DNA of 64,000 bases from a virus (lineage: Duplodnaviria > Caudoviricetes): IMG/VR virus record IMGVR_UViG_3300005439_000018, positions 13,297 through 77,296 of that record; one strand, 5' to 3'. Both the position numbers and the translations under genes were made by a program. Of the stretch, positions 1 to 64,000 are shown piece by piece. Within the stretch, counting starts at the first letter, position 1, and each line of letters begins with the position of its first letter. The notes under the pieces were generated by a model. That model saw nothing but the letters and a program-made list of their open reading frames with translations, did not search any database and was not told where the DNA came from.

Positions 1-38
1 TGTAGTGTAGCGGCCTAACACATTAACCCGGACAGCCG
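1..38 (+). ncRNA. Probable 3' end of a tRNA-like Y RNA (YrlA type), cut by the window edge
   Basis: TA-GTGT-AGCGGCCTA-ACAC forms a tRNA D arm, but no anticodon or T arm follows. It ends in CGGACAGCC, which would pair with a Y-RNA-type GGCUGUCCG 5' end. It lies just upstream of Ro60. Confidence 0.45.
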
Positions 39-58
39 CCCCCTCACCGGCCCTCCAA

Positions 59-136
59 GGTCCTGTAGCTCAGCGCGGTTAGAGCATCCGCCCGTCAAGC
101 GGAAGGTCGCCGGTTCAACCCCGGTCAGGATCGCCA
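59..136 (+). tRNA. tRNA-Asp(GTC) with encoded CCA
   Basis: Cloverleaf: acceptor GGTCCTG/CAGGATC, D stem GCTC/GAGC, anticodon stem TCCGC/GCGGA with loop CCGTCAA, T stem GCCGG/CCGGT with loop TTCAACC, then G-CCA. Confidence 0.9.
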
Positions 137-257
137 GCCCCCCGGAAGAGCAGAAGCGCACCCCGCCCAACCACTTGCCCGGGGTTATCCTCGTTCAACC
201 GGGGGGCTGCACCGCCCCAAGATCGCCCGTGCACCACACGAGCCGAAAGGCAGTACC

Positions 258-1943
258 ATGGACGCCCTGAGCGCGTACCACTCGTTCGCCCGCAACACCC
301 CGCAGTCCCACCCGATCCCGGGCCGCGAGACCGAGATGGCCCGCAACGGCGCCGGTGGCTTCTCCTTCACCAAGGACGTGTGGACCCGGCTGGGGGACTT
401 CCTGATCCTGGGCACTGAGGGCGGCACCTACTACGCCGACGAGCGCAGCCACACCATCTCGAACGTCGCGGTGGTCCGCCAGGCCCTGGAGCTGGACGGA
501 TCCCGCGCCGTCGCCCTGGCCGTCGAGATCTCCACCGCCCGCCCGGCCCGCGCCCCCAAGCCGTACCCGGCCCTGTACCTGGTCGCCGCCGCCCTGGCCA
601 CCGGCGACCTGGACGCCCGCCGGGCCGCCGCCGACGCCGTCCCCCGGGTCGCCCGCACCACCGATCACCTGTCCCACCTGTTCGGCTACTACAAGACCCT
701 GAAGGGTCGGCCGGGCAGGGGTGGTGTGGGTCTGGCCGCGCCGTCCAGCGTGGTCGTCCGCCGGGCCTGGGCCAACTGGTTCACCCAGGCGCCCCCGGAC
801 ACGGTGGCCCACAAGATCCTGAAGGCCGGTCAGCGCAAGACCGGCGACGGCGAGGCGTTCACGCCCGGCGACCTGCTGCGCATCGCCCACCCGCGTCCGG
901 CCAACCCGGTCCAGGAGGCGGTGTTCCAGCTGGCCCTGGGCCGCAAGACGCCCATGGAGGTCTCGGGATTCCTGGCCTCGGCCAAGGCGTTCTACGAGGC
1001 CAACCGCGTCACCACCACGGCCGAGGCGGTCCGCGCCATCAACGCCTACCACGTCCCGTGGGAGTTCCTGCCGGACGCGGTGCTGAAGTCCCCCGACGTG
1101 TGGGAGGCCCTGGTGCCCCACCTGGGCATGACCGCCCTGATCCGCAACCTGTCCCGCATGACCACCATCGGTACCCTCGGCCCCTTCCGCCAGTCCAACG
1201 GCCGGGTGGCCAAGCGCCTGCGCAACCCGTCCGAGCTGGCCCAGGGCCGGATCCACCCGTTCGACCTGCTGCTGGCCCACCGGGTCTACTCGTCCGGCCG
1301 GGCCCAGCCCCACCCGAACGCCCCGGTGCGCACCTGGAGCCCGGTGGGGGAGGTGGTGCGCGCGCTGTCCGACGCCTACTCGCTGGCGTTTGCCAGCGCC
1401 GAGCGCACCGACGCCCGGATGGTGATCGCCGTCGACGGGTCCGGGTCCATGATGAACTACCGGATCCAGCACGGCGGGTCGTCCCTCGGGTCGGCCTACC
1501 ACGTCTGCTCGGCGGTCGCGGCGATGCTGGCGGGCACCTGCTCGGACCAGACCTGGCTGATGGAGTTCGACAGCCGCCCGCGCCCGTCCCAGGTCCACCC
1601 CGGGATGTCGCTGTCGGAGGTCTTCTCCAAGCGGTGCGGCGGCGGCGCCACCGACCTGGCGGCCCCGGTCGGGTGGGCGCTGGCCAACGGGGTGGTCACC
1701 GACCTGTTCGTGCTGCTGACCGACGGGGAGACCTGGGCCGGTCAGCGCCACGCCTCCCAGGTGCTGGCCGAGTACCGGGCCCGGTACAACCCGAACGCCC
1801 GGCTGGTGATCGCCTCGACCACTGCCGCCGGTTACTCGGTCGGCGACCCGCGCGACCCCGGCGTCCTGAACATCGCCGGGTTCGACTCGGCGGTCCCCAC
1901 CCTGGTCAACGGGTTCGCCCGCGCCTCCCGGGCCGCCCTGTGA
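258..1943 (+). CDS. rsr: Ro60/Rsr TROVE-domain RNA-binding protein
   Basis: N-terminal NGAGGFSF...RLGDFLILGTEGGTYYA and C-terminal vWA MIDAS motifs (VDGSGSM, GGGATD, LTDGET). Confidence 0.95.
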   Translation: MDALSAYHSFARNTPQSHPIPGRETEMARNGAGGFSFTKDVWTRLGDFLILGTEGGTYYADERSHTISNVAVVRQALELDGSRAVALAVEISTARPARAPKPYPALYLVAAALATGDLDARRAAADAVPRVARTTDHLSHLFGYYKTLKGRPGRGGVGLAAPSSVVVRRAWANWFTQAPPDTVAHKILKAGQRKTGDGEAFTPGDLLRIAHPRPANPVQEAVFQLALGRKTPMEVSGFLASAKAFYEANRVTTTAEAVRAINAYHVPWEFLPDAVLKSPDVWEALVPHLGMTALIRNLSRMTTIGTLGPFRQSNGRVAKRLRNPSELAQGRIHPFDLLLAHRVYSSGRAQPHPNAPVRTWSPVGEVVRALSDAYSLAFASAERTDARMVIAVDGSGSMMNYRIQHGGSSLGSAYHVCSAVAAMLAGTCSDQTWLMEFDSRPRPSQVHPGMSLSEVFSKRCGGGATDLAAPVGWALANGVVTDLFVLLTDGETWAGQRHASQVLAEYRARYNPNARLVIASTTAAGYSVGDPRDPGVLNIAGFDSAVPTLVNGFARASRAAL

Positions 1944-2308
1944 CCCGCCGCACCAGGTACGAGTACGCCGACCCGGACGACTGGTCGACCCGCCGCACGG
2001 TCGAGATCGACCAGTGGGAGGGCAACTGGTCCGGCCAGGGCCCGGTCGACATGACCGGCCGCCCGATCCAGCCTGGCGACTGGGTGGCCAAGGTCTACCA
2101 GTCGGGACGCTCCGCCAACATGGAGGTCCGGCAGGTCCGCGAGGTGCGTCCCGCCCGTCCCCGCAAGGACTGGCGGGGGGAGGTGGTGCAGGACCCCACT
2201 CCCCGGGTGTACCTGTCCGACAGCAAGACCCCCGTCGACTACCCCGGCCGCATGCTGGTGGTCCCGTGGGACCCGGCCGGTGGCCGGGTCCCGGGCCTGA
2301 ACCCCTGA
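1940..2308 (+). CDS. Hypothetical protein
   Basis: GTGA overlap with the Ro60 stop; phage-like codon usage. Confidence 0.65.
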   Translation: MTRRTRYEYADPDDWSTRRTVEIDQWEGNWSGQGPVDMTGRPIQPGDWVAKVYQSGRSANMEVRQVREVRPARPRKDWRGEVVQDPTPRVYLSDSKTPVDYPGRMLVVPWDPAGGRVPGLNP

Positions 2309-2483
2309 ACCACACGGGCCGCCGACTTCGGACGGGCGGCGGCCCCGACCCGCTGCGGTGGCGCCTTGGCCGGGAGCCCGCAGCGGGGGCGCAGGGGTTC
2401 CAGCCCCTGCGCCCGCCGACCCCGCCCCGACTGATCCGGGGCGGGGTCGGCCCCTGTCCGACGCCGAGTTCCCCCTCGCCCGC

Positions 2484-2513
2484 TTGACAGCCGGGCAAGC
2501 TCCCGGCTAGACT
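2484..2513 (+). promoter_or_regulatory. Sigma-70-type promoter, leaderless start of the helicase
   Basis: TTGACA-N18-TAGACT with the ATG 7 nt after the -10 box. Confidence 0.8.
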
Positions 2514-2519
2514 CGTCCC

Positions 2520-4475
2520 ATGACGATAAAGACCTGGGACGAGGCGGAGGCCAAGTTCGCAGCCGCCTGGCCCACCTTCCAGCCCCGCCCCCAGCAGCGC
2601 CTGATGGCCCAGTCGGTGGCCCGCTGCTGGTCCGGCAACGCCAACCACCCCCGGCTGCTGGCCCAGGCCGGGTGCGGTGTCGGCAAGTCGGTCGGCTACC
2701 TGGTCCCCACCATCGCCTCCGGCCGCCGGGCCGTGGTCGCGGTCTCGACCAAGGCCCTCCAGGACCAGGTGTACCTCAAGGACCTCCCCATGCTGAAGCA
2801 GGTCCTGTTCCCGGACCTGACCTTCGCGGTCCTAAAGGGCCGGTCCAACTACGTGTGCGCCCGGGCCTGCGACAAGAACTCGATACCCTACCAGGTCCAG
2901 CCCGGCTCGAACGGGGAGCGCGGCGACCTGGTGACGCCGGTGACCGACGACCAGTGGCGCAGCATGTCGGTGGACGCCGACGGCTGCATCGGCCGCAAGC
3001 AGTGCCCCTTTGCCGACCAGTGCTTCAGCGAGCGCGCCAAGCGCCTCGCGGCCGAGGCCCAGGTCGTGGTGGTCAACACCTCGCTGCTGACCCAGCACCT
3101 GAAGCTGGCCCTCACCACCTCCGGCAACGCCTCGATGCTGGGCGACGTCCAGGCCGTGGTGGTCGACGAGGCCCACGAGATGCCCGACATCGTGGCCTCC
3201 GGCCTGTCCACCCGCGTCACGATGCACCGCCTGACCGACACCCTGTCCAGGCTGGCCTACCACCTGACCGCCAAGGACGTCCCGGTGCGGGTCGCCCGCG
3301 CCACCGAGCTGGCCGCCAGCTTCTTCAACGGGGCCGCCGCCTGGTTCCAGGCCCAGGACGAGGACCTGCGCACGGCCGACCTGGCCGACGACGACCGCAA
3401 GGCCCTGGGCCCCCTGATCGACGAGCTGGCCTACCTGTCGGCCCAGTCCGGCAAGGCGATGTGCAGCTGCGAGCCGGTGTTCGACAACGACACCGGTGAG
3501 GAGCGCCTGCTGTGCGAGTACGCGCGCCGCACCTCGTCGCTGCTGTCCGACGTCGCCGACTTCGCCGACGACACCCCCGGCCACAGCGTGGTGTGGATGG
3601 AGTACAACGGGCGCCAGGTCGCCCTGTGCGCCGCCCCCGCCGAGGTCGGCGGCTTCCTGGACTCGGCCCTGTGGAACCCCGACTGGCAGCGCCAGCCCAC
3701 CAAGGCCGTCCTGTGCTCGGCCACCCTGGCCGTCGGCGGCGACGCCTCCTACCTGGCCTCCCGGCTCGGGATCTCCGGCTACGACTGGGAGGACGTCGGC
3801 ACCCCGTTCGACTACAAGACCCAGGCCCGCCTGTACCTGGCCCCGGCCTCCGCCCCCAACCCCGCCAAGCAGTACGCGGACTGGAAGCGCTGGGCGCAGG
3901 ACGAGATGTACGGCCTGATAGACGCGGCGGGGGGTGGTGCGCTGCTGCTGTTCACCAGCTCCGCCGCCATGAGGGAGGCCCACCAGGCCCTGGCGCCGCG
4001 TCTGCGGCGGCGCCGACTGGGTGCCTACCTCCAGGGCGACGGCCTGGACAACCGCCAGCTTGCGGCCCGGTTCGCGGCCGACACCGACGGCGTCCTGTTC
4101 GCCACCCGCTCGTTCATGACCGGCGTCGACTTCGCCGGTAGCACCTGCCGCCTGGTGGTGGTCGACAAGATGCCGTTCCCGGTCCCCACCGAGCCCGTGT
4201 TCAAGGCCCGGTGCGAGGCCGCCGACAGGCGCTGGGGCGAGAAGGCCTCCTTCCGCAAGGTCTCGGTGCCCGACATGTCGATGGTCCTCATGCAGGCCGC
4301 CGGGCGCCTGATCCGCACCGTCGAGGACCGGGGCGTGGTCGCCATACTGGACCCCCGCCTGCGCGCGGGCTGGGCCCTGTCCATCCGCCGCTCCCTGCCC
4401 CCGGCGCCCCTGGTGGGCGCCGTGGACGACGTCCGCGACTTCTTCGCGGCGCTCCCGGCGGGAGTGGCCGCGTGA
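2520..4475 (+). CDS. DinG/YoaA-family ATP-dependent helicase
   Basis: Q motif (RPQQ), Walker A QAGCGVGKS, STKALQDQ, Cys cluster, DEAH, KMPF, QAAGRLIR. Confidence 0.92.
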   Translation: MTIKTWDEAEAKFAAAWPTFQPRPQQRLMAQSVARCWSGNANHPRLLAQAGCGVGKSVGYLVPTIASGRRAVVAVSTKALQDQVYLKDLPMLKQVLFPDLTFAVLKGRSNYVCARACDKNSIPYQVQPGSNGERGDLVTPVTDDQWRSMSVDADGCIGRKQCPFADQCFSERAKRLAAEAQVVVVNTSLLTQHLKLALTTSGNASMLGDVQAVVVDEAHEMPDIVASGLSTRVTMHRLTDTLSRLAYHLTAKDVPVRVARATELAASFFNGAAAWFQAQDEDLRTADLADDDRKALGPLIDELAYLSAQSGKAMCSCEPVFDNDTGEERLLCEYARRTSSLLSDVADFADDTPGHSVVWMEYNGRQVALCAAPAEVGGFLDSALWNPDWQRQPTKAVLCSATLAVGGDASYLASRLGISGYDWEDVGTPFDYKTQARLYLAPASAPNPAKQYADWKRWAQDEMYGLIDAAGGGALLLFTSSAAMREAHQALAPRLRRRRLGAYLQGDGLDNRQLAARFAADTDGVLFATRSFMTGVDFAGSTCRLVVVDKMPFPVPTEPVFKARCEAADRRWGEKASFRKVSVPDMSMVLMQAAGRLIRTVEDRGVVAILDPRLRAGWALSIRRSLPPAPLVGAVDDVRDFFAALPAGVAA

Positions 4476-4771
4476 GCACCCTCATACCCCCGTCGTTCCC
4501 GGCGCGATTCCAGTGCGTCGGGGGCGCGGTGGTCACCACCACAGCCGCCCCCGGCCCCGTCGGCCGGGACTTCTCCCTGTCCTGCAACGGCTGCGGCCTG
4601 ACCTACTCCTGCTCGACCGCCGCCACCTGCCGCAACTGGCGCCGCACCCGGGGCCGCCGCCACCTGATGAGCCCCGCCGAGGTCGCCCACTTCGAGGGCC
4701 TGTCCTGGAACGTGGTCCACACCGTCGCCAACCAGCACGCGGCCCAGTGCCGACAGACCCCCATCACCTGA
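4472..4771 (+). CDS. Cys-rich hypothetical protein
   Basis: GTGA overlap; CxxC motif. Confidence 0.6.
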   Translation: MSTLIPPSFPARFQCVGGAVVTTTAAPGPVGRDFSLSCNGCGLTYSCSTAATCRNWRRTRGRRHLMSPAEVAHFEGLSWNVVHTVANQHAAQCRQTPIT

Positions 4772-4782
4772 CCGGAGGAACG

Positions 4783-5055
4783 ATGACCGACCTTCTCGAA
4801 CTGTCCCAGATGATCTTCCTGTCGGCCTCCGGCGAGCCCGCCGACCTGGACCACGGCGGTATCTCGGTCATCCGGGCCCAGACGGCCCAGCGGTATCCCG
4901 ACCGCAACAACATGCTGTGGGACGTGGCCAAGCGCTGGCACCGCGACCCCGACGGATCGGCCGCCCGCATGCGCGACTGCCTGACCGTGGCCATCGGCTA
5001 CCTGGACGACCAGCAGCTGGCCGACACCGTCTGGCGCCACCTGTTCAATGGCTGA
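4783..5055 (+). CDS. Hypothetical protein
   Basis: GGAGG RBS before the ATG. Confidence 0.65.
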   Translation: MTDLLELSQMIFLSASGEPADLDHGGISVIRAQTAQRYPDRNNMLWDVAKRWHRDPDGSAARMRDCLTVAIGYLDDQQLADTVWRHLFNG

Positions 5056-5875
5056 CCGGGGGGAGGGTGGTGCAGCCGACCACGGCGACGTCCGGCGGTT
5101 CTTTACCGGGTGCCGGTGCCTGCGGTGCCGGGCGGCCAACGCCGACTACCGGCAGGACGTCGCCCGCCGGAAGGCGTACGGTACCTGGAACCCGTTCGTC
5201 GACGCGGGGCCGGTCCGGGACCACGTGCGCAGGATGATGGATACCTACGGCTGCGGCACCTACCTGATATCCACCCTGGCCGGGGTGTCCTCGTCCCAGG
5301 TCCAGCACCTGCTGGGCATGGGGCAGCGGGACGGCACCCGGACGGCCGCCAAGATCCGGACCGAGACCGCTGCCCGGCTGCTGTCGGTCCGGGTCAGCCT
5401 GGACGTGCTGCCCCCCGCCCAGCCGGTCAGCCCGCTGGGGTCCCGCCGCCGCCTGCATGCGCTGATCGCGGTCGGCTGGCCGCGCAAGCACCTGGCCACC
5501 CGGTATGGCTTGGACGACAACCGGTTCTTTATGCTGGAGCGCAGGCCCAGCACCCTGGCCGACACCGCTCGCTGGGTCCGCCGCATGTACCTGGACCTCC
5601 AGGGCCTGGTGCCCGAGCACAACGGGGTGAGACTGCAGACCGCCGTTACCGCCCGCAGCCTGGCCGCCGACCGTGGCTGGCCGCCGCCCCACTGCTGGGA
5701 CGACGACACCATCGACTTCGCGGAGACCATCCCGGACTGGACCGGCCTGTGCGGTACCTGGCAGGGCGCCGAGCTGCACCGGAAGCGGGGGATCCTGCCC
5801 AAGTGCCCGCCCTGCGTCGGCGCGGCCCGCGAGCACCGGGCCGAGCTTCGCGCGGCCCGAAACGCGGTGGTGTGA
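5048..5875 (+). CDS. Putative HTH/zinc-binding DNA-binding protein
   Basis: CRCLRC N-terminus, an HTH-like segment, and a C-terminal CGT...H...CPPC motif common in actinophage proteins. Confidence 0.65.
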   Translation: MADRGEGGAADHGDVRRFFTGCRCLRCRAANADYRQDVARRKAYGTWNPFVDAGPVRDHVRRMMDTYGCGTYLISTLAGVSSSQVQHLLGMGQRDGTRTAAKIRTETAARLLSVRVSLDVLPPAQPVSPLGSRRRLHALIAVGWPRKHLATRYGLDDNRFFMLERRPSTLADTARWVRRMYLDLQGLVPEHNGVRLQTAVTARSLAADRGWPPPHCWDDDTIDFAETIPDWTGLCGTWQGAELHRKRGILPKCPPCVGAAREHRAELRAARNAVV

Positions 5876-6495
5876 TGTCCCCCATGAGGATCCACTACGA
5901 CTGCGAGTTCCGGGAGAACGGGCGCGTCATCGACCTGATCTCGATCGGCCTGGTCCGCGACGACGGTACCAGCTACTACGCGGTCAGCAGCGAGTTCGAC
6001 CTGTTGGGGCTGGCGCGCGATCCCTGGCTGTCCGAGTACGTCTGGCCGCAGCTGCCCAAGGTCGGCGGCGACCAGCGCATGTACGCCCTGGCCAGCGTCC
6101 CGCTGCGGGCCCGCTGGTCCCGCCGCGAGTACCTGCACCGCTACCACACCATGCGCGCGGTCTTCGACTGGGAGAGCCCCCTGGTGAAGGACCGCGCCGC
6201 CATCCGCAACGGCGTCCTGGAGTTCGTCCGGGCCACCCCCTCGCCCGAGCTGTGGTCCTGGTACGGCGCCTATGACCACGTCGCCCTGGCCCAGCTGTGG
6301 GGCCGGATGGTCGACCTGCCCCCGGGCGTCCCGATGTTCACCCACGAGCTCCAGCAGCGCGCCGACGCCCTGGGGTGGTCCGTGCCGGACCAGCCCCGGC
6401 ACGGCCAGCACCACGCACTGACCGACGCCCACTACCACAGGAAGGTGGCCCACATGATGGACGAGTACGAGGCCCGGCGGGGAGGGGTGGTGTGA
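5875..6495 (+). CDS. DEDDh 3'-5' exoribonuclease (Rv2179c/RNase AS-like)
   Basis: YDCEF, LISIGLV, YYAVS, WYGAYDHV and HHALTDA motifs. Confidence 0.85.
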   Translation: MSPMRIHYDCEFRENGRVIDLISIGLVRDDGTSYYAVSSEFDLLGLARDPWLSEYVWPQLPKVGGDQRMYALASVPLRARWSRREYLHRYHTMRAVFDWESPLVKDRAAIRNGVLEFVRATPSPELWSWYGAYDHVALAQLWGRMVDLPPGVPMFTHELQQRADALGWSVPDQPRHGQHHALTDAHYHRKVAHMMDEYEARRGGVV

Positions 6496-6851
6496 TGCGC
6501 GACGAGCCGCGCGGCCCCAACCCGGCCGTCCGGGTGTACTTCCACTACCCGGCCGCGCCCGGCGAGACGGACGAGGAGTACGGCACCCCGGTCGCCACCC
6601 ACCGGCTGTACGTCAACGGCCCGCAGATGGACGGCACCTGGGAGACCGCCCACCCGCCGCAGGTGGGGGACGAGATCGTCCTGCACGACCAGCAGAAGCG
6701 CACCACCCACATCCTGTGGCGGGTCGTGCGGCGCCAGTGGATGCCCGCCTCGTTCCTGTCGGTGAACTGGCCGGTCCTGGAGCCCCACCAGAAGACGCCC
6801 CTGTGGCTCAACGTCCTGCTGGAGCCGGTCGAGGACGGGGGTATCCTGTGA
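6495..6851 (+). CDS. Hypothetical protein
   Basis: TGATG coupling to the RNase gene. Confidence 0.65.
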   Translation: MRDEPRGPNPAVRVYFHYPAAPGETDEEYGTPVATHRLYVNGPQMDGTWETAHPPQVGDEIVLHDQQKRTTHILWRVVRRQWMPASFLSVNWPVLEPHQKTPLWLNVLLEPVEDGGIL

Positions 6852-7849
6852 CCCGCCTCGGTACCGACATCTCCAGCTACCAGGACGGCCTGGACTTGGC
6901 CGACCTGAAGTTCGCCAAGTTCGTGATCGCCAAGTGCAGCCAGGGCACCGGCTACACCGACGCGAACTACAGGGGCTGGCGGGCCCAGGCCCGGCAGCTC
7001 CGGCTGCCGTTCGGCTGGTACCACTTCCTGGAGAAGGGCAACACCGGCGCCCAGGTCGCCCACACCCTGGCCTGTGTCGGCGGGGCCGACGCCGGACTGC
7101 CCGGCATGCTGGACGTCGAGCCCTACAACGACAGCCGTCCCGGTGTTGCTGACGTGCTGGACTACGCCCTCGCCGCCGAGAAGGCGGGCCTGAACCTGAA
7201 GCTGGTCTACTTCCCGCACTGGTACTGGGCCGAGCTGGGCAGCCCCGACCTGTCCGCTCTGACCAAGTTCGGCCTGACCCTGGTGGCCAGCTCCTACCCG
7301 GGCGGGGTCAACGATCCGGCCAGCCTCTACCCGGGCGACCGGTTCTCCGGCTGGAACAGCTACGGCGGTGCGGCCCCCGGCGTGCTCCAGTACACCAGCA
7401 CCGCCAGCGACGGCGGCTACAGGCTCGACTACAACGCGATCCGCGACGACAGCGTGTTCAACGCCATATTCACCCAAGGAGCTCCCGACATGACCCTGGC
7501 CCCCGACGAGCGCGACTGGCTCAACAACCTGTACTCCGCCGCCTTCCGGGGCGGCCCGTCCTGCGGGCGGCCCGTCCCGTCCGGGCACGCGGGCGCCTCC
7601 GAGGGCGGCGGCAACAGCATCTTCGCCCACCTGGACTACCTGACCGAGCTGCTGGAGTCCCTGGCGGCCCGCCCGGCGGGTGCCCCGGTGGATGTCCCGG
7701 CGCTGGCTGCCGCCCTGGTCTCCAAGCTCGACGTGGCCAACCTGGCGGCCCAGATCGCCACCCACATCGACACGTCCCCGGGCTACACCGCCGAGTCCCT
7801 GGCCGACGTCGCCATCAAGGCGTTCGCCGCCCAGCTGGCCAAGCCGTGA
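6848..7849 (+). CDS. Endolysin, GH25 muramidase
   Basis: GTDISSYQ, KCSQGTGY, GWYHF, MLDVE, LQYTS...DYN. Confidence 0.88.
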   Translation: MTRLGTDISSYQDGLDLADLKFAKFVIAKCSQGTGYTDANYRGWRAQARQLRLPFGWYHFLEKGNTGAQVAHTLACVGGADAGLPGMLDVEPYNDSRPGVADVLDYALAAEKAGLNLKLVYFPHWYWAELGSPDLSALTKFGLTLVASSYPGGVNDPASLYPGDRFSGWNSYGGAAPGVLQYTSTASDGGYRLDYNAIRDDSVFNAIFTQGAPDMTLAPDERDWLNNLYSAAFRGGPSCGRPVPSGHAGASEGGGNSIFAHLDYLTELLESLAARPAGAPVDVPALAAALVSKLDVANLAAQIATHIDTSPGYTAESLADVAIKAFAAQLAKP

Positions 7850-8484
7850 CCCCCGCGATCGAGAAGGGGGCCCGGGTCCGGGGTACCCACCCCTCCCGTG
7901 CCGGTCGTCTGGGCACCGTCCAGGACGCCGAGACCGGGCGCGGGCACGAGCTGTTCCACGTCCGCTGGGACGACCCCGGCATGGACGACGAGTGGGTCGA
8001 GCGCATCTTCCTGTCGGCCGACGGTGTCCCCGCCGAGACCCTGTCTCGGCAGCCCGACCCGCTGCCCGAGCGCCCCGGCCTTCCCCACGTCGCCGACCTG
8101 GTGGTCGACCGCATCCGGGCGCGCAAGGCCGCAGGCCTGCGCGAGTACGGCGTCCCGCTCCAGCCGCACAACGGGCGGGACGCCCTGGGCGACCTGCTCG
8201 ACGAGCTGCTGGACGGCGCCCACTACCTCACCCAGGCCATCTACGAGCGCGACAACCCCCGCCGCATCACCGACGGGCAGATGGCCCGCCTGCGGGCGAT
8301 CGGCGACCGCCAGGCCGAGTTCGACCTGCGCCCCGCCCTCGCGCAGGGTGTCAACCGGGTGGAGCTGCACCGCGACATCCGGTTCCTGCTCGACCTGGTC
8401 TGGGGCGCCCTGCTCCCGCACCTGGAACCCGTCTGGGGCGACAGTGTGCCGGGAGAGCCCTCCGTGGCCCCTCGGAGGCGCTGA
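7846..8484 (+). CDS. SH3-like domain fused to an all-alpha (MazG-like) nucleotide pyrophosphatase-like domain
   Basis: YGVPLQPHNGRDALGDLLDELLDGAHYL acidic helix motif; N-terminal RVRG...GTV...VRWD. Confidence 0.5.
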   Translation: MTPAIEKGARVRGTHPSRAGRLGTVQDAETGRGHELFHVRWDDPGMDDEWVERIFLSADGVPAETLSRQPDPLPERPGLPHVADLVVDRIRARKAAGLREYGVPLQPHNGRDALGDLLDELLDGAHYLTQAIYERDNPRRITDGQMARLRAIGDRQAEFDLRPALAQGVNRVELHRDIRFLLDLVWGALLPHLEPVWGDSVPGEPSVAPRRR

Positions 8485-8531
8485 GAGACCGACCACGGGC
8501 GCGGGGCCCCGGCCCCCGCCGCGAGAGACCG

Positions 8532-8553
8532 GAAGGCCCCTGCGGGGGCCTTC
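8532..8553 (+). terminator. Probable intrinsic terminator
   Basis: GAAGGCCCC-TGCG-GGGGCCTTC hairpin after the operon. Confidence 0.55.
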
Positions 8554-8612
8554 TGCGTGTGTTACGCTCGGTGTACGCCTGACCCGCTCCCGACGGCGAC
8601 CCGGAGAACCCC

Positions 8613-9803
8613 ATGCCCCTGCCCCCCAGCGTCGACACATTCATACTCGTGGGCCGCTATCCCGGGCTGGACGGGCAGTCGGCCACCGGCTCGGTCACCT
8701 TCACCCCCAACGTCACCCCCCTGACCGACACGGCCGACCCCGCCATGATCGTCGGCCCGGCCACCGTCCGCCTGGTGGACGGCCGGTTCTCGGCCCGCCT
8801 GCCCTACACCGACAACTCCAGCCTGTCCCCCTCGGGCTGGGCCATCGAGGTCGCCGAGTCGATCGACGGTATCTCCAACCGCGCCCCCTTCCTGATCCAG
8901 GTGGTCCGCCCCCAGGGCCCCACGGTCGACCTGGCCACGGTGGCGCCGGTGTCGCCCCCGCCTGCGGCGGTGTCGACCGTGTACGGGGTGCTGGCCCAGC
9001 CCAACACCTGGTCGGGCCTGAACAACTTCACCGGCGGCCTGGCCATCGGCGGGGTGCGTATCTCCACCCCACCGGCCAGCTCGGCCCAGTTCCTGTCCGG
9101 CGACGGCAGCTGGCGGCTCCCGCCCTCGGGCGCGGTGCTGTCGGTCAACGGCCTGCTGGGCGACGTGGTCCTGACCCCCTCGATCATCGGGGCCCTGCCC
9201 ACCAGCGCCTTCACCGCCCGGGGCAGCCTCCTGGTGGGCAGCGGGGCCAGCGCCTACGTGGTCCTGCCCAGCGGGTCGGACGGCTATGTGCTCACGTCGA
9301 GCGCGGCGGCACCGGGAGGGGTGGTGTGGGCGCCCTCGTCCGGCGGCGGGGGCGGGACCACCGTCCGGGTTAGGTTCGGGTACGTAACCAGCGGCGACCA
9401 GACGCTGAACGCGGACGCGTCCTGGTCCGCTTACCCGCTGGTCACCCTGTCGGTCCCGGCGTCGGTCGGCGATGTGGTGTCGCTGTTCGTCAAGGCAATG
9501 TGGCAGAAGGGCTCCGGCGACCAGATCGACTGGGCCACCCACACCACGGCGGGCGGCCTGGTCCACTTCGCCAGCAACGGCACCGGCACCCCCGCCGTCC
9601 AGGGCGACCCGGGCTGGTACCCGGACGGCGCGTTCCCGCGCAACGGCTCCCCGTGGACCTTCCGGGTCCAGGCCGCCGACATCGAGACCGACGGCAGCGT
9701 CCACGTGGTGCTGGCCCACCTGGGCGGAAGCGGCGGCACCTTCTTCTCCAGCACCAACTACCCGGCCGAGCTGACCATGGTCAACTGGGGACCCCAGACC
9801 TAG
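8613..9803 (+). CDS. Minor virion / tail fibre-like protein
   Basis: Ser/Gly/Thr/Val-rich and beta-rich, with VLSVNG and fibre-type GxLLVG...DGYVL segments. Confidence 0.6.
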   Translation: MPLPPSVDTFILVGRYPGLDGQSATGSVTFTPNVTPLTDTADPAMIVGPATVRLVDGRFSARLPYTDNSSLSPSGWAIEVAESIDGISNRAPFLIQVVRPQGPTVDLATVAPVSPPPAAVSTVYGVLAQPNTWSGLNNFTGGLAIGGVRISTPPASSAQFLSGDGSWRLPPSGAVLSVNGLLGDVVLTPSIIGALPTSAFTARGSLLVGSGASAYVVLPSGSDGYVLTSSAAAPGGVVWAPSSGGGGGTTVRVRFGYVTSGDQTLNADASWSAYPLVTLSVPASVGDVVSLFVKAMWQKGSGDQIDWATHTTAGGLVHFASNGTGTPAVQGDPGWYPDGAFPRNGSPWTFRVQAADIETDGSVHVVLAHLGGSGGTFFSSTNYPAELTMVNWGPQT

Positions 9804-9856
9804 GGGTTGACAAAATGGCAACTTAGGGTGTTTACTCAGTGGTGAGAGGAGGAGCC

Positions 9857-10051
9857 ATGGAAACCGCAAGCCACATGGGCATACAGCCCACCGACGGTAC
9901 CGCCCCCGCAGTCCTGGGCATGATCGGGATCTTCTTCCTGGTGTCGTACCCGTTCGTGCAGTTCTGGGTCATGGAGCGGATCGGCAGAAGGTCGGCGGAG
10001 CGGCGTCCCGCCTCCGAATCGCCCACCATGCGAGTCCGTCCCCGCCACTAG
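9857..10051 (+). CDS. Small membrane protein
   Basis: GGAGG RBS; one hydrophobic helix. Confidence 0.55.
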   Translation: METASHMGIQPTDGTAPAVLGMIGIFFLVSYPFVQFWVMERIGRRSAERRPASESPTMRVRPRH

Positions 10052-10060
10052 AAGGTCGAG

Positions 10061-10399
10061 TTGCTCTACAACAGCCTGATCGCCCTGTCCACCGCCGCCG
10101 CCGCAACCGGCGCCTTCGTCTGGTCGGTGGTCCACTTCGCCCACCACGAGGACGCCTACTACGGCGGGTGGCTCATCGTGTCCGGGTCGGCGTGGTTCCT
10201 GGCCCTGGCGTTCGCCGCCAGCGTCCTGTTCCATGCCGGTCGGGCGGCTGCCGCCCGGCAGCCCGTCGCGGCCCCCGCACCCGCCCAGGTCCTGGCCTGG
10301 CCGCAGCGCGAGGCCCCCGCCGGTTACGTCCCCATGTCCCAGCGCCCCGACCCGGTCACCCGGATCGACCTGGAGAAGTGGACCCCCCCGGTCGTCTGA
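10061..10399 (+). CDS. Two-TM membrane protein
   Basis: Two hydrophobic helices. Confidence 0.55.
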   Translation: MLYNSLIALSTAAAATGAFVWSVVHFAHHEDAYYGGWLIVSGSAWFLALAFAASVLFHAGRAAAARQPVAAPAPAQVLAWPQREAPAGYVPMSQRPDPVTRIDLEKWTPPVV

Positions 10400-10479
10400 A
10401 CTGGCTTGCCCCCCGGGAAAACCGGGGGGTAAGCTGTATCCGGCCGGGGGAGACCGGCCGCGACGAGGGGACATCGATT

Positions 10480-12726
10480 GTGAGCATAGGACCCGTGAGG
10501 GTCGGCAGCGTGTGGCTGCCCGACCTGCCCCCGGGCGTCCAGGTGGCATTCGACACCGAGACCTTCGGGCTGTATCCCGACGGCGACCCGGGCGGCGACA
10601 GCGGCGACCCGGGCAGCCCCCCTTCCTGGATCAGCGCCGCGAGCATCGCCTACCGCGACCCGGACACCGGCCACATCGCCAGCCACGCCTGGGGGTTCGA
10701 TCAGGGCCCCTGCCCGGACAAGCCCGGACGGGTGCGCAGGCCCCGGGAGGGGGGTGGCGTGGAGCAGTTCGATCCTGCCAAGATGTTGGCCACCCTGGCC
10801 AAGTACGGGTACGGGTCGCGCGAATTCACCGGCGCCGACTTCCAGTACGAGATGAATAAGAAGGGCACCAAGGTCCGGAAGACCACGGTGACCAACGTGC
10901 AGCGCTGGGTGCCCTGGACCTGGCAGGAAGCGTACCGGTCCGAGAGCCTGGAGTCCTGGCTCAACCTGGTCCGGTGGCTGCGGGACCGTCCTCAGCTGGT
11001 GATGCACAACGCCAAGTTCGACATGACCACCACCCGGCTCGGGCTGCGCCCCGAGGTGGTCGCCCGGAACATCGCGGCCGACCCGGAGCTGTATCTCGGC
11101 ATCGACCCGGGCGACCCGGCCCGGTTCAGCCTGGACCTGGACCGGCTGGCCGACGGCACCCTGCGCCCCGTCCGGGGCGTATGGGACACCATGCTGGTCC
11201 AGTCATTCTTCGACCCCAGGCACCCGGTGGCCCTGAAGAAGACCGGCAAGCGCCTGTGGGGCGACCGGTCGGAGGCGGAGCAGCAGACGCTGCTGGACGC
11301 CATGAAGCGCCAGGGCGTCGGCCTGACCAAGCGGTACGACCTGACCCCGTGGCCGGTCATGGAGCCGTACGCCGCCAAGGATACGGTCCTGACGCTGCTG
11401 CTGGAGGAGCACCAGCGGGCCCGCATCGCCTCCGGCGACCACCCGCCGTGCCTGTGGGAGCAGATCGACAAGGAGTTCGGCCTCATGCGGGTGCTGTACC
11501 GCATGGAGGGCAGGGGGGTGGCGTACGACGTCGCGGGTTCGGAGTCCGGGGCGCGGCTGCTGCGGGAGTCGATGTCCGGGATCGAGGCCCGGCTGCCGTT
11601 CGACCCCAGCAAGCTGGCCTCGGTCAAGCAGTTCTACTTCGCCCCCGAGTACGAGGGCGGGCTGGGCATCGTCCCGCTGAAGACCACTGAGAAGACCGGC
11701 CAGCCGTGCCTGGACGAGGCCCAGGTGCGCATCCTGGTCAACCAGGGGCGGCCCTGGGCGGCCGAGTACGACGAGTGGTCCCACTGCCGCAGCGCACTGG
11801 GCAAGTGGTATGACGGGTGGGCCAAGCGGACCGGCGCCGACGGCCGGTTGCGGACGGTGTTCAAGCAGTGCGTCGTGGCCGAGGAGCGCGCGGGTGCCCG
11901 TACCGGCGGCACCATCAGCGGGCGGCTGGCCGTGGGCCGGGTCCAGCTCCAGGCGATCCCCCACAACCACCAGCTGCCCGAGCCCGTACGGCACCTGCCC
12001 GTACGGTCGCTGATCGGGGCCCGGCCGGGGCACTGCCTGTACGAGATGGACCTGCCGCAGGGAGAGGTGCGGATCGCCACGGTGGTGGTCAACTGCTCGG
12101 CGATGTGGGACGTCATCGACTCGGGCGCCGACCTGCACGGGGAGAACGCCAAGCGCATCTTCGGGATCGGCGAGGACGACGAGCGCTACGAGGCGTACCG
12201 GGGCGTGGCCAAGCGCATCGTGTTCGGCACGCTGTACGGCGCCGGGGTCCGCACCCTGCGCCAGCAGATCCTGGAGTTCACCGGCCTGGACTACAGCGAG
12301 GACGAGACGCGCGAGGCCAAGCAGGCATTCGAGCGTACGTTCCCGGAGTTCCCCCGGGTGGCCCGCCAGATCCAGCGCAAGGCCGACCGGGCGCTGGGCG
12401 GCCCCGGCTACGTGCGGCTGATCGACGGGCGGCGGCGGTGGTTCGGCCCCGAGGAGTACAGCCACAAGGCGTTCAACGCGGTGATCCAGGGCGGCCTGGC
12501 CCAGACCGGCAAGACCTGGATGATCGAGGTCGAGCAGCAGCTGCCCGGCATCCAGGTACTGGCCATCCACGACTCGATCGTGGTCGAGGTCCCCGACAGC
12601 GACTACGGGGAGCACCTGGCCCGCCAGGTCGCCGCGATCGGCAAGGAGGTCTACGAGCGCGATTACGGCGTCCGTGGCCGCACCATGTATTTCGACATCG
12701 TCCCCAAGCGCTGGGGCCATAAGTGA
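10480..12726 (+). CDS. Family A DNA polymerase with 3'-5' exonuclease
   Basis: Exo motifs FDTET, HNAKFD, YAAKD; pol motifs MDLPQGEVR, AKRIVFGTLYG, IHDS. Start chosen at GTG 10480. Confidence 0.93.
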   Translation: MSIGPVRVGSVWLPDLPPGVQVAFDTETFGLYPDGDPGGDSGDPGSPPSWISAASIAYRDPDTGHIASHAWGFDQGPCPDKPGRVRRPREGGGVEQFDPAKMLATLAKYGYGSREFTGADFQYEMNKKGTKVRKTTVTNVQRWVPWTWQEAYRSESLESWLNLVRWLRDRPQLVMHNAKFDMTTTRLGLRPEVVARNIAADPELYLGIDPGDPARFSLDLDRLADGTLRPVRGVWDTMLVQSFFDPRHPVALKKTGKRLWGDRSEAEQQTLLDAMKRQGVGLTKRYDLTPWPVMEPYAAKDTVLTLLLEEHQRARIASGDHPPCLWEQIDKEFGLMRVLYRMEGRGVAYDVAGSESGARLLRESMSGIEARLPFDPSKLASVKQFYFAPEYEGGLGIVPLKTTEKTGQPCLDEAQVRILVNQGRPWAAEYDEWSHCRSALGKWYDGWAKRTGADGRLRTVFKQCVVAEERAGARTGGTISGRLAVGRVQLQAIPHNHQLPEPVRHLPVRSLIGARPGHCLYEMDLPQGEVRIATVVVNCSAMWDVIDSGADLHGENAKRIFGIGEDDERYEAYRGVAKRIVFGTLYGAGVRTLRQQILEFTGLDYSEDETREAKQAFERTFPEFPRVARQIQRKADRALGGPGYVRLIDGRRRWFGPEEYSHKAFNAVIQGGLAQTGKTWMIEVEQQLPGIQVLAIHDSIVVEVPDSDYGEHLARQVAAIGKEVYERDYGVRGRTMYFDIVPKRWGHK

Positions 12727-12980
12727 AGGGGGGCGCCATGGGCGCCTATCAGGAGATGAAGCACGCCATCCAGGGCGGGGTGGACGAGGGTATCGCTCAG
12801 TCCCTCGGGGAGGGCGAGAGCCACAAGATCACCGACGCGGTGGCCGTCGAGCTGCTGTGCGTCAGCCCCAGCAACGAGCAGATGGGCTGGCTGATCTTCG
12901 GGGGCGAGGTCCGTGCCGTCCGCAAGGTCGGCAACATCGCCCCCGACATCTGGCACGTCCACACCCGGAAGGACAACTGA
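12723..12980 (+). CDS. Tandem paralog 1 (about 85 aa)
   Basis: Shares the helical N-half and GWL..G.V motif with the next four ORFs. Confidence 0.7.
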   Translation: MKGGAMGAYQEMKHAIQGGVDEGIAQSLGEGESHKITDAVAVELLCVSPSNEQMGWLIFGGEVRAVRKVGNIAPDIWHVHTRKDN

Positions 12981-13237
12981 TGGCCGACGCCAGGGAGGAG
13001 ATGCGGGACGCGATCCGGCGCGGGCTGCGGGACGCCAGCGCGATCGGCGACCCCGACCAGATCGAAGACTACGTCGACAGCGTCATGGCCCAGCTCATGG
13101 AGACGCGACGCGACGAGCTCGGATGGCTGGTCCTGGGCAATCTGGAGCACGTGTACCGGGTCGAGCAGGCCAGCATGACCGACGCCACGTGGGCCGACTA
13201 CAGCCGGTGGGCCGTCAGAACCCGGCACGACCAGTGA
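12980..13237 (+). CDS. Tandem paralog 2
   Basis: SAIGDPD...GWLVLG; translationally coupled. Confidence 0.7.
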   Translation: MADAREEMRDAIRRGLRDASAIGDPDQIEDYVDSVMAQLMETRRDELGWLVLGNLEHVYRVEQASMTDATWADYSRWAVRTRHDQ

Positions 13238-13491
13238 GCGCCCGCGACGAGATCCTCGAGGGTCTGCGCGAGCACCTGAGCACCTCGACCACGTACGACG
13301 GTCCCGAGTTCTACGCCGAGACCGTGGTCGAGTACCTGGAGACGCTGGCCCGGACCGGCGGCTACCTGATCATGAACGGCCACATCCGCACGGTGTTGCA
13401 GGCTGACGTGTTCGGGCCCAGCAGCTGGGAGATCACGACCGAGACCTGTGGCGGCGACCAGGACCGATGGAAGAGGAGCTACTACTCATGA
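13234..13491 (+). CDS. Tandem paralog 3
   Basis: ARDEI...GGYLIMNGHIRTV; coupled. Confidence 0.7.
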   Translation: MSARDEILEGLREHLSTSTTYDGPEFYAETVVEYLETLARTGGYLIMNGHIRTVLQADVFGPSSWEITTETCGGDQDRWKRSYYS

Positions 13492-13754
13492 GCGACGCAC
13501 GGGAGCAGTTCGAGGCGCGGCTGCGGGGGCTGCTGGGCACCGCGCCCCGCAAGCTGATCGAGGTGGAGAGCTTCGTGCAGCACCTGGCCGACGGCCTGCT
13601 GGCCGAGGATCCGGGCGACCACCGCTACGGCTGGCTGATCGCCTACGGCAAGGTGCGGCCGGTCACCGAGACCGAGTTCATGGACAGCGACGGCGGCGGC
13701 GGGCGGACCTGGACGGTCTGGACCACCGGCGAGGTCGAGGAGGACGACGAGTGA
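13488..13754 (+). CDS. Tandem paralog 4
   Basis: DAREQF...GWLIAYGKVRPV; coupled. Confidence 0.7.
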   Translation: MSDAREQFEARLRGLLGTAPRKLIEVESFVQHLADGLLAEDPGDHRYGWLIAYGKVRPVTETEFMDSDGGGGRTWTVWTTGEVEEDDE

Positions 13755-14017
13755 ACCGCGACAGCGGCAGGACCCTACCCCCGCTGGCCGCCCTGGTGCG
13801 GCGGGCACTGGTGGGAGAGAGCGCGATCGGTGACCCCGACGACCTGGACCGGCTGGCGGAGGGGGTGGTGTCCGCCCTGATGGAGGTCACCTCCGAGCAC
13901 GCTGGATGGCTGCTGGACGGCCGGACCGAGCAGGCCGTGCGGGTGGTCAGCGCCGACCGGGTTGACACCGGGTACTACGAGAGCTGGGACGTGATCGCTG
14001 ACGGGAGCATGCGGTGA
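13751..14017 (+). CDS. Tandem paralog 5
   Basis: SAIGDPD...GWLLDG; coupled. Confidence 0.7.
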   Translation: MNRDSGRTLPPLAALVRRALVGESAIGDPDDLDRLAEGVVSALMEVTSEHAGWLLDGRTEQAVRVVSADRVDTGYYESWDVIADGSMR

Positions 14018-14229
14018 CTGCGGAGTGGGTGGCGTGGTCGGTGTCCGGCGGATACTTCGCCGGGTGGGGGTACGTGCTGGCGCTGGCCAACGACCACGGG
14101 TCGGACGGCTGGGGGGACACGGTGCTCAACCTGGCGCTGGCTACGCTGTGGCCGCTGCTGGCGCTGGCGCGCGGGGCGCTGGGGGTGCACGACTGGATGC
14201 GGTCGCCCTACCGCAGGTGGAACCGGTGA
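14014..14229 (+). CDS. Small membrane protein
   Basis: Coupled start; hydrophobic and Trp-rich. Confidence 0.55.
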   Translation: MTAEWVAWSVSGGYFAGWGYVLALANDHGSDGWGDTVLNLALATLWPLLALARGALGVHDWMRSPYRRWNR

Positions 14230-14420
14230 CCGGGGTCCAGGTGACCTCGTCGCCCCTCGGCGGCGGGGTGCGGTTGCAGGTCGACGCCGAGGGCGTCCAG
14301 GTGTGCCTCGACCTGGACACGGTCGAGGCCCTGGCCCTGATAGGTAAGATCGCCGAGCGGGCGGGGGAGGTGGTGCAGGCGACCGAGCGGCAGCTCCAGT
14401 CGTGGGTCCGCAGCGGGTGA
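14226..14420 (+). CDS. Hypothetical protein
   Basis: GTGA overlap. Confidence 0.5.
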   Translation: MTGVQVTSSPLGGGVRLQVDAEGVQVCLDLDTVEALALIGKIAERAGEVVQATERQLQSWVRSG

Positions 14421-14442
14421 ACCCGACTGATACCCTTGGCGC

Positions 14443-14943
14443 GTGGCCATAGACTGGAGCACCGATCTGTTCTGGAGCATCGACCCCGGTGAATCGAAGT
14501 GTGGTGTTGCCATCTTCCACCGGGGCCGGTGCGTGCAGGCGTTGCAGAGCACGCCCGACGTGTGCCTGGACAAGCTGTGGGAGCACCTGGGCTTCGGGGC
14601 GCCGGTAGCGCGCCCCGCCGGTCTGGTCATCGAGCGGTTCGCCCTGAGGCCCGACCTGGCCCACCAGCAGACGGGCTCGGAGATGGGGACCAGCCAGATG
14701 ATCGGGGCCGTACGCTGGATGGCCCGCCACCGCAGTACCCCGCTGGTGGTGCAGACCCCCTCCCAGGCCCACAGCCTGGAGAAGTCGGCCGCGTGGAAGG
14801 ACCGCCCCCTGCGCTGGTGGGCCAGCTACGGGCACGGGCGCGACGCCAAGATGGCCGAGCTGCACGGATACTTCCGCATCTCGACCTCGATGAGCGGCGC
14901 GTCCGAACGTGCACGTTGGCTGGCCGCCCTTGGCACGGAGTGA
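14443..14943 (+). CDS. RuvC-like Holliday junction resolvase
   Basis: SIDPG...GVA, VIERF, IGAV, HGRDA. Confidence 0.75.
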   Translation: MAIDWSTDLFWSIDPGESKCGVAIFHRGRCVQALQSTPDVCLDKLWEHLGFGAPVARPAGLVIERFALRPDLAHQQTGSEMGTSQMIGAVRWMARHRSTPLVVQTPSQAHSLEKSAAWKDRPLRWWASYGHGRDAKMAELHGYFRISTSMSGASERARWLAALGTE

Positions 14944-14965
14944 AGCCCGGGAGTAGGGTACGGGT

Positions 14966-15478
14966 ATGGCAGAAAAACCCGTACTGGCGTGGCTGGCCGC
15001 GCTGATCGACGGTGAGGGGTCCGTGATGCTGAACAAGCGGACCTACTCGGGCAATACTGCCTCGACCATGGAGCGCGGGGGCATCCATTACCGGGCCGTG
15101 GTGGTGGTGGCGTGCAACACGGACTACAGGCTGATGGAGGCCATCGGCGACCGGATGGGCGTCGGCCAGATCTACCAGCACCGGATCAACGGGGACCCGA
15201 GAACCCCGCGCAAGCGGGCGCAGTGGACGTACAGGCTTAACGCCGGACAGATCAGGGAGTGGCTTCCCGAGATCCGTCCGTGGCTGGTTCTCAAAGGAGA
15301 ACAGGCCGACCTGCTCATGGAGTCGCTGGACATCAAGACCCAGCTGACACCGGGCAACGCGGGTTTCCTACCGGCGAACCGGCCGCCTCTGCTGGAGCGG
15401 CTCGACGCCATCTACACCGAGATTCGCCGCCTGAACACCAGGGGGCGCGAGACACAGGAAGCGGGTGATGCCAAGTGA
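14966..15478 (+). CDS. Free-standing single-motif LAGLIDADG homing endonuclease
   Basis: LAWLAALIDGEGSV motif; PWLVLKGEQA...L typical of the family; atypical codon usage. Confidence 0.85.
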   Translation: MAEKPVLAWLAALIDGEGSVMLNKRTYSGNTASTMERGGIHYRAVVVVACNTDYRLMEAIGDRMGVGQIYQHRINGDPRTPRKRAQWTYRLNAGQIREWLPEIRPWLVLKGEQADLLMESLDIKTQLTPGNAGFLPANRPPLLERLDAIYTEIRRLNTRGRETQEAGDAK

Positions 15479-16603
15479 GCGGGAAGGTCTACGTTGTTGT
15501 GGGTGGACAGTACGGCTCCGAATTACGAGGGCAAGGGAGCTGTGGCAGGTAGAATCTGCCGAGACCTGGCCGAGCGCGGGCAGCAGGTGATCGGGGTCCG
15601 GATCGGCGGGCCCAACGCGGGGCACACGGTGCTGGGCCGCTGCCCGGCCGACTGCGGCGACGCGGGCGCCCACGGCGCCGGGCCCCGTCCGGCCCACCCG
15701 TGGCGGCTGCGGCAGGTCCCGGTGTCGGTGGTGACGGCGCCGGGGTCGTGGGCCGTGATCGCGGCCGGGTCCGAGGTCGACCAGCGGGTGCTGGAGCGGG
15801 AGATCGTCGAGCTGGACAGCGCCGGGTACAACGCCTCCGGGCGTCTGGCCGTCGACCGGTCGGCGACCATCCTGCACGACGGGAACATCCTGGAGGAGCA
15901 GGCTCTGGAGCTCCAGGCCAGCATCGGCTCGACGGCCAAGGGCATCGGGTCGGCGCGGGCCGCCCGCATCTGGCGGATGGCCAGCACCTGGGGCCAGGCC
16001 ACCGGCGGCGGGTGGGACACGGCGGCCGAGCTGCGGGCCCGGCTGTATGAGGACGACGTGGCCGTGGTCGTCGAGGGCACCCAGGGGTACGGGCTGGGGC
16101 TGCACACCGAGAACTACCCCCGGGTCACCAGCGGCGACTGCCGGGCCGTGGACTTCCTGGCCCAGGCCGGGGTCAGCCCCTGGCAGCAGGGGGTCGGCCT
16201 GCGGGTGCTGGTCTGCCTGCGCCCCTACCCGATACGGGTCGCGGGCAACAGCGGGCCGATGAAGGACGAGACCACCTGGGAGGCGCTGGGGCTGCCCGCC
16301 GAGCACACCACCGTCACCCAGAAGGTCCGGCGGGTCGGCGCCTGGGATCCCGAGCTCGCCCGGGCCGCGATGCTGGCCAACGGGGGCCCGAGCAGGGGGG
16401 TGGTGTGGGCCGCGCTGACCATGATGGACAGCGTCGACCCGGAGCTGGCCGGGGCCGACGGGCACGTTCCGGCGTGGTCCGAGTCGACCGCCCCCAAGTG
16501 CACCCGGGACTACCTGCACTCGTTCGGCTGGAACGCCGGGCACCTGGCCTACGTCGGCACCGGCCCCGACACCGCGCTCGTGAACGAGAGGATCTACCGC
16601 TGA
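15475..16603 (+). CDS. purZ: PurZ/PurZ0-family adenylosuccinate synthetase homolog with a 7-nt coding gap at 15523-15529
   Basis: GTG at 15475 gives MSGKVYVVVGGQYGSE; the +1 frame continues GKG...GGPNAGHT...EGTQGYGL...YPRVTS...RVAGNSGP...TTVTQKVRRVG. Ser replaces the PurA catalytic Asp (GSEGKG versus GDEGKG). Confidence 0.85.
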
Positions 16604-17064
16604 TGACCGACCAGACCAGCACCAGCCCGTACCCGGACGGCGGCGGCCCCGAGGGCCTGGGCGGACCGGCCGGAAGAGGGGCCGTGACGCCGGACCAGCT
16701 GACGATGGGCGACCCGTACGTGGTGGCTGAGAACCCGCTCCCGGGCCCGGCCCTGCCGCCGGGATTCGCCGAGTGGGCCGACCGCTGGTTCGCCCGGGTG
16801 ATACCGGAGACCCAGCGCAAGGCCGCCGAGTACGGCAGCAACAGCCTGAGCAAGAAGGGGTGGCGGCTGGCCCAGGTCCAGGGGCGCCTGGTTGACGGCC
16901 CGGGGGCGCTGCGGCTGGGCGTGGCGCAGTACGCGGTCGAGAAGGCCGACCGGGCCGAGGACGCGATGCTGCGGGGCACTGAGGCCAGCGCCGACACCTG
17001 GTCGGACCTCGCGGTCTACGCCCTGATGCACCTGTACATCTCCGACACCGGGGTGTGGCCGTGA
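16603..17064 (+). CDS. All-alpha NTP-pyrophosphatase-like protein (Nmad1/DUF1599-like)
   Basis: RKAAEYG...EKADR...DTWSDLAVYALM pattern; coupled to purZ. Confidence 0.55.
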   Translation: MTDQTSTSPYPDGGGPEGLGGPAGRGAVTPDQLTMGDPYVVAENPLPGPALPPGFAEWADRWFARVIPETQRKAAEYGSNSLSKKGWRLAQVQGRLVDGPGALRLGVAQYAVEKADRAEDAMLRGTEASADTWSDLAVYALMHLYISDTGVWP

Positions 17065-17100
17065 CCCTGGCGCACCGCGCGCCCGTGGAGCTCTAGCTCC

Positions 17101-17424
17101 GTGGCGCGCAAGACGGGCGGGAATCCGGCAGCCCACCGGGTCCGGATCCCGCCCACCCCCGGTACCCAGCTGTCCACCGGGCTGCACTGGCTGGCCCTGT
17201 CCAGCCGGGGGCGGCTGTCCAACGACGTGATCGCGGCGGCGATCCGGCACCAGCACGAGCGCGACACCGACCCGTCGGTGCTGATCGCGGCGGCGGTGCA
17301 GTACCTGGTGTCCGGGTGCGACTCCGCCGAGGACCGCGTCAACCGGTATTGGCACATAGCCGACCAGGTGTCGGCCCGCGCGAGGGCGCGGTATCTCAAC
17401 ATCGAAGAGGGTGAGCTCATATGA
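17101..17424 (+). CDS. Hypothetical protein
   Basis: GGAG RBS; phage-like codons. Confidence 0.6.
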   Translation: MARKTGGNPAAHRVRIPPTPGTQLSTGLHWLALSSRGRLSNDVIAAAIRHQHERDTDPSVLIAAAVQYLVSGCDSAEDRVNRYWHIADQVSARARARYLNIEEGELI

Positions 17425-18344
17425 GGATGGCGTACCTGGCCGGTCCGATAGACCAGGTGTTCAACCAGTCCCGGGAGTCGGCGCGGGTCTGGGACGAGCT
17501 GCGGTCGCGGGTGGTCCACGACCTGACCGGTGCCGGGTTCGAGGTGTTCCGGCCGGACCGGGCGTTCCACACCGCCAGCCAGTCGGCCGCCATCCAGCGG
17601 GTCAACAACGCCGTGATCGACATGTGCCAGGCGGGGGTGGTGTTCCTGCCCTCGGGCGTCCCGACGCTGGGCACGCCGGTTGAGGTCGAGCGCATGCTGG
17701 CCCGCCGGATGCCGGTGCTGGTGGTCAGCGACGTGCTGTTCTCGGTGCAGCTGGCCGACTGGGCCGACCGGGGGGCGGTGGTGTGCGCCCCGGACCTGGT
17801 GGCCGAGAACCTGATGGTGCTGGCCCGCGCGGTCACCGAGGCCCAGAACCGGCCGACGCTGCGGCGTGCGGCCGAGCAGCTGGCCTCCCAGCTGCGGCAG
17901 GGGAACCCGGCGTTCGGGCCCCGGCCGCTGGTGTTCGAGGCGATGCGGGAGGGGGCGGTGCTGCCCAGCCGGGGCTACGAGGACGACGCGGGGCTGGACC
18001 TGTACGTCAGCGAGGGGGTCGTGATCGAGCCCCACTCGTTCAAGGACGTGCCGTGCGGCGTCTCGGTCGACATCCCGGACGGGTACTGGGGGATGATCAC
18101 CGGCCGCAGCTCGACCCTGCGGCGCCACGGCCTGCTGGTCTCCCAGGGGGTGATCGACGCGGGCTGGACCGGCGAGCTGTTCGCCGGGGTGCAGAACCTG
18201 ACCGACCGTACGGTGGGGATCGGGGCGGGCGACCGGCTGGCCCAGCTGATCCTGCTCCCGGCGCCGGTGCGGGACCGGGCCCCCGAGTGGGGACGGGTGC
18301 CCGCCAAGGCCCGGGGGACCAACGGGTTCGGGAGCACCGGGTGA
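17421..18344 (+). CDS. Nucleoside 2-deoxyribosyltransferase-like domain fused to a trimeric dUTPase-like domain
   Basis: N-terminal YLAGP...F.P...GT.VE (NDT fold); C-terminal AGLDL, GRSS, GVIDAGWTGEL, RLAQL, RGTNGFGSTG. Confidence 0.8.
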   Translation: MRMAYLAGPIDQVFNQSRESARVWDELRSRVVHDLTGAGFEVFRPDRAFHTASQSAAIQRVNNAVIDMCQAGVVFLPSGVPTLGTPVEVERMLARRMPVLVVSDVLFSVQLADWADRGAVVCAPDLVAENLMVLARAVTEAQNRPTLRRAAEQLASQLRQGNPAFGPRPLVFEAMREGAVLPSRGYEDDAGLDLYVSEGVVIEPHSFKDVPCGVSVDIPDGYWGMITGRSSTLRRHGLLVSQGVIDAGWTGELFAGVQNLTDRTVGIGAGDRLAQLILLPAPVRDRAPEWGRVPAKARGTNGFGSTG

Positions 18345-18562
18345 TCGCTCCGGACGGCGGGAGCCGCCGGGACCCGGACGCGGCCCGCCCGGCCCCCATG
18401 TGGGGCCGGGACCCGGTGGTTACCGACGTCCTGTGCAAGGGGTGCGCGTCCCAGCCCGACGGCACCGAGCGGCGGCACTTCCTGCACCGGGTCTACGCGG
18501 GCAAGACGCTGGTGCTGGTGTGCAGCCGCTGCGACGGCGGGCGGCTCAACGGGGTGAAGTGA
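18341..18562 (+). CDS. Small zinc-ribbon protein
   Basis: Two CxxC motifs; coupled. Confidence 0.55.
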   Translation: MIAPDGGSRRDPDAARPAPMWGRDPVVTDVLCKGCASQPDGTERRHFLHRVYAGKTLVLVCSRCDGGRLNGVK

Positions 18563-18581
18563 GGCGCGGGGACAGGTTGGC

Positions 18582-18611
18582 TTGACAGACAGGCAATCCC
18601 TATGGTAGAAT
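18582..18611 (+). promoter_or_regulatory. Sigma-70-type promoter with operator palindrome
   Basis: TTGACA-N18-TAGAAT. Confidence 0.85.
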
Positions 18612-18662
18612 TTCATTCAGAGGGGCCGACAGGCGGCCCCGCCCGATAGGGAGGCACCCGAG

Positions 18663-19310
18663 ATGGCCAAGTCCACCACCGCCCCGAAGACCGAGACGGT
18701 CGTCGAGGAGATCGAGCTCAAGCCGTGCCTGTGCCAGTTCATCGAGATCGAGACGTGGACCGGCGACGTCCCGGACGGCGGCGACCCGAACGACTACGTC
18801 GAGTACATCGGCACCGGATGCAAGGGACGGCTCACCAGCCGGACGTTCGCGCCGGGCCACGACGCCAAGCTCAAGAGCCTGCTGATCCGGGCGGGGGCGA
18901 TGGGCGCCGGGGTCCGCCAGCAGCTCGGCGGCCTGGCCACCGTCGGCGGTGCCCAGAAGGTCGCCGACCAGTTCGGGTTCGGCCACCAGGTCGCCCACGG
19001 CATCGAGCGGGCGCTGGTCGCGGCCGATGCCAAGGCCAACGACAAGGCGGCCAAGGAGCAGGCGAAGGCCGAGGCCAAGGCCGCGAAGAAGGCCGAGGCC
19101 GACGCGGCCAAGGCGGCCTCCCTGGAGGCCGCCAAGCCCAAGAAGGCGGCCAAGGCCGAGCCCGGCCCGGTCAAGGTCCGCATCAAGGTCGGGCCGCGCT
19201 GGCAGTACGACGCGGTGGTCGACACCAAGACCGGCATCGCGACCTACACCACGGCCAAGGGCGAGGTCAAGACGGCCACCGAGGACAAGTGGTCGCTGGT
19301 CACCACGTGA
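18663..19310 (+). CDS. Hypothetical protein with an Ala/Lys-rich linker
   Basis: GGAGG RBS; CxC...C...FAPGHDAKLKS motif seen in actinophage proteins. Confidence 0.75.
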   Translation: MAKSTTAPKTETVVEEIELKPCLCQFIEIETWTGDVPDGGDPNDYVEYIGTGCKGRLTSRTFAPGHDAKLKSLLIRAGAMGAGVRQQLGGLATVGGAQKVADQFGFGHQVAHGIERALVAADAKANDKAAKEQAKAEAKAAKKAEADAAKAASLEAAKPKKAAKAEPGPVKVRIKVGPRWQYDAVVDTKTGIATYTTAKGEVKTATEDKWSLVTT

Positions 19311-19387
19311 GACCGCACCGCCGCCGGACCCCGCCGCGACCACCGGGCGGGGTCCGTCCGTGTCCGGCGGGTACTCCGCCGGGGGGA

Positions 19388-19416
19388 TTGACCACGGGTC
19401 AATCCGGTGGTATGGT
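19388..19416 (+). promoter_or_regulatory. Promoter with operator palindrome
   Basis: TTGACC-N17-TATGGT; GGATTGAC-N5-GTCAATCC inverted repeat. Confidence 0.7.
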
Positions 19417-19468
19417 GGAGGGGAGGGGGTCGGCGTCCGCCGGTCCCACCGACCGGAGGGTGTTCGAC

Positions 19469-19702
19469 ATGATGGCCATCACCGAGGCGCTGGAGAAGCT
19501 GGGGATCCACGACCCGGCCGCTCTGCGGACCCTGCGCACCGTGTTCGCGGTGCTCACCGAGACCGCAGAGTCCGGCGACGAGACGATCGACCTGCTCGGG
19601 CCGCTGGCCCTGTTCGGGTCCCGGACGGCGATCCGGCTGCACCAGCTGCGCGGGGACGCCGAGGCGGTCGCCGGGGTGCTGCTGGACAACCTGGGGGCCT
19701 GA
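19469..19702 (+). CDS. Hypothetical protein
   Basis: GGAGG RBS downstream of the promoter. Confidence 0.6.
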   Translation: MMAITEALEKLGIHDPAALRTLRTVFAVLTETAESGDETIDLLGPLALFGSRTAIRLHQLRGDAEAVAGVLLDNLGA

Positions 19703-19717
19703 CCCCCGGCCAGGGTA

Positions 19718-19746
19718 TTGACACAGAGGCAATACCCTGGTAGGAT
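19718..19746 (+). promoter_or_regulatory. Promoter with operator palindrome, leaderless start
   Basis: TTGACA-N17-TAGGAT, ATG 7 nt downstream; 10-bp inverted repeat CAGGGTATTG/CAATACCCTG. Confidence 0.85.
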
Positions 19747-19752
19747 GTACAT

Positions 19753-19956
19753 ATGGGAAGCAGACATCAGGCAGTGTTGGAGCTGGTACGTGAGATGCGC
19801 CAGCTGGGCTGCGAGGTCCGGCAGGCGAAAAACGGCCACAAGGTCACGCTGCGGGGGGCGTTCGTAGGCACCATCCCGGTCCTGCCGGGGGACCACCGGA
19901 CCATGGAGAACGTCCGCCACCAACTGATCAAGAAGATACCGCAGATCCGCGCGTAG
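19753..19956 (+). CDS. HicA-like small protein
   Basis: 67 aa, LG..V...NGH...T.P..P.D.R...N.R pattern. Confidence 0.55.
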   Translation: MGSRHQAVLELVREMRQLGCEVRQAKNGHKVTLRGAFVGTIPVLPGDHRTMENVRHQLIKKIPQIRA

Positions 19957-19973
19957 TGCGCCCCGACCGAACA

Positions 19974-20001
19974 GCCCCCGGCCCGACGGCCGGGGGCGTT
20001 T
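19974..20001 (+). terminator. Intrinsic terminator
   Basis: GCCCCCGGC/GCCGGGGGC stem followed by GTTT. Confidence 0.6.
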
Positions 20002-20034
20002 GCGTGCCCGGGGGCCCGGCGGTACGCTGGCCCC

Positions 20035-20466
20035 ATGAGCGAAGGTGGCACGCGGCCGGTGGCCGCCCGGCTGTACCAGAGTCCGGCGGACTCCGGCGCG
20101 GCCCCCCAGTCCGACTACACCCCGCCGGGACGGCCCGCCCCGCGCGACCCGGCACAGTCCCTCGGACTGCGGCGGAACAGCCCCGAGGAGGCCTCCGACA
20201 GCCACCGGACGGACCCCACCCCATCCGTGGGCGCCCAGGTGTCCCACAGGCTCTCCGGAGCCCGGGGAGAGGTTGTCGGGCACCAGCACCACGGATACGG
20301 CCCCGCCCTCCCCACCGTCAGGTGGGAGGGCGAGGAAGCCAGCTGGCCCCAGGGTGTCTCGGCCAACGCGCTGCGGGTCGAGGGCAGCACCCCCAACGAC
20401 CTGTACCGGTACGACCAGGACGCCACCTCCAGCCGCCCGCTGAACCGGAACACGGGGGCCCAGTGA
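20035..20466 (+). CDS. Hypothetical protein with an SH3-like repeat domain
   Basis: VSHRLSGARGEVVG...PTVRWEG. Confidence 0.6.
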   Translation: MSEGGTRPVAARLYQSPADSGAAPQSDYTPPGRPAPRDPAQSLGLRRNSPEEASDSHRTDPTPSVGAQVSHRLSGARGEVVGHQHHGYGPALPTVRWEGEEASWPQGVSANALRVEGSTPNDLYRYDQDATSSRPLNRNTGAQ

Positions 20467-20735
20467 TGGCCAACAGGGCCTACACCCCCGGCGACCCCGC
20501 CGGTCTGCGCAGTACCCGCGACGCCATCCCGCAGGCCGCCGACGGCACCGGCGAGACCGCGCGGCTGGCGATCGGGGACAGGGTCCGGCACGTCCTTAGC
20601 GGAGCTCAGGGCGAGGTGGTGGACCTGCACGCCGACCCGTTCGTGAAGGACGTCACCCACGGTATCGTGAACTGGACCGGCGACGGCGACGGGTTCGGCC
20701 AGGGCTACAGCAGCACGAGCCTGACCAAGTTCTAA
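20466..20735 (+). CDS. Hypothetical protein with an SH3-like repeat domain
   Basis: RVRHVLSGAQGEVVD...IVNW. Confidence 0.6.
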   Translation: MANRAYTPGDPAGLRSTRDAIPQAADGTGETARLAIGDRVRHVLSGAQGEVVDLHADPFVKDVTHGIVNWTGDGDGFGQGYSSTSLTKF

Positions 20736-20790
20736 CCGGACGGGGTAGACTGGGGGGCGCGATCCCGCCCCCGACAGACTGGAGTACCCC

Positions 20791-21015
20791 GTGGCTGTGG
20801 AAGCCCGATTCAACTGCGACGTCAAGAACGTCATCGACCAGGTGTCCTGCGACGTCCGGCTGTCCGCCTCGATCTCGGGCCGCGACAACACCGAGTGGGC
20901 CCCGTACACCCCGTCCGGCCAGATCACCATGGTTATCAACGGCGCGGCCGGTGCCGAGTTCGTGCAGGGCGGCCGGTACCGCGTCACCTTCGAGCGGCTC
21001 GAGGACGGCCAGTGA
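20791..21015 (+). CDS. Hypothetical protein
   Basis: ENxxW-like TPSGQITMVI...F..G..Y.VTF pattern common in phage proteins. Confidence 0.65.
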   Translation: MAVEARFNCDVKNVIDQVSCDVRLSASISGRDNTEWAPYTPSGQITMVINGAAGAEFVQGGRYRVTFERLEDGQ

Positions 21016-21278
21016 GGCGGCCGGTGGTCGGCGAGACCGTCCACTACGTCAGCCACGGCACCCCGACGCGCACCGACGGTACCCGGGCCTTCGAGTCGGT
21101 GTGCCGGGCTGCGATCGTCACCGAGACCAGCCAGGACCCGGACGGCCCCGGCCGGGGGTGGTTCGCCAGCCTGGCCGTGCTGAACCCGTCCGGCATGTTC
21201 TTTCAGGAGGGCCTGGCCCTGGACGCCGACGGCCCCTATTACGCGCCGGGTACCTGGCACCCGGTCCACCCGTCGTGA
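21012..21278 (+). CDS. Hypothetical protein
   Basis: RPVVGETVHYV...RAAIVT...GTWH pattern common in phage proteins. Confidence 0.65.
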   Translation: MRRPVVGETVHYVSHGTPTRTDGTRAFESVCRAAIVTETSQDPDGPGRGWFASLAVLNPSGMFFQEGLALDADGPYYAPGTWHPVHPS

Positions 21279-21526
21279 GCGAGTCGATCGGGGACGCCAT
21301 CTCCCAGCGGATGGTCGAGGTCAGCGGCGAGGACGGCGTCCTGACCGAGTGGCTGTGCATCGGCGTCCGCCAGACGCTGGACGAGGACGGCACCCCGCAG
21401 ACGGGCGTCGGTGTCCTGATGTCGGACGAGTCGATGCCGCTGTTCAAGGTGCTGGGCATGCTGGACTACGCCCAGACCGCCTACCGGGCCCGCCTGGCCC
21501 GGTTCACGCAGGGGGACGACGAGTGA
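21275..21526 (+). CDS. Hypothetical protein
   Basis: Coupled start. Confidence 0.6.
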   Translation: MSESIGDAISQRMVEVSGEDGVLTEWLCIGVRQTLDEDGTPQTGVGVLMSDESMPLFKVLGMLDYAQTAYRARLARFTQGDDE

Positions 21527-21924
21527 CCCTCCGGCTGCCCGTCACCATGCTGGCCGACATCATCCGCCACGTCGACCGAGAGCACCCGAACGAGGCGTGC
21601 GGCGTGATCGGCGGGTCGCCCAACGGGACCCTGGTCGAGGTGATCCCGATGACCAACGCCGACGCGTCGCCGGACTGGTTCCGGCTGGACCCCGAGCAGC
21701 AGATGCTGGTCTGGCAGGACCTGGAGTACCGGGGGCTGCGGCCGGTGGTGCTGTACCACAGCCACACCGCCACCCCCGCCGTCCCCAGCCGGACGGACGA
21801 GGCGTTCGCGGCCGACCACCCCGACTCGGTGTTCCTGATCGTGTCGGCCCGGGACGGCATGGCCCGGTGCTTCCGGACCGAGGGCGGGCGGCTGGTCGAG
21901 GAAGACGTCGATCTGGTCGTCTGA
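21523..21924 (+). CDS. JAB/Mov34 (MPN+) metalloisopeptidase
   Basis: EACG...YHSHT...PSRTD: complete JAMM motif E...HxH...S..D. Confidence 0.9.
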   Translation: MTLRLPVTMLADIIRHVDREHPNEACGVIGGSPNGTLVEVIPMTNADASPDWFRLDPEQQMLVWQDLEYRGLRPVVLYHSHTATPAVPSRTDEAFAADHPDSVFLIVSARDGMARCFRTEGGRLVEEDVDLVV

Positions 21925-21999
21925 CGCGGCCCGGCGCACACATGCCACTCCCCCCGACCGGATGCCCGGCGGGGGGAGTGGTGTAGGGGGGCGGGCGGG

Positions 22000-22431
22000 T
22001 CACCAGTCGGGGTGGACCGCCTTGCGCAGCTCGCCCAGCGCGTGCTCGGCCCCGGCCTCGTAGGCCATCGCCCAGGTGGCGAACTGAACCGACCGGAACC
22101 CGCACGCGCAGGTGGACCGCATCGTGTGGGGGCTGTCCTTGGCCACCTTGAAGTGATGCAGCGCCGGGTTGCTGCCGGGCGGGGGGACCGGGCTGCGGAA
22201 CCACAGCCGGACGCCCTGCCAGCGCACGGCCCCCAGGCTGTCGATGCTGGCCTGCGCCAGCGCCTGGTCGCCCTCGCGCACCATCGTGATGAACTTGTCC
22301 CGGCCGAACGGCTGGGTGGCCTTGACCGACCAGTTGCCGCTCATCGGCAGCATCTCTCCGTCGTGGATCGGCTCGACCGAATCGCCGACCTGGGGGGTGA
22401 CGTGCCCGATCTGCATCTCGTATTCGTCCAT
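22000..22431 (-). CDS. Hypothetical protein
   Basis: AGGAGG RBS behind a promoter; CACG...H motif. Confidence 0.6.
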   Translation of the reverse strand: MDEYEMQIGHVTPQVGDSVEPIHDGEMLPMSGNWSVKATQPFGRDKFITMVREGDQALAQASIDSLGAVRWQGVRLWFRSPVPPPGSNPALHHFKVAKDSPHTMRSTCACGFRSVQFATWAMAYEAGAEHALGELRKAVHPDW

Positions 22432-22474
22432 CGGGTTCCTCCTGTCGCGGGGCCGCCCCTCGGCCCCCGGTTCC

Positions 22475-22503
22475 ATCCTAGCATGGAATTGCCCCCCTGT
22501 CAA
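22475..22503 (-). promoter_or_regulatory. Promoter with operator palindrome
   Basis: TTGACA-N17-TAGGAT on the minus strand. Confidence 0.8.
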
Positions 22504-22531
22504 TATCGACAGGGGGGCGCCCCGCCGCCGG

Positions 22532-22945
22532 TCAGGCGGCCTGCGGGACCCCGGCCAGCAGGTCCCGGCACTGCGGGCAGTACACGGTGCCCTCGGGCAG
22601 GTGCCGCTCCAGCGCGGCCCGGTCCTGTCGGCACTGGGCCCCGACCCGCTTGCCGCACTCGGAGACCCCGTACCCGTTGAACGACATGGCGTGGTGCACC
22701 AGGTTGCGCGGGGTGCACGGCGCCCAGGTGGGCTCGTACCCGCCGACCTGCTGGACCGAGGCCAGCTTCACGCCGACGCAGTAGGTGTAGGCCGGGTCCG
22801 GGTTGATGTCGACCTCGACCAGTGTCCCGTGGGACGGGTGGCCCGTCAGGCGGGTCCCCACGAACCGGCCGCCGTACCAGCGCCCGCCGACCGTCTGGCC
22901 GACGACCCACTGCCCGTATGCTATCTCCGTCACTTCCTCAACCAT
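22532..22945 (-). CDS. Hypothetical Cys/His-containing protein
   Basis: Coupled leftward ORF. Confidence 0.55.
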   Translation of the reverse strand: MVEEVTEIAYGQWVVGQTVGGRWYGGRFVGTRLTGHPSHGTLVEVDINPDPAYTYCVGVKLASVQQVGGYEPTWAPCTPRNLVHHAMSFNGYGVSECGKRVGAQCRQDRAALERHLPEGTVYCPQCRDLLAGVPQAA

Positions 22946-23067
22946 TCCCGAAACGCCTCCGCCCTCTTCCGGTCCCGCCAGCGGGACACCGTGTACCCGA
23001 GCCACATGGCCCCGTAGGCGACCGGACCAGCCAGCGCCACCGTCAGGAGCCTTACCAGAGCGATCAT
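22930..23067 (-). CDS. Small membrane protein
   Basis: GGAGG RBS; hydrophobic helix. Confidence 0.5.
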   Translation of the reverse strand: MIALVRLLTVALAGPVAYGAMWLGYTVSRWRDRKRAEAFREWLRK

Positions 23068-23120
23068 TCCCGACCTCCGTCGGACTGGGGCGGGGGGTGG
23101 TGTGCCCCCCGCCCGCCGGA

Positions 23121-23381
23121 CTAGCCCTTCCTGAGCTTCCGGGCGGCCTCCGCCTGGCTGCGGTAGTGGGTGCGGTCCCACTCGCCGCCGGGCTCCCGGA
23201 AGGTCCAGGAGGGCCGGGAGTTGGGCTGCCCGTTCCCCCTGTCGTCCCCCTGCCCGCCGTTGGCGCGGCGCCCGATCCGACCGGCCCGGACCTCGCCGAT
23301 CTCCTCCCCGGTATCCCCGTCGGTCACCACGTAGGTGTCGTCGGCCCGGCCGGGTATCTTCTTGAACCGGTCCCGGCTCAC
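23121..23381 (-). CDS. Hypothetical protein
   Basis: Leftward ORF in the promoter-driven block. Confidence 0.55.
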   Translation of the reverse strand: MSRDRFKKIPGRADDTYVVTDGDTGEEIGEVRAGRIGRRANGGQGDDRGNGQPNSRPSWTFREPGGEWDRTHYRSQAEAARKLRKG

Positions 23382-23500
23382 CGGCGGTCCAGCCACAGGA
23401 CCAGCGCGACCGATGCGACCACGACGACCGAGAGCCAGACGATCCCCGATGTGCTCATTGCCCCTCCTCGCGGGGCGGCCCCTCCGCCCCTTCAACCCCC

Positions 23501-23529
23501 ATTCTATCAGGGGGTTGTCTCCCTGTCAA
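23501..23529 (-). promoter_or_regulatory. Promoter with operator palindrome
   Basis: TTGACA-N17-TAGAAT. Confidence 0.85.
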
Positions 23530-23737
23530 GCATTTTGGCGACCGGCCACCCCGTGTGCGGGTCGAGCTCGTCGGGGGAGTACCCCTCGTCCAGGTAGTAC
23601 GCGGCCCTCATGTCGTTCATCGACGTGGCCATGTCGGCCAGCTCGGCCGAGTACCGGGGCAGCCCGACCATCCGGCCCGCCAGCATCACCATGCGCAGCC
23701 AGGGTATCGACACGTCGGCCGACGTGCGGTGGCTCAC
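23507..23737 (-). CDS. Hypothetical protein
   Basis: Short ORF whose 3' end contains the next promoter. Confidence 0.4.
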   Translation of the reverse strand: MSHRTSADVSIPWLRMVMLAGRMVGLPRYSAELADMATSMNDMRAAYYLDEGYSPDELDPHTGWPVAKMLDRETTP

Positions 23738-23842
23738 CGGCCCGTCCACCTGTCGTAGTCGTCCTGGCCCTGCCGGAACCCGGCGGCCAGCGCCTGGAAC
23801 ACCGACTCCCACCATATTCTGAACCTCAACATCGTTCCCCTC

Positions 23843-24034
23843 CTAGTAGGTCGTGTTCCAGTCGGTCGCGGCCAGGTCCTCGGCCGTGGGCTCGTACGGG
23901 TGCAGGCACACGGTGTCCGTGAACAGGTACGTCTTGCCCAGGCGGTCACCGATCCAGAAGTCCTCGGCCAGCCACGGGTCGCGCCAGGCGGTCTCGCCCT
24001 CGGCTATCCGCTCGGTAACCTTCGCGTAGTCCAT
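23843..24034 (-). CDS. DUF2829/Tad2-like small protein
   Basis: G..AWR..W...and C-terminal YEPTAEDLAATDW; GGAGG RBS. Confidence 0.5.
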   Translation of the reverse strand: MDYAKVTERIAEGETAWRDPWLAEDFWIGDRLGKTYLFTDTVCLHPYEPTAEDLAATDWNTTY

Positions 24035-24090
24035 CGGGGCCCTCCTATGCTTGGGGGCGGGGGTGGTGTACCCCCGCCCCTGGCGGTGTG

Positions 24091-24330
24091 CTACTGGACG
24101 ATCTTGGTGATCCAGGCAGCCAGCGCCTGGACCTGCGGGTTCTGCTCGTCGGCCCGCGTGACGTGCCGGGCCAGGTGCATCGGGTCGTGGGCGGCCGGGT
24201 TCTGGGCCAGCTCCACCAGGCTCTCGGCCAGCGTGTCGCCGTCGTACCCGTGGGCGCGGGCGACCCGGTGGATCTCCTCGCCCTGGTCTCCGATGTGGCG
24301 GGCGGCTTCCTCGGGGGTGCGTCGTGTCAC
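24091..24330 (-). CDS. Hypothetical protein
   Basis: AAGGAG RBS behind a promoter. Confidence 0.6.
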   Translation of the reverse strand: MTRRTPEEAARHIGDQGEEIHRVARAHGYDGDTLAESLVELAQNPAAHDPMHLARHVTRADEQNPQVQALAAWITKIVQ

Positions 24331-24380
24331 TTCGTGCTCCTTCGGCCGGGGCGGTCCGGGATGGACCGCCTCCAACCTCC

Positions 24381-24409
24381 ATTCTACCACGGACTTGACA
24401 CGCTGTCAA
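24381..24409 (-). promoter_or_regulatory. Promoter with perfect operator palindrome
   Basis: TTGACA-N17-TAGAAT; CTTGACA-CGC-TGTCAAG. Confidence 0.85.
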
Positions 24410-24413
24410 GGGG

Positions 24414-24911
24414 CTAGTTCTGGCACTCCAGGTTGGCCGGGGCCGGGGTCACCACCCTGTCGATCTTGATGATGTTGGGGTACCAGGACATCCACGGGAC
24501 ACGCCACCCCCGGGACACGAACTCGACCACCGACCCCGGGCACAGCTCGTTCGTGAAGTCGCTACTGTTCCGCTTGCCCGCCAGCAGGCTGTCGTTGTTG
24601 GCGAACACCCCGTCGCTGGTGTACACCAGCGTCTGGCACGAGTAGCTCTTGCCGGTGCCGGAGCAGTGGTCGGCCACCCGGTTGATGTGGGCCGTGTGCG
24701 TACTGGTGGACCTCCGGTAGTCGGCGACCCCCCACACGGCCAGGCCCGCCAGGCCCGCCGCCAGCACCAGCCCGCACCCGATCGCGATGTTCCGGGCGCG
24801 GTTCTGGCGCTCCTGCTCCCGGCGCCGGGATTCGGCCAGCCTCTCGCGGGCGGTCGGCGGGGAGACGATCAGCGGGGTGCGGTCGTCGTCGAACCGGTAC
24901 TTGTACTCCAT
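24414..24911 (-). CDS. Single-pass membrane protein (DUF1523-like)
   Basis: TM helix, then VYTSDGVFANNDSLL...NSSD...GWRVPW.SWYPNII. Confidence 0.6.
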   Translation of the reverse strand: MEYKYRFDDDRTPLIVSPPTARERLAESRRREQERQNRARNIAIGCGLVLAAGLAGLAVWGVADYRRSTSTHTAHINRVADHCSGTGKSYSCQTLVYTSDGVFANNDSLLAGKRNSSDFTNELCPGSVVEFVSRGWRVPWMSWYPNIIKIDRVVTPAPANLECQN

Positions 24912-24964
24912 GTTGCCCTCCCTCAGGCGGGGGCGCCGGACTGCCCGGCGCCCCGGATGGTGCG

Positions 24965-25486
24965 TCAGTGCGGGTGGTGGTGCAGCTCGCCGACCGTGAC
25001 CAGGCAGACGGACTGGCCACCGGCCAGGCACCACTCCCCCTGTGCCGTGTGGTGGCGCGGCACCTTGTTCGAGCCCCACCGGATCTTGGTCCGGCGGGTG
25101 CACTTGTGGCAGTCGTACTCGGTCGGCGGCTGGGCGGGGGTGGTGTCCGGCTTCCGGAACTTGTCCAGCAGGTGTGCCGGGGCGCCTTTGGCCGTGTACA
25201 CGCTGATGTGGACGCGGTAGCTCACGCCCTCGCCGGAGTCGTGCCGCTCGTAGATCCACCCCTTCTTCCTCAGTACGTCCTCGGTCTCGTCCGCCAGCTC
25301 GCGCCGGAGCTTGGGCGACCAGACCTCGAACGTCAGGAACGCGTACGGCTTCAGCCCGTAGCGCGCGTTGGCCACCCTGACCCCGCGCGGCCTGTCCCCG
25401 ACCCGGTTCGACCAGCGCGCCACCGGCACGCCGTTCTCCCGCAGCGCCCGGGAGACGTTGCTGCACCACCCGCTGCCGCCCGCCAT
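24965..25486 (-). CDS. Hypothetical protein with a C-terminal zinc ribbon
   Basis: AGGAGG RBS; CHKC...H...C. Confidence 0.6.
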   Translation of the reverse strand: MAGGSGWCSNVSRALRENGVPVARWSNRVGDRPRGVRVANARYGLKPYAFLTFEVWSPKLRRELADETEDVLRKKGWIYERHDSGEGVSYRVHISVYTAKGAPAHLLDKFRKPDTTPAQPPTEYDCHKCTRRTKIRWGSNKVPRHHTAQGEWCLAGGQSVCLVTVGELHHHPH

Positions 25487-25703
25487 GCTGCCACCTCCTG
25501 TCCGGGGGCGGCTCAGACGGCCACCCGCACGGCCCATCCAACCACCGGCTTGCCTCGGAGTCAAGTACGGGAGGCGTGGTGCCGGTGAAACCGCGTGTGG
25601 TAGAGTCGTCTCCATACCGCCGCCGCACCAAGGCTCTGCGGAGCACAGGGCAGCTGGTAAGACTGACCCCGGTGATCGTAACCAGGTACGGCGGCGGAGG
25701 CAA

Positions 25704-25780
25704 AGCGGCGTGGAGCAGTTCGGTAGCTCGCTTGGCTCATAACCAAGAGGTCTCGGGTTCAAATCCCGACGCCGCCACCA
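25704..25780 (+). tRNA. tRNA-Met(CAT), initiator-like
   Basis: Cloverleaf with an A1/C72 mismatch, A11-U24, anticodon stem CTTGG/CCAAG with loop CTCATAA, T loop TTCAAAT, A-CCA. Confidence 0.92.
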
Positions 25781-25975
25781 CCCACCGACGATGTTGGTAA
25801 GCTCGACCGCTCCCCCTGGGCGCCCAGGGACCGGAGCGCGCGGCCTAAGACACCGGGTCGCGGGTGCTGCGGGCCGCCGGTCCCCGAATTCCGGCCAGTG
25901 CGGCCCCCTCAGTGCCCTCAGGCAGACGAGGGGGCCGCACTTGTGTCTGCGGGCGGCCGGGCGTAGCCTGGTCGC

Positions 25976-26266
25976 ATGGACACCGCCGACAGCCGCGCCC
26001 TGGACGTGTACGAGGGCGGTACTGTGAACTCCGGCCCGCACTACGGCAACCAGCCCAACGTGAAGCCCGCCGACGACAGCACGGGCGTACCCGCTGAGGG
26101 CAGCCGCGTGCGGCACCTCCGGTCCGGTGAGACCGGCACCGTAACCGGCGTCCACGTCCACGGCCATTCGGGCGAACGGATGCCCACCGTACGCTGGGAC
26201 AGCCAGCCCGCCACCGGGTTCACCTCCGACCAGGGCTACTCGCTGGACAGCCTCACAAACCCGTAG
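25976..26266 (+). CDS. Hypothetical protein with an SH3-like repeat domain
   Basis: RVRHLRSGETGTVTG...PTVRWDS. Confidence 0.6.
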   Translation: MDTADSRALDVYEGGTVNSGPHYGNQPNVKPADDSTGVPAEGSRVRHLRSGETGTVTGVHVHGHSGERMPTVRWDSQPATGFTSDQGYSLDSLTNP

Positions 26267-26449
26267 GTAGACTGATCCTCTCGTCCGACAAAGCCGTGTC
26301 CGGGCTACCGGGGAGGGCGACACAGGTCGACCTCGCAGCTGCCTCCGGTCCTGGGCCGACCCAGGCTCGACGGAGCCAGGACGAGCGCGGGCGGTCGTGC
26401 CGCCAAGTCGGGACCCACGGTGGCCGAAAGCACGTGGGACCCGGCGCCC

Positions 26450-26525
26450 TGGCCCGTAGCTCAGTAGGCAGAGCGCCGCACTGTTAATGCGGACGTCGCA
26501 GGTTCGACCCCTGCCGGGCCAGCCA
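26450..26525 (+). tRNA. tRNA-Asn(GTT)
   Basis: TGGCCCG/CGGGCCA, GCTC/GAGC, CCGCA-CTGTTAA-TGCGG, GCAGG-TTCGACC-CCTGC, G-CCA. Confidence 0.95.
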
Positions 26526-26935
26526 GCAAAACCCCTGTGGTACCGTGGTATCACGCGCCGCAGGGACCACCCGAGGGACGACCCCACGAAGGGTGAGCCG
26601 CTTAGTCAGCGGATACCGCTGCGGTTAAGAGCACCAGGGAAGACCGTGCGCACGGGCCGGGCATGGTACCGGCGGACCTGGTGTGGAGCTGGACGGCGGT
26701 TGCGGATTGGGGGTGTCGCCCCCGTGAGTCGACCGCCGAGCCAGCCACCCCCGAGCCGGTGTCCGTAAATGCACCGTGGCGGGGTTTGCACAGCGGCGGG
26801 AACAACCCGGCACCGGCCTAAGGTGGATTGGGCAGGGGCAGCCTCAACCCGTAAGCACCCGTGTGAAGCCGTACCTTCTTAGGGCGAGGGACGAAGCTGG
26901 TGCCGGGCCCGCCGCACGCATGTTAGTCTGGGCGC

Positions 26936-27217
26936 ATGACTTCCGTACACGCCACGCCGCCGGTCGCGGGTACGCCGCCTGTGTACCCGTTCGCCGAGTG
27001 GCTTGACGGCCAGCGGTGGACGCTGAACCGGGGGCGCGACTTCTGGGGCCCGCCCCGCGACTTCGCCCGCCGCATCCAGGCCAGCGCCCGAGCCCGCCGC
27101 CTGGTCCTATTCATGCGCTACGAGCCGGACGGCCAATACATCGAGCTGTGCGCCACCCCCCGCCCCTCGGCCGAGTCCGCCGTCCCCGTGGTAAAGATCG
27201 AGGACGCCGATGCCTAG
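26936..27217 (+). CDS. Hypothetical protein
   Basis: YPFAEWLDG..W.L..G.DF motif seen in actinophage proteins. Confidence 0.65.
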   Translation: MTSVHATPPVAGTPPVYPFAEWLDGQRWTLNRGRDFWGPPRDFARRIQASARARRLVLFMRYEPDGQYIELCATPRPSAESAVPVVKIEDADA

Positions 27218-27458
27218 GATGACCGCCGCCCAGCGGTACCTGCACCGCAAGTATCGGCAGGCCGTGCGCGCCCGCCAGCAGGCCGAGCAGCTGGAGCAGC
27301 GCAGGCTGCTGGACGAGCGGTACCGACAGATCGGTGACCACCCCAACGACTGGGTGCTGACCGTCGAGAGGCACAACGTCGCTCCCAAGACCACTCTCGG
27401 ACGCGTCGTCGAAGAGCGCGGACGGCCGGGCGGGGGTGGTGTAGATGGCCACGGGTGA
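27210..27458 (+). CDS. Hypothetical protein
   Basis: Coupled ORF. Confidence 0.5.
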   Translation: MPRMTAAQRYLHRKYRQAVRARQQAEQLEQRRLLDERYRQIGDHPNDWVLTVERHNVAPKTTLGRVVEERGRPGGGGVDGHG

Positions 27459-27996
27459 GCCGCGCACCCCGGCGGCCATCGCCCGGTTCGAGCGGGAGAA
27501 GGCTAACCAGAGGAAGCTCCAGCGCGAAGTGCTGGAGCTGCGCAAGGCCGGATACTCCTACTACCGGATCGCCCAGGTCCAGGGATGCTCGACCCGCACC
27601 GCCCTGAACCGGTACAAGCGCGCGATCGCCCGGGACATCCCGGAGGAGGAGATCATCGAGGCGCGCAAGCTGGAGCTGGACCGGTACGACGAGATCACCG
27701 TCATGAACATGGCGCTGCTGGCCCGCGCGTTCGAGGCCGGGGACGTCGAGACGTTCTGCAAGATCCAGGACCGTATCAACGGCGTGCACGACCGGCGCCG
27801 GATGATGATCCCGATCCAGGTAAACCCCAAACTGGTCATCGAGCAGGAGACCACGCTGCGGACGGCCCAGGACAGCGAGCTCGCCGACCTGCTGGGCAAG
27901 GCTGCCAACGACGTCGAGGACAAGGTCCGGTGGCTCACCGAGCAGTACGGCGGGGTTGGGCCCGACCCCATCGTGCCCGGTGAACCGATGGGGTAG
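27445..27996 (+). CDS. Probable terminase small subunit (HTH)
   Basis: LELRKAGYSY..IA...G.S HTH, then ELDRYD helical region; upstream of the packaging genes. Confidence 0.7.
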   Translation: MATGEPRTPAAIARFEREKANQRKLQREVLELRKAGYSYYRIAQVQGCSTRTALNRYKRAIARDIPEEEIIEARKLELDRYDEITVMNMALLARAFEAGDVETFCKIQDRINGVHDRRRMMIPIQVNPKLVIEQETTLRTAQDSELADLLGKAANDVEDKVRWLTEQYGGVGPDPIVPGEPMG

Positions 27997-28006
27997 GGTA
28001 GGCCGC

Positions 28007-28282
28007 ATGACCGAGGCCGACCAGGAGCTGACCGACGCGGTGGACAGGTATCTGCACCGCGCCGGTCTGATCTTCGACGATTCAGACCAGACCGGACTGA
28101 CACTGACCGATGTGATGTTGGTGACCGTCCGGTGCGGATTCGACCAGCTGGGCAGCAAGTCCCAGACGTCAGTCATCACCCCTACAGACTCGTCCGTCCC
28201 CATCCTCATTGGCATGGCGAGGTACGCCTCGATCCGGTTCGAGAGCATGGCGGAGGGGTCGTTCCCGAAAGAGGGCGGCTGA
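28007..28282 (+). CDS. Hypothetical protein
   Basis: ORF in a coupled block. Confidence 0.55.
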   Translation: MTEADQELTDAVDRYLHRAGLIFDDSDQTGLTLTDVMLVTVRCGFDQLGSKSQTSVITPTDSSVPILIGMARYASIRFESMAEGSFPKEGG

Positions 28283-28668
28283 TGACCGCCACCACGGCCG
28301 CCCGGCTGGACCCCGAGGTGCCGCTGTTCAGATACCGCACCGGCCAGGTGTGGGAGCAGACCCGCATGCAGCTGGCCAGCCCCCGGCCCGACGGCGCCGT
28401 TGCCTACTACCAGGACAGCCTATCCCGCCTGCACCCGGTCTCCTGGCGCCCCCGGTTCGACGACGAGTCGGCCCGCGCCCTGTGCCAGTACGTCCGGGCG
28501 CTGGCCGACAAGGCCGGGCTGGAGGTCGTCGAGGGCCCGTTCCTCCAGGTGCTGGAGGACGACGGTGCGACCCCGCCCGGCTACGCCATGTTGCGCGCCA
28601 TCGTCTGGGTCGAGGAATACGACCTGGTGGTGCCGGTCGACGGGGGGGCGGCCGATGGCCCAGCATGA
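28282..28668 (+). CDS. Hypothetical protein
   Basis: TGATG coupling. Confidence 0.6.
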   Translation: MTATTAARLDPEVPLFRYRTGQVWEQTRMQLASPRPDGAVAYYQDSLSRLHPVSWRPRFDDESARALCQYVRALADKAGLEVVEGPFLQVLEDDGATPPGYAMLRAIVWVEEYDLVVPVDGGAADGPA

Positions 28669-28870
28669 GGGCGTGCTCCGCCAGTTCGCCATCTCGGCCG
28701 ACGGAGACGTCGACCCCGATACCGGCCACATCCAGGTGTGGGCCGTGCTCACCCACCTGCCGTGCGGCGCCCCTCTGTGGGGCGACGGCGGCGACCAGCT
28801 CGTCATGCGGGCCGACCAGCTGTTCCAGTTGATGTATGACCACAGGTGCAAGGAGACCACTAATGGCTGA
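28655..28870 (+). CDS. Hypothetical protein
   Basis: Overlapping ORF. Confidence 0.5.
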   Translation: MAQHEGVLRQFAISADGDVDPDTGHIQVWAVLTHLPCGAPLWGDGGDQLVMRADQLFQLMYDHRCKETTNG

Positions 28871-29078
28871 GCGTCTGACCGCACCGGCCGCGCACCTGGT
28901 CACCGTCGAATGTGCGGAGGGAGGGGGTGGTGTACTGGTCGCGCACGCGCTGTGCAACGACCCGGCCGTGTTCGTGCCGAACCGCCCCAACAGCCGTGCC
29001 GTGCTGGCCATCGACATCATCCAGGCCGTGCTCGGCCACCGCTGCCCGCCCGGCCAGGGCGACGACCCCGAGAGATGA
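28863..29078 (+). CDS. Hypothetical protein
   Basis: AAGGAG RBS. Confidence 0.5.
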   Translation: MAERLTAPAAHLVTVECAEGGGGVLVAHALCNDPAVFVPNRPNSRAVLAIDIIQAVLGHRCPPGQGDDPER

Positions 29079-29082
29079 CCCG

Positions 29083-29799
29083 GTGATCTACGACCCCGAC
29101 CCGGGACCGATGTCGGTCGGCCCCACTCCAACCGACCTTACCGACATGCTCGACCAGATGGGTACCGACCCCCGGACGCAGAATGAGGTCACCCGCGAGG
29201 TCAACAAGCTGGCCGCGATCATGGGCAGGGGCCACATGGACGCGGTCGCCGACTGGGCGGCAAAGTGGGCCGACCGGTCCCGGGCCGCCTTCGGGCACCC
29301 GTCCACGTTCGACCCTCACGCCAACGTTCCCATCTATCTGCACCTGGATGTCTCGGTCGGCATCCGGGTGCAGCTGGAGGGAGCGGTGTGGCAGTACCGC
29401 CAGGACGTCGACCCGTGGATGTGGACCATGGAGTTCACAGACCCGGTCCAGCGGGAGAGCTTCCTCCAGCATTTCATCAAGACCGCACTCGGTGCGCTGG
29501 CCGCCCACGACGACAAGGCGCTGCGCTTCTTCCTGAAGCGCGTGTTCGTGGTGACGCCCGAGGATGCCCACGACACCCCCGTGTGCCGCGAGAGCCACGC
29601 GGAGGGCTTCTCGGAATGGCCCCGGTGCCTGGACGGGGTGGTGCTGTCCGAGCTTCCCGGAGTGTCTCCCGTGCCCGGCGCGGGTGCCTCCGCGCACCAG
29701 CGGTTCCGCGATATCGCCCGGGGGGTCTGCCCCTGCCGCTGCCACCCGTTCCCCGCCCAGCGGAAGCGCCTGGTCCCCGGGCTGGGGTGGTATCGGTGA
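29083..29799 (+). CDS. Hypothetical protein
   Basis: Phage-like codons; C-terminal CPCRCH. Confidence 0.6.
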   Translation: MIYDPDPGPMSVGPTPTDLTDMLDQMGTDPRTQNEVTREVNKLAAIMGRGHMDAVADWAAKWADRSRAAFGHPSTFDPHANVPIYLHLDVSVGIRVQLEGAVWQYRQDVDPWMWTMEFTDPVQRESFLQHFIKTALGALAAHDDKALRFFLKRVFVVTPEDAHDTPVCRESHAEGFSEWPRCLDGVVLSELPGVSPVPGAGASAHQRFRDIARGVCPCRCHPFPAQRKRLVPGLGWYR

Positions 29800-30272
29800 G
29801 GCGCGACCGGTTCACCGACCCCGGCATGAACGGCGATTTCCTGCGGCTGGTGGCCGAGCGCGTCTGTGTCCGGTTGCAGATCGACCGGGATTTCATCCAC
29901 AGTATCGAGATGACGGAGCTCCCCAACCTGCTGGGCGACCGGCTGGCCGTGCTGCTGGAGGCCCGGATCTACGGGGAGAAGCTGCCACCGGTTACCAAGA
30001 CCCACACCATCGAGATCCCGGCCGACTGGCGCCAGCACTGGAAGCGCGATCACGCCGATGTCTGGTGGGCCCGGTGGTGGGTCCGGCGCCACCCGCCCCG
30101 GCTGTGCAAGGAGACCCTGAGCACCACCTGGGACGCCCGGGCCAGCTACCCGTGGCTGCGGGCACGGACCCAGCCGGTGCCGTCCGACTTCGGACAGGCC
30201 GTGTTCGTCCACCTGCCGCCCCAGTCCAGCTACACCAGCGAGTACCTGGGCGTGAGGGACCAGAACCTGTGA
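29796..30272 (+). CDS. Hypothetical protein
   Basis: GTGA overlap; Trp-rich PADWRQHWK. Confidence 0.6.
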   Translation: MRRDRFTDPGMNGDFLRLVAERVCVRLQIDRDFIHSIEMTELPNLLGDRLAVLLEARIYGEKLPPVTKTHTIEIPADWRQHWKRDHADVWWARWWVRRHPPRLCKETLSTTWDARASYPWLRARTQPVPSDFGQAVFVHLPPQSSYTSEYLGVRDQNL

Positions 30273-30401
30273 ACGCCCGCGACTTGGGTCAGGGCCGACT
30301 GCGGCGCAGCCTGGACCCCGGCGCCCCCACACCACCCTCCCCCTATTCGCCGTTTCCGCCGGGCGTCGAATGGGGGAGGGTGGTATACGGGCCCCGCCGA
30401 C

Positions 30402-30890
30402 GTGTACCCTGGTGGCGTGACCGGATCCGCCGACGCCGCAGGTGGCGATAACCTCAACGCCACCCGCCGCGACCGCATGTCCAAGGGCTGGCCGTCGGAC
30501 GTGGGGTCGGCCAAGGACGACCCGTCGGCGGCCCAGGGCGTCAACCAGTGGCCGGGAGCCAACCGGACGACCAACAGGCAGCCCAGCGCTCTGGAGTACC
30601 AGACCTATGAGACGGTCCCCGGCCAGCAGCAGCACGTCACCCACGACAACCGCGTCGTGGGCTATGTCCAGAAGTACGCAGACCCCGGCCACGGGCCCCT
30701 GTGGTCGGGCGTCCTGCACCCCGACGTGCACGCCCTCAACCCTACCCACTCCGCCAATCAGCGCGGTTTCGTCCACGCGGCCGACGCCGCCCACTGGGTT
30801 ATGGACCGCCACCGCGACGTGGCCCAGATCGAGAACGTCGGCAACTGGCGCCCCGCCCCGGGCGGGGGACCGAATCTTCCGGGACATTGA
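30402..30890 (+). CDS. Hypothetical protein (start uncertain)
   Basis: Open frame with phage-like codons. Confidence 0.5.
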   Translation: MYPGGVTGSADAAGGDNLNATRRDRMSKGWPSDVGSAKDDPSAAQGVNQWPGANRTTNRQPSALEYQTYETVPGQQQHVTHDNRVVGYVQKYADPGHGPLWSGVLHPDVHALNPTHSANQRGFVHAADAAHWVMDRHRDVAQIENVGNWRPAPGGGPNLPGH

Positions 30891-30891
30891 C

Positions 30892-31104
30892 GTGGACCAC
30901 CCCGACGGCTTCCTGACCGCCGAGCAGTTCTACCGGTCGATCGAGGCGGTGGAGCGCCAGCCAACGAACCCCGCACAGTACCTGATGCTGCCCGACTGGT
31001 TTCCCGCCGCCCAGCGCGACTTTGCCGACGAATGGGCGAAGCAGCACGGCTGGGCGGGGGTGGCGTACCACACCCGGACCAAGAGAGGCCGCCCCTGTGT
31101 CTGA
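30892..31104 (+). CDS. Hypothetical protein
   Basis: Short ORF before the HNH gene. Confidence 0.45.
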   Translation: MDHPDGFLTAEQFYRSIEAVERQPTNPAQYLMLPDWFPAAQRDFADEWAKQHGWAGVAYHTRTKRGRPCV

Positions 31105-31519
31105 GAGTCCAGAGGAGAGGCGCCGGAAGGCCCGCGACCGCCAGCGAGATAAGCGGTCTACCCCGGAAGGCCGCCGTGCTTGGAATGATCGACATAATGA
31201 GCGCACTCGTGAGGCACGCCGCAAGTTGCGCCTGTTGGTTCTGGATTACTATGGTGGGGCGTGTGCGTGCTGCGGCGAGAGTCGAGAGCCGTTTCTGGTC
31301 ATCGACCACATGGACGGTGGCGGAAACGACCACCGCGAGGAGATCAAGCCGTCTGCCACGCACGGCAGGGGCGGCGGTGGAGCGCACATGTATAAGTGGC
31401 TCGTGGCGAACGACTTCCCGCCCGGGTTTCAAGTGCTGTGCGCAAACTGCAACATGGCCAAGGATCGTCCGGGCGGATGCCCGCATACCTGGAAGGAGGA
31501 CCAACACCACTATGACTGA
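31097..31519 (+). CDS. Free-standing HNH homing endonuclease
   Basis: YGGACACCGE...IDHMDGGG...LCANCNMAK; atypical codon usage. Confidence 0.88.
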   Translation: MSESPEERRRKARDRQRDKRSTPEGRRAWNDRHNERTREARRKLRLLVLDYYGGACACCGESREPFLVIDHMDGGGNDHREEIKPSATHGRGGGGAHMYKWLVANDFPPGFQVLCANCNMAKDRPGGCPHTWKEDQHHYD

Positions 31520-31708
31520 CAAGGGCAAGAGCGGCGAAGGGCACAAGAGCCCCGGGCCGATGCACTCGAAGGCGCAGTGGCGACAATAGGCTTCCTGTTC
31601 GCCACCAAGAAGCCGTTCGCCCACAAGTGGGCCGAACAGGTCGTGGCCGAGCGCGGGCCCAAGACCGGCTACCGCAGCCTTCCCGAGCGCAAGGGCGCAC
31701 ACAGGTGA
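31512..31708 (+). pseudogene. Small basic phage protein split by an 8-nt insertion containing TAG (pseudogene or recoded)
   Basis: MTDK...SKAQWR, then CAATAGGC, then FLFATKKPFAHKWA...LPERK in another frame. The joined product matches the SKAQxRxxFA...WA...LPER phage family pattern. Confidence 0.6.
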
Positions 31709-32244
31709 CCCTCCCACTGTCCGGATCCATCGGCCTAGTCAACGTCAAGGGCCTGGTCGGCGACCTCATAACCGTCGGCGAGCGCCTCGACGGCAGCTCC
31801 GCCGCCGCCGCAGCGTACGACCATGCTTTCGTGCTGGTGTCCGACAACGCCCCCGAGCGCGGGGGATCCTCCGTCATCCAGGCCGAGCCTGGGGGCGCGA
31901 AGCTGTCCCCGTTGTCCCAGTACAGCGGCCGGGAGGTCTTGTGGCTCCCGTGCCCCCCGGAGAACTCCCGGGCCGTCGTACAGGCCGCCGTCTCCTACAC
32001 GGGCATCCCCTACGCCTACGCGGACTATTTCGCGATCGCCGCCCACCGCCTCGGGTTCAACCCCCGCCGACTGATAGCCCAGATCACCGTGTCCCGGCAC
32101 ATGATCTGCAGTCAGCTGGCGACCGCCGCAGCCACCAAGGGCGACTGGGTCCTGTTCCCGAGCAACCCGTGGACCGGCTACATCACCCCGGCGATGCTGG
32201 CTGCCCTCGACGTGCCGGGCAAGTTCACCGAGGTGCTGCCGTGA
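31705..32244 (+). CDS. Permuted papain-like (YiiX/YaeF, NlpC/P60-like) hydrolase
   Basis: YDHAFV...IQAEPGGA...GIPYAY...MICSQLA, with His before Cys. Confidence 0.75.
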   Translation: MTLPLSGSIGLVNVKGLVGDLITVGERLDGSSAAAAAYDHAFVLVSDNAPERGGSSVIQAEPGGAKLSPLSQYSGREVLWLPCPPENSRAVVQAAVSYTGIPYAYADYFAIAAHRLGFNPRRLIAQITVSRHMICSQLATAAATKGDWVLFPSNPWTGYITPAMLAALDVPGKFTEVLP

Positions 32245-33941
32245 CCGGGCAGGGGGGTGGTGTGGGCGCTGCTGGCGCGGCCCCCGGGCCGGGGGACCGG
32301 CCTGCCGACCGGCTGCACTACCTGGAGGGCCAGACCTCCGAGACCTTTGACCCGCTGGAGTACATCAAGAGCAAGAACCTGGTATGGAAGGACCAGAGCC
32401 TGCTGGCCAGCCCCGACCCCGAGGGCACCCTGTGGCGCACGGCCCAGACCAAGCTCGACCCGATGCTGTTCGCCCTGGTGTACCTGCGCCACCACCTGCG
32501 GGCTCCGGCCACCCGGAACCAGATCACGTTCTGTGACGCCCACCTGGATTGGTGCCGGGAGGCGCTGGGGTGGGTGGTGCCCCCCACCGGCCCCCGGGAG
32601 AACCGGGATGTCTACGTGGCCCCCCGCGAGCTGGGCAAGTCCACGTGGTTCTTTCTGGTCCTGCCCCTGTGGGCCGCCGCTCACGGCCACAAGCGGTTCA
32701 TCGCGGCATTCGCCGACGCCGGTACCCAGGCCGAGATGCACCTGTCGACGTTCAAGAACGAGCTCGAGAACAACACGCTGCTACAGCGGGACTTCCCGGA
32801 CCTGTGCGAACCGGCGACCCGGTACCGTGGCGCCACCCAGTCCGACACCAAGGGCCTGACAATCCGCAAGAGCGGGTTCGTGTTCGGCGCGCGCGGCGCC
32901 GACTCCAAGACCCTGGGCATGAAGGTCGGCGAACGCCGCCCCGACATGCTGATCCTGGACGACATCGAGCCCGGTGAGGACCAGTACAGCGAATACCAGG
33001 TCGCGGGGCGCCTCACCACCATCACCGACGTCATCTTCCCGCTGTCCGAATACGCACAGGTGGTGCTGGCGGGCACCGTGACCCTGCCCGGGTCGATCGT
33101 CCACCAGCTGGTCAAGTCCGTGACCGAGCCGGAGGAGGACCACCCGGAGTGGATCGAAGAGCAGAACATGCGGGTGCACTACTACCCGCCGATCATTCAG
33201 AACGAGGACGGCACCGAGCGCTCGATCTGGCCCGCCAAATGGCCCATCGAGTACCTCAACGCCATCCGGCACACCCGCAGCTTCCTCAAGAACTTCGCCA
33301 ACAGCCCGCTGGGTCTGGACGGCGACTACTGGACCAAGGACGACTTCGTCTACGGCGAGCTCACCGGAAAGACCCGGGTGATGCTGTCGATCGACCCGGC
33401 CGACAAGACCAAGAAGACCAGCGACTGGACCGGGATGGCCGTCGTGGGCTGGACACCACCCCTCGCCCCGGCCGACCCGCGCAAGAAGGCGATCGACGTC
33501 GGCGATCTCCAGGCCGCGATCAACGGCGGTCTGGGTATGTGCGAGGTGATGTACGCCCGTGCTGTCAAGCTGGTCGGCGAGAACCTGCGGGCCGAGGTGC
33601 TGCGCGTCCTGGAGATGTTCCCGGAGATCGGGCTGGTGCTTATCGAGGTCAACAAGGGCGGCGAGCACTGGCTCGACATCCTGCACCACCTGCCCTGCAA
33701 GATCCAGATGATCGACCAGGTTACCGACAAGCGGACCCGGGCGTCCCACGCGCTGGCGCACTACCAGCGGGGGAGGGTGGTGCACAGCAAGCGCCACGGC
33801 ACGGCCGAGGAGCAGATGGTCAGCTTCCCGCGCGGGCCTAACGACGACCTGGTGGACGCCGTCGGCTCGGCGGTCACCCGCCTGCTCAAGCGGAAGGCCC
33901 CGACGGGGATCCGGGGCCAGAACGTGGGCACATACGCGTGA
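32241..33941 (+). CDS. Terminase large subunit
   Basis: APRELGKST Walker A, LILDDIE Walker B, SIDPA nuclease, NDDLVDA. Confidence 0.93.
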   Translation: MTGQGGGVGAAGAAPGPGDRPADRLHYLEGQTSETFDPLEYIKSKNLVWKDQSLLASPDPEGTLWRTAQTKLDPMLFALVYLRHHLRAPATRNQITFCDAHLDWCREALGWVVPPTGPRENRDVYVAPRELGKSTWFFLVLPLWAAAHGHKRFIAAFADAGTQAEMHLSTFKNELENNTLLQRDFPDLCEPATRYRGATQSDTKGLTIRKSGFVFGARGADSKTLGMKVGERRPDMLILDDIEPGEDQYSEYQVAGRLTTITDVIFPLSEYAQVVLAGTVTLPGSIVHQLVKSVTEPEEDHPEWIEEQNMRVHYYPPIIQNEDGTERSIWPAKWPIEYLNAIRHTRSFLKNFANSPLGLDGDYWTKDDFVYGELTGKTRVMLSIDPADKTKKTSDWTGMAVVGWTPPLAPADPRKKAIDVGDLQAAINGGLGMCEVMYARAVKLVGENLRAEVLRVLEMFPEIGLVLIEVNKGGEHWLDILHHLPCKIQMIDQVTDKRTRASHALAHYQRGRVVHSKRHGTAEEQMVSFPRGPNDDLVDAVGSAVTRLLKRKAPTGIRGQNVGTYA

Positions 33942-33963
33942 GGCCCGGCCGGTCGGCCGGGCC
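33942..33963. terminator. Hairpin between convergent genes
   Basis: GGCCCGGCC-GGTC-GGCCGGGCC. Confidence 0.5.
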
Positions 33964-33968
33964 CCGGG

Positions 33969-34241
33969 TCAGTTCACCCCGTGGTACCTCATCGATTTGG
34001 CGATGTTGTCCAGGGTGTTCTCGTCGCTCAGGTCCTGCTGCCCGGAAGTGTAGCCCTGGTAGTTGGGCAGGTATTTCTTGACGTTGGGCTTCTCTCCGCC
34101 GGTGACCCACAGCCCCCACACCTCGGAGTCCGCCACGTAGTGGATGCGGTACAGGCCCCACCATCCTTTGGCTACCTTGACCCCGCATACCAGGCCCCCC
34201 AGCACCCGGTCGTCCGTGTACATGTTGATGGAGATCTTCAT
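33969..34241 (-). CDS. Hypothetical protein
   Basis: AGGAGG RBS. Confidence 0.6.
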   Translation of the reverse strand: MKISINMYTDDRVLGGLVCGVKVAKGWWGLYRIHYVADSEVWGLWVTGGEKPNVKKYLPNYQGYTSGQQDLSDENTLDNIAKSMRYHGVN

Positions 34242-34399
34242 CTCTGGCTGTCCTCCTGTTCCCAGATCGTGGAGTAGTGCTTGCAGTGGGCGTGGGTGCC
34301 CGGGGTCGGGCAGTCCGGGTGGTTGCACGGCACCTGGTGGTCCGGCAGGCTCGACTCGAGGTGCTCGGTCAGGCAGTGGTAGCAGAATATCCTCTTCAC
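34238..34399 (-). CDS. Small Cys/His-rich protein
   Basis: MKRIFCYHC...CNHPDC...HAHCKH; GGAGG RBS; coupled. Confidence 0.55.
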   Translation of the reverse strand: MKRIFCYHCLTEHLESSLPDHQVPCNHPDCPTPGTHAHCKHYSTIWEQEDSQR

Positions 34400-34456
34400 G
34401 GCGGCTCCTCCGGGAGACAGGGTGGGGGCGGCCGACCGGCCGCCCCCGGTGCTGCG

Positions 34457-34645
34457 TCAGACCGTGCGGACCGCCTTCGACAGCGCACCCAGCAGCTGGT
34501 CCAGAACCAGGTCGCAGAACAGCCGTTCGTCGTCGTCCTCCGCGCCGTGGCTGTACGAGCTGTAGGCCCGCTCGGCCTGCTCCGCCAGCACCCGCAGCTC
34601 GGCGGTCGGGACGTTCAGCACGATCTGCGTGGTCTCGTTGTCCAT
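34457..34645 (-). CDS. Hypothetical protein
   Basis: AAGGAG RBS behind a promoter. Confidence 0.6.
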   Translation of the reverse strand: MDNETTQIVLNVPTAELRVLAEQAERAYSSYSHGAEDDDERLFCDLVLDQLLGALSKAVRTV

Positions 34646-34693
34646 TTCGGGCTCCTTCAGTTCGGGGAGCGCCCCTCGCTCCCTGTTAAGACC

Positions 34694-34722
34694 ATTCTAC
34701 CATGGGGTTGCCTCCCTGTCAA
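34694..34722 (-). promoter_or_regulatory. Promoter with operator palindrome
   Basis: TTGACA-N17-TAGAAT. Confidence 0.85.
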
Positions 34723-34782
34723 TACCCCCGACACGGGGGCGGCCCGTCCCCGGGCTGGGGACGGGCCGCCGGACGGTCCCGG

Positions 34783-35112
34783 TCAGCAGTTGGTCTCGAC
34801 CGTGATCCGGAACGACTCCCCGCCGACCCCGGCCGTGTCCTGGATCCCGCCCTCGGTCACCAGCGCCACCAGCCGGTCGATGTTGAGCGGGATCAGCCAC
34901 TCGCCGGGGGCGTCGGCCTGCGACCAGGCGTCGTTAACCAGGGTGGTCCACGGGGTGTCGGACATCGCCGTCTCGCCCAGCCCCAGGAACTCCTGGACCA
35001 CCTTGCACGCCAGGTCCCAGTCGGTGACCGGCTGGAACTCGCCGCCGTTGTTGACCTCGATCTTGGCCTGCCACCCCAGCGCCAGCTCGCGACCGCCCGC
35101 GTTGTGCGTCAT
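34783..35112 (-). CDS. Hypothetical protein
   Basis: AAGGAG RBS behind a promoter. Confidence 0.65.
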   Translation of the reverse strand: MTHNAGGRELALGWQAKIEVNNGGEFQPVTDWDLACKVVQEFLGLGETAMSDTPWTTLVNDAWSQADAPGEWLIPLNIDRLVALVTEGGIQDTAGVGGESFRITVETNC

Positions 35113-35164
35113 CTCGGTTCTCCTTCTTCCGAGGGCCGGGCCCCTCCCGGCCCCTCTGAATAAA

Positions 35165-35193
35165 ATTCTATCATAGGTTTGTCTCGCTGTCAA
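35165..35193 (-). promoter_or_regulatory. Promoter with operator palindrome
   Basis: TTGACA-N17-TAGAAT. Confidence 0.85.
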
Positions 35194-35245
35194 GTTAACA
35201 TGCCGATGCCCCCGACCTGTCCGGCCGGGGGCATCGGAGGCGGGA

Positions 35246-35794
35246 CTACTGGGGCCAGGACCCGGTGTTCAGCCAGGTCGCCAGCAGCCACGCGGCGCTC
35301 ATCCCCGTGGGGTTGTCGACGCCCGCGAACACCTCGCGGTCCCGCAGGTACACCGGGCCGTCGTGGTCGCGGGCCGCCTGCACCAGCTGCTGGACCTCCT
35401 CGCTGCCGACCACCCAGGACATGACCTGGTACCGGTAGGCGGGCAGGTAGATCGCCCGCCGGGCCGCGCCGACGTCCTCGATCAGGTCGGCGGCCGGACC
35501 GGCCCAGGCTCCGCGCGGCACCCGGCCGTGGCCCCGGCGCCAGTCGCCCGCCATCGCCAGCTCGTCCGGCCCGCTGACCGGCCCGTGGACCTTGGTGCCC
35601 TGCCACAGCGCGGCGACGCTGACCGCCGTGCAGCCGTGGTACCGGTGGCTGTACTTCCGGTTGCTCGGGTTGGCCCAGATCCACTGGAAGCTGTCGCCCG
35701 CCAGGTCGGTGTCGTCGCCCGTGCAGATCGCCACGTTCCACGCGTTGTCGCCGGGCATGTCGTCCTTGATGCCCGCCGCGATGAACTCGCCCAT
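35246..35794 (-). CDS. DUF6939-like protein
   Basis: SVAALWQGTKV and ARRAIYLPAYRY...VYLRD motifs. Confidence 0.55.
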   Translation of the reverse strand: MGEFIAAGIKDDMPGDNAWNVAICTGDDTDLAGDSFQWIWANPSNRKYSHRYHGCTAVSVAALWQGTKVHGPVSGPDELAMAGDWRRGHGRVPRGAWAGPAADLIEDVGAARRAIYLPAYRYQVMSWVVGSEEVQQLVQAARDHDGPVYLRDREVFAGVDNPTGMSAAWLLATWLNTGSWPQ

Positions 35795-35840
35795 CTCTAC
35801 CACCTTCGACCGGGGGCCGCAGTCGGCCCCGATTACCAAA

Positions 35841-35869
35841 ATCCTATCACATCCTTGTCCCGCTGTCAA
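35841..35869 (-). promoter_or_regulatory. Promoter with operator palindrome
   Basis: TTGACA-N17-TAGGAT. Confidence 0.8.
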
Positions 35870-35914
35870 TCCCCCTGAGCGGGGCGCCCGCTTGGTCGGC
35901 GGGCGCCCCGGCGG

Positions 35915-36175
35915 TCACGCGCCCGGGTGTCCCTCGGGCCGCGCGGCCGGGTGCGTCGCGGCGATCCCGATCTCGTCGGCGAGCCACGTCCGCATCTCCG
36001 GGTCGGCGACGTGGTGCTTGAGCGCGTCGGCGATCCGGCACGCCTCGGCCTCGGTGTTCCCGCCCGCGCGGAGCGCGTCGATGGCGGCGGTGATCTGCTC
36101 GGTCGGGATCCCGTACCCCTCGGCGATGTTTCGCTCGATCGCCGTGGCCTGGCGGGCGGGGGTGGTGTTCGGCAT
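35915..36175 (-). CDS. Hypothetical protein
   Basis: AGGAG RBS. Confidence 0.6.
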   Translation of the reverse strand: MPNTTPARQATAIERNIAEGYGIPTEQITAAIDALRAGGNTEAEACRIADALKHHVADPEMRTWLADEIGIAATHPAARPEGHPGA

Positions 36176-36251
36176 CTCTGTCTCCTCTGGTTCGGGCGGC
36201 CCCTCCGCCCTGTTGGGACAAGTCAACCATCCCCTTGTCTCGCTGTCAAGA

Positions 36252-36620
36252 TCAGCGCAGACTGCGCACCATGATGTCGGCGATCTCGCGCAGGTCGTCG
36301 GACGTCTGGCTGTCCTTCGACCCCGCGTGCGCCAGCAGCATCCCCATCGCTAGCGCGGCCTGGTACTTGGTCAGCCGGAACTCCACCGTGTCGTCGACCG
36401 GCTTGTTGAACCCGGCCTGGATCACGGCCAGGTCGGCCCCGAGCCACTTGACCCACAGCCGCAGGTCGGACAGCTTGGGCGACACTCGGCCGCTCTCGTA
36501 GCTGCTGAGCATGGACTGGCTGAACCCGATCTCGCGGGCGGCGTCCACCTGCTTGGTGCTGCCCCGCATGTCCCGCAGGACGGATATCAGCGGGTCGATC
36601 TCGTGCTGCTGTTCAGCCAC
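36252..36620 (-). CDS. XRE-family HTH regulator
   Basis: LRDMR...QVDAAREIGFSQSMLSSYESGRVSP.L. Confidence 0.85.
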   Translation of the reverse strand: MAEQQHEIDPLISVLRDMRGSTKQVDAAREIGFSQSMLSSYESGRVSPKLSDLRLWVKWLGADLAVIQAGFNKPVDDTVEFRLTKYQAALAMGMLLAHAGSKDSQTSDDLREIADIMVRSLR

Positions 36621-36738
36621 CTTGGCTCCTTGGTCGGCCGGATACCCCCGGCGTGGTCTGTGGGGACATCCCACCACGCGGGTTTCCAGACAGACAAGCT
36701 CCCGCCGGTGTCCGGCGGGAGCTGGCAGGGCGCGTGGG

Positions 36739-36912
36739 TCAGTCCCACTCGTACATCTCCGTCTTGTTGTTGCGGTAGTAGGTACCCCAGTGCCTGCCCG
36801 GGTGCTTGCCGGTCGGCCCGACCATCACTGTGCACACCAGCGGAACCCCCGGAACCGCCGCTGTGTTGACGCTGCCGCACTCTGTCTCGGGCCTGTGGCC
36901 GTTGACCTTCAT
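36739..36912 (-). CDS. Small Cys/His protein
   Basis: GGAGG RBS; C...C...H.G.HW. Confidence 0.5.
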   Translation of the reverse strand: MKVNGHRPETECGSVNTAAVPGVPLVCTVMVGPTGKHPGRHWGTYYRNNKTEMYEWD

Positions 36913-36965
36913 TTCCCCTCCCAAAAACGGGCCGGGCCGCCCCGTGTGGGGCGGCCCGGTCAGCA

Positions 36966-37316
36966 CTACTTGCGGATGGTGACCCCCGGGTCGTCCGGTC
37001 CCATCGACCAGATCTCATTCCCCGGCTCGGTGATATCCTCGATCTCCGCCCAGGTCGCCCGGATGTCGACGACCTGGATCCGCGCCCCGGGGTCCGGGTC
37101 GTTGTACCCGATCGCGTACCCCTGCCGGTCGCCGACCGGGTGGGCCTCGATCCACTCGCGGAGCTGGGGGACCCCGACCGGGGTGGCCAGCTCGCCCTCG
37201 GTGCTGGTCGGGGCGACGAACCCGTCCTCTATCGGCTCCCCGTCCGCGCCGACCAGGGCGCAGAACTCCATCCGCATCCCCTCGTCGATCCGCTCCGCGA
37301 TCTTTTCGGTGTTCAT
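36966..37316 (-). CDS. Hypothetical acidic protein
   Basis: Follows a promoter and RBS. Confidence 0.6.
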   Translation of the reverse strand: MNTEKIAERIDEGMRMEFCALVGADGEPIEDGFVAPTSTEGELATPVGVPQLREWIEAHPVGDRQGYAIGYNDPDPGARIQVVDIRATWAEIEDITEPGNEIWSMGPDDPGVTIRK

Positions 37317-37361
37317 CCTGGTTCCCTTCCCGGGGCGGCCCCTCCGCCCCCTCTGAATAAA

Positions 37362-37391
37362 ATTCTATCATAGGGGTTGCCTATTTGTCAA
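37362..37391 (-). promoter_or_regulatory. Promoter with operator palindrome
   Basis: TTGACA-N18-TAGAAT. Confidence 0.85.
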
Positions 37392-37454
37392 TATCCCCGA
37401 CACGAGCCCGCCCGGCCGCAGGGTGCGCGGCCGGGCGGGGGGTGGTGTAGCGGG

Positions 37455-37583
37455 TCAGCGGGCCTTGGGGTGCGCCCGGCTGGTGTGGGCGTCCAGCGCG
37501 GCCTGCGCGCCCGCCTGGGTGTTCATCTTCGCCTTGAACGTGCAGTGCGGGCAGCTCAGCTCGACGTCGCGGGTCTCGGCCAT
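37455..37583 (-). CDS. C2H2-like zinc-finger microprotein
   Basis: CPHC...AH...H; AAGGAG RBS. Confidence 0.55.
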   Translation of the reverse strand: MAETRDVELSCPHCTFKAKMNTQAGAQAALDAHTSRAHPKAR

Positions 37584-37642
37584 CTCGGTTCTCCTTCGGT
37601 GGGTGGGGGCCGGACCCCGGGCGGGGTCCGGCCGGTGGTGCG

Positions 37643-37927
37643 TCAGACCCGGCGGCAGCGCTGCTGGTGGACCGCCAGCGCCTCGGCGGCGGCCATCCGG
37701 GTCCCGTACCAGTTGGTCGTGAACCCGCAGACGCACTGGGCGTGGAACATCGAGCTGACCTGGGTGGGCGACCCGATCACCCCGTCCGGGCTGACCTCGA
37801 CGTACTGCGTGGTCAGCCCGGACCGGTTGGCCTCGGACTGCGCGGCGTCGGCCGCCGCCCAGCTGTTGCCGTGCTCCGAGACGAACACCCCGCGCCCGTT
37901 CCGGACCTGCCACTTCGTGTCGGCCAT
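37643..37927 (-). CDS. Hypothetical protein
   Basis: GGAGG RBS; CVCG...HQQRC. Confidence 0.6.
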   Translation of the reverse strand: MADTKWQVRNGRGVFVSEHGNSWAAADAAQSEANRSGLTTQYVEVSPDGVIGSPTQVSSMFHAQCVCGFTTNWYGTRMAAAEALAVHQQRCRRV

Positions 37928-37974
37928 CTCTGGCCTCCCTTCCTGACGGGGCGCCCCTCGCCCCTTCAACCTCC

Positions 37975-38003
37975 ATTCTATCATGGACTTGCCCGTCTGT
38001 CAA
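37975..38003 (-). promoter_or_regulatory. Promoter with operator palindrome
   Basis: TTGACA-N17-TAGAAT. Confidence 0.85.
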
Positions 38004-38087
38004 TATCTCCGCGTCCGTGGTCGGCAACCCTCCGGGGGTGATTCAATAGACTGCAGTACCCCCGACCCGACGCGAAGGAGCCCCCTG

Positions 38088-39704
38088 GTGAGCGACACCG
38101 AGGAGGTGCTGGCCAGCAACCCCGACCTGATGGAGGGGCTACAGGCCCTTGCCAACGGGCTGCCGGACTACCACCGGGCCGAGATGTACTACGAGGCGAC
38201 CAACCCGGAATTCTTCGCGTCGATCCGGCTGCGCCGCGCGCTGGAGCGCACCGGCATCACCTTCCGGTTCAACCTGGCCAAGACCCCGGTCGACGTGATG
38301 GCCGACCGCCTGGAGATCAACTCGGTGATGGTGGTCGGCGATAAGAAGGCTGACCAGATACTCCAGTCCATCTGGGAACGCAACCTGATGGAGCTGGAGT
38401 CGACCAACATCCACCGCCGGGCCGGTGAGTTCGGCGACGCGTACCTGATCGTCTGGCCGACGGCCGACGAGGACCCCGAGGACGACCCGGACGGCGGGCA
38501 GGACGAGGAGGAGCTGGACTTCCAGCAGGTCGACCTGTTCTACAACAGCCCCAAGACCACCCGTGTCGTGTACGACGTCGAGAACCCGCACCGCAAGAAG
38601 TTCGCCATCAAGAAGTGGACGCTCCCGGCGCAGCTCGGGGTGAAGGCCAAGCCCCCCACGCGGGTCAACCTGTACTACCCCGACCGTATCGAGCGGTACG
38701 TCAGCGTCCCCAACTCCAAGGGCAACACCCGCCGCGACTGGATCCGGTTCACCGACGAGGAGAGCCCGGAGTGGCCGATCGAGAATCCGTACGGAGAGGT
38801 CCCGGTCTTCCACTTCCGGACCGGGACCCCGTACGGAGACCCCGAGCACCGCGCTGCGTACGGCCCCCAGGACGCCATCAACAAGCTGATCATCACGCAC
38901 GCCGCGACGATCGACTACCACGGGTTCCCGCAGCGGTACTTCCTGGCCAACCCGGACTCCGGCAGCGACGAGCTGGCCGACTTCGACACCAGCGACGACA
39001 TCAACCGGTTCGAGGACACCGGCCACGACAGCGCGCTGCGGGCCGGGCCCGGCGAGGTGTGGTGGCTGAACGGCGTCCGGCAGGCGGGCCAGTTCGACCC
39101 CCCGAACCCCGACGTGTTCCTCCAACCGCTCGACGTGTACATCCGCATGATGGCCCAGGTCACCAGCACCCCCCTGCACTACTTCGACCCCCAGACGTAC
39201 AGCCGCCTGCCCCCGTCCGGCGAGTCCATCCGCGCGGCCGAGGTCCCGCTGCTCAAGAAGGTCCGCCGCCGCCAGATCACCTACGGCCACGGCTGGAAGA
39301 GCGCCATGGCGTTCGCCCTGAAGGTGGCCACCTGGGACGACGAATCCGGGCAGGGGGAGGTGGTGAGCCCCGACATCGAGGTGCGCTGGATCCCCAGCGC
39401 CACGGTGGACGACGCGGCGGGCTGGACGATGCTTGGCCTGAAGCGGGCCAACGGCGTCCCCAACCGGCAGATCCTGCTGGAGGCCGGGTACTCGCAGGAG
39501 CAGGTCGACGAGTGGCTGCCCATGGGCGGCGAAGACCTCGACCAGCGCATCGACCAGCTGACCAAGGTCGCCACCGCCGCACAGGCGCTGGGCGCGGCGG
39601 TCGGCCTGGGCGTGCTGGACGGTGCGCAGGTCGGCCAGATCATCATGAATATGCTCAACATGCCCGTGGAGAAGTCCACCCAATTCGACGAGGGAACGTC
39701 ATGA
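38088..39704 (+). CDS. Portal protein (SPP1 gp6-like)
   Basis: NLAKTPVD...DRL, ENPYGEVPVFHF, GEV.WL...GQF, SGESIR; AAGGAG RBS. Confidence 0.9.
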   Translation: MSDTEEVLASNPDLMEGLQALANGLPDYHRAEMYYEATNPEFFASIRLRRALERTGITFRFNLAKTPVDVMADRLEINSVMVVGDKKADQILQSIWERNLMELESTNIHRRAGEFGDAYLIVWPTADEDPEDDPDGGQDEEELDFQQVDLFYNSPKTTRVVYDVENPHRKKFAIKKWTLPAQLGVKAKPPTRVNLYYPDRIERYVSVPNSKGNTRRDWIRFTDEESPEWPIENPYGEVPVFHFRTGTPYGDPEHRAAYGPQDAINKLIITHAATIDYHGFPQRYFLANPDSGSDELADFDTSDDINRFEDTGHDSALRAGPGEVWWLNGVRQAGQFDPPNPDVFLQPLDVYIRMMAQVTSTPLHYFDPQTYSRLPPSGESIRAAEVPLLKKVRRRQITYGHGWKSAMAFALKVATWDDESGQGEVVSPDIEVRWIPSATVDDAAGWTMLGLKRANGVPNRQILLEAGYSQEQVDEWLPMGGEDLDQRIDQLTKVATAAQALGAAVGLGVLDGAQVGQIIMNMLNMPVEKSTQFDEGTS

Positions 39705-39979
39705 GCGGATACAGCAAGGCCGCCCCGTCCGACGCCGACCTGCTGCACGGTGCGGGCCAGGGCGGCCAGGTCCTGCACGACAGCAGCCGCCACGCCGACA
39801 TCACCGGCGCCACCAAGAAGGGCCCGGATGCGGGCATGCGTGCTACCCTGGGTCGTCCGCGTGCGGGCAGCGACTACCCGGGGCCCACGCCCGAGGACGT
39901 CAACACCGCCCCCGGCCAGCGCACAACCAAGATCTTCGGCTCCGGCCGCCGCCTGCCGAACAACCCCAACAACCCCTGA
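39701..39979 (+). CDS. Small low-complexity protein
   Basis: ATGA overlap with the portal gene. Confidence 0.55.
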   Translation: MSGYSKAAPSDADLLHGAGQGGQVLHDSSRHADITGATKKGPDAGMRATLGRPRAGSDYPGPTPEDVNTAPGQRTTKIFGSGRRLPNNPNNP

Positions 39980-40000
39980 CCCAGAGAGGCCGCCCGACTG

Positions 40001-41497
40001 ATGAGCTGGGCAAAGTGGGACCTCGAACACCGAAGCAACAACGTTCGGGTGTCCAAGAGCGCCACGGGCGGCCTCAAGGTGATGTCTGGGGGCAAGCACC
40101 TGGGGAACATCGAGCACCGAAACGGCAGGCACGTATCGGTGATCAAGAAGTCCGGTGACCTGAAGTCCGCCGAGCACGCCTCGGCCCAGGATGCCCTGGA
40201 TCACATCCGACAGGCCCACGGACTCCCCAAGGGCGGAGCCCTGGATTCTGAGAACCTGCTCGCCGGTCTGGGAAAGCCCGGCACCCCCCGGTCGTCAGCC
40301 CAGTCTCTTGCCGAGCAGATCCGGAGGGCGCTGGCCCACCCCGGTCCGTCTAAGACACCCGAGGTCAGCTCGACCCGGTCCCGCACCAGCGGGTCCACCA
40401 TATCGCGGGCCGAGGGGTCCCGGTCTGTGGCTCGGCACAACCTCAAGGCAGACTTCAAGCGACCGGCGCCGGTGAAGGGTGAAAAGGACCGGGCCGACTC
40501 GGTGCGCACCACCATCCGCATGGCCGAGTACAACCGCAAGAAGCGGGCAGGGGGCGGTGTACGGTCGGCGGACAAGGTAGCTGCCAGTGTCAACAAGGCC
40601 GGTCCGGGGGAGTTCAGCTCTCCGCATGAGCCCGGGACCCTGGAGCACGCGGTGGACAAGGCCAACCACGCTTCGAGGATGGCTGAGGCCAACCCCACGC
40701 CCGAGACCCACGAAGCGGCTCGCACGGCCCACGCCGACGCGGCCTGGAAGGCCACCAAGGCCAAGAACGACCCCGCGAACACGTATCATTTGCTGATGGC
40801 TCGGCACCACGGTTACGCGGCCAAGGGCGAGCCGACCCGGGGGTCTCTGGGTGAGTCCCACTCCGACGCCCAGGGTGCCCTGTTCAACAACGACCCCCAC
40901 CATCTGATGTCCCTGTTCTCGGACACCGAGGCCCGGCGCCAGGCGGACCAGCATTACGACTCCATCCGCAACGCAGCAGACAGCGGGCTGACCAAGACCC
41001 AGCTGTCTGCCGTCAAGACCTACACCGGAAACGCGTTCAGCAAGATCAACGACCACCTGCGGGGGTCCAAGACGATCACGGACCCTGCGGCCCGCAGCAA
41101 GGTCGAGAAGACCGTGTCCGACCTGGATGCAGCCATGTCCAAGCAGGAGCCGCTGGCGCACGATATGGTAACATATCGAGGTGTCAAGAACGCCGATCAG
41201 GTATTCGGAAGTCTCGGCAGCCACGTGGGAGGAGAGTTTGCGGACCATGCGTTCACCAGCACCACCACCCACGGTGCAGTATCCAACGAGTTCAGCCACG
41301 AGGCCGTGGTCAGGGTGCTGAACCGCCAGGGGCAGGTGGTGTTGAAGCCCCACGACGCTGGAGCGTTCGGAAACGCCAGCGCCGACTTCAGAGAGCTGAC
41401 CGTCCCCCGAGACACCAGGTACCACGTTGCTGCCGACCGCATGGTGACGCTGCACGACGGTACGTCTCGCAGGGTCATCGACCTGGTCCGCAAGTAG
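40001..41497 (+). CDS. Protein with a C-terminal VIP2-like ADP-ribosyltransferase domain (paralog A)
   Basis: YTGNAFSKINDHLRG, TYRG, FTSTT, FRELTVPR. Confidence 0.8.
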   Translation: MSWAKWDLEHRSNNVRVSKSATGGLKVMSGGKHLGNIEHRNGRHVSVIKKSGDLKSAEHASAQDALDHIRQAHGLPKGGALDSENLLAGLGKPGTPRSSAQSLAEQIRRALAHPGPSKTPEVSSTRSRTSGSTISRAEGSRSVARHNLKADFKRPAPVKGEKDRADSVRTTIRMAEYNRKKRAGGGVRSADKVAASVNKAGPGEFSSPHEPGTLEHAVDKANHASRMAEANPTPETHEAARTAHADAAWKATKAKNDPANTYHLLMARHHGYAAKGEPTRGSLGESHSDAQGALFNNDPHHLMSLFSDTEARRQADQHYDSIRNAADSGLTKTQLSAVKTYTGNAFSKINDHLRGSKTITDPAARSKVEKTVSDLDAAMSKQEPLAHDMVTYRGVKNADQVFGSLGSHVGGEFADHAFTSTTTHGAVSNEFSHEAVVRVLNRQGQVVLKPHDAGAFGNASADFRELTVPRDTRYHVAADRMVTLHDGTSRRVIDLVRK

Positions 41498-41520
41498 AGT
41501 CAGACAGGAGAGTCGAACCT

Positions 41521-44040
41521 GTGAGCTGGGCAAAGTGGGACGCCGAGCACCGGGGCCTCAATGTCCATATCGGAAAGAGCGCCACCGGCGGCCTCCGCGT
41601 GGTCTCGGGCGGCAAGCACCTGGGCAACATCGAGCACAGGGGCGGCAAGCACATCGCCGTCGTCAAGAAGGGGGGCGTCCTCGAACACACCGAGCACGAC
41701 ACCCACGAGGACGCCCTCAACCACATCCGCCAGGCTCACGGCCTGTCCAAGGGCGGAGCGTCGATGAATGCCGAGGCCGAGGCGCTGGTCAAGCAGCACT
41801 CGGCCAAGAAGACGTCGTCGGCCGAGCAGCTCGCGGCCCAGATCAAGGCGTCGCTGGGGCACACCACCCCCGCCCCCCATGCGGTCACCGAGTCCAAGGC
41901 CAAGAAGAGCACCTCGACCGTCGTCACCGCCGACAAGAGCTCGGCGTCAGTGGTCCACGGCCTGGGCAAGCCCAAGAGCAAGGCCCTGGAGAAGGGCAAG
42001 AAGTACCACAGCGACTCGATCAAGACCAAGATCCACATCGCCGCCTGGAAGGACAAGAAGGCGGCGGGAGGGGGTGGTGTATCCGCCCCCAAGGCCGCCG
42101 CAGTCCCCAAGGCCGACCCGAAGAAGGCGGCTGAGGAGCACGCCCAGAAGCTCCAGGACGCCGCTCACGCCGCATCGGCCAAGGCCGACAAGTCCGGTAC
42201 GGTGGGCGACCACAAGGCCGCCGCCGCCGCGCACAACAAGGCGGCCGATGCCTCCCACGACGTCGGTATGTCCAGTCTGGCCGACCTGCACGACGCACAG
42301 GCCCAGGTGCACGGGCACAAGGCCCAGAAGGCCCAGCTCGGCGAGGAGCAGCAGGCCGCTTTTGACAAGGCGCTGGCGGCCACCACCAAGGCATCCAGTG
42401 AGAAGACCCCCGAGGCCCACAAGGCCGCCCAGGCTGCCCACGAGGCGGCGCTGAAGAAGATCAAGGGCGACGGTACCGACGTCCACGGCCGGTCGGTGTA
42501 CCACCTGAAGTGGGCCGGGTACCACGACGACGAGGCCCAGAAGCTCACGCCGTCGGGTATCCAGCTGCCTCCGCAGCAGGGCGTGTACGGCAACCTGTCG
42601 AACATGGCCTACAAGGCCACGGCACAGGCCAACAAGGAGAACACGTACGAGGCCCACGAGACCGCCCACAAGGTGCACCTCCAGGCATCCAAGTCGGCGA
42701 AGCTGTCCAAGAACGACAAGATGGCGCAGATTCATGCCGACGCGGCACAGCAGCACAAGGCCGAGGCCGAAAAGTTGCACGCCGCGCCGAGCACCAGCTC
42801 GGCGGCGAAGATCGCGGCCACCGTCACCACTCCCCACTTCGCCTCTCCGCCGACCCAGAAGGACCTGGCCACCCAGGCGGGCAAGTCCAAGAAGGCGGCC
42901 GAGGCAGCGTCGGCCAAGGCCAACAAGACCAACACGGCGGCCGACCACCAGGCGGCCTACGAGGCCCACCTCCAGGCGTACAAGGACGCGAAGGCGGCCG
43001 GGTTCGACTCGTGGGCCAAGGTCCACATGAACAAGCAGGACGAGCACTACAAGGCCAAGAACAAGGTGCTGACGGCCGGGCTGCCCCCCGCCCCGGCGGC
43101 CAAGAAGACCACGGCGGCCCCCGCCAAGAAGGTGGCGGCCCCGGCCGCTGCGGCGCCCACCCCGTCCGGCGGCACAAAGTCCAAGTTGGAGACGGCGGCC
43201 GATGCCGCCGACAGGGCGTCCCGGGAGGCAGAGGCCGAACCGACCAAGGAGAACCACCTGGCGGCGGCCGAGGCCCACAAGGCGGCGCTGTCCGCGTCGT
43301 ACTACGACACCCACGCCAAGGCGGCGAACTACCACCAGATGATGCAGTCGTACCACGCGGCGGCGGCGTCGAACCCGGCCGGGCTGAAGAAGCCCGAGGT
43401 GCTGAAGGAGCACAAGGACGAGAAGGCCGACCTGTTCCCCCCGGAGACCCACGGGCTGCACGTCGGGTTCCAGGACACGGCCAGCCGCCGCAAGGGCCAG
43501 CAGGCGTACGACTCGGTCACCAAGGCGTCCGCCACCGGCCTGTCGCCGTCTGAGCGGTCGTCGGTCCACGCCTACACCGGGTCCTGGTACAAGAGCATCA
43601 ACCGCTACCTGCGCAAGCAGGACAGCGGCACCGCCACCGTGAAGGGTCACGTCCAGCAGCTGGACTCCGCGTTCGACAAGCAGCCCCCTCTGAAGGACGA
43701 CCTGATCACCTACCGGGGCATCAGCGACGCTTCCGAGCTGTTCGGAGACGTCGGCAGCCACGTGGGCGGCGAGTTCCAGGACCACGGGTACGGCAGCAGC
43801 GCGTCCAATGCCGCAGTCACCCACGGGTTCAGCTCCAGCGGCGTGAGCGGCGCCCTGGTCCGTATCCTGCACCCGGCCGGGACCAAGGTCCTGAAGCCGT
43901 CGGACGTGGGCTCGTTCGGAGACTCCGAACGCGAGCTGCTGATACCCCGGGGGACGAAGTTCCACGTGGCCGCCGACCGGCTGGTGACCGACCAGAACGG
44001 CAAGACCCGCCGACTGATCGACCTGGTGCGTAAGGACTGA
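41521..44040 (+). CDS. Protein with a C-terminal VIP2-like ADP-ribosyltransferase domain (paralog B)
   Basis: YTGSWYKSINRYLR, TYRG, YGSSAS, ERELLIPRGTKF; long Ala/Lys/His helical repeats. Confidence 0.85.
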   Translation: MSWAKWDAEHRGLNVHIGKSATGGLRVVSGGKHLGNIEHRGGKHIAVVKKGGVLEHTEHDTHEDALNHIRQAHGLSKGGASMNAEAEALVKQHSAKKTSSAEQLAAQIKASLGHTTPAPHAVTESKAKKSTSTVVTADKSSASVVHGLGKPKSKALEKGKKYHSDSIKTKIHIAAWKDKKAAGGGGVSAPKAAAVPKADPKKAAEEHAQKLQDAAHAASAKADKSGTVGDHKAAAAAHNKAADASHDVGMSSLADLHDAQAQVHGHKAQKAQLGEEQQAAFDKALAATTKASSEKTPEAHKAAQAAHEAALKKIKGDGTDVHGRSVYHLKWAGYHDDEAQKLTPSGIQLPPQQGVYGNLSNMAYKATAQANKENTYEAHETAHKVHLQASKSAKLSKNDKMAQIHADAAQQHKAEAEKLHAAPSTSSAAKIAATVTTPHFASPPTQKDLATQAGKSKKAAEAASAKANKTNTAADHQAAYEAHLQAYKDAKAAGFDSWAKVHMNKQDEHYKAKNKVLTAGLPPAPAAKKTTAAPAKKVAAPAAAAPTPSGGTKSKLETAADAADRASREAEAEPTKENHLAAAEAHKAALSASYYDTHAKAANYHQMMQSYHAAAASNPAGLKKPEVLKEHKDEKADLFPPETHGLHVGFQDTASRRKGQQAYDSVTKASATGLSPSERSSVHAYTGSWYKSINRYLRKQDSGTATVKGHVQQLDSAFDKQPPLKDDLITYRGISDASELFGDVGSHVGGEFQDHGYGSSASNAAVTHGFSSSGVSGALVRILHPAGTKVLKPSDVGSFGDSERELLIPRGTKFHVAADRLVTDQNGKTRRLIDLVRKD

Positions 44041-44099
44041 CCTTTGCCCGGCCGTCATACCCCCATGGTACAATGGAAAGAGAGCAAGGAGGCACCACC

Positions 44100-44279
44100 A
44101 TGGCCAAGGACCCGCGCCAGCCGCACGGCGGCGACGACCCGGAGGACTCCGGCAGCGCCGACAAGTTCACATGGAGGCCGGGGGAGGTGGTGTGGACCCG
44201 TAAGCCCACATCGGCCCAGCAGCTCGCCGGGCGCCTGAAGGCCAACGAGGGCCCGGGCCGCCCGGTCAAGAAGCGGTGA
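44100..44279 (+). CDS. Small hypothetical protein
   Basis: AAGGAGG RBS; extended -10 TGGTACAAT upstream. Confidence 0.55.
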   Translation: MAKDPRQPHGGDDPEDSGSADKFTWRPGEVVWTRKPTSAQQLAGRLKANEGPGRPVKKR

Positions 44280-44285
44280 CCGGCG

Positions 44286-45416
44286 GTGGCGGCCGACAGC
44301 TCCGGTAACACACCGGCCGAGCAGCAGGCCGTCACCTCCACCAAGCTGGAGAACGTGGCGGCGGTCGCTGCCATGCTTGCCCTGGAGCGCGAGGCCGTCA
44401 GTGCGGCCTCCGCCCCCCTGCGTACCGCGATCGCCAACATATTCCGCCTGATGGCCGGGCGGTACGTCATCCTCGCCGGTGCCCTGGACCGCCCGGCCAC
44501 GCCCGAGGTCACCCGCCAGCTGTCCGAGACTCTGGCCCTGGAGCTGGAGACCCTGCGGGCGATCGACCCCACCCCCGCACTGGAGAAGGCCGCCACCGAC
44601 GCCAGCCGCCTGGGGCTGGAATATGCAAACAGGCGCATGACAGACGCCTTCCCGGACACCACCCCCCACCCGCCCGAGGACACGGTCCGGTCCCCCGAGG
44701 TCGAGCAGCTGGTCCGGGAGGCCCCCGGCCGCATCTCCAAGGCGGTGGACGACGCCCAGGAGTTCGCCGAGGCGGTCCCGGCAGCCGACTGGGCGGGGGT
44801 GGTGCAGCAGGTGGGCAAGGCGGCCCAGGCCGCGACCAGCCTGGAGAAGACCACCGCGCAGGTGGTGGCCACGGCCCACAACGACAGCATCCAGTCGGTG
44901 GCCGCCGCCAAGGGGGCCCGCCTGCTGTGGGTGGCCGAGCCCGATGCGTGCGTGGTCTGCCTGGCCCTGTCCGGGCATCTGGCCGACCCGAACACCGGCG
45001 AGTGGTTCGACGAGGAGGCCACCTTCGGCAAGCCGGGGTCGGCCATGCGGGTGTGGCCCCCCGGCCAGCCGCTGAAGGGCCCGCCGCGCCACCCCCACTG
45101 CCGGTGCGTCCCCGAGCTGTGGTTCGGGGCGTCCCTGCCGGTGGGCCACCCCGGCGAGACCTCGCTGTACAACGCCCCGGACCTCGCAGCACAGGTCGAC
45201 CTGCCCGCCGCCCTGCGCCGCGAGGCCAAGCGGTCGGTCCTGTACGGCTGGTCCCTGCCGTCCGAGTCCGGCACTGTCCGGCTGAAGGCGGCCGAGCGGC
45301 TGCTGGCCAAGGGTGCCGGGCTGCCCAAGTCGGTCGAGGAGCGGGCCCGGAAGGCGGTCAAGGCCGGGAAGTTCGACAACCGGATACACCCGTCCAAGAG
45401 GACTGCGAAGCGGTAG
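44286..45416 (+). CDS. MuF-like minor head protein
   Basis: WVAEPDACVVC...PPRHPHCRC. Confidence 0.85.
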   Translation: MAADSSGNTPAEQQAVTSTKLENVAAVAAMLALEREAVSAASAPLRTAIANIFRLMAGRYVILAGALDRPATPEVTRQLSETLALELETLRAIDPTPALEKAATDASRLGLEYANRRMTDAFPDTTPHPPEDTVRSPEVEQLVREAPGRISKAVDDAQEFAEAVPAADWAGVVQQVGKAAQAATSLEKTTAQVVATAHNDSIQSVAAAKGARLLWVAEPDACVVCLALSGHLADPNTGEWFDEEATFGKPGSAMRVWPPGQPLKGPPRHPHCRCVPELWFGASLPVGHPGETSLYNAPDLAAQVDLPAALRREAKRSVLYGWSLPSESGTVRLKAAERLLAKGAGLPKSVEERARKAVKAGKFDNRIHPSKRTAKR

Positions 45417-45485
45417 TGTCGATGTTAAACTGGGTGCCAGTCCGTGGATGCGGGCAGTAAAGGTCCCAGTTGGGAGACACACGAC

Positions 45486-46325
45486 GTGAATCACCCCCGC
45501 CTGACGCCCGTTCCGGGCACCCCCATCGGCTACCTCGCCTCGGGACAGCCGGTGTATCCCTTTGCCGGGGCGTCCCCGGACGACGACACCCTGGAGGTCG
45601 GCCCCGACGACGAGCCGGACGACGTCGAAGACGAGCTCGAGGAGGACGACCCCTCGGACGATGAGAGGGAGTACCGGCCTCCGTCCCGCGCCGAGTGGGT
45701 CAAGGTGCAGGCGTCCCTGGTCAAGGCCAACGGGTCGGCCAAGCAGCGCCGGGAAGCCATGGCCGCCCTCCAGAAGCAGGTCGACGAGCTGCTGGCCGAG
45801 AAGGCCGAGCGCGAGACCGACGAGGAGCGCCGGGCCCTGGCGAAGGGGGCAGTGAAGCCCGGCGACAAGAAGAAGGCGGCGGGGGGTGGTGCAGCCCCGG
45901 TCCTGCCGGACGGCGTGTTTACCAAGACCCAGGTCCGCCAGCAGCTGGCCGCCGCCACCAAGGAGGCCGAGGAGCGCGTCGAGGGCAAGTACCGGGACAT
46001 CGCCGTGAAGTCGGCGGCCCGGGCGGCCCTGTCCGAGGCCGGTGTCCAGGGCGGTGGTGTCTCCCGGCTGGTCAAGCTGCTGGACCTGCACGCGGTCGAG
46101 CTGGACGAGGACGGCGACGTGTCCGCCGGGCTCGACGAGCAGATCGAGGAGCTGAAGCAGGAGTTCCCCCAGCTGTTCAAGGAGCCCGAGCCGGTGCGCC
46201 CGGTGCGGCGGAGGGCCGCCGCGCCCCGGGGTGCGAACGGCGCCGGTCGCGAGGCGCTGCCGGAGGACACCGTCCGCCTGTCGACCGCTGAGAAGATCGC
46301 GCGCCAGGCGTTGGGCAGCAGGTAG
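45486..46325 (+). CDS. Scaffolding protein
   Basis: Acidic coiled coil ending P.LF; directly before the capsid gene. Confidence 0.8.
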   Translation: MNHPRLTPVPGTPIGYLASGQPVYPFAGASPDDDTLEVGPDDEPDDVEDELEEDDPSDDEREYRPPSRAEWVKVQASLVKANGSAKQRREAMAALQKQVDELLAEKAERETDEERRALAKGAVKPGDKKKAAGGGAAPVLPDGVFTKTQVRQQLAAATKEAEERVEGKYRDIAVKSAARAALSEAGVQGGGVSRLVKLLDLHAVELDEDGDVSAGLDEQIEELKQEFPQLFKEPEPVRPVRRRAAAPRGANGAGREALPEDTVRLSTAEKIARQALGSR

Positions 46326-46438
46326 TGGCACCCCAGATGTTGACGTGGTAACATAGTACCAGCCTGCGGATGCGGGTGGATTGACCTGGATCGGTCAAAG
46401 AAACAGACAATCCACCCACACCCCAGGAGGGACGCGGA

Positions 46439-47488
46439 ATGTTCCGCATCAACCTGCTGGCGTCCGGACCGGCTGTCGCGCCCAAGACGCTGATCGGTTA
46501 CCTGGACTCCGGCGCGCCGGTCTTCGCACTCGCGGGTGGCGCCCGCGACACGATGGAAGCGTGGATCCCCGAGGAGTTCGACTCCCAGGTGATCATGCGC
46601 GTGAACCAGATCTCCGGCGTCGAGGCGCTCGGATCCCCGGTTCCGATGAACTCCGAGACCCGCTCCGTGCCGCGTTCGGCCGGTGTCGGCGTGGCTCTGG
46701 TCGCCAAGGGCGGCACCTACAGCGAGGACCAGTCGGTCAACGACTCGGTCATCCTGTCGGCCCAGAAGTTCGGCCAGGCCGTCCGCATCGCGGAAGAGGA
46801 CATCGACGACTCAATCGCCGACGTCATCGCCACGAAGCAGAAGGACTGGGCGACCTCGTACGGCAAGATGTTCGACAACGCCTGCCTGGCCACGTCGGCC
46901 GCTGCGGGCGCGGGCGTCCCGTTCAACAGCGTGTACTACTCGCTGACCCAGTCGAACTCGAACACCGGCTACACGGCCAACTCGAACCTGACCCAGACGG
47001 GTAGCGCGGGCACCACCTACGCCACCCTGTCCCAGTCCCTGGGCAACGTCGAGCGCGGCAACTACTTCGACATCTCGGAGATGGTCTGCCTCGCGCACCC
47101 GGCGTACCGCAACCTGCTGCGGAACATCAAGGACTCCAACCAGCGCCCGATCTTCCAGGAGTCGAGCGCGGGCTTCCCCGGCGGCGGCATGGCCGCCAGC
47201 CCGGACACGATCTTCGGTATCCCGATCCACTGGTCCCTGGGCGCGATGACCTCCGCCACGGCGACGCCGACCCCGACCGGCAACCCGCTGCTGATCTGGG
47301 CGAACCGGAACTACATGATCGTCGGCCGCCGCTCCGGCCCGGAGTCGGTGTTCATCGACGGCCGCAACGGTCTGTCGGCCCTCACCGACGAGTCGATCCT
47401 GAAGATGCGCGCCCGGCGCGCCTTCGCGGTCGGCCACGAGGCCGCGTTCTCGGTCCACGAGGACAACTCCGGCAACATCAACCTCTGA
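46439..47488 (+). CDS. Major capsid protein (HK97 fold)
   Basis: Position, size and motifs (KFG.AVRIAEE.I.DS, TIFGIP). Confidence 0.88.
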   Translation: MFRINLLASGPAVAPKTLIGYLDSGAPVFALAGGARDTMEAWIPEEFDSQVIMRVNQISGVEALGSPVPMNSETRSVPRSAGVGVALVAKGGTYSEDQSVNDSVILSAQKFGQAVRIAEEDIDDSIADVIATKQKDWATSYGKMFDNACLATSAAAGAGVPFNSVYYSLTQSNSNTGYTANSNLTQTGSAGTTYATLSQSLGNVERGNYFDISEMVCLAHPAYRNLLRNIKDSNQRPIFQESSAGFPGGGMAASPDTIFGIPIHWSLGAMTSATATPTPTGNPLLIWANRNYMIVGRRSGPESVFIDGRNGLSALTDESILKMRARRAFAVGHEAAFSVHEDNSGNINL

Positions 47489-47568
47489 TCGGGGCCGTCC
47501 TAGACGGCGGGCGGCGCCTTCAGGCGGGTCGCCGCCCGCTCCCCGGTCCTCCAGAAACGGAGACCCTC

Positions 47569-48021
47569 ATGGCAGATTTCACCGGCGGGCAGTTCCCCTC
47601 TCTCGACGGCAATCCCGAAGCCGAAGTGGCCCAGCGCACCGAGCTGCCGACCGAGGGCAGCTGGTTCCGCAAGCAGTTCGTCGTGCACAACCGGTCCCAC
47701 ACCCGGGACCTGTCGGAGGACCACGAGGTCCATCTGGCCAACCTCGGGTCGGTCCTCCAGGATGCGCTCCAGCGCGGGCTGCACCCCAAGGACGCCCCGG
47801 AGCTGGAATCCGAGGACGACCACGACTGGGAGAAGGACACCACCGTCCTGACCTACCGGGTCCCCGTGGTCCCGGCGGTCGCCGACGACCACCCGGAGAC
47901 CACCGTCACGCCCTCGGTGCTGGCCTGGGCGCTGGCCCAGCGGGCCGGTCACGACCAGGACGAGCCGGTCATCGCCCCGGTCCCCGAGCCCAAGGCTTCC
48001 GCTGAGGAGCCGACGGAGTGA
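47569..48021 (+). CDS. Hypothetical virion-module protein
   Basis: GGAG RBS; acidic. Confidence 0.65.
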   Translation: MADFTGGQFPSLDGNPEAEVAQRTELPTEGSWFRKQFVVHNRSHTRDLSEDHEVHLANLGSVLQDALQRGLHPKDAPELESEDDHDWEKDTTVLTYRVPVVPAVADDHPETTVTPSVLAWALAQRAGHDQDEPVIAPVPEPKASAEEPTE

Positions 48022-48857
48022 CCCTCTCGACCAACCAGGGTGCGACGGCGGTCGTCCAGTCCTCCTGGTCGGTCGGCGGCGTCCCCACCGACGTCAGCAA
48101 CCTGACCGTGGCCGTGTCGGCCGTGTCCGACGGGTCCCCGGTCGTCTCTCCCACCGCCTCAGGCATCTACCACGCCAGCACCGGCGAGTACACCTTCAGC
48201 TGGGCCGTGCCCACCACCCAGGCGGTCGGCGACTATCTGGCCACCTGGTCCGGGACGCTGGCGGGGGTAGCGTCCACCCAGCAGGTGGTGGTCACGGTCC
48301 AGGATACGAACTTCGGGTTCCCCAGCTTCCTGACCTGGTGCGACATCTCCCTGACCGAGGGCCCCATGGACAACCGGGGCACGATCCACGCGGTCGACCC
48401 GGTGGCCTGGGTCAAGTCCGTCACCGGCCAGACCCTGACGATGGACAGCATCAACCAGGGGCAGCAGGTCCTGAACCTGTACAGCAACTATACCCCGGAG
48501 TCCAGCGGGTTCAACATGCAGCCGTTCGACCTGCTGTGGCTGCGGTACGGGCTGGCCTATCAGTCCACCTGGATGACCCAGCAGCCGGGCCTGCTGTACC
48601 GTGCCGGGGTTACCTCGATCTCCCAGGACGGGCTGTCCACCAACTTCGCCGACGCGCGGGCCATCATGCTGGCCCCGTTGGCGGTCCGCGCCCTCAAGCA
48701 GCTGTCCTGGCAGAAGTCCCGCTCCCTGCGGGTGCGCGTCCCGTTCATCGACGACCAGACGCCGATGTCCTCCGACCCGGACGCCGAGGCCAACGACCTG
48801 TACGAGCGCTGGGTGGACATGTACAACTTCGGGTATCGCGGATCGTCGGTCCCGTAA
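48018..48857 (+). CDS. Head-tail adaptor with an N-terminal Ig-like domain
   Basis: Beta-rich N-domain (GEYTFSW...GDYLATW), then an adaptor-like S.SQDG.S...APLA.RAL..L.W. Confidence 0.65.
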   Translation: MTLSTNQGATAVVQSSWSVGGVPTDVSNLTVAVSAVSDGSPVVSPTASGIYHASTGEYTFSWAVPTTQAVGDYLATWSGTLAGVASTQQVVVTVQDTNFGFPSFLTWCDISLTEGPMDNRGTIHAVDPVAWVKSVTGQTLTMDSINQGQQVLNLYSNYTPESSGFNMQPFDLLWLRYGLAYQSTWMTQQPGLLYRAGVTSISQDGLSTNFADARAIMLAPLAVRALKQLSWQKSRSLRVRVPFIDDQTPMSSDPDAEANDLYERWVDMYNFGYRGSSVP

Positions 48858-49264
48858 TGGGCCGCTCCGCCGACGCCATCGCCCTGCGCGAGCAGGTCTA
48901 CCAGCAGATGCTCCGCAAGTTCCCGCCGGACTCGATCGCCTGGGTCCGGCAGGTCCGCTGGTCCGGTCCCGCCCAGGTCCCGCTGTCCGATATCGACAGC
49001 ACCGGCCGGGACAGCTGGCGTGCCAGCCACGAGCCCGCCGGGGTCGAGGAGCACCGCCGCAAGGAGGCGTCCGGCACCGCCCGCCCGATCGTCCTGGTAC
49101 AGCCCCCCGGCGGCCGGAAGACGATCGTGGACGGCCATCACCGGTTCCTGGGGGCCGAGCAGAACGGGCAGTCCGCCATCCTGGCCTGGACGGCCTCGGT
49201 GCCTGCCGCGACCGGCCCGTGGACCGAGACCCACTCGTCCCAGAAGGGCGGCCCGAGCAACTGA
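48857..49264 (+). CDS. ParB/Srx-like N-terminal domain protein
   Basis: PIVLV...IVDGHHR. Confidence 0.75.
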   Translation: MGRSADAIALREQVYQQMLRKFPPDSIAWVRQVRWSGPAQVPLSDIDSTGRDSWRASHEPAGVEEHRRKEASGTARPIVLVQPPGGRKTIVDGHHRFLGAEQNGQSAILAWTASVPAATGPWTETHSSQKGGPSN

Positions 49265-49593
49265 TGCAGGCAATCCCCACCACCACGGTCAGCATCCTGC
49301 GCGGTACCACCGAGACCGACGCGGGCGACATCGTGGACAGCCTCACCCCCAGGTACACCGGCATCCCGGCCTCGATCATGGAGCGGACCCGGAACGGCAT
49401 CGACTCGGTCAGCTTCGAACCCCGGGTGTACCGCTACACCACCTGCCGCCTCCCGTCGGGCACCGACGTCCTGGACACCGACCTGATCCTGGACGAGCGA
49501 ACCGGCAAGCAGTACTCCATCTCGGCCGTCTCCCGGCTGGGGTCGTTCGTGCACGTCCCGGACCTGCGGCTGGACCTCCAGTACGTCAACTGA
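49264..49593 (+). CDS. Head-tail stopper
   Basis: Position; beta-rich; LP.GTDV...D.I.D. Confidence 0.65.
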   Translation: MQAIPTTTVSILRGTTETDAGDIVDSLTPRYTGIPASIMERTRNGIDSVSFEPRVYRYTTCRLPSGTDVLDTDLILDERTGKQYSISAVSRLGSFVHVPDLRLDLQYVN

Positions 49594-49652
49594 CACCACC
49601 CCCCTCTCCGGTGTACAATTAACCTGAACTTCACCGACCGAGGGAGACCCCG

Positions 49653-49877
49653 ATGGCCAGCATCCCGAACCTGGGTACCCGCGACCCCCTGAACGCCGAC
49701 CGCAAGGCGGGCAACGCCAGCAACGGCGTGACCCCCGGCTCGTCGGCCAAACTCCTGAAGGGCGGCGGCTCGATCGGCGGCGCCCAGGAGGCGGGCCACC
49801 AGCCGTCGAAGAAGGCCCACCCCCAGGGCCCGTTCGTCGACCGCGACGGCAACCGCTTCCGGATGCCGAGCTGCTGA
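49653..49877 (+). CDS. Small Gly-rich protein
   Basis: GGGAG RBS; TACAAT upstream. Confidence 0.5.
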   Translation: MASIPNLGTRDPLNADRKAGNASNGVTPGSSAKLLKGGGSIGGAQEAGHQPSKKAHPQGPFVDRDGNRFRMPSC

Positions 49878-49977
49878 GCGACGCCCGCACCACAACTGAA
49901 CCGCACTGCTGCGCCGCCCCCGTTCGACCGGAGTAGATCCGGGAGGGGGGTGGTGTAGCCACCCGACGTAGAGGAGG

Positions 49978-50349
49978 GTGTGGCAGGTGGCCACCGAGCT
50001 GCACTTTGAGGATGACTGGTTTGACCAGTTCGCCATGCCCGCGATCAACCAGGCGGTCATGAAGGTCACCGTCGCTGTCCGCGACGACGCTCGGAAGGTC
50101 TGCCCCGTCGACACCGGCGCCCTGAAGGCGTCGCTGGTCGCCCTCAACTCCGGGATCGGCCAGGGACGCGTCGCGTCCCATATGCCGTATGCCGCCGCCG
50201 TCGAGCTCGGGTTCAACGGCGTGGTGACGGTGCGGGCCCACATGCGCAACGGCCACCCGGTGCGCGAGCACACGGCCCACATGAACACCCCGGCCCAGCC
50301 GTACCTGCGCCCGTCGCTGTACCGCAAGCGCGACCTCGGGGACCTGTGA
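49978..50349 (+). CDS. HK97 gp10-like neck protein
   Basis: A..VCPVDTGALKAS...YAAAVELG...AQPYLRP. Confidence 0.85.
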   Translation: MWQVATELHFEDDWFDQFAMPAINQAVMKVTVAVRDDARKVCPVDTGALKASLVALNSGIGQGRVASHMPYAAAVELGFNGVVTVRAHMRNGHPVREHTAHMNTPAQPYLRPSLYRKRDLGDL

Positions 50350-50816
50350 TGGCCACCCGCCGAGCGAACACCGACCTGGTTGCCGGTCTATGGCTGGCCA
50401 GCCTGCCCGGCCTGAGCGCCAGCATGGTCGGCACTGTCGTCCCCGAAGGCGCCGAGAAGAATCCGGACCTGATCGCCAGCGGGTTCGTCGAATACTTCAC
50501 CGTGGGCGGCACCCCCGACATGTACGTGCCCGAGCGCCAGCCGGTGCTCCAGGTCAAGACCTACGGGTTCCCCGTCAAGACCGGCTCCCGGCGCCCGCAG
50601 CGGGCCCTGGCCAACGACCTGGCCGAGGCCATCGTGCACGCGTGCCAGGACCCGGCCAGCTTCAACGCCCGGCTGATCCTGCCCAACGACCGGTTCCCGG
50701 CCCGGGTCCAGCAGGCCCACGCACTGTCCGAGCCCCGGCCGGTGCCCGACGACCGGGGCTACTGGGCCGTCTACCAATTCGATCTCCAGATCTACTGGGT
50801 GGAGCTTCCGTCATGA
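50349..50816 (+). CDS. Tail terminator
   Basis: Position; PVLQV.TY and YQFDLQI. Confidence 0.7.
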   Translation: MATRRANTDLVAGLWLASLPGLSASMVGTVVPEGAEKNPDLIASGFVEYFTVGGTPDMYVPERQPVLQVKTYGFPVKTGSRRPQRALANDLAEAIVHACQDPASFNARLILPNDRFPARVQQAHALSEPRPVPDDRGYWAVYQFDLQIYWVELPS

Positions 50817-51046
50817 GCACCAGCAAGCGCCGGTTCGTAATCATCGGGCCGGTCAGCCGCCAGCCCGCCAGCCTGAACGGCCGGATCCTGGTCCACAACA
50901 GCCGCCCGGAGATGGAGTTCCTGTTCCCTGGGTCGGAGATCCGGGAGATCGGGCCCGACCTGCCGGAAGCCGACACCATGTCCATCAAGGACCACCCCGA
51001 CCTGGTGTCGGTCCAGTGGCCGCTGCGGCGCGAGGACTTCCGATGA
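50813..51046 (+). CDS. Hypothetical protein
   Basis: Coupled ORF. Confidence 0.55.
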   Translation: MSTSKRRFVIIGPVSRQPASLNGRILVHNSRPEMEFLFPGSEIREIGPDLPEADTMSIKDHPDLVSVQWPLRREDFR

Positions 51047-51225
51047 CCCGCACGATCCGTATCACGATGCGGCCCGACCAGCCGGTCGAGGTCACCGACC
51101 AAGAATTCCAGGACCTGACCCGCATGGGGGTGGTCCTGCCGGAGACCGCCGAGGAGGTGACCAGCAGTGGCCAAGAAGAGCCCGAAGATCACGGCGTCGA
51201 AGCGCCGGGGCCTGAAGACGTCTGA
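51043..51225 (+). CDS. Hypothetical protein
   Basis: Coupled ORF. Confidence 0.5.
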   Translation: MTRTIRITMRPDQPVEVTDQEFQDLTRMGVVLPETAEEVTSSGQEEPEDHGVEAPGPEDV

Positions 51226-51412
51226 CTTCGCCCTCCCGGGCAAGGACAAGGACGTCAAGGGGGCCAAGGGAACATACCCGATCGACACCCCCGGCCGCGC
51301 CCGCGCCGCGCTCGGGAGAGCGACCCAGTTCGCCAGCCCGGCGCAGCAGGCGACGATCAAGAAGCGCGTCGCCAAGAAGTACCCCGGCGTCAAGATAGCC
51401 AAGAAGAAGTAG
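51167..51412 (+). CDS. Small basic protein (DUF6582-like)
   Basis: DFALP...YPIDT..RARAAL.R...I...V...YP. Confidence 0.6.
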   Translation: MAKKSPKITASKRRGLKTSDFALPGKDKDVKGAKGTYPIDTPGRARAALGRATQFASPAQQATIKKRVAKKYPGVKIAKKK

Positions 51413-51474
51413 CACCCCACACCACCCCCCGTGCCTGAACCGCCTGTCGGGCCGCAACCAAACGAGGAGTACCG

Positions 51475-52050
51475 GTGTCCGTCACCGTAACCAACCTGAT
51501 CCTCGGCCCCGGCACGCTGTACTCCGGTCTGTTCGGGGCCGTGGAACCGCTCGATTCCGCCGTCAACCTGGCGCCCCCGTCGTCCTCCTGGACCGACGTT
51601 GGCGGCACGCTGAACGGCATCACCCTGTCGGTGGACCAGCAGTACACCGAGCTGATGGTCGACCAGCTGGTCGACTCGATCGGCCGCCGCCTCACCAAGC
51701 GCGAGTTCAGCATCACCACCCAGATGGCCGAGCCCACGCTGGCCAACCTGTCGATCGCGCTGAACGGGTCCACCCAGACCTCCGGCGCGGTCACCTCCGG
51801 CGGCCAGTACCAGACCCTGGAGCCGCTGTTCGCCACGTCGGCCACCCAGCCGACGTACATCGCCCTGTGCCTCGACGGATACGCGCCCGCCTCGTTCCGG
51901 CGCCGCGTGATCGTCCGCCGGGCCCTGTCGACCGCCAAGGTCGACACCGTGATGGACAAGTCCAAGCAGACCGTGTTCACCGTGAACTTCGCCGGACACT
52001 ACGTCAGCTCGGCCATCGCTCCCTTCCACATGGTCGACCAGACCTCCTGA
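51475..52050 (+). CDS. Major tail protein
   Basis: GPG.LY.G...W.DVG.T..GI.L; position before the chaperones. Confidence 0.85.
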   Translation: MSVTVTNLILGPGTLYSGLFGAVEPLDSAVNLAPPSSSWTDVGGTLNGITLSVDQQYTELMVDQLVDSIGRRLTKREFSITTQMAEPTLANLSIALNGSTQTSGAVTSGGQYQTLEPLFATSATQPTYIALCLDGYAPASFRRRVIVRRALSTAKVDTVMDKSKQTVFTVNFAGHYVSSAIAPFHMVDQTS

Positions 52051-52068
52051 GAATAGGACCCGCCTGAG

Positions 52069-52497
52069 ATGGCTACCGCCGCCAAGAAGTCCGCCGCCGC
52101 CCTGCCCCGCAAGGCCGTGGCCCCGCGCCAGCCGACCGACCGCCCGCGCAAGCGGGCGGCGGTCCAGGACCTGCCCATGCCCGAGGTTGAGGTGCTGGTG
52201 CTCTCCTCGGAGGACGCCCCGGCCGAGCCGGACCTGGTCGAGGTCTTCCGGCTGGACGGCAAGCCGTACCACATCGACCGGAACATCGGCGCTGGTGTGG
52301 CCCTGCGGCTGCTGAAGGCCATGAAGAACGAGGGCGAGAACGCGGCCCTCGGCGGATTCCTGGTGGAGGTGCTGGGGGACGAGGCGTTCGACGCGTTCGC
52401 CAGCTTCCCCGGCGTGACGGTCACGCAGATGGCCCAGGTCATGCAGACCTGTGTCACCGCCCTGATGGGGGACGCCAAGACGGGCCCAAAAGCCTGA
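52069..52497 (+). CDS. Tail assembly chaperone G
   Basis: Position; ends at a slippery site. Confidence 0.8.
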   Translation: MATAAKKSAAALPRKAVAPRQPTDRPRKRAAVQDLPMPEVEVLVLSSEDAPAEPDLVEVFRLDGKPYHIDRNIGAGVALRLLKAMKNEGENAALGGFLVEVLGDEAFDAFASFPGVTVTQMAQVMQTCVTALMGDAKTGPKA

Positions 52498-52853
52498 TCC
52501 TGCCCCGCCTGGCGGAGCTGCTGTGGGTGGTAGACATCGAAGGTGACGTGGCCTCGGACCTGTCCGTGTATCACCGGGTCGACGACATGCACGGCATGGG
52601 GTCGAGGCGGTGGGCGCAGCTGGTTCCGAGGCTGCCGTACTACCAGGGCGCCGTCTGGGTCTGCTCGCAGGCCCAGGCGCAGGCCCCGGAAGCCCCTCCG
52701 GCGACACGAGAGGGGGCGGGGGGTGGTGTAGCGCCCGAGCCCGCCTTCGTGGCTCCGGCAGGCCCGTGGAAGGCGGACACGGTGGTGGAGTCCACCCGCG
52801 CGGCGCTGGCGTTCTCGGACATCGGCGACATGTTCAGTTGGGGAACGCCCTAG
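52485..52853 (+). CDS. Tail assembly chaperone GT extension via -1 frameshift
   Basis: C-CCA-AAA heptamer at 52485-52491; the -1 frame stays open to 52853 (D.SVYHR.DD...LPYYQGA). Confidence 0.75.
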   Translation, partial: PKSLILPRLAELLWVVDIEGDVASDLSVYHRVDDMHGMGSRRWAQLVPRLPYYQGAVWVCSQAQAQAPEAPPATREGAGGGVAPEPAFVAPAGPWKADTVVESTRAALAFSDIGDMFSWGTP

Positions 52854-52866
52854 GAGGGGTACGCAC

Positions 52867-55836
52867 GTGGCAGACGACGGGATGGGCTTCCAAATAGCCT
52901 CTGCCTACGTGCAGATCGACCAGAAGTCCGAGGGGCTGCGGGAGAAGATCCAGTCCGCCATCGCCGCCGCCGTCGAGGGCCTGACCATCGACGTGCGGAC
53001 CAAGGCCGTATCGGACACCCTCCACCAGCAGGTGGCCCAGGCCGTCCACGAGGCCGAGAGCGGCGAGACCATCGAGCTCCCGGTCGAGACCCACGCCGAA
53101 TCGGCGGTGGACAAGCTCAAGACCCTGATCGATGAGGTCAAGGCCGACGCCCATGTCGACCTGAAGCTGGATACCGGCGGGGCCGAGGCCAAGCTGGCCG
53201 AGGTCGCGGCCGAGGAGGAGGAGGTCCGGCGCCGGTCCGAGGACGTCGGCTCCTCCTCCGGGTTCACCAAGCTCAAGGACATGGTCAAGGGCCTGATCGA
53301 CTCCCTCGGTGAGGCCCGGTCCAGCCTGACGTCGGCGGCCTCCCCGCTTGCCGACCTGAGCTCCCGCGCCAGCTCGGCCGGGGGCGCGGTGGCGTCCATG
53401 GCCGGGTCGGTGGGAGGGGCAGTCGGCCCGATGGGGGCGATGATCGCCGCCGCGATCGCCCTGGCGCCCGCGCTGGCCGCCCTGCCCGCCGCGATCGCCG
53501 GGTTCGCGGGCGGCCTGGGCGTGGCGATGGTTGCCATGAAGGGTGTCATCGGGGCGATGGGCGCGGCCAGCCAGGCCAGCGCCGGGGCCGGTGCCTCCGC
53601 CGCCCAGCTGGCCCAGCAGGCGTTCTCCAACGCGCTGGCCATCAAGTCCGCCGAGCAGCAGATCGTCGACGCCAAGCGCCAGGCGGCCGACGCCGCGATC
53701 TCGGCGGCCAACGCCATCATCTCGGCCGACCAGCAGCTCGCCAGCGCCGAGCACTCGGCCGCGATGGCCGCGCAGGAGCTGGCCGACGCCAAGGCCAACG
53801 CCCAGAACACCCTCACCGACCTGAACAACTCGGCGGCCGACGCCCAGAACGGGGTGACCGACGCCCAGCTGGCCGCCCAGCAGGCCGAGCAGGACTACAC
53901 GGCGACCATGGCCAACGGCCTGGCGACCCCGCTCCAGAAGGCCCAGGCCCTTCAGCGGCTGAAGGACGCCCAGCAGGCCCTGACCGACGCCGAGCAGCGC
54001 TCCAAGGAGGCCACCGAGCAGGCCAACAAGGCCAACCAGCAGGGTGTCGACGGCATCCCGTCGGTGGTCAACGCCCAGTATGCCTACCAGCAGGCCGTCG
54101 AGGGGGTGACCAACGCCCAACGCAACCAGGCCAACGTGGCCCGGCAGACGGCCGAGCAGCAGATGCTGGCGGCCCGCTCAATCCAGCAGGCCGAGGAGAA
54201 CCTGACCAACACCTACAAGCAGCAGCAGCTGGCGGCGGCGGCTGCGGCACAGGCGGGGGGTGGCGCAGACGCCTTCGGCCAGGCGATGTCGAAACTTACC
54301 CCGGTAGGCCAGCAGGTGGTCGAGATCCTGCTGAGCATGAAGAAGGGTATGGACGGCGTCGCCCAGAACGCCTTCCTGCCCGGCATGCTCGCGTTCCTCC
54401 AGGACATCCAGCCCCTGATGCCCGAGATCAAGCAGGCCATGACCGAGGTCGGACAGGCCCTGGGCGGGGTGCTGGAGCAGATCGGTGGGCTGTTCCAGAA
54501 CAAGGAGTTTGTCAAGGAATTCTTCCTGGTGTTCCAGGAGGGCGCCCAGTTCATGTCGACCGTCGGGGGCGGCCTCACCAGCCTGTTCCAGCTGGTGACC
54601 CAGGCCGCGTCCCAGGCCGGGCCGATCATCCAGGCGCTCGGCACCGGGCTGTCCGAGATCATGACCGGGCTGGGCGAGCTGTTCGTCGGACTGACCGACA
54701 ACAGTTCCGGAGCGGCCCAGGGCATCCAGGCCGTCCTGGGGTTCATCGGCGACCTGCTGGGACCGCTGGGCCAGATCGTCGGCATGCTGGCGGGGGCCCT
54801 CGGCCCGGCCCTGGCCGCGCTGCGCCCGGCGCTGGACACCTTCGTCAAGCAGTTCGTCGCCGCCCTGGTCCCGATGATGCCCTCGCTGACCAAGGCCCTG
54901 CTCGCCCTGGCCGACGTGTTCGTGCAGCTCCTGCCGATCATCGAGCCCATCATCCCCCTGCTGGCCCAGGACCTCACCCTGGCGTTGCAGATCCTGGCCC
55001 CGCTGCTCGAGGACGTGGCCGGGTTCCTGGCGGACAACGCGGGGTGGCTCAAGTGGGTCGGCGCGGGGTTCCTGGCGCTGTCCGAGCCCGTTCTGACCGT
55101 GATCACCGTGATCACCTACATGTGGGACCACTTCCAGGGCTTCAAGGACTTCGTGCAGCAGATGCTGACCGATATCCACAACTGGTGGTTCGACCTGTGG
55201 CACTTCCTGGACGGCCTGTACCACGACATCGTGGCCGCCACCGAGGCTCAGTGGAGCCTGGTCAAGCACTTCCTGATCGACCCGATCAAGTCCGCCTACG
55301 ACTTCATCACCGGGAAGTTCGACGATCTGGTGGGTATCTGCCTGGGATTGACCGCGCGGGTGGCCCGGGCCGGGGACCACCTGTGGGACTTCCTGGGCGC
55401 CACCCTGAAGGGGTCGGTGAACAGTGTCATCTGGATGGTCAACCAGGTGATCGACGGCATCAACAGCATGACCGGCGCCACCTCCAGCCTGTGGTCCTGG
55501 GCCGGTATCCCCTCGATCGGCAAGATCCCCGACATCCCGCGCCTGGCCGACGGCGGCACGATCACCCACGGCGGCCGGGTCATCGTCGGAGACCGGGGCG
55601 AGGAGGAGATCACCCTGCCGCCCGGCGCCACCGTCACCCCCCTGGCTCACCACCCGTCGGGCGGGATGGGCGGGGGAGGGGGTGGTGGAAGCATCGTGAT
55701 CAACGAGCTGCATGTTACGATCGAGGCCACCGGGTTCCCCGACTTCAGCCGCCCCAACTCGATGGACGCGGCGGCCAAGAAGGCGGCCCGGCAGATCTAT
55801 GAAGCCATCCTCCAGGTGCAGAGGGATCGCACGTGA
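52867..55836 (+). CDS. Tape measure protein
   Basis: 989 aa, Ala/Gln-rich helical; IASAYVQI start; IPRLADGG end. Confidence 0.93.
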   Translation: MADDGMGFQIASAYVQIDQKSEGLREKIQSAIAAAVEGLTIDVRTKAVSDTLHQQVAQAVHEAESGETIELPVETHAESAVDKLKTLIDEVKADAHVDLKLDTGGAEAKLAEVAAEEEEVRRRSEDVGSSSGFTKLKDMVKGLIDSLGEARSSLTSAASPLADLSSRASSAGGAVASMAGSVGGAVGPMGAMIAAAIALAPALAALPAAIAGFAGGLGVAMVAMKGVIGAMGAASQASAGAGASAAQLAQQAFSNALAIKSAEQQIVDAKRQAADAAISAANAIISADQQLASAEHSAAMAAQELADAKANAQNTLTDLNNSAADAQNGVTDAQLAAQQAEQDYTATMANGLATPLQKAQALQRLKDAQQALTDAEQRSKEATEQANKANQQGVDGIPSVVNAQYAYQQAVEGVTNAQRNQANVARQTAEQQMLAARSIQQAEENLTNTYKQQQLAAAAAAQAGGGADAFGQAMSKLTPVGQQVVEILLSMKKGMDGVAQNAFLPGMLAFLQDIQPLMPEIKQAMTEVGQALGGVLEQIGGLFQNKEFVKEFFLVFQEGAQFMSTVGGGLTSLFQLVTQAASQAGPIIQALGTGLSEIMTGLGELFVGLTDNSSGAAQGIQAVLGFIGDLLGPLGQIVGMLAGALGPALAALRPALDTFVKQFVAALVPMMPSLTKALLALADVFVQLLPIIEPIIPLLAQDLTLALQILAPLLEDVAGFLADNAGWLKWVGAGFLALSEPVLTVITVITYMWDHFQGFKDFVQQMLTDIHNWWFDLWHFLDGLYHDIVAATEAQWSLVKHFLIDPIKSAYDFITGKFDDLVGICLGLTARVARAGDHLWDFLGATLKGSVNSVIWMVNQVIDGINSMTGATSSLWSWAGIPSIGKIPDIPRLADGGTITHGGRVIVGDRGEEEITLPPGATVTPLAHHPSGGMGGGGGGGSIVINELHVTIEATGFPDFSRPNSMDAAAKKAARQIYEAILQVQRDRT

Positions 55837-57563
55837 CCCAGTTCGGTACGATCACAGTCGGGCGCTTCCCCCTGGTGGAGTTCCCGACCCAGGCGGCCAC
55901 GGACGCCGCCGCCGTCCCGTCGTCCAACTCGCCCACCGGCCGGACGCTGAAGATAGCCGGGCAGGAGTCGTATCCGTCGGCGCCCGAGATCGGCACCACC
56001 CCCGCCCAGCTGTCGGCCTGGCGCTCGGACATGGCCGGGCTGGTGAACGAGCTGGTGCCCGTCATATTCACGGACAAGTCCGAGCTCAACGGCTACTACC
56101 TGGTCACCGACACCTCCGCCGACCTCCAGAACTGGGAGGGCGAGCAGATCACCCTGACCTGGACCATGGACCTGATGCGGGTGGGCACCGACTATGAGAT
56201 CGACCTGGAGTCGCGCCTGACCGGCGGCACCCGCACCAACTCGTTCGCGCTCACCGGCGTGAAGTGGCACAGCCCCTCGGTCGGCCACTACGCCTACTAC
56301 AGCGCCACCGGCAACACCCCCACCACGGTTGCCCGCGTCGGTTCCGACGGAACCCACCTGGTATATGTCAACCTCCCGGCGGGCAACAGCACCATCCCCC
56401 GCTGGGGGTGCGCGGTCTCCAGCTACATGACCGGCCGGTGCATGTTCATGGATGAGAACGGGATCGAGCGGTCCGGCATCCTGTTCCGCCAGAACAGCCC
56501 CAGCAGCTGGACGCTCCAGAACGGCCTGGTCAAGATCACCCCGGCCGGGGTCGGCAACGGGGTGTTCTCGCTGAGCACGTGGGACCAGGCCCAGAGCGGC
56601 GGCGGCTCGGGCAACTACATGTCCAAGAACTGGGACATCCGGTTCAACGGGACCAGCCTGGGCGGTGTCCCGCTGGGCGTGTCGCTGCTGCGCAACGAGC
56701 CCGAGATGATCGTGCTGCGCATGATCTTCGCCTACCAGACCACCACCCGGCTGACGGTCGACCTGACCCTGCGGCGGGGAGCCCGCCACGTCGAGGTGTT
56801 CGCCCAGGCCCAGAGCGCGGGACAGTTCACGGTGGCCCGCCTGGTGAGCGAGGCGGCCAGCAGCGGGACCGGTTACATCCAGGCTCTCACCGACGACTCC
56901 AACGGCAACGTGTACGTGCTCGGGTCTGCCCTGTCGTTCACCTCGAGCCTGGCCAACGGCTCCATCACGTCGTCGGCCTCGGTCCTGTACATGGACGCCA
57001 TCGTGGGCGCGCAGGCCAACCAGCCCGTGCTGAACACCAACCCGTACTTCGAGACCGACCTGAGCAACTGGACCGCGACCAACGGCACCGTCGCACGGTC
57101 CAACACCCGCGCCCACTCCGGCAGCTGGTCGATGCTGCTGACCCCGACCGGCGGCAACACCCTGGCCTACGGCCAGTCGGAGATGGAGCCGGTCACGGCC
57201 GGGCAGGCGTACGACGCCACGGCCTGGGCCTGGCCGACCAGCGCCATGTCGAACAACATCGGTGTGAGCATCAACTGGTACAGCGCCAGCAGCGCGCTCC
57301 TGTCGACCACCACCAACCAGGCCAACACCGTGAACTCAGGCAACTGGAACTTCCTGGCTGCCAACCGCAACGCTACCGCCCCCGCGTCGGCTGCGTACGC
57401 GACCGTCCAGGCACTAGAATCGGGTACGCCCCCGGCGGGGGCCACGGCGTGGTTCGACGAGGTGAAGCTGCGCCCCAGCGTCTCCACCGGGGACACGGCG
57501 GCCGACCTGTACAGCCAGTACCTGGCGACGCCCTCGGAGCTGGTTCAGGGAATCCGCCGGTAG
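55833..57563 (+). CDS. Distal tail protein with a carbohydrate-binding module
   Basis: After the TMP; C-terminal NPYFE...W...AHSGSWS...FDEV (CBM4/9-like). Confidence 0.75.
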   Translation: MTQFGTITVGRFPLVEFPTQAATDAAAVPSSNSPTGRTLKIAGQESYPSAPEIGTTPAQLSAWRSDMAGLVNELVPVIFTDKSELNGYYLVTDTSADLQNWEGEQITLTWTMDLMRVGTDYEIDLESRLTGGTRTNSFALTGVKWHSPSVGHYAYYSATGNTPTTVARVGSDGTHLVYVNLPAGNSTIPRWGCAVSSYMTGRCMFMDENGIERSGILFRQNSPSSWTLQNGLVKITPAGVGNGVFSLSTWDQAQSGGGSGNYMSKNWDIRFNGTSLGGVPLGVSLLRNEPEMIVLRMIFAYQTTTRLTVDLTLRRGARHVEVFAQAQSAGQFTVARLVSEAASSGTGYIQALTDDSNGNVYVLGSALSFTSSLANGSITSSASVLYMDAIVGAQANQPVLNTNPYFETDLSNWTATNGTVARSNTRAHSGSWSMLLTPTGGNTLAYGQSEMEPVTAGQAYDATAWAWPTSAMSNNIGVSINWYSASSALLSTTTNQANTVNSGNWNFLAANRNATAPASAAYATVQALESGTPPAGATAWFDEVKLRPSVSTGDTAADLYSQYLATPSELVQGIRR

Positions 57564-57582
57564 GCGGGAGGGGGTGGTGTAG

Positions 57583-60432
57583 ATGGCCGTTACCGAAGTC
57601 ATCATGGGGCCGGGGTCCTGGTCGATCACGCTGTCGCCGGACACCCCGCGCACCATCATCGACGCATTGCAGTACTTCCAGCACATCGTGGTCTCGACCG
57701 GCCGCCACAACCCGGCGCTGGAGGGGTCCAGCCTGTTCACGTCCGGACGCTACACCGGCGTGATCACCGGCATCGACTTCCAGTCGCTCAAGAGCGGCCG
57801 GGGACCGGTGATCTCCGGCGAGGGCCTGGCCGGGTGGCTCGGCAACGCCTCCGGGGTCGGCCCCGTGATCGAGGGGTCCAACGCCCCCAGCTCGGCCAAC
57901 GGAGCGGTGTTCACGTCGGCGGCGTACGCCACGGTGATCAACACCCTGCGCCCGTCCTCGATCGCGGCCGGTACCGTCTACCCGATGCCGACCTCGGCCA
58001 CCTACACCGGCGCGTTCGTGTGGCAGCTGCCGCTGAAGGCCCTGACCTCGTTTGCCCAGCAGGTGTCCCAGGGGCAGCTGCCCACCCAGGTCGCCGAGTG
58101 GCGCGTCAATAACAACGCGACGCTGGACTTCGGCCCGGTGGCCAGCCTGTACCGCACCACCCCCTCCATCATCATCGCCCCCAAGGACCCCGGCGTCGAC
58201 ATGTCGCTGCGCGGGCTGGACGGCACGGCCGAGCTGATCGAGGACGTCAAGGACTACACGACCCGCGTCGTGGTGCTGGCATCCGGCCAGGGCACCAGCA
58301 CCGCCGTGGGCGTGGCCAACCTGGCAGACATCGGCGCCACCAACCCGTACACCGACTTCTTTGGCAACCCGGTCAAGATGACCCGGATGGTCTCGGCCAG
58401 CTCGGTGAGCAGCCTAAACGCCACCGCGTCCGCACAGGCCGCCCTGCTCCCGTACTCGACACCGGCCGACCAGGTGCGGCTGTCCAGCAGCGAGTACGAC
58501 ATCAAGGGCGACCTGGTGGTGGGCGACTACGTCTACCTGTACGACCCCGACGCGGGGTTCGTCGACACCACGTACGAGACCGTATTCCGGGGCCAGCGGA
58601 TCAACCCCACCCGGCAGCGGGTGATCCAGGCCGACTGGCCGATCACCTCGGACATGACGGTCGCCTACCGCGACCAGAACGGCACCTGGTACGACCTCAC
58701 CGACTACGTGGTGTTCGAGAACGGCGGCACCACCAACCTGATCGTGGGCGGGTACAACCGCAACCTGGTGTCGACCAGCGAGCCCGTCGGCACCCGGCCC
58801 ATCCCGGACACCACCACCCCCGGCGTACCCGCGTTCGGCACATTCTTCTCCCAGGTGTACCAGTCGGGCAGCGACGGCCGGACCCGCGCCCAGATCCAGG
58901 TCACCTGGTCGACGCCGACCAACACGGACGGCACCACGCTCACGGACCTGGACCACTACGAGATCCGGTACCGTCCCGACCTGAACTCGTACGGCCAGAA
59001 CCCGTCCTACGCCAGCCTGCACACGGCGGGCTACACATACCAGCAGCTGAAGCTCCAGGGCGGCACCTACAAGCAGCTGATCCCGCAGTCCGTGCTGGAC
59101 TGGAAGCCCACGTTCGTGGCCGCCGGTATCAACCAGATCCTCATCCAGGAGCTCACCCCGGGCGTCCTGTACGACTTCCAGATCCGGGCCGTCGACTCCG
59201 CCGCACCCCCGAACCAGGGGTCCTGGTCGGCCACCACCAGCTTCCGGGCCGTGGGCGACCTGATCGCCCCTCCCACGCCCGACGCCCCCACGGTGGCCAG
59301 CAACATGGCCTCGGTCCAGGTCACCTGGGATCTGGGCACCAGCGCGGGCGGTACGTTCAACCAGGCCTCCGACCTGCACCACGTCGAGGTCCACGGGTCG
59401 TACGACCCCCTGTTCACCCCCTCGAACGCGACCAAGCTGGGCAACCTCCCGGCCAACATCGGCAACATCACCGGCCAGATCCCGGTGGTCGGGTCGTTCA
59501 CCATCCCCCCCGGCCAGCCGCCCGCACAGCAGATGTACGTCAAGCTGATCGCGGTCGACGAGTCCGGCAACAAGTCGAACCCCAGCGCCCCCGCCGGGTC
59601 GACCGCCACCCTGTGGTCGAACTCGTACATCACCGACCTGTCGGTGTCCAAGCTGACGGCCGGTACCGTCACCGCCTCGATCATCCTGGCGGGCACCATC
59701 GCCACCGCGCCCTCCGGCGCCCGCGTGCAGATGGACTCCACCGGCGTCCACAGCTTCGACGCCAACGGCAACATGGGCTTCGACCTCAACGCCAACTCGA
59801 TCGCCCTGACCCTGGCGCAGACCGTCGGCGGCGGCAAGATCGTGCTGTCCGCCCCGCCGAACACCTATCCGCTCCTGCAATTCTTCGACACCGCCGGTAC
59901 CAACAGCGGGTTCATCAACGCGGGCAACATCGACGGAAACACGGCCGGGCTGGGCGTGAACGGCGGCGCGTACACCACCGGTGGCAACAGCTATTACCAC
60001 CGGCTGCTGCTGTGGGGGAACTCCGGCGGTATCTTGCAGACGGTCAACCCCGCCCAGGCCCCGGCGGGAGGAAACTTCACTGTCAACGTGGGCAACGCCC
60101 GGTTCGGGGTGCAGAACCCCACCGAGGTCGGCGCGTACAACATCGACAGCACCGGTTTGCACACCGCCTACGGCACCTACGAGAGCCTGGGGTTCGGTAC
60201 CAACTACGACGCGCTGCTGCCGTTTTTCACCAACGTCGCGGGCGGGTTCACCGGCCTGAGTCTGACGTTTGGCGCCACCCTGCTGAGCCAGCCCAGCGTC
60301 GCGGCCACCATCTACGACTCGCACGCCACGAACACGTATGCTACCGTCACCAGCATCACCACGACGGGTATGACGATCACCTACCCGAACGCCAACTCGG
60401 TCCGAGTCATGGGATGGATCTTCCGGGTATGA
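57583..60432 (+). CDS. Baseplate hub / central tail fibre with FN3 domains
   Basis: Hub-like N-terminus; FN3 motifs V.W...YEIRY...Y.FQIRAVD. Confidence 0.75.
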   Translation: MAVTEVIMGPGSWSITLSPDTPRTIIDALQYFQHIVVSTGRHNPALEGSSLFTSGRYTGVITGIDFQSLKSGRGPVISGEGLAGWLGNASGVGPVIEGSNAPSSANGAVFTSAAYATVINTLRPSSIAAGTVYPMPTSATYTGAFVWQLPLKALTSFAQQVSQGQLPTQVAEWRVNNNATLDFGPVASLYRTTPSIIIAPKDPGVDMSLRGLDGTAELIEDVKDYTTRVVVLASGQGTSTAVGVANLADIGATNPYTDFFGNPVKMTRMVSASSVSSLNATASAQAALLPYSTPADQVRLSSSEYDIKGDLVVGDYVYLYDPDAGFVDTTYETVFRGQRINPTRQRVIQADWPITSDMTVAYRDQNGTWYDLTDYVVFENGGTTNLIVGGYNRNLVSTSEPVGTRPIPDTTTPGVPAFGTFFSQVYQSGSDGRTRAQIQVTWSTPTNTDGTTLTDLDHYEIRYRPDLNSYGQNPSYASLHTAGYTYQQLKLQGGTYKQLIPQSVLDWKPTFVAAGINQILIQELTPGVLYDFQIRAVDSAAPPNQGSWSATTSFRAVGDLIAPPTPDAPTVASNMASVQVTWDLGTSAGGTFNQASDLHHVEVHGSYDPLFTPSNATKLGNLPANIGNITGQIPVVGSFTIPPGQPPAQQMYVKLIAVDESGNKSNPSAPAGSTATLWSNSYITDLSVSKLTAGTVTASIILAGTIATAPSGARVQMDSTGVHSFDANGNMGFDLNANSIALTLAQTVGGGKIVLSAPPNTYPLLQFFDTAGTNSGFINAGNIDGNTAGLGVNGGAYTTGGNSYYHRLLLWGNSGGILQTVNPAQAPAGGNFTVNVGNARFGVQNPTEVGAYNIDSTGLHTAYGTYESLGFGTNYDALLPFFTNVAGGFTGLSLTFGATLLSQPSVAATIYDSHATNTYATVTSITTTGMTITYPNANSVRVMGWIFRV

Positions 60433-60884
60433 GCCGCATTCATGTAATCGACGTGGTGGACCGCACCAAGGTCGGCCCCAAGCCCCATTGGCTGGTCGGG
60501 GTCCGGGCGCCGGACGGCACCCGCATAGCCCACGTGTTCCCCACGGACGCCCTGCACTGGCGGGCGGCCGAATATGGGATCGACCCGGCAGACTCCCGCA
60601 CGCTGCTGGACATCGTACTGCACGAGCGCCTGATGGCCGACCGGGACCACGACCACGAGGACCCCTCGTTCGTGTTCAGCACCGACGTGGACACGGCCCG
60701 CCGGGCCCACCTGGGGAGGGTGGCGTCGGTCAAGGAGCGCGACCTGGTCACCGACCCCGGCGGGCTGCTGGCCCCGATCCACGACCACCACAGGGCGACC
60801 CTGGACCCCGAGGCCCACGCCACGCGCCTGGCCCTGGCCGACAAGGCCCGCGCCCGCAACCGAAAGGCCAGGTCCGATGGCTGA
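60429..60884 (+). CDS. Hypothetical tail-module protein
   Basis: ATGA overlap. Confidence 0.6.
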   Translation: MSRIHVIDVVDRTKVGPKPHWLVGVRAPDGTRIAHVFPTDALHWRAAEYGIDPADSRTLLDIVLHERLMADRDHDHEDPSFVFSTDVDTARRAHLGRVASVKERDLVTDPGGLLAPIHDHHRATLDPEAHATRLALADKARARNRKARSDG

Positions 60885-61863
60885 CACATTTACGTCCAAC
60901 CTGCTGCTGATCCTGCCGGACCTGGGCGACACGTTCGACTTCAACGCTCACGTCATCGCCAACTTCACCACGCTCGACACGCTGTTCGGTGCGGTCCAGT
61001 GCACCAGCACCACCCGCCCCACCAACACCTTCGCCGGTCAGATCGTCTACGAGACCGACAGCAAGCGCTACGTCCAGAACACCGGCACCAAGGCGGTCCC
61101 GGCCTGGACCTACATGTCCCACGCCGCGCTGGCGGTCACCGCCGCCACCAACCCCACCAGCGGCCGGTCGACCGGCGGTCTGATCTACGAGACCGACAGC
61201 ACCTATCTGAAGGTGTGGAACGGGTCGGCGTGGGAACAGAAGGCGTATTCGAACCTGGTCACCACCAGCTCGGCCCACCCGGCCTCGCCGTTCCAGGGCC
61301 TGGAGATCTACGAGACCGACACCGGCCTCAACGGCATGTACAACGGATCGGCCTACCGGTACAACGTCGCCCAGGCCTCCGCCACCACCGTGCTGGGCGG
61401 CACCACCGCCTCGGTCACCTTCTCCGGCCTGCCCGCGATCTCCGGGTTCCTGGTGCGGTGGGCGGCCCGAGCCACGGACGCGGTGGCCTCCGAGGCCCTG
61501 TGGCTGCGCTTCAACGGCGACACCGGCGCCAACTACGCCAGCCAGAAGGTGGTCGGCAACAACGCGTCGGCCTCCTCGGTGGCCACCTCCGGCGCGGCCC
61601 AGATCGAGATCGGTACGCTGGTCGGCGCCAACGGCACGGCCAACTACTGGGCATCCGGCTCGTTCGAGGTGAGCCCCGGTGGAACCGGGCAGTATACTAC
61701 GGCTGCGGGCACCGGCGCGGCGTTCGTCACCACGACCAACTCCTTCGCCGGTTCCTACGGCGGGCAGTGGCTCTCGACGGCCACCCCCACCAGCATGACG
61801 GTGCAGGGGGCCTCGGGGTCGCTGGCCGCCCGCTCGTCATTCTCCGTATACGTTCTGCCCTAA
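60877..61863 (+). CDS. Minor tail / fibre protein
   Basis: Three G.I.YETDT...W repeats and a beta-rich C-terminus. Confidence 0.75.
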   Translation: MADTFTSNLLLILPDLGDTFDFNAHVIANFTTLDTLFGAVQCTSTTRPTNTFAGQIVYETDSKRYVQNTGTKAVPAWTYMSHAALAVTAATNPTSGRSTGGLIYETDSTYLKVWNGSAWEQKAYSNLVTTSSAHPASPFQGLEIYETDTGLNGMYNGSAYRYNVAQASATTVLGGTTASVTFSGLPAISGFLVRWAARATDAVASEALWLRFNGDTGANYASQKVVGNNASASSVATSGAAQIEIGTLVGANGTANYWASGSFEVSPGGTGQYTTAAGTGAAFVTTTNSFAGSYGGQWLSTATPTSMTVQGASGSLAARSSFSVYVLP

Positions 61864-61873
61864 GGAGGCGGTA

Positions 61874-62101
61874 GTGGACGACGAAGAGCGTCCTGTCCAT
61901 CTGATCATCGACGTGTCGACGGGGGCTGAAACCTACGTCCCGGTCACGGACGCCGAGTGGGACCAGATGCGCCAGCGCCAGGCGGACGCGGCCACGGAAG
62001 AGGCCCGGAAAGCCACGGAGGCGGCCTCCCTCGCCCAGCAGGCCGCAGAGCACCCGGACCCGCTCGTGAGGGCTCTCGCTGACCGCGCGGGGCTGTCGTG
62101 A
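61874..62101 (+). CDS. Small tail-associated protein
   Basis: AAGGAGG RBS; D.STG.ET.VP.T..E motif. Confidence 0.6.
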   Translation: MDDEERPVHLIIDVSTGAETYVPVTDAEWDQMRQRQADAATEEARKATEAASLAQQAAEHPDPLVRALADRAGLS

Positions 62102-62307
62102 CCCCCGGGACGCAGGAGGAGGTGCCGTACACCCACGTGATCACGGCGCTGAACAGCCAGCTGCTGATCCGGAACAGCGAGCTGGCGATGGCCGAGGCCC
62201 GCATCCTGTCCCGCGACCAGCAGATCCAGGAGCTGCGGGAGCAGGTCCGGGAGCTGAACGTCCGGCTTGGCCAGGTCATGGAGGAATTGCAGGGATCCCC
62301 GGAGTAG
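62098..62307 (+). CDS. Small coiled-coil protein
   Basis: GTGA overlap. Confidence 0.55.
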   Translation: MTPGTQEEVPYTHVITALNSQLLIRNSELAMAEARILSRDQQIQELREQVRELNVRLGQVMEELQGSPE

Positions 62308-62483
62308 GCGGTAGAATACAGCACCACCCCCTCCCGGACTGCGGACGGGAGGGGGTGGTGTAGGGTCGTTAGGCGCCTTGGTATAATATGGGCGGCCTCG
62401 GCGGCACGGTTCCTCCTTACGGAGCGCGAATGGCCGGTCACTCCCAGTCCGGGAGCGCACCGGCCATCCTAGCATATGGATTG

Positions 62484-62843
62484 CTACGCGGACAAGTCCG
62501 GCGGCGGAACCAAGCCCAGCCTCTCCAAGACCTCGGGGTCCGGGTCCGTCATGCAGACGTACGAGCCGTCCCAGCAGGACCGCACCGACGACCCGTCGGG
62601 ACGCACCGCGAACTGGGTGCCGTCCGGCGCCACGATCCGGGCCACCACCCCCGGCTCCAGCGGGGCCGGGCCCTCCGCCAGCTTGGCCAGCACCTCGGCG
62701 GGGGTGGTGCTCGCGCCGGTCTCATCCCGGACGAACGCACCGCCCCAGGACTCCTGGAGCCATCCTCCGTCCGAGTACACTCGGTACTGGGTGCCGTCCG
62801 GGCACACGACGGTGTGGGTCAGAATCGGCTTGGCAGGCGACAT
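62484..62843 (-). CDS. Hypothetical protein with an internal V.PDGTQ(Y/F).V..DG repeat
   Basis: Two copies of the repeat; GAGGAGG RBS. Confidence 0.55.
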   Translation of the reverse strand: MSPAKPILTHTVVCPDGTQYRVYSDGGWLQESWGGAFVRDETGASTTPAEVLAKLAEGPAPLEPGVVARIVAPDGTQFAVRPDGSSVRSCWDGSYVCMTDPDPEVLERLGLVPPPDLSA

Positions 62844-62916
62844 CTTGTCCTCCTCGGTGGGGCCGACGACCGGCCCCGCACCGGGAACCCTACCACACCC
62901 TTGCCCTCGTGGCAAG

Positions 62917-63297
62917 CTATGCCGACTGCTCGGCCAGCACCTGCTCCAGCGCCCGGAGCTGCGCGCGCAGCTCCCCGTTGGTGCGCCGCTCGGTCTCCAG
63001 CGCGACCTCGAGCATCGCGGTCTCGTTGACCATCACCGCGATCAGCCGGGCGTTCTTGTTGGCCACGGCCTGCTGGAGCATCGCCTGGTCGATCTGGATC
63101 GCGTACTGGCCGTCGTCCGCCGGGGCGTCGGCCCGCACCGTGGCCGCGTCCTGGTCCGGCTCGACATCCTGGTCCGGGTCGACCAGCCCGGAACCGACCG
63201 CCGCGTCGACCACCACCCGGGCGATCTCGTCCAGCTTGGCGGCCTCCTCGGGGGTCGGCTTGCGGGTGTAGGCACCGACCGGGCGCTTCTTGCTCAT
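62917..63297 (-). CDS. Hypothetical protein with a C-terminal coiled coil
   Basis: Coupled to the glycosyltransferase gene. Confidence 0.6.
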   Translation of the reverse strand: MSKKRPVGAYTRKPTPEEAAKLDEIARVVVDAAVGSGLVDPDQDVEPDQDAATVRADAPADDGQYAIQIDQAMLQQAVANKNARLIAVMVNETAMLEVALETERRTNGELRAQLRALEQVLAEQSA

Positions 63298-64000
63298 GTG
63301 AGGTCCTTCGCGATCTTGCGGTAGCGGTCCAGGATGTCGGTGGCGCGCACGGCGTCACCCTGCGGGTAGAACGTGTAGTGGCTGACCAGCGCGTCGCCGA
63401 CAATCACGTTGTCCTTGCCGACCAGCGGCGGCCGGTGCACCGTGATCCAGTGCTCCTCTTCCGGGTAGTCCAGCACCCCGGGCGGGTTGAGCGTCATGAA
63501 GTCGGCGCCGTCGATCACATGGCAGCTGACGCTGAACTGCTGGCGCGGCGCCAGCGGGAAGTTCTGGTAGAAGTAGACGTCCTTGGGGTCGCCGTCCTCA
63601 ATCAGGCCCAGCAGCAGCCGGTGGATCTTCACGGCGAAATCGCCGTCCCCCCACCCGACCGGGTCCATGCAGAACGGCGACTGCACGACCCCGAACTCCT
63701 TCGGGATCTTGCCCAGCTTCTGGGCGTACCAGCTGGTGATGGCGTTGTTCCACATCAACGCGAAGCACGCCAACGTCCCGGGCAGGCCGATCTTCGCCTT
63801 GCACAGGTTGTCCACGGCGTCCTCGTGCACGTACACGATGTCGTCGTCGAACCGGAAGAACAGGGTGTCCGGGTCGGCCATGTGCCGGTACGCGTAGCCG
63901 GTGTTGCGCTGCTTGGGCTGGAGCCGGGGCAGCCCCGGGTGCCGCTTCTTGAGCTGGATCCACGGGTACCGCCGGGCCAGCTTGTACGCGTACGCCAGGT
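63294..64000 (-). CDS. GT-A fold glycosyltransferase-like protein, 5' truncated by the window
   Basis: The frame is open to the window edge; FFRFDDDIVYV DxD motif. Confidence 0.7.
   Translation of the reverse strand, partial: LAYAYKLARRYPWIQLKKRHPGLPRLQPKQRNTGYAYRHMADPDTLFFRFDDDIVYVHEDAVDNLCKAKIGLPGTLACFALMWNNAITSWYAQKLGKIPKEFGVVQSPFCMDPVGWGDGDFAVKIHRLLLGLIEDGDPKDVYFYQNFPLAPRQQFSVSCHVIDGADFMTLNPPGVLDYPEEEHWITVHRPPLVGKDNVIVGDALVSHYTFYPQGDAVRATDILDRYRKIAKDLT

Follow-up and report, generated by a model that had tools for sequence, protein, structure and literature searches.

A candidate mobile cassette of LAGLIDADG homing endonuclease and short coding gap in the P-loop of a phage purZ gene

The window analysed here is a stretch of 64,000 nt from a tailed-phage genome with a GC content of 69.5%, whose nearest cultured relatives are Streptomyces phages, distant ones at 37-53% protein identity. 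It contains a purZ gene divided between two reading frames, with a predicted homing endonuclease gene directly upstream and a fused DmtZ-DutZ-like gene downstream (Table 1). The second purZ segment matches the Pfam family Adenylsucc_synt (PF00709) with an E-value of 3e-21, and the closest solved relative of the product is the PurA-like adenylosuccinate synthetase 7vf6 (E 8e-74), the alignment running from chain residue 16. The GSE motif, in which Ser replaces the catalytic Asp13 of PurA, is encoded by the frame-0 segment. This replacement of Asp by Ser has been reported for 147 of 147 phage PurZ sequences (PMC12884076). The DmtZ-DutZ-like product combines a nucleoside deoxyribosyltransferase-like N-domain with a dUTPase domain and fits the PurZ0 pattern of Z-genome phages, in which dutZ is present in 98 of 98 PurZ0 genomes and a dutZ-dmtZ fusion in 77 (PMC12884076). 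A search for an HD-domain DatZ found none. The window gene is predicted to encode a PurZ0-type 2-aminoadenylosuccinate synthetase. No other PF00709 gene occurs in the genome, and the idea of a second purZ copy was therefore rejected.

Table 1. Features of the purZ locus in the window, and forms of the gap in related loci
Feature	Position	Strand	Description
Predicted LAGLIDADG homing endonuclease gene	14966..15478	+	170 aa, single motif LAALIDGEGS, I-CreI-like
Purine-rich Shine-Dalgarno-like stretch GGAAGCGGGTG	15457..15467	+	8-18 nt 5' of the purZ start
purZ segment 1	15475..15522	+	Frame 0, 16 codons, VSGKVYVVVGGQYGSE from GTG 15475
Take-off codon GAA (Glu16)	15520..15522	+	Fixed in 6/6 type-1 lineages
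Coding gap TTACGAG, 7 nt	15523..15529	+	Rare codon TTA, spacer C, landing codon GAG
purZ segment 2	15530..16603	+	+1 frame, GKGAVAGRICRDL..., ends at TGA 16601-03
Frame-0 stop TAG	15550..15552	+	Normal decoding of TTA would give a 25-aa dead-end peptide
Fused DmtZ-DutZ-like gene	17421..18344	+	Pfam dUTPase 4.7e-25, Nuc_deoxyrib_tr 7e-5
Gap form in L003, L004/L009			GAA TTAC GAG
Gap form in L007			GAA TTAC GAA
Gap form in L050, L051			GAA TTAT GAA
Gap form in L005, L006			TCT TTAC TCC
Gap form in L024			TCC TTATGCC
Gap form in L053/L054			TCC TAGCT, 5 nt, stop TAG where others have TTA

The first-pass annotation of this DNA had described a 7-nt insert in purZ, with frame 0 opening at GTG 15475 and the remainder of the enzyme in the +1 frame, and our reading of the frames agrees with it. 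Segment 1 encodes strand beta-1 together with the P-loop's first half, in which the PurZ-specific Ser lies. Beyond the TTA, frame 0 continues as CGA GGG CAA GGG AGC TGT GGC AGG and then meets the TAG at 15550-52. The +1 frame is free of stops from 15479 to the TGA at 16601-03, and its translation contains APNYEGKGAVAGRICRDL. It is within this frame that the called ORF begins, at TTG 15494 (MLWVDSTAPNYEGKG), and this ORF was correctly said to lack the P-loop. A step from GAA 15520 to GAG 15527, followed by GGC AAG GGA and leaving out 15523-15529, gives the loop GQYGSEGKG. The gap thus divides into TTA (15523-25), which would lie in the A site, a spacer C and the landing codon GAG (15527-29). 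The gapless 5' end of purZ, represented by a sequence of the L014 type, reads GGCTCCGAGGGCAAGGG. GAA is the minority Glu codon of the genome (105 GAA vs 871 GAG), and TTA, already suspected to be scarce, occurs only twice among the 18,691 codons of a cleaned set of ORFs. The Shine-Dalgarno-like stretch GGAAGCGGGTG lies in the 3'-terminal part of the endonuclease gene, the stop codon of which (TGA 15476-78) overlaps the GTG at 15475. Both this stretch and GTGAGC are kept in L003, L004, L007, L050 and L051.

The gene upstream of purZ scored 19.1 bits against Pfam LAGLIDADG_1, under the cut-off of 23.1, and 12 of the 28 members of its family match that model. A profile built from the whole family (A4, 28 sequences) matches I-MsoI and I-CreI over most of the profile's length with E-values from 4e-9 to 1e-3, and the residues D15, G16, E17, G18 and S19 are invariant in the 28 homologues. 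The product is accordingly predicted to be a homodimeric LAGLIDADG homing endonuclease of the I-CreI/I-MsoI kind. The family profile had no match among the genome contigs (genome_contigs). Homologues lie directly 5' of purZ in L005, L006, L007, L024, L050, L051, L052 and L053. The first-pass annotation of the purZ gap was silent on this gene.

The insert is found outside the assembly in which it was first seen. L010, which derives from a different sample, shows 4 mismatches and 0 gaps relative to the window over 7110 nt (99.94% identity) and has the same 7 nt, which answers the earlier concern over an assembly error, and a Logan contig bears an identical called purZ protein. Furthermore, a gap occurs at the same spot of the P-loop in at least 10 divergent lineages and takes four forms, GAA-TTAY-GAR, TCT-TTAC-TCC, TCC-TTATGCC and TCC-TAGCT. 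The gapped homologues show an identity of only 50-65% (49-63% by tblastn). In 9 of 10 gapped lineages, and in three of the four forms, TTA stands directly 3' of the last conserved codon. Omission of the gap yields G-S-E-[GA]-K-G in every gapped lineage, and this is the motif that Streptomyces phage Keanu PurZ and about 105 further homologues encode in one frame with no variation in length. The alignment of homologues called for by the first-pass annotation therefore sets a loop of constant length in some 105 gapless sequences beside a gap that recurs. For 8 of 10 lineages the take-off tRNA finds a cognate codon in the landing triplet, next to the resume codon (GAA to GAG or GAA, TCT to TCC), and in L024 and L053 this triplet is near-cognate, matching at two of three positions (TCC to GCC or GCT).

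The coding sequence on either side of the gap is well kept. Among the six type-1 lineages the VVVGG codons of segment 1 differ at third positions only, and about 360 codons 3' of the gap stay open in all gapped lineages, so that the random decay of purZ once considered is not seen in relatives. To judge from these patterns both halves of purZ are under purifying selection. In L003, L004 and L007 a stop inside the stretch corresponding to segment 1, shortly 5' of the gap, interrupts the +1 frame. Alternative initiation in the +1 frame was rejected because of the stop just upstream in these three lineages, transcriptional slippage because the site has no homopolymer, and a split enzyme of two peptides because the break falls inside the P-loop. 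The position of the frame-0 stop is not conserved; it is a TGA right after TTA in L050 and L051 and a TAA four codons past TTA in L005, L006 and L024, and no frame-0 stop was found near the gap in L004 or L007.

A single-protein search for related loci in the viral contigs (viral_contigs) found none, and a merged type-1/2 DNA pattern had no match there; in the metagenome contigs (metagenome_contigs) the same pattern recovered the L004 lineage again together with L009 and nothing else. When a word search was limited to the first 40 residues of the called ORF, the window cluster and P0005 were its only matches; it is too insensitive for the counting of lineages. The gap status of P0005 was judged from its protein N-terminus alone, and P0027 was excluded from the counts.

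The distribution of the gap follows that of the endonuclease. Among loci ascertained through purZ, 7 of 9 gapped lineages have a LAGLIDADG homologue upstream, against 0 of 31 gapless viral-contig loci. A Fisher test of the linkage gave p of about 6e-7, on slightly different counts and with lineages that are not fully independent. Two further endonuclease homologues that were fetched blind also adjoin purZ, and in all nine endonuclease-bearing lineages examined the homologue is upstream of purZ, eight of these being gapped. The exceptions fall on both sides. L003 and L004 are gapped and have no LAGLIDADG gene, yet they keep a 3' remnant of the endonuclease (ending EAGGAK and a stop), and L052 has the endonuclease and no gap, with its loop codons recoded. 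On the PurZ tree the gapped and intact states require 11 changes for 11 gapped rows, and starred sister pairs mix the states; gapped P0023, for example, is 84-87% identical to P0020 and P0024, which are intact. The gap thus has a patchy distribution across the PurZ tree and is associated with the endonuclease. Gapped pairs exceed gapless pairs in similarity only from about -62 to +58 nt relative to the purZ start (0.50, 0.72, 0.85 and 0.90 vs 0.24, 0.34, 0.72 and 0.78), and the two are equal beyond. The gapless sequence GGCTCC-N9-GGAGCC is pseudo-palindromic, and dimers of the I-CreI type prefer pseudo-palindromic targets; like the recoded loop of L052, this is no more than an indirect hint that the gap may protect the element from its nuclease.

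These data suggest, with somewhat better than even confidence on our part, that the P-loop of purZ carries a mobile cassette of nuclease and gap which is decoded by a +7 hop. The cassette would comprise the upstream endonuclease gene, the ribosome-binding site of purZ and about the first 60 nt of purZ. Translation would start at GTG 15475 and proceed until GAA (Glu16) reaches the P site and UUA, the rarest sense codon, stands in the A site. While the ribosome waits at the slow UUA, the peptidyl-tRNA-Glu would leave GAA, the mRNA would slide by 7 nt and the tRNA would re-pair on GAG 15527-29, and with decoding restarting at GGC AAG GGA the normal loop GQYGSEGKG would be made. Ribosomes that do read UUA would terminate at TAG 15550. 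The gap would break the endonuclease's own target in purZ and leave the protein unchanged, a form of self-immunity like that of T4 mobA/gene 60. As a side effect, PurZ output would fall as host tRNA-Leu(UAA) rises. Of the Glu-to-Glu hop over TTA put forward in the first-pass annotation, the exact repair of the loop was borne out, and the recurrence of the gap and the selection on it speak in its favour; the hop itself, like the cleavage site and the immunity, we infer.

The A-site codon at the gap is always of a slow type, either TTA or, in L053/L054, the stop TAG. The phage encodes no tRNA-Leu(UAA) gene, and a search of the whole genome for other sites combining TTA with a change of frame gave none that was convincing besides purZ. 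When the nine gapped 5' regions were folded with RNAalifold, no stimulatory RNA structure was found beyond a coding-forced stem. This sole consensus stem is imposed by the Gly-Ser and Gly-Ala codons and shows no covariation, and minimum free energy folding of the window sequence gave a z-score of -1.1. The lack of such a structure counts against the proposed hop, as do the near-cognate landing triplets of two variants, and the exceptions to the endonuclease linkage count against the cassette. Short hops as measured in E. coli, moreover, tend to be of low efficiency, and a large amount of PurZ is presumably required.

An alternative that we regard as improbable is that the hop is regulatory, UUA acting as a developmental sensor that ties PurZ and hence the synthesis of Z-DNA to the level of bldA tRNA in the host, with the endonuclease linkage being secondary. 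The same model has been published for the phiHau3 terminase (PMC10732093), and it would agree with TTA being kept in 9 of 10 lineages and in all gap forms but one, with the near absence of TTA from the codons of the phage and with Streptomyces phages being its nearest cultured relatives. These, however, share just 37-53% protein identity with the phage. The TAG that takes the place of TTA in L053/L054 points to a role for any slow A-site codon and makes a signal specific to bldA unnecessary; moreover, the gap follows the endonuclease and the boundaries of the cassette and not phage phylogeny, and close gapless relatives evidently cope without such a switch. The tight association with the endonuclease provides a better-supported reason for the gap.

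It is also unlikely that the site is read by a +1 frameshift at the slow UUA, similar to that of Ty3, in which Tyr-tRNA would enter on the overlapping UAC and the loop would become GSE-YE-GKG, two residues longer. All TTA forms do have a Tyr codon (TAC or TAT) overlapping in the +1 frame, the gap has no stop in that frame and both of its variable positions (C/T and G/A) are synonymous there (TAY Tyr, GAR Glu), so that these positions do not speak against such a shift. The length of G-S-E-[GA]-K-G is, however, constant in about 105 homologues, and the location of the extra residues would differ between the forms, following Glu in type 1 but Ser in types 2 and 3. AAU offers the P-site tRNA-Glu no pairing, so the re-pairing expected of +1 frameshifting of the prfB or Ty kind is absent, and the 5-nt TAGCT form is unreadable in this way, which means that a +1 shift could not rescue it. 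In phiHau3, recoding was not lowered by a +1-frame stop placed in the gap (PMC10732093).

A dead purZ, in which the insert would stem from endonuclease damage or be a mutation that hitch-hiked, in a phage that lives without PurZ, appears very unlikely. The annotated ORF does lack the P-loop and homing endonucleases can drag deleterious changes along, but there are no more stops or frameshifts in about 360 codons across ten lineages at 50-65% identity, changes in the orphaned 5' segment are synonymous only, and purZ is a single copy whose DmtZ-DutZ partner gene has been kept. An assembly or sequencing artefact, which the metagenomic origin of the source record might bring to mind, has a negligible chance of being correct because the gap recurs: other samples and runs yielded independent assemblies with the same insert, and gaps of four sequence forms are spread over many divergent lineages.

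The mobile cassette favoured here can be set against three known systems. In phiHau3 and prophage terminase genes UUA is followed by gaps of 7 or 10 nt, and in E. coli mass spectrometry detected a junction peptide (PMC10732093). As in the terminases of phiHau3, StrepC.1 and the S. catenulae prophage, UUA in purZ comes directly after the last conserved codon (Smith et al. 2013; Antonov et al. 2023, PMC10732093). A landing codon is present and omission of a 7- or 10-nt block restores a highly conserved junction in the terminase just as omission of the gap does in purZ; both belong to high-GC actinophage genomes, and in both the invariant junction argues against frameshifting. Unlike the terminase, purZ is a gene of nucleotide metabolism, a UAG version of its gap exists, and this gap travels between genomes in association with a homing endonuclease. 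No such connection was drawn for phiHau3, and the word 'homing' is absent from PMC10732093. A 5' stem-loop or Shine-Dalgarno stimulator such as that of phiHau3 was not detected at purZ, and the purZ case is one of sequence comparison.

T4 gene 60 provides the second parallel. Gaps of this kind open with a stop or hungry codon and lie inside the mobA element (Manning and Atkins 2022, 10.1101/2022.08.31.505936; PMC5009743). A free-standing homing endonuclease is found directly upstream of a gapped gene for an essential enzyme (Bonocora et al. 2011), and as at purZ the nuclease and gap move as a unit with a patchy distribution, a stop or hungry codon opens the gap and the take-off codon corresponds to the landing codon. 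The role proposed for the T4 gap, which we also propose for that of purZ, is to shield the DNA of the element from its own nuclease. The differences are that the purZ gap has 5-7 nt rather than 50, that the nuclease is of the LAGLIDADG and not the HNH type, and that purZ shows no evident hairpin or nascent-peptide signal, with 16 residues made at take-off. T4 gene 60/mobA would on this comparison be an analogue of the purZ cassette, neither homologous to it nor of the same family. Thirdly, hopping occurs in E. coli reporters where a codon is hungry or a stop (Weiss et al. 1987; Gallant and Lindsley 1998; cited in PMC10732093). These hops resemble the one proposed here in being short forward moves of peptidyl-tRNA to a nearby cognate codon while the A-site codon is slow; they are, however, low-efficiency events of laboratory constructs or errors, whereas the purZ site is conserved in natural genes whose product is needed.

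To our knowledge natural bypassing is limited to very few cases, namely T4 gene 60 and its relatives, Magnusiomyces mitochondria and, as proposed, the phiHau3 terminase. No published description of a coding gap in purZ was found in the literature. The purZ loci form a compact set of natural variants, in which the take-off codon is Glu or Ser, the trigger UUA or UAG, the gap 5 or 7 nt and the landing triplet cognate or near-cognate. This set could define the minimal rules of a hop and is easily moved into reporters. There is also a practical consequence, as gene callers shorten gapped purZ genes, which are listed in the records as 338-369 aa without the P-loop, and because of this truncation surveys of Z-genome phages can overlook them or label them defective.

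The purZ locus unites two ideas that have been separate, the UUA-triggered bypass of actinophages, read until now as regulation, and the T4 cassette of an endonuclease with a protective gap. This link raises the suggestion that short UUA gaps may generally be the scars of homing endonucleases. A wider reading, for which we see about equal grounds for belief and doubt, is that I-CreI-like endonucleases have spread in Z-genome actinophages with hop cassettes of 5-7 nt, which would be the smallest natural ones known. Each cassette would be made up of UUA or UAG as the slow codon, a spacer of one or two bases and a triplet for landing, and by sitting among the codons for the catalytic loop of PurZ it would destroy the nuclease's own target. 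If this is true, the amount of the Z-base enzyme would depend on how slowly the host reads UUA, and if the hop depends on tRNA-Leu(UAA) the synthesis of a modified base would be coupled to the physiology of the host.

The source record is a complete, uncultured virus genome of 77,296 bp with terminal repeats and a GC content of 69.5%, of which the window represents bases 13297-77296. Beyond VSGKVYVVVGGQYGSE the frame opened by the purZ GTG continues as TTA CGA GGG and is closed by TAG 15550, while the +1 frame has no stop between 15479 and TGA 16603 (..APNYEGKGAVAGRICRDL...); gene callers place the start at TTG 15494 or further downstream. Comparison of these frames with the PurZ N-terminus of Streptomyces phage Keanu (VGKLIVVAGAQYGSEAKGHVV) shows that the loop codons hold exactly seven extra bases, and a step from GAA 15520 to GAG 15527, followed by GGC AAG GGA, yields GQYGSEGKG. 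The frames, the 7-nt insert and the coordinates reported in the first-pass annotation were correct. The best solved relative of the product is 7vf6, a PurA-like (PurZ0) enzyme aligned from its residue 16, so that residues 1-15 of 7vf6 are the counterpart of the orphan 5' segment. The Ser adjoining the gap is a hallmark of PurZ, in place of Asp13 of PurA (PMC12884076).

Features of the window and forms of the purZ gap (L numbers are related loci or contigs)
Feature	Position	Strand	Sequence	Remark
Conserved 166-aa gene	14443-14943			Precedes endonuclease, or purZ directly in gapless relatives
Endonuclease ORF	14966-15478	+	LAALIDGEGS	Its TGA overlaps purZ GTG
purZ start	GTG 15475	+	GGAAGCGGGTG precedes; frame opened reads VSGKVYVVVGGQYGSE	
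Fused DmtZ-DutZ-like gene	17421-18344			Same genome as purZ
HNH-type ORF	31022-31519		..CANCNMAKDRPGGCPH..	Overlaps ATG 31512 of small gene
Small gene	from ATG 31512		..GFLFATKKPFAHKWAEQ.. from ~31589	Frame from ATG 31512 closed by TAG 31587; apparent continuation in another frame
ARAGORN tRNA-Pro(CGG), 90 nt	11512-11601			Within DNA polymerase I gene (~10480-12726, Keanu gp54 homologue); probably a false call
Type 1 gap			GGC TCC GAA-TTAC-GAG GGC AAG	Window, L003, L004/L009
Type 1 variants			GAA-TTAC-GAA; GAA-TTAT-GAA	L007; L050 and L051
Type 2 gap			GGC TCT-TTAC-TCC GAG GGT AAA	L005, L006; separate PurZ clade
Type 3 gap			GGC TCC-TTATGCC-GAG GCT AAA	L024
Type 4 gap			GGC TCC-TAGCT-GAA GGT AAA	L053/L054, ~45.8-kb phage

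The gap is no artefact. A 50-kb contig from a different JGI sample (L010) carries the same 7 nt and differs from the window by 4 mismatches and 0 gaps across 7,110 nt, and the identical called protein is present on a Logan run-level contig, so that the assembly error considered in the first-pass annotation is not borne out. PurZ homologues with just 50-65% identity (49-63% by tblastn) have a gap at the same site. The DNA there takes four forms, and several lineages are represented by one short contig each. Omission of seven (or five) bases gives G-S-E-[GA]-K-G in all gapped forms, and this loop shows zero length variation among ~105 intact homologues. In the contig collection, 38 index blocks contain the endonuclease protein of the phage with the type 4 gap.

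The broken gene is under selection in both frames. Across six type-1 lineages the V-V-V-G-G codons 5' of the gap differ at third positions only and the remaining changes in the 5' segment are conservative (Y/F, V/L, G/S), and the ~360 codons 3' of the gap are open in all gapped lineages. L003, L004 and L007 have a stop in the +1 frame within the 5' segment before the gap, and an alternative start therefore cannot supply the first strand and half-loop. Because of this selection on both conserved halves, the position of purZ as the sole PF00709 gene in the genome, the PurZ Ser and the retention of the DmtZ-DutZ-like gene, it is very unlikely that purZ is a decaying pseudogene, and its two frames are most likely joined by recoding of some form.

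All gap forms share a common plan: the last correct codon, a slow A-site codon, one or two bases, a landing triplet and a resume codon. Either TTA or the stop TAG serves as the slow codon; in a cleaned ORF set of 18,691 codons TTA occurs twice, and no phage-encoded tRNA-Leu(UAA) was found in the window genome. These two in-frame TTA codons lie at 10324, 5' of the start of DNA polymerase homology and so probably outside the gene, and at 35163, as the eleventh codon of a minus-strand ORF of 136 aa. In eight lineages the landing triplet is cognate to the take-off tRNA (GAA to GAG/GAA, TCT to TCC), and in two others it matches at two of three positions (TCC to GCC/GCT). As take-off codons, GAA and TCT are minority choices that end in A/U (105 vs 871 and 24 vs 392 in the cleaned set). 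This plan follows the known rules of peptidyl-tRNA hopping, in which the P-site tRNA would leave the take-off codon while the slow codon occupies the A site, the peptidyl-tRNA would re-pair on the landing triplet and decoding would restart at the resume codon with the loop restored. Given that recoding occurs, we consider a hop the probable route. The strongest rival to it is the joining of the two frames by a +1 shift at UUA, with which the invariable Tyr at the overlapping codon and the synonymy of both variable gap positions in the +1 frame are consistent, but the invariant phosphate-binding loop would then gain two residues at positions that differ between forms, P-site tRNA-Glu would be unable to re-pair on AAU and the 5-nt TAG form would be unreadable. 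Folding of the gapped 5' regions and the window revealed no supporting RNA structure at the gap. A hop has been proposed for 7- and 10-nt UUA gaps in terminase genes of Streptomyces phages and prophages, where E. coli yielded a junction peptide and recoding was undiminished by a stop placed in the +1 frame of the gap (PMC10732093), and the plan of the purZ gap agrees with that proposal.

The endonuclease protein of the window alone falls slightly below the Pfam LAGLIDADG_1 cut-off. This family is matched by 12 of its 28 homologues, and along most of its length the profile of all 28 matches homodimeric I-MsoI and I-CreI (E 4e-9 to 1e-3). Close homologues come from metagenomes only; relatives in cultured phages reach only ~30%, and some of these bear the annotation LAGLIDADG endonuclease. 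Wherever surroundings are readable (window, L005, L006, L007, L024, L050, L051, L052, L053) the ORF lies directly 5' of purZ, and the rest of the genome context differs between these loci. Among loci found through purZ it is upstream in 7/9 gapped lineages and 0/31 gapless viral-contig loci (Fisher p ~6e-7 on slightly different counts, 8/10 vs 0/30, the lineages being partly non-independent). L003 and L004, the gapped lineages without it, have an HNH-like ORF and nothing before purZ, respectively; the final endonuclease codons (..EAGGAK*) remain there in both, which indicates that the endonuclease was lost or replaced.

The L003 ORF (L003:3301-3885) is an unrelated 194-aa frame at the LAGLIDADG position. 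Its Cys/His motifs (..EIDHIDGGGSEH.., ..CANCHAAKTRG..) are HNH-like, Pfam gave no significant match to it, and a distant homologue lies upstream of a RuvC-like gene in L014 and L017. The junction of purZ and the 166-aa gene, itself without a Pfam match, is the insertion point for the LAGLIDADG gene, this HNH-like ORF and the 141-aa genes of the contigs carrying PurZ homologues P0005 and P0027. On L052 (L052:2501-4115; NCBI GCA_037024395.1, JBAIGV010000121.1; 52.7% GC) an endonuclease homologue abuts purZ, the gap is absent and the unbroken P-loop uses different codons (GGA AGT GAA GGC AAA GGG), so that synonymous recoding may confer immunity in place of the gap. In L050 (L050:1858-2400) the endonuclease stop is lost and the ORF extends without a frame change into the 5' segment of purZ (..KGREPKKEGWCQVSSKLYVVVGGQFGSEL*), giving a fusion of 180 aa as called. 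A LAGLIDADG homologue of only 30% identity occurs in low-GC phages (L045:1856-3448, also L046-L049), where it lies between 184-aa and 128-aa ORFs that resemble halves of one structural gene, perhaps as an insertion of the intron or cassette type. Elsewhere in the window (31022-31708) is a second nuclease-plus-break arrangement, with ~8 nt including the stop between the two frames of the small gene; no homologue of it was found in cultured phages.

Mobility was considered on a PurZ tree of 121 sequences that came from a quick search with the loop region left out and has many weak deep forks. The gap state changes 11 times for 11 gapped rows, which is not below shuffles, although the weak deeper forks make the exact count soft. 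Well-supported sister pairs of mixed state include gapped P0023 with intact P0020 and P0024 (84-87% identity), P0009 with P0014, and P0031 with P0030. Nucleotide identity among gapped type-1 sequences exceeds that of gapless ones only from about -62 to +58 nt from the start (0.50/0.72/0.85/0.90 vs 0.24/0.34/0.72/0.78), and beyond +58 nt the two are equal. The first 26 called residues of P0005 are identical to those of the window, against 63% identity overall. The patchy states, the start-limited similarity and the P0005 N-terminus fit joint homing, being the pattern expected if endonuclease gene, purZ start and gap move together with a short co-conversion tract.

The first-pass annotation had proposed that the gap places Z-base synthesis under the control of host bldA tRNA. 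Such a switch may follow from the gap, since a rising level of tRNA-Leu(UAA) should make the hop less efficient, but the TAG form and the close relatives without the gap weaken it as a purpose. Among cultured phages the closest, Streptomyces Hiyaavirus, share only 37-53% protein identity. In T4 mobA/gene 60 a gap is proposed to guard against the element's own nuclease while ribosomes restore the product (PMC5009743; 10.1101/2022.08.31.505936). The common gapless purZ sequence GGCTCC-N9-GGAGCC is pseudo-palindromic, a form that might fit dimers of the I-CreI type; with the gap, its spacer becomes longer. In working, the purZ gap resembles the phiHau3-type UUA bypass and the cassette resembles that of T4, although the two cassettes are non-homologous and differ in nuclease family, gap size and signals. 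Our literature search found no report of a gap in purZ or of UUA gaps tied to homing endonucleases. Both the decoding and the cleavage are read here from sequence. We favour the T4 logic on account of the endonuclease linkage, the patchy occurrence and a similarity confined to the cassette; by this logic the gap would break the nuclease's own target and ribosomes would restore the protein.

Follow-up and report, generated by a model that had tools for sequence, protein, structure and literature searches.

How can a gene that is broken out of frame within its most conserved codons still yield its protein, and why would such breaks lie directly behind homing endonuclease genes? Two genes raise this question in the window, a 64,000-nucleotide stretch of DNA from an uncultured soil phage. 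We consider it most likely that ribosomes hop over the two gaps, and we infer that the gaps probably shield the phage against its own nucleases.

A first-pass annotation had proposed that the stop codon of a LAGLIDADG gene overlaps the start of purZ, with an insert about 48 nt into purZ, and that the stop codon of an HNH gene overlaps the start of the gene at 31512, with an insert about 72 nt in. We observed exactly this anatomy: the first nuclease gene ends in a TGA at 15476-78, over the purZ GTG at 15475, and the second in a TGA at 31517-19, over the ATG at 31512 (Table 1). The foreign-looking codons remarked on at the 5' end of purZ are likewise measurable, with GC3 values of 0.62-0.69 across codons 1-32 (0.62 for 15530-15577, the atypical first 16 codons of segment 2) versus 0.98-1.00 beyond.

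Table 1. Features of the two nuclease-linked interrupted genes (take-off codons, landing triplets and hairpins are predicted).
Feature	Coordinates	Strand	Details
LAGLIDADG-type homing endonuclease gene	14966..15478	+	170 aa; single LAALIDGEGS motif
purZ segment 1	15475..15522	+	GTG start to take-off codon GAA (15520-22); encodes VSGKVYVVVGGQYGSE; GC3 0.69
purZ coding gap, 7 nt TTACGAG	15523..15529	+	TTA is the next 0-frame codon; landing triplet GAG 15527-29
Possible hairpin, purZ gap in loop	15511..15544	+	stem UACGGCUCC / GGAGCUGUG
purZ segment 2	15530..16603	+	GKGAVAGRIC... to stop, 357 aa
HNH-type homing endonuclease gene	31094..31519	+	141 aa; phrog_2255, E 2.8e-8
Small conserved gene, segment 1	31512..31583	+	ATG to CGA; encodes MTDKGKSGEGHKSPGPMHSKAQWR
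Small-gene coding gap, 8 nt CAATAGGC	31584..31591	+	0 frame CAA TAG; 72 nt into the gene
Possible hairpin, small-gene gap in loop	31577..31605	+	stem GUGGCGA / UCGCCAC
Small conserved gene, segment 2	31592..31708	+	FLFATKKPFAHKWAEQVVAERGPKTGYRSLPERKGAHR*; phrog_1375, E 5.1e-9

The purZ frame breaks within the P-loop codons GSE|GKG and resumes in the +1 frame. Relatives have an unbroken QYGSE|GKG or QYGSE|AKG (the counterparts of segment 1 are VGKLIVVAGAQYGSE in Keanu and MASNLYVVVGGQYGSE in L005), so exactly 7 nt are extra in the window purZ; GAATTAC is an equivalent parse of the gap. Segment 2 matches Pfam Adenylsucc_synt (E 6e-21) and is 60-66% identical to the intact PurZ of three relatives (L005, G001 and G002). 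The hallmark of PurZ is a serine that replaces the catalytic aspartate in the P-loop of the PurA fold. With the gap skipped, the window P-loop reads GSEGKG, which meets the requirement for membership in PurZ, of the 2-aminoadenine pathway. The closest annotated genes bear the label 'PurA-like / 2-aminooxy adenylosuccinate synthetase', and the nearest cultured relatives of this PurZ are Streptomyces phages. The gene stands in a phage nucleotide-metabolism block, with a dUTPase-like gene downstream of it. Any ribosome that fails to hop would terminate at TAG 15550-52.

The second interrupted gene reads ...SPGPMHSKAQWR Q* and then, in the +2 frame, FLFATKKPFAHKW..., with the break at AQWR|FLFA. 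Because KAQWR|FL is contiguous in twelve relatives, 8 nt are extra in the window; segments 1 and 2 are contiguous in relatives L008-L016, L020-L024 and L028. Segment 2 is 69-89% identical to its relatives, and a Pfam search assigned the small gene to no family. Other nuclease-bearing alleles carry gaps of 5, 7 or 10 nt at the same junction as the window; that of relative L011, 5 nt long, is preceded by an Endonuclease_7 gene. The terminase gene of the window (32241-33941) is uninterrupted.

The ORF in front of purZ, only tentatively assigned to the LAGLIDADG family, scores below the Pfam cut-off for LAGLIDADG_1 (E 0.0025; 19.1 bits, cut-off 23.1) and matches phrog_5046 (E 2.6e-13), a PHROG family that is labelled 'HNH endonuclease'. 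It has more than 50 homologues at 40-72% identity, and D15, G16, E17 and G18 of the LAALIDGEGS motif are invariant across 38 of them. All close homologues examined lie directly 5' of a purZ gene, and the nuclease gene is missing from the syntenic relatives L005/G001 and from G002. A Pfam search with the HNH gene returned no match; its homologues (61-79% identity) immediately precede the same small gene, and it is absent from that site in nine relatives. Its GC3 is 0.71, and its codon score is lower than that of all background windows. The two nuclease families appear unrelated, as the first-pass annotation had claimed, and the Endonuclease_7 of L011 is a third.

Both gaps occur identically in an independent JGI contig (Ga0207663_10000072; 50,073 bp) in which four nearby bases differ, which in practice excludes an assembly or sequencing artefact. 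The Logan assembly SRR5456976 gives the same gene calls, homologous gaps are found in many assemblies (JGI, ENA and Logan), and the window genome has long uninterrupted frames. The claim that the window holds no further unexplained frame breaks also stands: comparison with 72 ORFs of a complete relative revealed no other mid-gene break, and no other in-frame TTA with a frame change after it was seen. This survey could have overlooked short breaks near the N terminus of genes that lack relatives.

The first-pass annotation had named a lack of correlation between gap and nuclease as a refutation of the proposed cassettes. We ran this comparison among relatives and observed gaps exclusively in nuclease-bearing alleles. 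The purZ gap (5-8 nt, at the same codons) is present in 8 of 14 nuclease-bearing and 0 of 20 nuclease-free alleles (Fisher 1.7e-4), and the small-gene gap in 5 of 5 and 0 of 9, respectively (Fisher 5e-4) – though these p-values overstate independence, since the alleles share ancestry. The purZ gap is not obligatory. Six of the 14 nuclease-bearing alleles lack it, as do cultured Arthrobacter phages whose purZ follows an HNH gene. The in-frame P-loop changes GSTGKG, GSVGKG and GSCGKG are in use in other alleles. A nuclease ORF that ends at or over the start of the interrupted gene is also found in L011, L050, L053, L056-L066 and L136-L140. The deepest split of the nuclease tree has gapped alleles on either side. 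Wherever a gapped purZ allele has enough sequence, its resume frame stays open, for 329-345 codons (one such allele is low-GC), and one gapped phage (L053/L054) turns up in 38 indexed blocks of the assembly collection.

We observed that the gaps share sequence signatures. Read in the 0 frame, the eight purZ gaps open with TTA in four cases, TGA in two, TAG in one and AAA in one; a start with TTA or a stop in seven of eight has a binomial probability of 3e-8 to 3e-7. Four of the five small-gene gaps have TTA or a stop within the first two codons, and the gap in the L139 homologue starts with TTA. TTA is not used once in the 22,314 predicted codons of the window phage genome, and no tRNA-Leu(UAA) gene is present in the window. 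Gap lengths (5, 5, 6, 7, 7, 7, 7 and 8 nt in purZ; 5, 7, 8, 8 and 10 nt in the small gene) cover all three frame classes, and all gaps but one are out of frame. As far as can be judged from sequence, one hopping mechanism would explain every gap length, which no single frameshift direction would.

The landing triplet is fully cognate to the take-off codon in the window purZ (GAA/GAG), L056 (GAA/GAA), L060 (GAA/GAA), L063 (GAA/GAG) and L136 (CGA/CGT), and most other pairs match at positions 2 and 3. In the window small gene, the CGA-reading tRNA can pair at positions 2 and 3 with GGC, which precedes the resume codon TTC. The L060 purZ carries an in-frame GAA-TTA-GAA, the classical hop arrangement. 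The combination of matched triplets with a stop or slow codon is full at purZ and partial at the small gene, where the stop is the second codon. There, CGA is followed in the A site by CAA, a rare codon (13 uses versus 888 of CAG) that can still be decoded; in L136 and L138 the codon after take-off is CAT, for which slowness is not expected. Were take-off to occur at the CAA or CAT before the stop, the landing triplets would pair poorly.

Possible hairpins with the gaps in their loops are weakly supported. The one at purZ (-13.6 kcal/mol, z -1.96) is matched by 4 of 200 shuffles that fold equally well, and its arms are P-loop codons present also in gap-less alleles. The one at the small gene (-15.4 kcal/mol, z -1.77) has arms that recur in L011 and in gap-less alleles, so it is no evidence on its own.

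We propose that each cassette would comprise a nuclease gene, a recoded 5' end of the next gene and, within the most conserved codons of the latter, a gap of 5-10 nt. The gap would split a DNA sequence that is left whole in nuclease-free alleles and that is presumed to be the recognition or cleavage site of the nuclease; a carrier would then, we infer, be immune to its own nuclease with its protein unchanged. By the same inference, the protein would still be made because some ribosomes bypass the gap. When the A site receives a very slow codon (TTA, otherwise unused in the genome) or a stop, the peptidyl-tRNA would leave its take-off codon (GAA in purZ, CGA in the small gene) and re-pair with a compatible triplet at the gap end (GAG and GGC, respectively). 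Decoding would restart at GGC in purZ and at TTC in the small gene, and GSEGKG and AQWRFLFA would be restored exactly. The best reading, which we hold to be likely, is that these are short translational bypass gaps tied to homing endonucleases, with the hopping, its efficiency and the protection from cleavage all inferred. The first-pass annotation had suggested removal of the inserts by recoding or by RNA-level excision. Recoding gains support from the gap starts, the three frame classes, the landing triplets that can re-pair, the GAA-TTA-GAA allele and the intact ORFs; excision gains none.

The genes might instead simply be broken, with the gaps representing repair scars, or immunising mutations that were fixed by ending self-cleavage, and with the loss of PurZ and the small protein either tolerated or complemented by co-infecting relatives. 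The frame is lost in all but one gapped allele, expression data are lacking, and selfish elements are able to impose such costs. Microhomology-mediated insertion would, moreover, also leave a landing triplet matching the take-off codon, so the gap ends fit a mutational origin. We nevertheless regard broken genes as unlikely: scars would not start with TTA or a stop in seven of eight cases, the gaps persist across nuclease divergence to 40-70% identity with downstream ORFs intact, the pattern is repeated in two unrelated genes, and one gapped phage is widespread. In addition, the in-frame immunising changes described above were available, so a lethal or costly break would be out-competed.

Ribosomal frameshifting could replace the hop, by +1 at 7- and 10-nt gaps and by +2 or -1 at 5- and 8-nt gaps, leaving one to three extra residues at the junction (e.g., GSE-YE-GKG in the window PurZ). 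A hungry A-site TTA is a classical +1 trigger, and the +1 frame gives Tyr-Glu at both the window and L056 gaps. The L060 allele, read normally, gives GSELEGKG, suggesting that two extra residues might be tolerated; its in-frame gap could reflect a tolerant P-loop instead of a hop. Frameshifting appears improbable to us, however, because no P-site codon can re-pair after a +1, -1 or +2 slip and because the junctions fall within the best-conserved motifs of the two proteins. The same argument from conserved junctions, together with mass spectrometry, led bypass to be preferred over frameshifting in phage phiHau3 (PMC10732093). Three shift sizes would also be needed across alleles of one cassette family.

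Excision of the gap nucleotides from the mRNA as a mini-intron, or an artefact after all, we find scarcely credible: the former was listed as an option in the first-pass annotation and the record is indeed a metagenome assembly, but the gaps lack a common sequence or structure, we know of no mechanism in bacteria or phages for splicing RNA inserts of 5-10 nt, and the gaps recur across the assemblies described above.

Hopping over nuclease-linked gaps, the reading that we prefer, would by analogy bring together the T4 gene 60/mobA cassette and the UUA gaps of the Streptomyces phage phiHau3. The T4 gene 60 bypass reportedly lies within an element of the HNH nuclease MobA (Huang 1988; Bonocora 2011). 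The gene 60 gap protects against MobA (10.1101/2022.08.31.505936; PMC5009743). As in T4, the nuclease ORF immediately precedes the interrupted segment and at its end overlaps the segment's start, a short replacement coding stretch of foreign composition is borne by the element, the non-coding gap sits in a conserved region and is missing from nuclease-free alleles, and a stop or slow codon follows a take-off codon that the landing triplet matches. Unlike T4, the gaps are 5-10 nt rather than 50 (or 20) nt and are preceded by only 16 or 24 codons, and the cassettes have no sequence homology to gene 60/MobA, dedicated take-off stem-loop or nascent-peptide signal. The nucleases also differ in being intergenic, so that they do not split a gene, and in family (LAGLIDADG, non-MobA HNH and Endonuclease_7); the targets are purZ and a small packaging-region gene, and the hosts are presumably high-GC actinobacteria. 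The window cassettes are an analogue of the T4 cassette, not a member by descent.

Short UUA-led gaps are known from the phiHau3 large terminase gene, where they are 10 nt long and bypass has mass-spectrometric support, and from two prophages (Smith et al. 2013; Antonov et al. 2023, PMC10732093). Similarities include a block of 7-10 nt that disrupts the frame and begins with UUA (as in the purZ gap), flanks that are contiguous in counterparts, and a location in conserved parts of actinophage genes in a host group that almost never uses UUA. In contrast to phiHau3, other genes are involved here, many gaps begin with a stop and not UUA, that of the window small gene starts CAA TAG, and the gaps lie 48-72 nt behind a homing endonuclease gene and are missing without it; the sole annotated HNH gene of phiHau3 is ~1.4 kb upstream of the terminase. 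The phiHau3 gap was read as regulatory, sensing the host bldA tRNA, and a link to nucleases was not discussed (PMC10732093).

Short hops are also described from E. coli, as stop-hops and hungry-codon bypassing (Weiss et al. 1987; Gallant & Lindsley 1998, via PMC5009743). They share with our gaps the matched codons around a stop or starved codon, the +5 to +9 nt distance and the downstream re-pairing, and L060 (GAA UUA GAA) and L056 (GAA UUAU GAA) have exactly this form. The E. coli hops are laboratory constructs or low-level errors, whereas the gaps here are natural, conserved and in presumably needed genes. The byps of Magnusiomyces capitatus mitochondria are bypassed mobile inserts (Lang et al. 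2014, via PMC5009743), likewise short, non-coding, skipped by ribosomes in essential genes and associated with an unused A-site codon. Unlike the gaps here, byps are 27-55 nt long, themselves mobile, mitochondrial and not tied to homing endonucleases.

Whether ribosome hops of 5-10 nt serve homing endonucleases as a 'minimal intron substitute', an immunity device that is general, efficient and evolvable, is in our estimation evenly balanced. If so, any nuclease family could break its own target in the most conserved codons of any gene, many nuclease-adjacent phage genes that appear 'frameshifted' would be intact and recoded, and the long-sought natural stop-hops would be common in high-GC phages. 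With UUA a frequent trigger, the invaded gene would then also depend for its expression on the host supply of a rare tRNA, a bldA-type control.

The junctions expected in the hop products are VYVVVGGQYGSEGK for PurZ and AQWR-FLFATK for the small gene.

The purZ gene, which we take to make the 2-aminoadenine (Z) DNA base, starts at a GTG (15475) overlapped by the TGA (15476-78) of the upstream nuclease ORF. From this start it translates as VSGKVYVVVGGQYGSE followed by LRGQGSCGR and a stop, and the synthetase sequence resumes in the +1 frame. The counterpart in Streptomyces phage Keanu is uninterrupted (...GAQYGSEAKG...), as are the same codons of a syntenic relative, L005 (GGA CAG TAC GGG TCC GAG GGC AAG GGA). 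Relative to these, the window purZ carries exactly 7 extra bases within its P-loop codons (TCC GAA [TTACGAG] GGC AAG), which confirms the frame break that the first-pass annotation had placed behind the LAGLIDADG stop. The foreign-looking codons it had noted in the 5' part of purZ are also real: GC3 is 0.62-0.69 over codons 1-32 vs 0.98-1.00 in the remainder of the gene.

The second break proposed there, behind the HNH stop, was likewise found. The ATG of the small gene (31512) is overlapped by the TGA ending the HNH-type ORF, and the gene translates as ...SPGPMHSKAQWR Q and a stop, with the +2 frame resuming as FLFATKKPFAHKW... Relatives have a contiguous KAQWR|FL at this point, and the window has 8 extra bases (TGG CGA [ CAATAGGC ] TTC).

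Features of the window, with coordinates and annotation
Feature	Coordinates	Annotation
tRNA gene	59-136	Asp-GTC
tRNA gene	11512-11601	Pro-CGG
LAGLIDADG-type nuclease ORF	14966-15478	170 aa, single LAALIDGEGS motif; Pfam LAGLIDADG_1 weak, E 0.0025; phrog_5046 E 2.6e-13
purZ, +1 frame	15530-16603	GKGAVAGRIC...; Adenylsucc_synt E 6e-21
tRNA gene	25704-25780	Met-CAT
tRNA gene	26450-26525	Asn-GTT
Short ORF	30872-31104	...LMLPDWFPAAQRDFADEWAKQHGWAGVAYH...
HNH-type nuclease ORF	31094-31519	phrog_2255 E 2.8e-8

We compared alleles of both genes from relatives with and without an adjacent nuclease. We found more than 50 homologues of the LAGLIDADG protein; all close ones examined lie directly 5' of a purZ gene. 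Eight of the 14 distinct nuclease-bearing purZ alleles are gapped, all in the Q[YF]GS-E-[GA]KG codons, vs none of 20 nuclease-free alleles (Fisher test, 1.7e-4). Nineteen of the latter came from viral contigs retrieved by the pattern QYGSE-(0-14 nt)-GKGA, and in these we found neither a gap nor a nearby nuclease of the four types checked. Two full-length relatives (G001, G002) have an intact purZ and lack the LAGLIDADG gene. Small-gene relatives were retrieved through the large terminase gene and a degenerate DNA pattern. All five alleles with a nuclease directly upstream are gapped within the same motif, and all nine distinct alleles without one (L008/L014, L009, L010, L012, L013, L016, L020/L021, L024, L028) are uninterrupted (Fisher test, 5e-4). 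No gap without a nuclease was thus seen among the alleles compared. The Fisher values overstate significance because the alleles are not phylogenetically independent. Two further pattern matches with apparent 7- and 12-nt gaps (L025, L017) were discarded as chance, their flanks being unrelated. In total, two unrelated genes carry 13 distinct short gaps, with a homing endonuclease of one of three families lying 48-72 nt ahead of each – the correlation of insert with nuclease on which the first-pass annotation had staked its proposal of endonuclease-plus-mini-bypass cassettes.

Gapped alleles, with gap bases in brackets between the flanking codons
Gene	Allele	Upstream nuclease	Gap
purZ	window	LAGLIDADG-type	GAA [TTACGAG] GGC
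purZ	L056	LAGLIDADG-type	GAA [TTATGAA] GGC
purZ	L057 (= L050)	LAGLIDADG-type	TCC [TTATGCC] GAG
purZ	L060	LAGLIDADG-type	GAA [TTAGAA] GGT, in frame
purZ	L061	LAGLIDADG-type	TCT [TGACT] GAG
purZ	L063	LAGLIDADG-type	GAA [ TGACCGAG ] GGT
purZ	L066	LAGLIDADG-type	GAG [AAACGTG] GCG
purZ	L053/L054	LAGLIDADG-type	TCC [TAGCT] GAA
small gene	window	HNH-type	CGA [ CAATAGGC ] TTC
small gene	L011	Endonuclease_7 family (PF02945, E 7.5e-13)	CGA [ATAGA] TTC
small gene	L136/L137	HNH, 79% identical	CGA [ CATTAACCGT ] TTC
small gene	L138	HNH, 74% identical	CGA [CATTAGC] TTC
small gene	L139/L140	HNH, 61% identical	CAG [ TTACGCGG ] TGG CGC

A gap is not obligatory: it is absent from six of the 14 nuclease-bearing purZ alleles (which read GSEGKG, GSEAKG, GSESKG, GSTGKG, GSVGKG and GSCGKG) and from Arthrobacter phages with an HNH gene before purZ. 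In three of the six (L052, L055/L058, L059) the conserved Glu of GSEGKG is replaced by Thr, Val or Cys. This Glu is kept in 20/20 nuclease-free alleles, 19 of them fetched by a pattern that required its codon; exchanging it may be a second means by which the target site becomes immune.

Homing-endonuclease cassettes carrying short translational bypass gaps are, we judge, probably the best explanation of these sites. On this reading, a selfish nuclease would protect the genome that carries it by inserting into its own target site a few bases that cannot be read, which ribosomes would then have to skip. Support for this first-pass reading comes from the gap–nuclease correlation and from the signatures of the gaps themselves; protection is inferred, as are hopping, hop efficiency and the nuclease cut sites, for which we have no direct evidence here.

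The rival that survives best, though we think it unlikely, is that the genes are genuinely broken; microhomology-mediated insertion, too, would leave gap ends with matching triplets. Decay does not account readily for how the gaps begin: the first incoming-frame codon is TTA in four and a stop in three of the eight purZ gaps (binomial 3e-8 to 3e-7), and TTA or a stop falls within the first two codons of 4/5 small-gene gaps. TTA is used in none of the genome's ~22,300 predicted codons, and no tRNA-Leu(UAA) gene is present among the window's tRNA genes, which are only Asp, Pro, Met and Asn. (The Met-CAT gene could be of the Ile-lysidine type.) Also against decay, wherever a gapped purZ allele has sufficient sequence, its resume frame is open for 329-345 codons; this applies to L063 as well, which comes from a low-GC genome. 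The deepest split in the nuclease tree, where nuclease identities drop to 38-42%, has gapped alleles on either side, and therefore the gap has persisted or been reacquired in a gene that remained intact. One gapped phage, that of L053/L054, appears in 38 indexed blocks of the assembly collection.

Decoding of the gaps by frameshifting we rate marginally lower still. Gap lengths of 5, 6, 7, 8 and 10 nt represent all three frame classes inside one cassette family, which favours a hop because hopping is indifferent to frame class and frameshifting is not. The in-frame 6-nt gap of L060 (Ga0335073_10268113, 1116-1160; TCC GAA TTA GAA GGT AAG) yields GSELEGKG if read normally and GSEGKG if hopped; its GAA-TTA-GAA is the textbook hop arrangement, with natural matched codons flanking a rare codon. 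Five alleles have a landing triplet (the one directly preceding the resume codon) that is cognate to the take-off codon (GAA/GAG, GAA/GAA twice, GAA/GAG, CGA/CGT). Most others retain pairing at positions 2 and 3 (TCC to GCC/GCT, TCT to ACT, CGA to GGC/AGC/AGA), and two pair at positions 1 and 3 only (GAG to GTG in L066, CAG to CGG in L139).

Where take-off is at CGA, the landing triplet is NG[A/C/T] in all four cases; we infer a fit to an inosine-34 tRNA-Arg. The take-off site of the small gene is unresolved. The codon after CGA is CAA in the window (13 uses vs 888 of CAG) and CAT, which is not expected to be slow, in L136 and L138. Take-off at CAA or CAT before the stop is less favoured: the landing triplets would pair poorly, and for this reason CGA is preferred. 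Both gaps fall in the loop of a local hairpin, but as these hairpins are weak (z only ~-1.8 to -2.0) and their arms consist of native codons, we did not use them as evidence.

RNA excision or an artefact is very improbable. Against an artefact, both gaps recur base for base in an independent JGI contig (Ga0207663_10000072, 50,073 bp). A group I intron or intein was rejected, as the N-terminal segments follow the nuclease genes and border on the gaps, with no second upstream copy. The JGI contig shows four base differences from the window clustered in 6 nt (15605-15610), the remaining 3.5 kb being identical. Gene calls are the same in the Logan assembly of SRR5456976. The first-pass statement that the window has no other unexplained frame breaks held: frames are long and uninterrupted in a frame map, and comparison with the 72 ORFs of a complete relative revealed none. 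An apparent break relative to G001 (50335-50355) is an ordinary ATGA gene junction, and scanning for other in-frame TTA codons followed by a frame change gave only two weak antisense artefacts. The source IMG/VR record (77,296 bp, of which the window is bases 13297-77296) has terminal repeats and is rated complete. Given a G+C of ~70% and a PurZ gene closest to Streptomyces phages of the genus Hiyaavirus (~67% nucleotide identity), we assign it to an uncultured actinophage, probably of soil origin. A megablast search of cultured phages gave no match.

To our knowledge, utilised translational bypassing has for decades comprised one phage gene (T4 gene 60) and yeast mitochondria. The cassette order here – nuclease ORF, overlapping target-gene start, short coding stretch of foreign composition, gap – parallels the MobA element of T4-like phages. 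In that element a replacement coding segment precedes the gene 60 gap of 50 nt (20 nt in one clade), which guards against MobA nicking (10.1101/2022.08.31.505936; PMC5009743). Because the nucleases differ and there is neither homology nor a 50-nt signal, our cassettes are analogues of the MobA/gene 60 family and not its descendants; they would function in the same manner, with gaps of the phiHau3 type. In form (7-10 nt, UUA-led, flanks contiguous in counterpart phages) the gaps resemble those of the phiHau3 terminase and two prophages. Bypass of the phiHau3 and prophage gaps was first put forward in 2013. Support came in 2023, when full-length product was obtained in Streptomyces and a junction peptide in E. 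coli; that paper interprets the gaps as a regulatory sensor, with no discussion of a nuclease (PMC10732093). The sole annotated HNH gene of phiHau3 lies ~1.4 kb upstream of the gapped terminase. Within incomplete literature coverage, we found no paper tying homing endonucleases to short gaps led by UUA or a stop, and none on purZ gaps.

Self-immunisation of a nuclease by a short skipped gap would link the T4 gene 60 and phiHau3 cases in one principle. The cassettes offer compact natural substrates (60-100 nt) for short-hop study, with variation in their take-off, A-site and landing codons, and gap positions predict target sites of uncharacterised nucleases. Annotators should be cautious in high-GC phages, where a frame break just 3' of a nuclease gene probably does not mark a pseudogene. 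With purZ among the gapped genes, Z-genome synthesis in these phages may depend on a hop.

The LAGLIDADG gene was not found in cultured actinophages, with only distant matches in Caulobacter phages. Cultured Arthrobacter Korravirus phages (BigMack, L142 1426-2999; Wayne, L143 1405-3003) carry an HNH gene, 45% identical to that of the window, directly before purZ with a spacer of ~40-65 nt. Two or more nuclease families thus seem to share a hot spot at the 5' end of purZ. Their P-loops are intact (GGQFGSEAKG), so these phages supply no culturable example of a gap.

The intergenic site before the small gene is a general insertion hot spot. Relatives have unrelated non-nuclease ORFs there (L009 1264-2586; L016 ~796-1551; L013 ~205-855), that of L009 encoding a 440-aa protein with an HEFGH motif. 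This junction varies in a further way: the short ORF that separates the HNH gene from the conserved gene upstream of it is matched by homologues in L010 and L011, but L008 and L012 have none.

A third nuclease gene lies outside the window, near the genome start: an Endonuclease VII-like ORF (...HVDHDRSCC...CPGCNQGLG...; G000:C1 ~243-700, minus strand, locus L149). The next gene downstream has an unbroken frame, but rare codons (GGT, CGT, GTA, GCT, CCT, GGA, GAA) are used among its first ~14, possibly a target site recoded without a gap.

Follow-up and report, generated by a model that had tools for sequence, protein, structure and literature searches.

Hairpins at the predicted 5' ends of small-gene transcripts in a soil actinophage

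In the genome of a soil actinophage (siphovirus-like, 70% G+C, 77,296 bp), most promoters of small genes are followed at a narrowly defined distance by a short hairpin. These cassettes occur in statistical excess, their stems covary, and related phages conserve their structure but not their sequence. We see an about even chance that each hairpin forms the 5'-terminal stem-loop of a standard expression cassette placed before small, fast-changing accessory genes, and that it stabilises or insulates the mRNA; the genes behind the cassettes are probably early genes. The best reading of the data is a PeSL-like early-gene cassette consisting of a terminator, a strong promoter, a 5'-terminal stem-loop, a Shine-Dalgarno (SD) sequence and a small ORFan. 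A first-pass annotation of 64,000 nt of this genome (the window) had reported seven such hairpins with the loop AGGGG; as an observation this is confirmed, while its interpretation is partly supported.

Results

All seven perfect AGGGG hairpins are present where the annotation had placed them, on the minus strand and with the stems it had given (Table 1). No other AGGGG hairpin with a stem of at least 4 bp occurs in the window or elsewhere in the genome, and a scan of the window for such hairpins on the plus strand yielded none. Among the 65 perfect hairpins of the window with a stem of at least 6 bp and a 5-nt loop, AGGGG occurs seven times, and any other loop at most twice. Each of the seven is preceded by a near-consensus promoter (TTGACA-N17/18-TGn-TAGAAT), its 5' edge lying 7-11 nt past the -10 element and its 3' edge 13-20 nt ahead of the start codon. 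The hairpins thus do lie between promoter and ribosome-binding site, but closer to the -10 element than the previously given 10-20 nt. Four further promoters carry a hairpin with a different loop at the same position. Three of these had been described before; the one near 18624 belongs to a rightward promoter, not to a leftward one; the fourth, at 62859-62877, is new. Since the stem GGGGCCG/CGGCCCC carries four different loops, loops vary on a fixed stem, besides stems on a fixed loop.

Table 1. Promoters, leader hairpins, genes and upstream hairpins of the eleven cassettes (window coordinates)
Cassette	Feature	Position	Strand	Description
P18582	promoter	18582..18611	+	TTGACA-N18-TAGAAT
P18582	leader hairpin	18622..18640	+	GGGGCCG-ACAGG-CGGCCCC
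P18582	gene	18663..19310	+	215 aa, tail rich in Ala/Lys; G001 and G002 have homologues
P22503	promoter	22475..22503	-	TTGACA-N17-TAGGAT; -35 is right arm of 11-bp palindrome 22491-22518
P22503	leader hairpin	22449..22467	-	GGGGCCG-AGGGG-CGGCCCC
P22503	gene	22000..22431	-	143 aa, without family
P23529	promoter	23501..23529	-	TTGACA-N17-TAGAAT
P23529	leader hairpin	23472..23490	-	GGGGCGG-AGGGG-CCGCCCC
P23529	first ORF	23378..23458	-	26-aa hydrophobic peptide, gene call uncertain
P24409	promoter	24381..24409	-	TTGACA-N17-TAGAAT
P24409	leader hairpin	24350..24370	-	GGCGGTCC-ATCCC-GGACCGCC
P24409	gene	24091..24330	-	79 aa, without family
P34722	promoter	34694..34722	-	TTGACA-N17-TAGAAT
P34722	leader hairpin	34665..34683	-	GGGAGCG-AGGGG-CGCTCCC
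P34722	gene	34457..34645	-	62 aa
P34722	upstream hairpin	34738..34770	-	14-bp GC, directly upstream, terminator position for preceding gene
P35193	promoter	35165..35193	-	TTGACA-N17-TAGAAT
P35193	leader hairpin	35133..35153	-	GGGCCGGG-AGGGG-CCCGGCCC
P35193	gene	34783..35112	-	109 aa, without family; homologues in related phages
P35193	upstream hairpin	35203..35237	-	12-bp GC, directly upstream, terminator position
P35869	promoter	35841..35869	-	TTGACA-N17-TAGGAT
P35869	leader hairpin	35813..35830	-	GGGGCCG-ACTG-CGGCCCC
P35869	gene	35246..35794	-	182 aa, DUF6939
P35869	upstream hairpin	35880..35910	-	12-bp GC, directly upstream, terminator position
P36249	promoter	36221..36249	-	TTGACA-N17-TTGACT (-10 is TTGACT)
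P36249	leader hairpin	36194..36210	-	GGGCGG-AGGGG-CCGCCC
P36249	gene	35915..36175	-	86 aa, without family
P37391	promoter	37362..37391	-	TTGACA-N18-TAGAAT
P37391	leader hairpin	37332..37350	-	GGGGCGG-AGGGG-CCGCCCC
P37391	first gene	36966..37316	-	116 aa, without family
P37391	one of two more genes before next promoter	36252-36677	-	XRE-type HTH protein
P37391	upstream hairpin	37407..37439	-	13-bp GC, directly upstream, terminator position
P38003	promoter	37975..38003	-	TTGACA-N17 (with TGn)-TAGAAT
P38003	leader hairpin	37948..37964	-	GGGGCG-AGGGG-CGCCCC
P38003	gene	37643..37927	-	94 aa, without family
P62915	promoter	62887..62915	-	TTGCCA-N17-TAGGGT
P62915	leader hairpin	62859..62877	-	GGGGCCG-GTCGT-CGGCCCC
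P62915	gene	62484..62843	-	119 aa

A promoter scan of the region 21-39 kb returned 10 promoter-like sites, compared to 1.1 ± 1.1 in shuffled sequence. Such sites are followed by a hairpin (perfect, at least 6 bp, starting within 16 nt) in 11 of 13 cases in this genome, against a background of 6.5% of random 45-nt windows of the genome; in the related phages G001, G002 and L135 the counts are 4/8, 7/7 and 3/3. The hairpin is not obligatory, since a perfect one is absent at four of the eight G001 sites and at two of the 13 own sites. Stem onset falls 7-12 nt past the -10 element in 24 of 27 cassettes. A pyrimidine occupies position 6 past this element in 24 of 26 distinct cassettes, and position 8 holds a purine in 19 of 21; this Y-R signature would place the predicted transcription start such that the stem lies 0-4 nt from the 5' end.

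The genes driven by these promoters are small, and nine out of ten lack a PHROG family. G001 is syntenic, with core genes 70-80% identical, but neither of the two gene clusters aligns with it, and the 62-aa gene of P34722 has its G001 homologue in the other hypervariable cluster. Long GC hairpins lie upstream of most promoters; a palindrome (at least 9 nt of perfect complementarity) overlaps the -35 element in 9 of 32 promoters, compared to 2.4% of non-cognate pairings.

Compensatory change in the stems around a fixed loop, as proposed in the annotation, is borne out by the alignments, whose rows had been selected as perfect stems: the seven AGGGG hairpins show both-side changes in five of eight pair columns, with a constant closing G-C pair, and 20 pentaloop hairpins show them in all eight, with 92.5% of the cells pairing; none of 500 shuffles reached the covariation score in either set. 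In the seven AGGGG cassettes all five loop columns are invariant, compared to 4 of 50 flanking columns, all four being stem pairs. Their flanks have diverged almost to random (36-40% identity). Identity within the initial transcribed region is 0.36 among AGGGG cassettes and 0.27 between these and other cassettes, and past the hairpin it is 0.40 in both comparisons; the flanks are thus no more alike mutually than towards other cassettes, which marks the copies as old. The invariant G-AGGGG-C of the seven cassettes is hence a real extra constraint, seen in this genome only. A hairpin acting purely as a stabiliser would leave this invariance unexplained.

Each of the 11 predicted leaders has the hairpin as its minimum-energy fold, with the SD sequence left unpaired. 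The folding z-scores are modest (-0.7 to -2.6) because shuffles of 70% G+C also fold well. The stems consist almost purely of Watson-Crick G-C pairs; sense-strand G.U pairs lengthen 6 of 32 and A.C pairs (G.U on the antisense strand) 10 of 32, so that pair chemistry provides no evidence for action as RNA or for either strand.

Related metagenomic phages carry a hairpin at the same place, also before orthologous genes. All five groups of orthologous genes retain the hairpin, yet its stem and its loop have both changed from genome to genome. What is conserved is therefore the structure, not the AGGGG loop to which the annotation had drawn attention, and the basic function does not need this loop. 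The orthologues of the P35193 cassette in L130 and L135 have the loops AACCG and ACCAG, which indicates that AGGGG was imposed in the present lineage.

Discussion

In the explanation that we prefer, the preceding gene would contribute the first element of the cassette, a terminator-like hairpin rich in G+C that in some cases lies across the -35 element. A promoter of host type and near-consensus sequence (TTGACA, 17-18 nt spacer with TGn, TAGAAT) would follow, with a predicted start about 7-8 nt past the -10 element. After a tail of 0-4 nt, the transcript would form a hairpin of 6-8 bp, G-first and C-last, and continue with an unpaired SD sequence and the start codon. A paired 5' end of this kind would offer no single-stranded entry to 5'-end-dependent decay enzymes, i.e. 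an RppH-type pyrophosphohydrolase, the 5' sensor of RNase E and the RNase J exonuclease, if the host is assumed to have this set. The hairpin would also prevent base pairing between the leader and whatever new coding sequence follows, so that any gene behind the cassette might be expressed strongly and predictably. Published accounts report that 5'-terminal stem-loops stabilise mRNA and that RppH requires at least two unpaired 5' nucleotides (PMC3997798), and that the stem-loop at +4 to +30 of vacA was tested with disrupting and restoring mutants (PMC4843948). The PeSL of T4-type phages is described as a strong sigma70-like promoter with a polyG/polyC stem-loop, in some cases just past the -10 element (PMC2839356), and as preceding ORFans in hyperplastic regions (PMC2839356; PMC4122927). 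One point against a stabiliser is that the PeSL stem-loop is reported to have been demonstrated as a terminator and not as a stabiliser (PMC2839356). Of the three roles suggested in the annotation, namely antitermination, stability and translational control, stability offers the best explanation, albeit one predicted from sequence.

A sequence-specific reader of the loop is possible but unlikely. Here G-AGGGG-C would serve as the operator of a phage or host RNA-binding protein, or of a complementary RNA loop, which would co-ordinately repress or boost the translation or stability of the seven early mRNAs; the hairpin lies 2-8 nt from the SD sequence, so that a factor bound there would obstruct the 30S subunit, and such control may be a layer added onto a structural hairpin. 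The invariant loop and closing pair within old, diverged copies and the lineage-specific appearance of AGGGG argue for this, as does an exact complement, GCCCCTC, in the 13-nt loop of a hairpin with a 14-bp stem outside the window (genome positions 4948-4988, plus strand). The chance probability of such a complementary loop is, however, about 0.04 by a rough count, the corresponding hairpins in G001 and G002 carry loops that are unrelated and do not match their own leaders, and five nucleotides make a small loop for a kissing contact. Furthermore, relatives function with unrelated loops, four of the 11 own hairpins carry other loops, and a search of 31 small proteins found no RNA-binding Pfam domain, even at E 0.5, and thus no reader. 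The annotation's view of a protein-recognised RNA is therefore only partly supported, the constraint on the loop being real; Ro60, which it had named, is not a known reader of hairpin loops. AGGGG serves as SD sequence in only 2 of 64 genes of this phage, which gives little support to ribosome docking on the loop.

We regard it as improbable that the hairpin is an attenuator or terminator in the PeSL sense, stopping or damping polymerase that comes from cassettes upstream, and perhaps also polymerase from the hairpin's own promoter, and keeping tandem small genes transcriptionally separate, or a regulated, nut- or put-like antitermination site that a modified polymerase passes. The T4-type stem-loop, including the subclass past the -10 element, is reported to cut reporter expression like a strong terminator (PMC2839356), and the tandem genes of this phage have one promoter each. 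Yet most cassettes have a separate, longer hairpin (10-15 bp) upstream of the promoter, in terminator position, and termination at +4 to +22 would cut short the cassette's own transcripts as well. None of the seven AGGGG hairpins is followed by a T-run, although this need not speak against termination here, since the long intergenic hairpins of this phage mostly lack U-tracts too. Loops differ among related phages, and an Rfam search matched no family. The antitermination proposed in the annotation finds no support: comparison of the flank columns of the seven AGGGG cassettes revealed no conserved boxA-like linear element beside the hairpin, and the small genes have one promoter each.

A role in double-stranded or extruded DNA, in which the G+C palindrome and its fixed 7-bp centre would form a protein-binding site beside the promoter or a preferred crossover point for cassette shuffling, appears quite improbable. 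Perfect Watson-Crick stems without G.U bias are what DNA palindromes would show, PeSL crossovers are reported to map within or beside the stem-loop (PMC2839356), and the hypervariable clusters differ wholly between syntenic genomes, with one ORFan having switched cluster. Against this, the arms vary in sequence and could not be read by a dimeric protein, and crossover in the loop would yield mismatched chimeras because stems differ between cassettes. Arms of 6-8 bp are also short for cruciform extrusion, and the tight spacing to both the -10 element and the SD sequence, together with the unpaired state of the latter, fits a transcript feature better. Finally, that hairpin and loop are functionless passengers of a promoter cassette spread by duplication is hardly credible: the cassettes are clearly paralogous (common promoter core, three sub-families of the initial transcribed region), yet both-side changes have kept the pairing and left the loop untouched in such diverged flanks, and orthologous cassettes elsewhere retain the hairpin with new sequence.

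Comparison with known systems

The PeSL of T4-type phages (Arbiol et al. 2010, PMC2839356; Comeau et al. 2014, PMC4122927), as described, shares with the present cassette the strong sigma70-like promoter and a polyG-then-polyC stem-loop that may overlap the -35 element or sit just past the -10 element, followed by SD sequence and start codon, as well as its place before small ORFans clustered where closely related phages differ. It belongs to T4-type myoviruses, whereas ours is a siphovirus-like actinophage of 70% G+C with a usually separate upstream hairpin in terminator position and a promoter-distal hairpin fixed at the predicted mRNA 5' end. Seven copies with an invariant loop have no apparent counterpart in the available text of the PeSL accounts; terminator activity and mini-circle formation are features discussed for PeSL.

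The 5'-terminal stabilisers of ompA, papA, the aprE leader and vacA (+4 to +30) likewise place a short stable hairpin a few nucleotides from the 5' end, act via structure and not sequence, and leave an accessible ribosome-binding site downstream. They concern single host genes with measured half-lives, in contrast to a module on about 11 phage transcripts with predicted starts, and a pure stabiliser does not need a loop fixed in seven copies. In lambda-type nut sites, boxB, which N proteins read, forms in the nascent leader near early promoters; its G+C stem is short, its pentaloop is rich in purines, and the loop is fixed while the stem may vary, which resembles the hairpins of this phage. 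Here, however, there are eleven sites instead of two, without an adjoining conserved boxA-like element, related phages do not keep the loop, each gene is transcribed from a promoter of its own, and no N-like protein was identified in this phage.

The SAS/ESAS of Cluster K mycobacteriophages (Pope et al. 2011, PMC3203893) also repeat a motif before a subset of non-structural actinophage genes, adjoining the ribosome-binding site and with a lineage-specific consensus. Unlike our hairpins, SAS is linear, a 13-bp motif located at the SD sequence (PMC3203893), and it is absent from this phage, where one match at up to two mismatches compares to 2.9 expected. The inverted repeats of ESAS fail to preserve RNA pairing and have been taken as likely targets of DNA-binding proteins (PMC3203893), whereas in the present hairpins changes on both sides of the stem keep the pairing intact.

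Results

The seven leader hairpins with the loop AGGGG lie on the minus strand at the positions proposed in the first-pass annotation, each with a perfect stem of 6-8 bp. Neither the window nor the rest of the genome contains any further AGGGG hairpin with a stem of at least 4 bp, and the plus strand has none. Among the 65 perfect hairpins of the window that combine a stem of at least 6 bp with a 5-nt loop, AGGGG is found seven times and any other loop at most twice. Each AGGGG hairpin is preceded by a predicted promoter consisting of TTGACA, a 17-18 nt spacer ending in TGn and TAGAAT or TAGGAT (TTGACT in one case) as -10 element. This form is near the consensus for the primary sigma factor, and the TTGACA-N17/18-TGn-TAGAAT type is present at 11 sites. 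A promoter scan of the region from 21 to 39 kb yielded 10 promoter-like sites, compared to 1.1 ± 1.1 in shuffled sequences. The hairpin had been placed 10-20 nt downstream of the -10 element; it does lie downstream, between the -10 element and the gene, at a distance of 7-11 nt. Another 13-20 nt separate the end of the hairpin from the ATG, which is preceded by a GGAGG-type Shine-Dalgarno (SD) sequence. Using a relaxed promoter definition, a perfect hairpin of at least 6 bp follows 11 of the 13 promoter-like sites of this genome, while such a hairpin is met by chance in 6.5% of random 45-nt windows. The hairpin cassettes of this genome carry TAGAAT or TAGGAT as -10 element in 10 of 11 cases.

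Coordinates of the features (window positions unless stated otherwise; G001, G002 and G003 are related metagenomic phage contigs)
Feature	Position	Strand	Remark
AGGGG hairpin	22449-22467	-	
AGGGG hairpin	23472-23490	-	
AGGGG hairpin	34665-34683	-	
AGGGG hairpin	35133-35153	-	
AGGGG hairpin	36194-36210	-	
AGGGG hairpin	37332-37350	-	
AGGGG hairpin	37948-37964	-	
ACAGG hairpin	18622-18640	+	behind rightward promoter
ATCCC hairpin	24350-24370		same position, other loop
ACTG hairpin	35813-35830		same position, other loop
GTCGT hairpin	62859-62877		absent from the first-pass list
-35 palindrome	22491-22518		this genome
-35 palindromes	G001 7004, 70002, 70886, 72880		examples
-35 palindromes	G002 34319, 36851, 49388, 50714		examples
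Half-palindrome at -35	24395-24409		TTGACAGCGTGTCAA
XRE-type HTH protein	36252-36677		
Hairpin with complementary loop	genome 4948-4988	+	outside the window
ORFan with C-x-C-G-[FW] ... H	37643-37927	-	hairpin-driven
ORFan with C-x-C-G-[FW] ... H	22000-22431	-	hairpin-driven
Gene with C-x-C-G-[FW] ... H	G001 7700-7795	-	first gene of its cluster
Repeated TTGACAAATAGTCAC copies	G003 10830-11090	-	terminase-portal gap
tRNA-Asp-like and Ro60/TROVE genes	59-136 and 258-1943	+	
Adenylosuccinate synthetase homologue	15494-16603	+	
Deoxyribosyltransferase-like/dUTPase fusion	17421-18344		
ADP-ribosyltransferase-domain proteins	40001-41497 and 41521-44040	+	after the portal gene

Some features of the promoters themselves should be mentioned. 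In four of the related phages (G001, G002, L122 and L135), the -10 element mostly reads TTGACT, TTGGAT or TTGAAT, and TTGACT also stands at positions 36221-36226 of the window. In the relatives, T at position 2 thus replaces the usually essential A, for which either a different sigma factor or compensation by the extended TGn may account. All cassette promoters share a conserved half-palindrome, TTGAC-N5-G(N)CAA, made up of the -35 element and the 9 spacer nucleotides next to it; this is a candidate operator, overlapping the -35 element, at which a dimeric repressor could bind. An XRE-type helix-turn-helix protein is encoded inside one of the hairpin operons. An inverted repeat flanking the -10 element, suspected by eye, proved indistinguishable from background, with cognate arms matching over 3.66 nt and non-cognate arms over 3.59 nt.

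To judge the pairing, the seven AGGGG hairpins were aligned on their loops. In line with the compensatory stem changes noted in the first-pass annotation, 5 of the 8 pair columns changed on both sides, and the covariation score was reached by none of 500 shuffles; the closing G-C pair is never altered. After 13 more pentaloop hairpins, taken from this genome and its relatives, had been added, all 8 pair columns changed on both sides and 92.5% of the cells pair. As the rows of this alignment were picked for forming perfect stems, the unbiased figure is the frequency of hairpins at promoters. Hairpins with other loops occupy the same position in further cassettes, and four different loops were found on one and the same stem, GGGGCCG/CGGCCCC. 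The ACAGG hairpin, formerly counted among the leftward ones (near 18624), belongs to the plus strand.

In 24 of 27 cassettes, the stem starts 7-12 nt after the -10 element. Counted from that element, pyrimidines occupy position 6 in 24 of 26 distinct cassettes and purines position 8 in 19 of 21. This pyrimidine-purine start signature, 7-8 nt after the -10 element, puts the predicted 5' end 0-4 nt before the stem, and geometry and conservation together speak for the hairpin being part of the transcript. The minimum-energy folds of the predicted leaders contain the hairpin and leave the SD sequence unpaired in 11 of 11 cases. The folding z-scores are modest (-0.7 to -2.6), because shuffled sequences of 70% G+C fold as well. 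The stems are almost purely G-C; a G.U pair in the sense orientation extends 6 of 32 stems and an A.C pair 10 of 32, so that base-pair chemistry says nothing about RNA versus DNA or about the strand. No U-tract follows the leader hairpins.

The small genes behind the hairpin promoters form two leftward clusters, at 22.0-24.4 kb and at 34.0-38.0 kb, the latter sitting between the terminase and portal genes, which run rightward; two of the promoters are located elsewhere. Of the ten first genes behind these promoters, nine have no PHROG family. A Pfam match or weak match was obtained for two first genes, one of the PHROG-less ones and the tenth, one of the two being DUF6939. Most hairpin promoters have a longer G+C hairpin of 10-15 bp upstream, directly after the preceding gene. 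From these surroundings, the unit therefore consists of a terminator-like hairpin, a strong promoter, the leader hairpin, an SD sequence and a small gene. Moreover, a palindrome with at least 9 nt of perfect complementarity overlaps the -35 element in 9 of 32 promoters of the lineage, compared to 2.4% of non-cognate arm pairings. Its arms differ among cassettes yet always match each other; they measure 9-13 bp each, the right arm consisting of the -35 hexamer and the first part of the spacer. These palindromes look like composite terminator/promoter hairpins. Two of the hairpin-driven ORFans and the first gene of a G001 cluster share, as seen by eye, a C-x-C-G-[FW] ... H motif near the C-terminus; these early proteins may thereby have a small zinc-binding module in common.

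For comparison, 16 related IMG/VR loci with portals 62-82% identical were collected by a protein-guided search, and five large contigs were taken whole. The contig G001 (77.5 kb) is syntenic with the phage and 70-80% identical in the nucleotide sequence of the core genes, while the two small-gene clusters cannot be aligned; for one ORFan found here in the terminase-portal cluster, the homologue in G001 sits in the other cluster. A hairpin follows the promoter-like sites in 4 of 8 cases in G001, 7 of 7 in G002, 3 of 3 in L135, 2 of 4 in L122 and at the single site in each of L127 and L128. A census independent of promoters added cassettes in L125 (loop AGTGG), L126, L127 and L130. Loops in the relatives include GCTGG, AACCG, GACC, ACGGA, GGTCG, GAGGT, TCC, GTGGG, ACCAG and ACAGA, and AGGGG hairpins are absent within 10 kb of the portal gene at all 16 loci. 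When the cassettes were grouped by their downstream protein, five gene families had cassettes in two or more distinct genomes. In all five, the hairpin is kept while stem and loop have both changed, as in the family with GGGCCGGG-AGGGG here, GGGCGG-AACCG in L130 and GGGGGCGG-ACCAG in L135. By this comparison of sequences, the conserved feature is a hairpin at a fixed place and not a sequence. No cassette-type promoters were found in the more distant relatives G003, G004 and G005. In G003 the gap between terminase and portal holds repeated copies of a motif beside a tRNA gene, without leader hairpins; at this place in the genome, G003 has another regulatory design.

Pattern searches beyond this lineage returned unrelated or chance matches. 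Promoter plus AGGGG gave at least 119 matches in IMG/VR, of which none of the 119 listed has a stem, and these came from unrelated, mostly low-G+C DNA. The promoter core plus GGG likewise gave at least 119 matches, with a stem in 2 of the 119 listed and a median of 32% G+C. The exact 19-nt hairpin matched once in IMG/VR, in an unrelated sequence of 81% G+C devoid of a promoter. A pattern of the AGGGG cassette specifying 23 bases gave one chance match each in IMG/VR and the JGI metagenomes, both stemless, and none in the GTDB genomes. The study of the AGGGG loop is thus confined to these seven paralogues.

Within these paralogues, anchored on the loop, all 5 loop columns are invariant, as compared to 4 of 50 flank columns, all four of which are stem pairs. 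The initial transcribed region is 0.36 identical among AGGGG cassettes and 0.27 between AGGGG and other cassettes, and falls into three sub-families that cut across loop type. The corresponding values are 0.40 and 0.40 for the region after the hairpin and 0.60 and 0.54 for the spacer. The flanks are hence no closer among AGGGG cassettes than to other cassettes, and since they are equally diverged within and between loop types, the AGGGG copies are old. The loop and its closing pair are held by selection in this genome only, including in one cassette whose orthologues elsewhere carry other loops. Window-wide the pentamer is depleted, with CCCCT/AGGGG counted 159 times on both strands against 265 ± 14 in dinucleotide-preserving shuffles, yet it is fixed in the seven loops; codon structure may be the cause of the depletion.

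Two direct readings of the loop were discarded. As an SD-like sequence it is a weak candidate, since of 64 genes 2 have AGGGG in their SD region, versus 12 for AGGAG and 9 for GGAGG, and the four G-runs of a G-quadruplex are present, by eye, in some leaders only. In search of a factor recognizing the loop, no RNA-binding Pfam domain was detected among 31 small proteins at E-values up to 0.5. A candidate complementary RNA is offered by a perfect 14-bp hairpin located right after a gene, 8.3 kb upstream of the window start. Its 13-nt loop TCCGCCCCTCGCT contains GCCCCTC, the exact complement of the invariant G-AGGGG-C, and is complementary to up to 11 nt of the hairpin behind the predicted promoter P34722. 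By a rough estimate, the chance of such a loop is about 0.04. In G001 and G002 the equivalent hairpins carry loops unrelated to it; the putative anti-loop RNA thus finds no comparative support and is a lead. Just downstream of this hairpin lie a tRNA-like T-arm and a stretch ending in CCA.

The phage genome (77,296 bp, 70% G+C), whose bases 13297-77296 make up the window, is complete and circularly assembled, since the contig ends overlap. Its gene products include a large terminase, an SPP1-type portal, tail proteins, a family A DNA polymerase, a helicase and an endolysin. A Ro60/TROVE protein and a PurZ-like adenylosuccinate synthetase homologue are encoded as well, together with two proteins that have ADP-ribosyltransferase domains. 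The closest matches of the portal are found in Streptomyces phages and their satellites (34-40% identity). A megablast search with 30-38 kb found no match among GenBank phages, and a single listed public sequencing run, a rhizosphere metagenome (DNA) that may be its source, contains the phage, with no RNA run listed. The synthetase homologue matches a PHROG annotated as 2-aminoadenine (PurZ-type) synthetase, and a fused deoxyribosyltransferase-like/dUTPase protein is also encoded. Adenine may thus be replaced by 2-aminoadenine in the phage DNA, which would affect promoter melting. The Ro60/TROVE protein, which has a vWA domain, is encoded directly 3' of a tRNA-Asp-like gene. Bacterial Ro60 partners, the Y-like RNAs, carry tRNA-like modules, and the tRNA-Asp-like call may be part of such an RNA. 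The two large proteins that carry C-terminal ADP-ribosyltransferase domains are Alt-like by PHROGs; they are probably enzymes that are packaged in the virion and modify the host. At gathering score, the window matches three tRNAs in Rfam and nothing else; in permissive scans of both small-gene clusters the best E-value is at least 0.27, far under gathering.

Discussion

The element may be understood as the 5' stem-loop of a portable expression cassette similar to the promoter-early stem-loop (PeSL) cassettes of T4-type phages, a reading for which we see about an even chance, because a hairpin near the 5' end is a classical stabilizer and the whole unit matches PeSL. A hairpin no more than a few nucleotides from the 5' end would stabilize the mRNA and insulate it for whichever small gene follows. 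That the leader hairpin is itself a transcription terminator, as shown for the PeSL stem-loop (PMC2839356), is less likely: the terminator position is already taken by the separate upstream hairpin, and termination at +4 to +22 would cut short the transcripts of the cassette itself. The missing U-tract is no objection to this role, as the long hairpins of the phage lack U-tracts likewise.

For the AGGGG subset, it is conceivable, if rather improbable, that G-AGGGG-C serves as address label of a small post-transcriptional regulon, in which one reader switches seven otherwise unrelated early mRNAs together. Such a reader, specific to phage or host, would for example block the adjacent ribosome-binding site and thereby shut off the early proteins. 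Candidates are an unrecognized RNA-binding protein and the 13-nt loop, bearing CCCCU, of the terminator hairpin at genome position 4948-4988, and the lineage-wide structural hairpin would be the scaffold on which the AGGGG label evolved.

Antitermination, which the first-pass annotation had considered, finds no support in the leaders. In contrast to lambda-type nut sites, no conserved boxA-like linear element lies beside the hairpin and the loop differs in every relative; the hairpin is not a nut site, because a conserved neighbouring element is missing and the loop is not common to the relatives. A search for an N-like protein left the small proteins without a family match, arginine-rich peptides having no Pfam model. 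Nor is the hairpin a SAS/ESAS element of Cluster K mycobacteriophages: the 13-bp SAS motif GGGATAGGAGCCC, located 3-7 bp before the start codon in Cluster K, matched once when up to 2 mismatches were allowed, compared to 2.86 matches expected, and this one does not lie at a gene start; in the ESAS repeats, as described in PMC3203893, RNA pairing is not kept.

The modular combination of terminator, strong promoter, stem-loop and ORFan has so far been described in T4-type phages infecting Gram-negative bacteria. This early-gene cassette has an analogue in high-G+C actinophages, with the stem-loop fixed at the predicted 5' end of the mRNA; the actinophage literature, subscription journals and supplements aside, yielded no description of such cassettes. 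The arrangement provides a simple rule by which, in uncultured actinophages, hypervariable regions and early accessory genes can be spotted. For engineering of the Streptomyces type, it supplies natural, compact promoter-plus-5'-UTR parts of about 75 bp that evolution has tested before many genes. Furthermore, an invariant loop in one genome next to free loops in the relatives is a clean natural experiment, which could separate a structural from a sequence-read role of the leader hairpin.

As described for T4-type phages, PeSL cassettes combine strong sigma70-like promoters with polyG/polyC stem-loops at five positions, among them overlapping the -35 element and just downstream of the -10 element (PMC2839356), and precede ORFans in hyperplastic regions (PMC2839356; PMC4122927). 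Compared to that description, the present cassettes likewise contain a predicted strong sigma70-like promoter and stem-loops with a G-tract followed by a C-tract, downstream of the -10 element (11 of 13 sites) or overlapping the -35 element (9 of 32), and ORFans follow in clusters that differ from the syntenic G001. For recombination between cassettes as in PeSL (indels flanked by cassettes, mini-circles), the relocation of one ORFan between clusters relative to G001 is at most indirect evidence. Unlike the PeSL phages, which are T4-type myoviruses, this phage has an SPP1-type portal, 77 kb and 70% G+C; since the virus group differs, the cassette is a PeSL analogue and not a strict family member.

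With respect to the mRNA, 5'-terminal stem-loops are described as stabilizing E. coli mRNA and as being required in the Bacillus aprE leader, and RppH as requiring at least 2 unpaired 5' nucleotides (PMC3997798). For vacA, a stem-loop at +4 to +30 is reported to lengthen the half-life via its structure, on the evidence of disrupting and restoring mutants (PMC4843948). Such 5' stabilizers lie within about 4 unpaired nucleotides of the 5' end; the present hairpin is predicted to begin 0-4 nt from it. Similar to these stabilizers, it leaves the ribosome-binding site accessible in the predicted folds of all 11 leaders. As in these stabilizers, pairing is conserved and sequence free, with an extra sequence constraint in the AGGGG subset.
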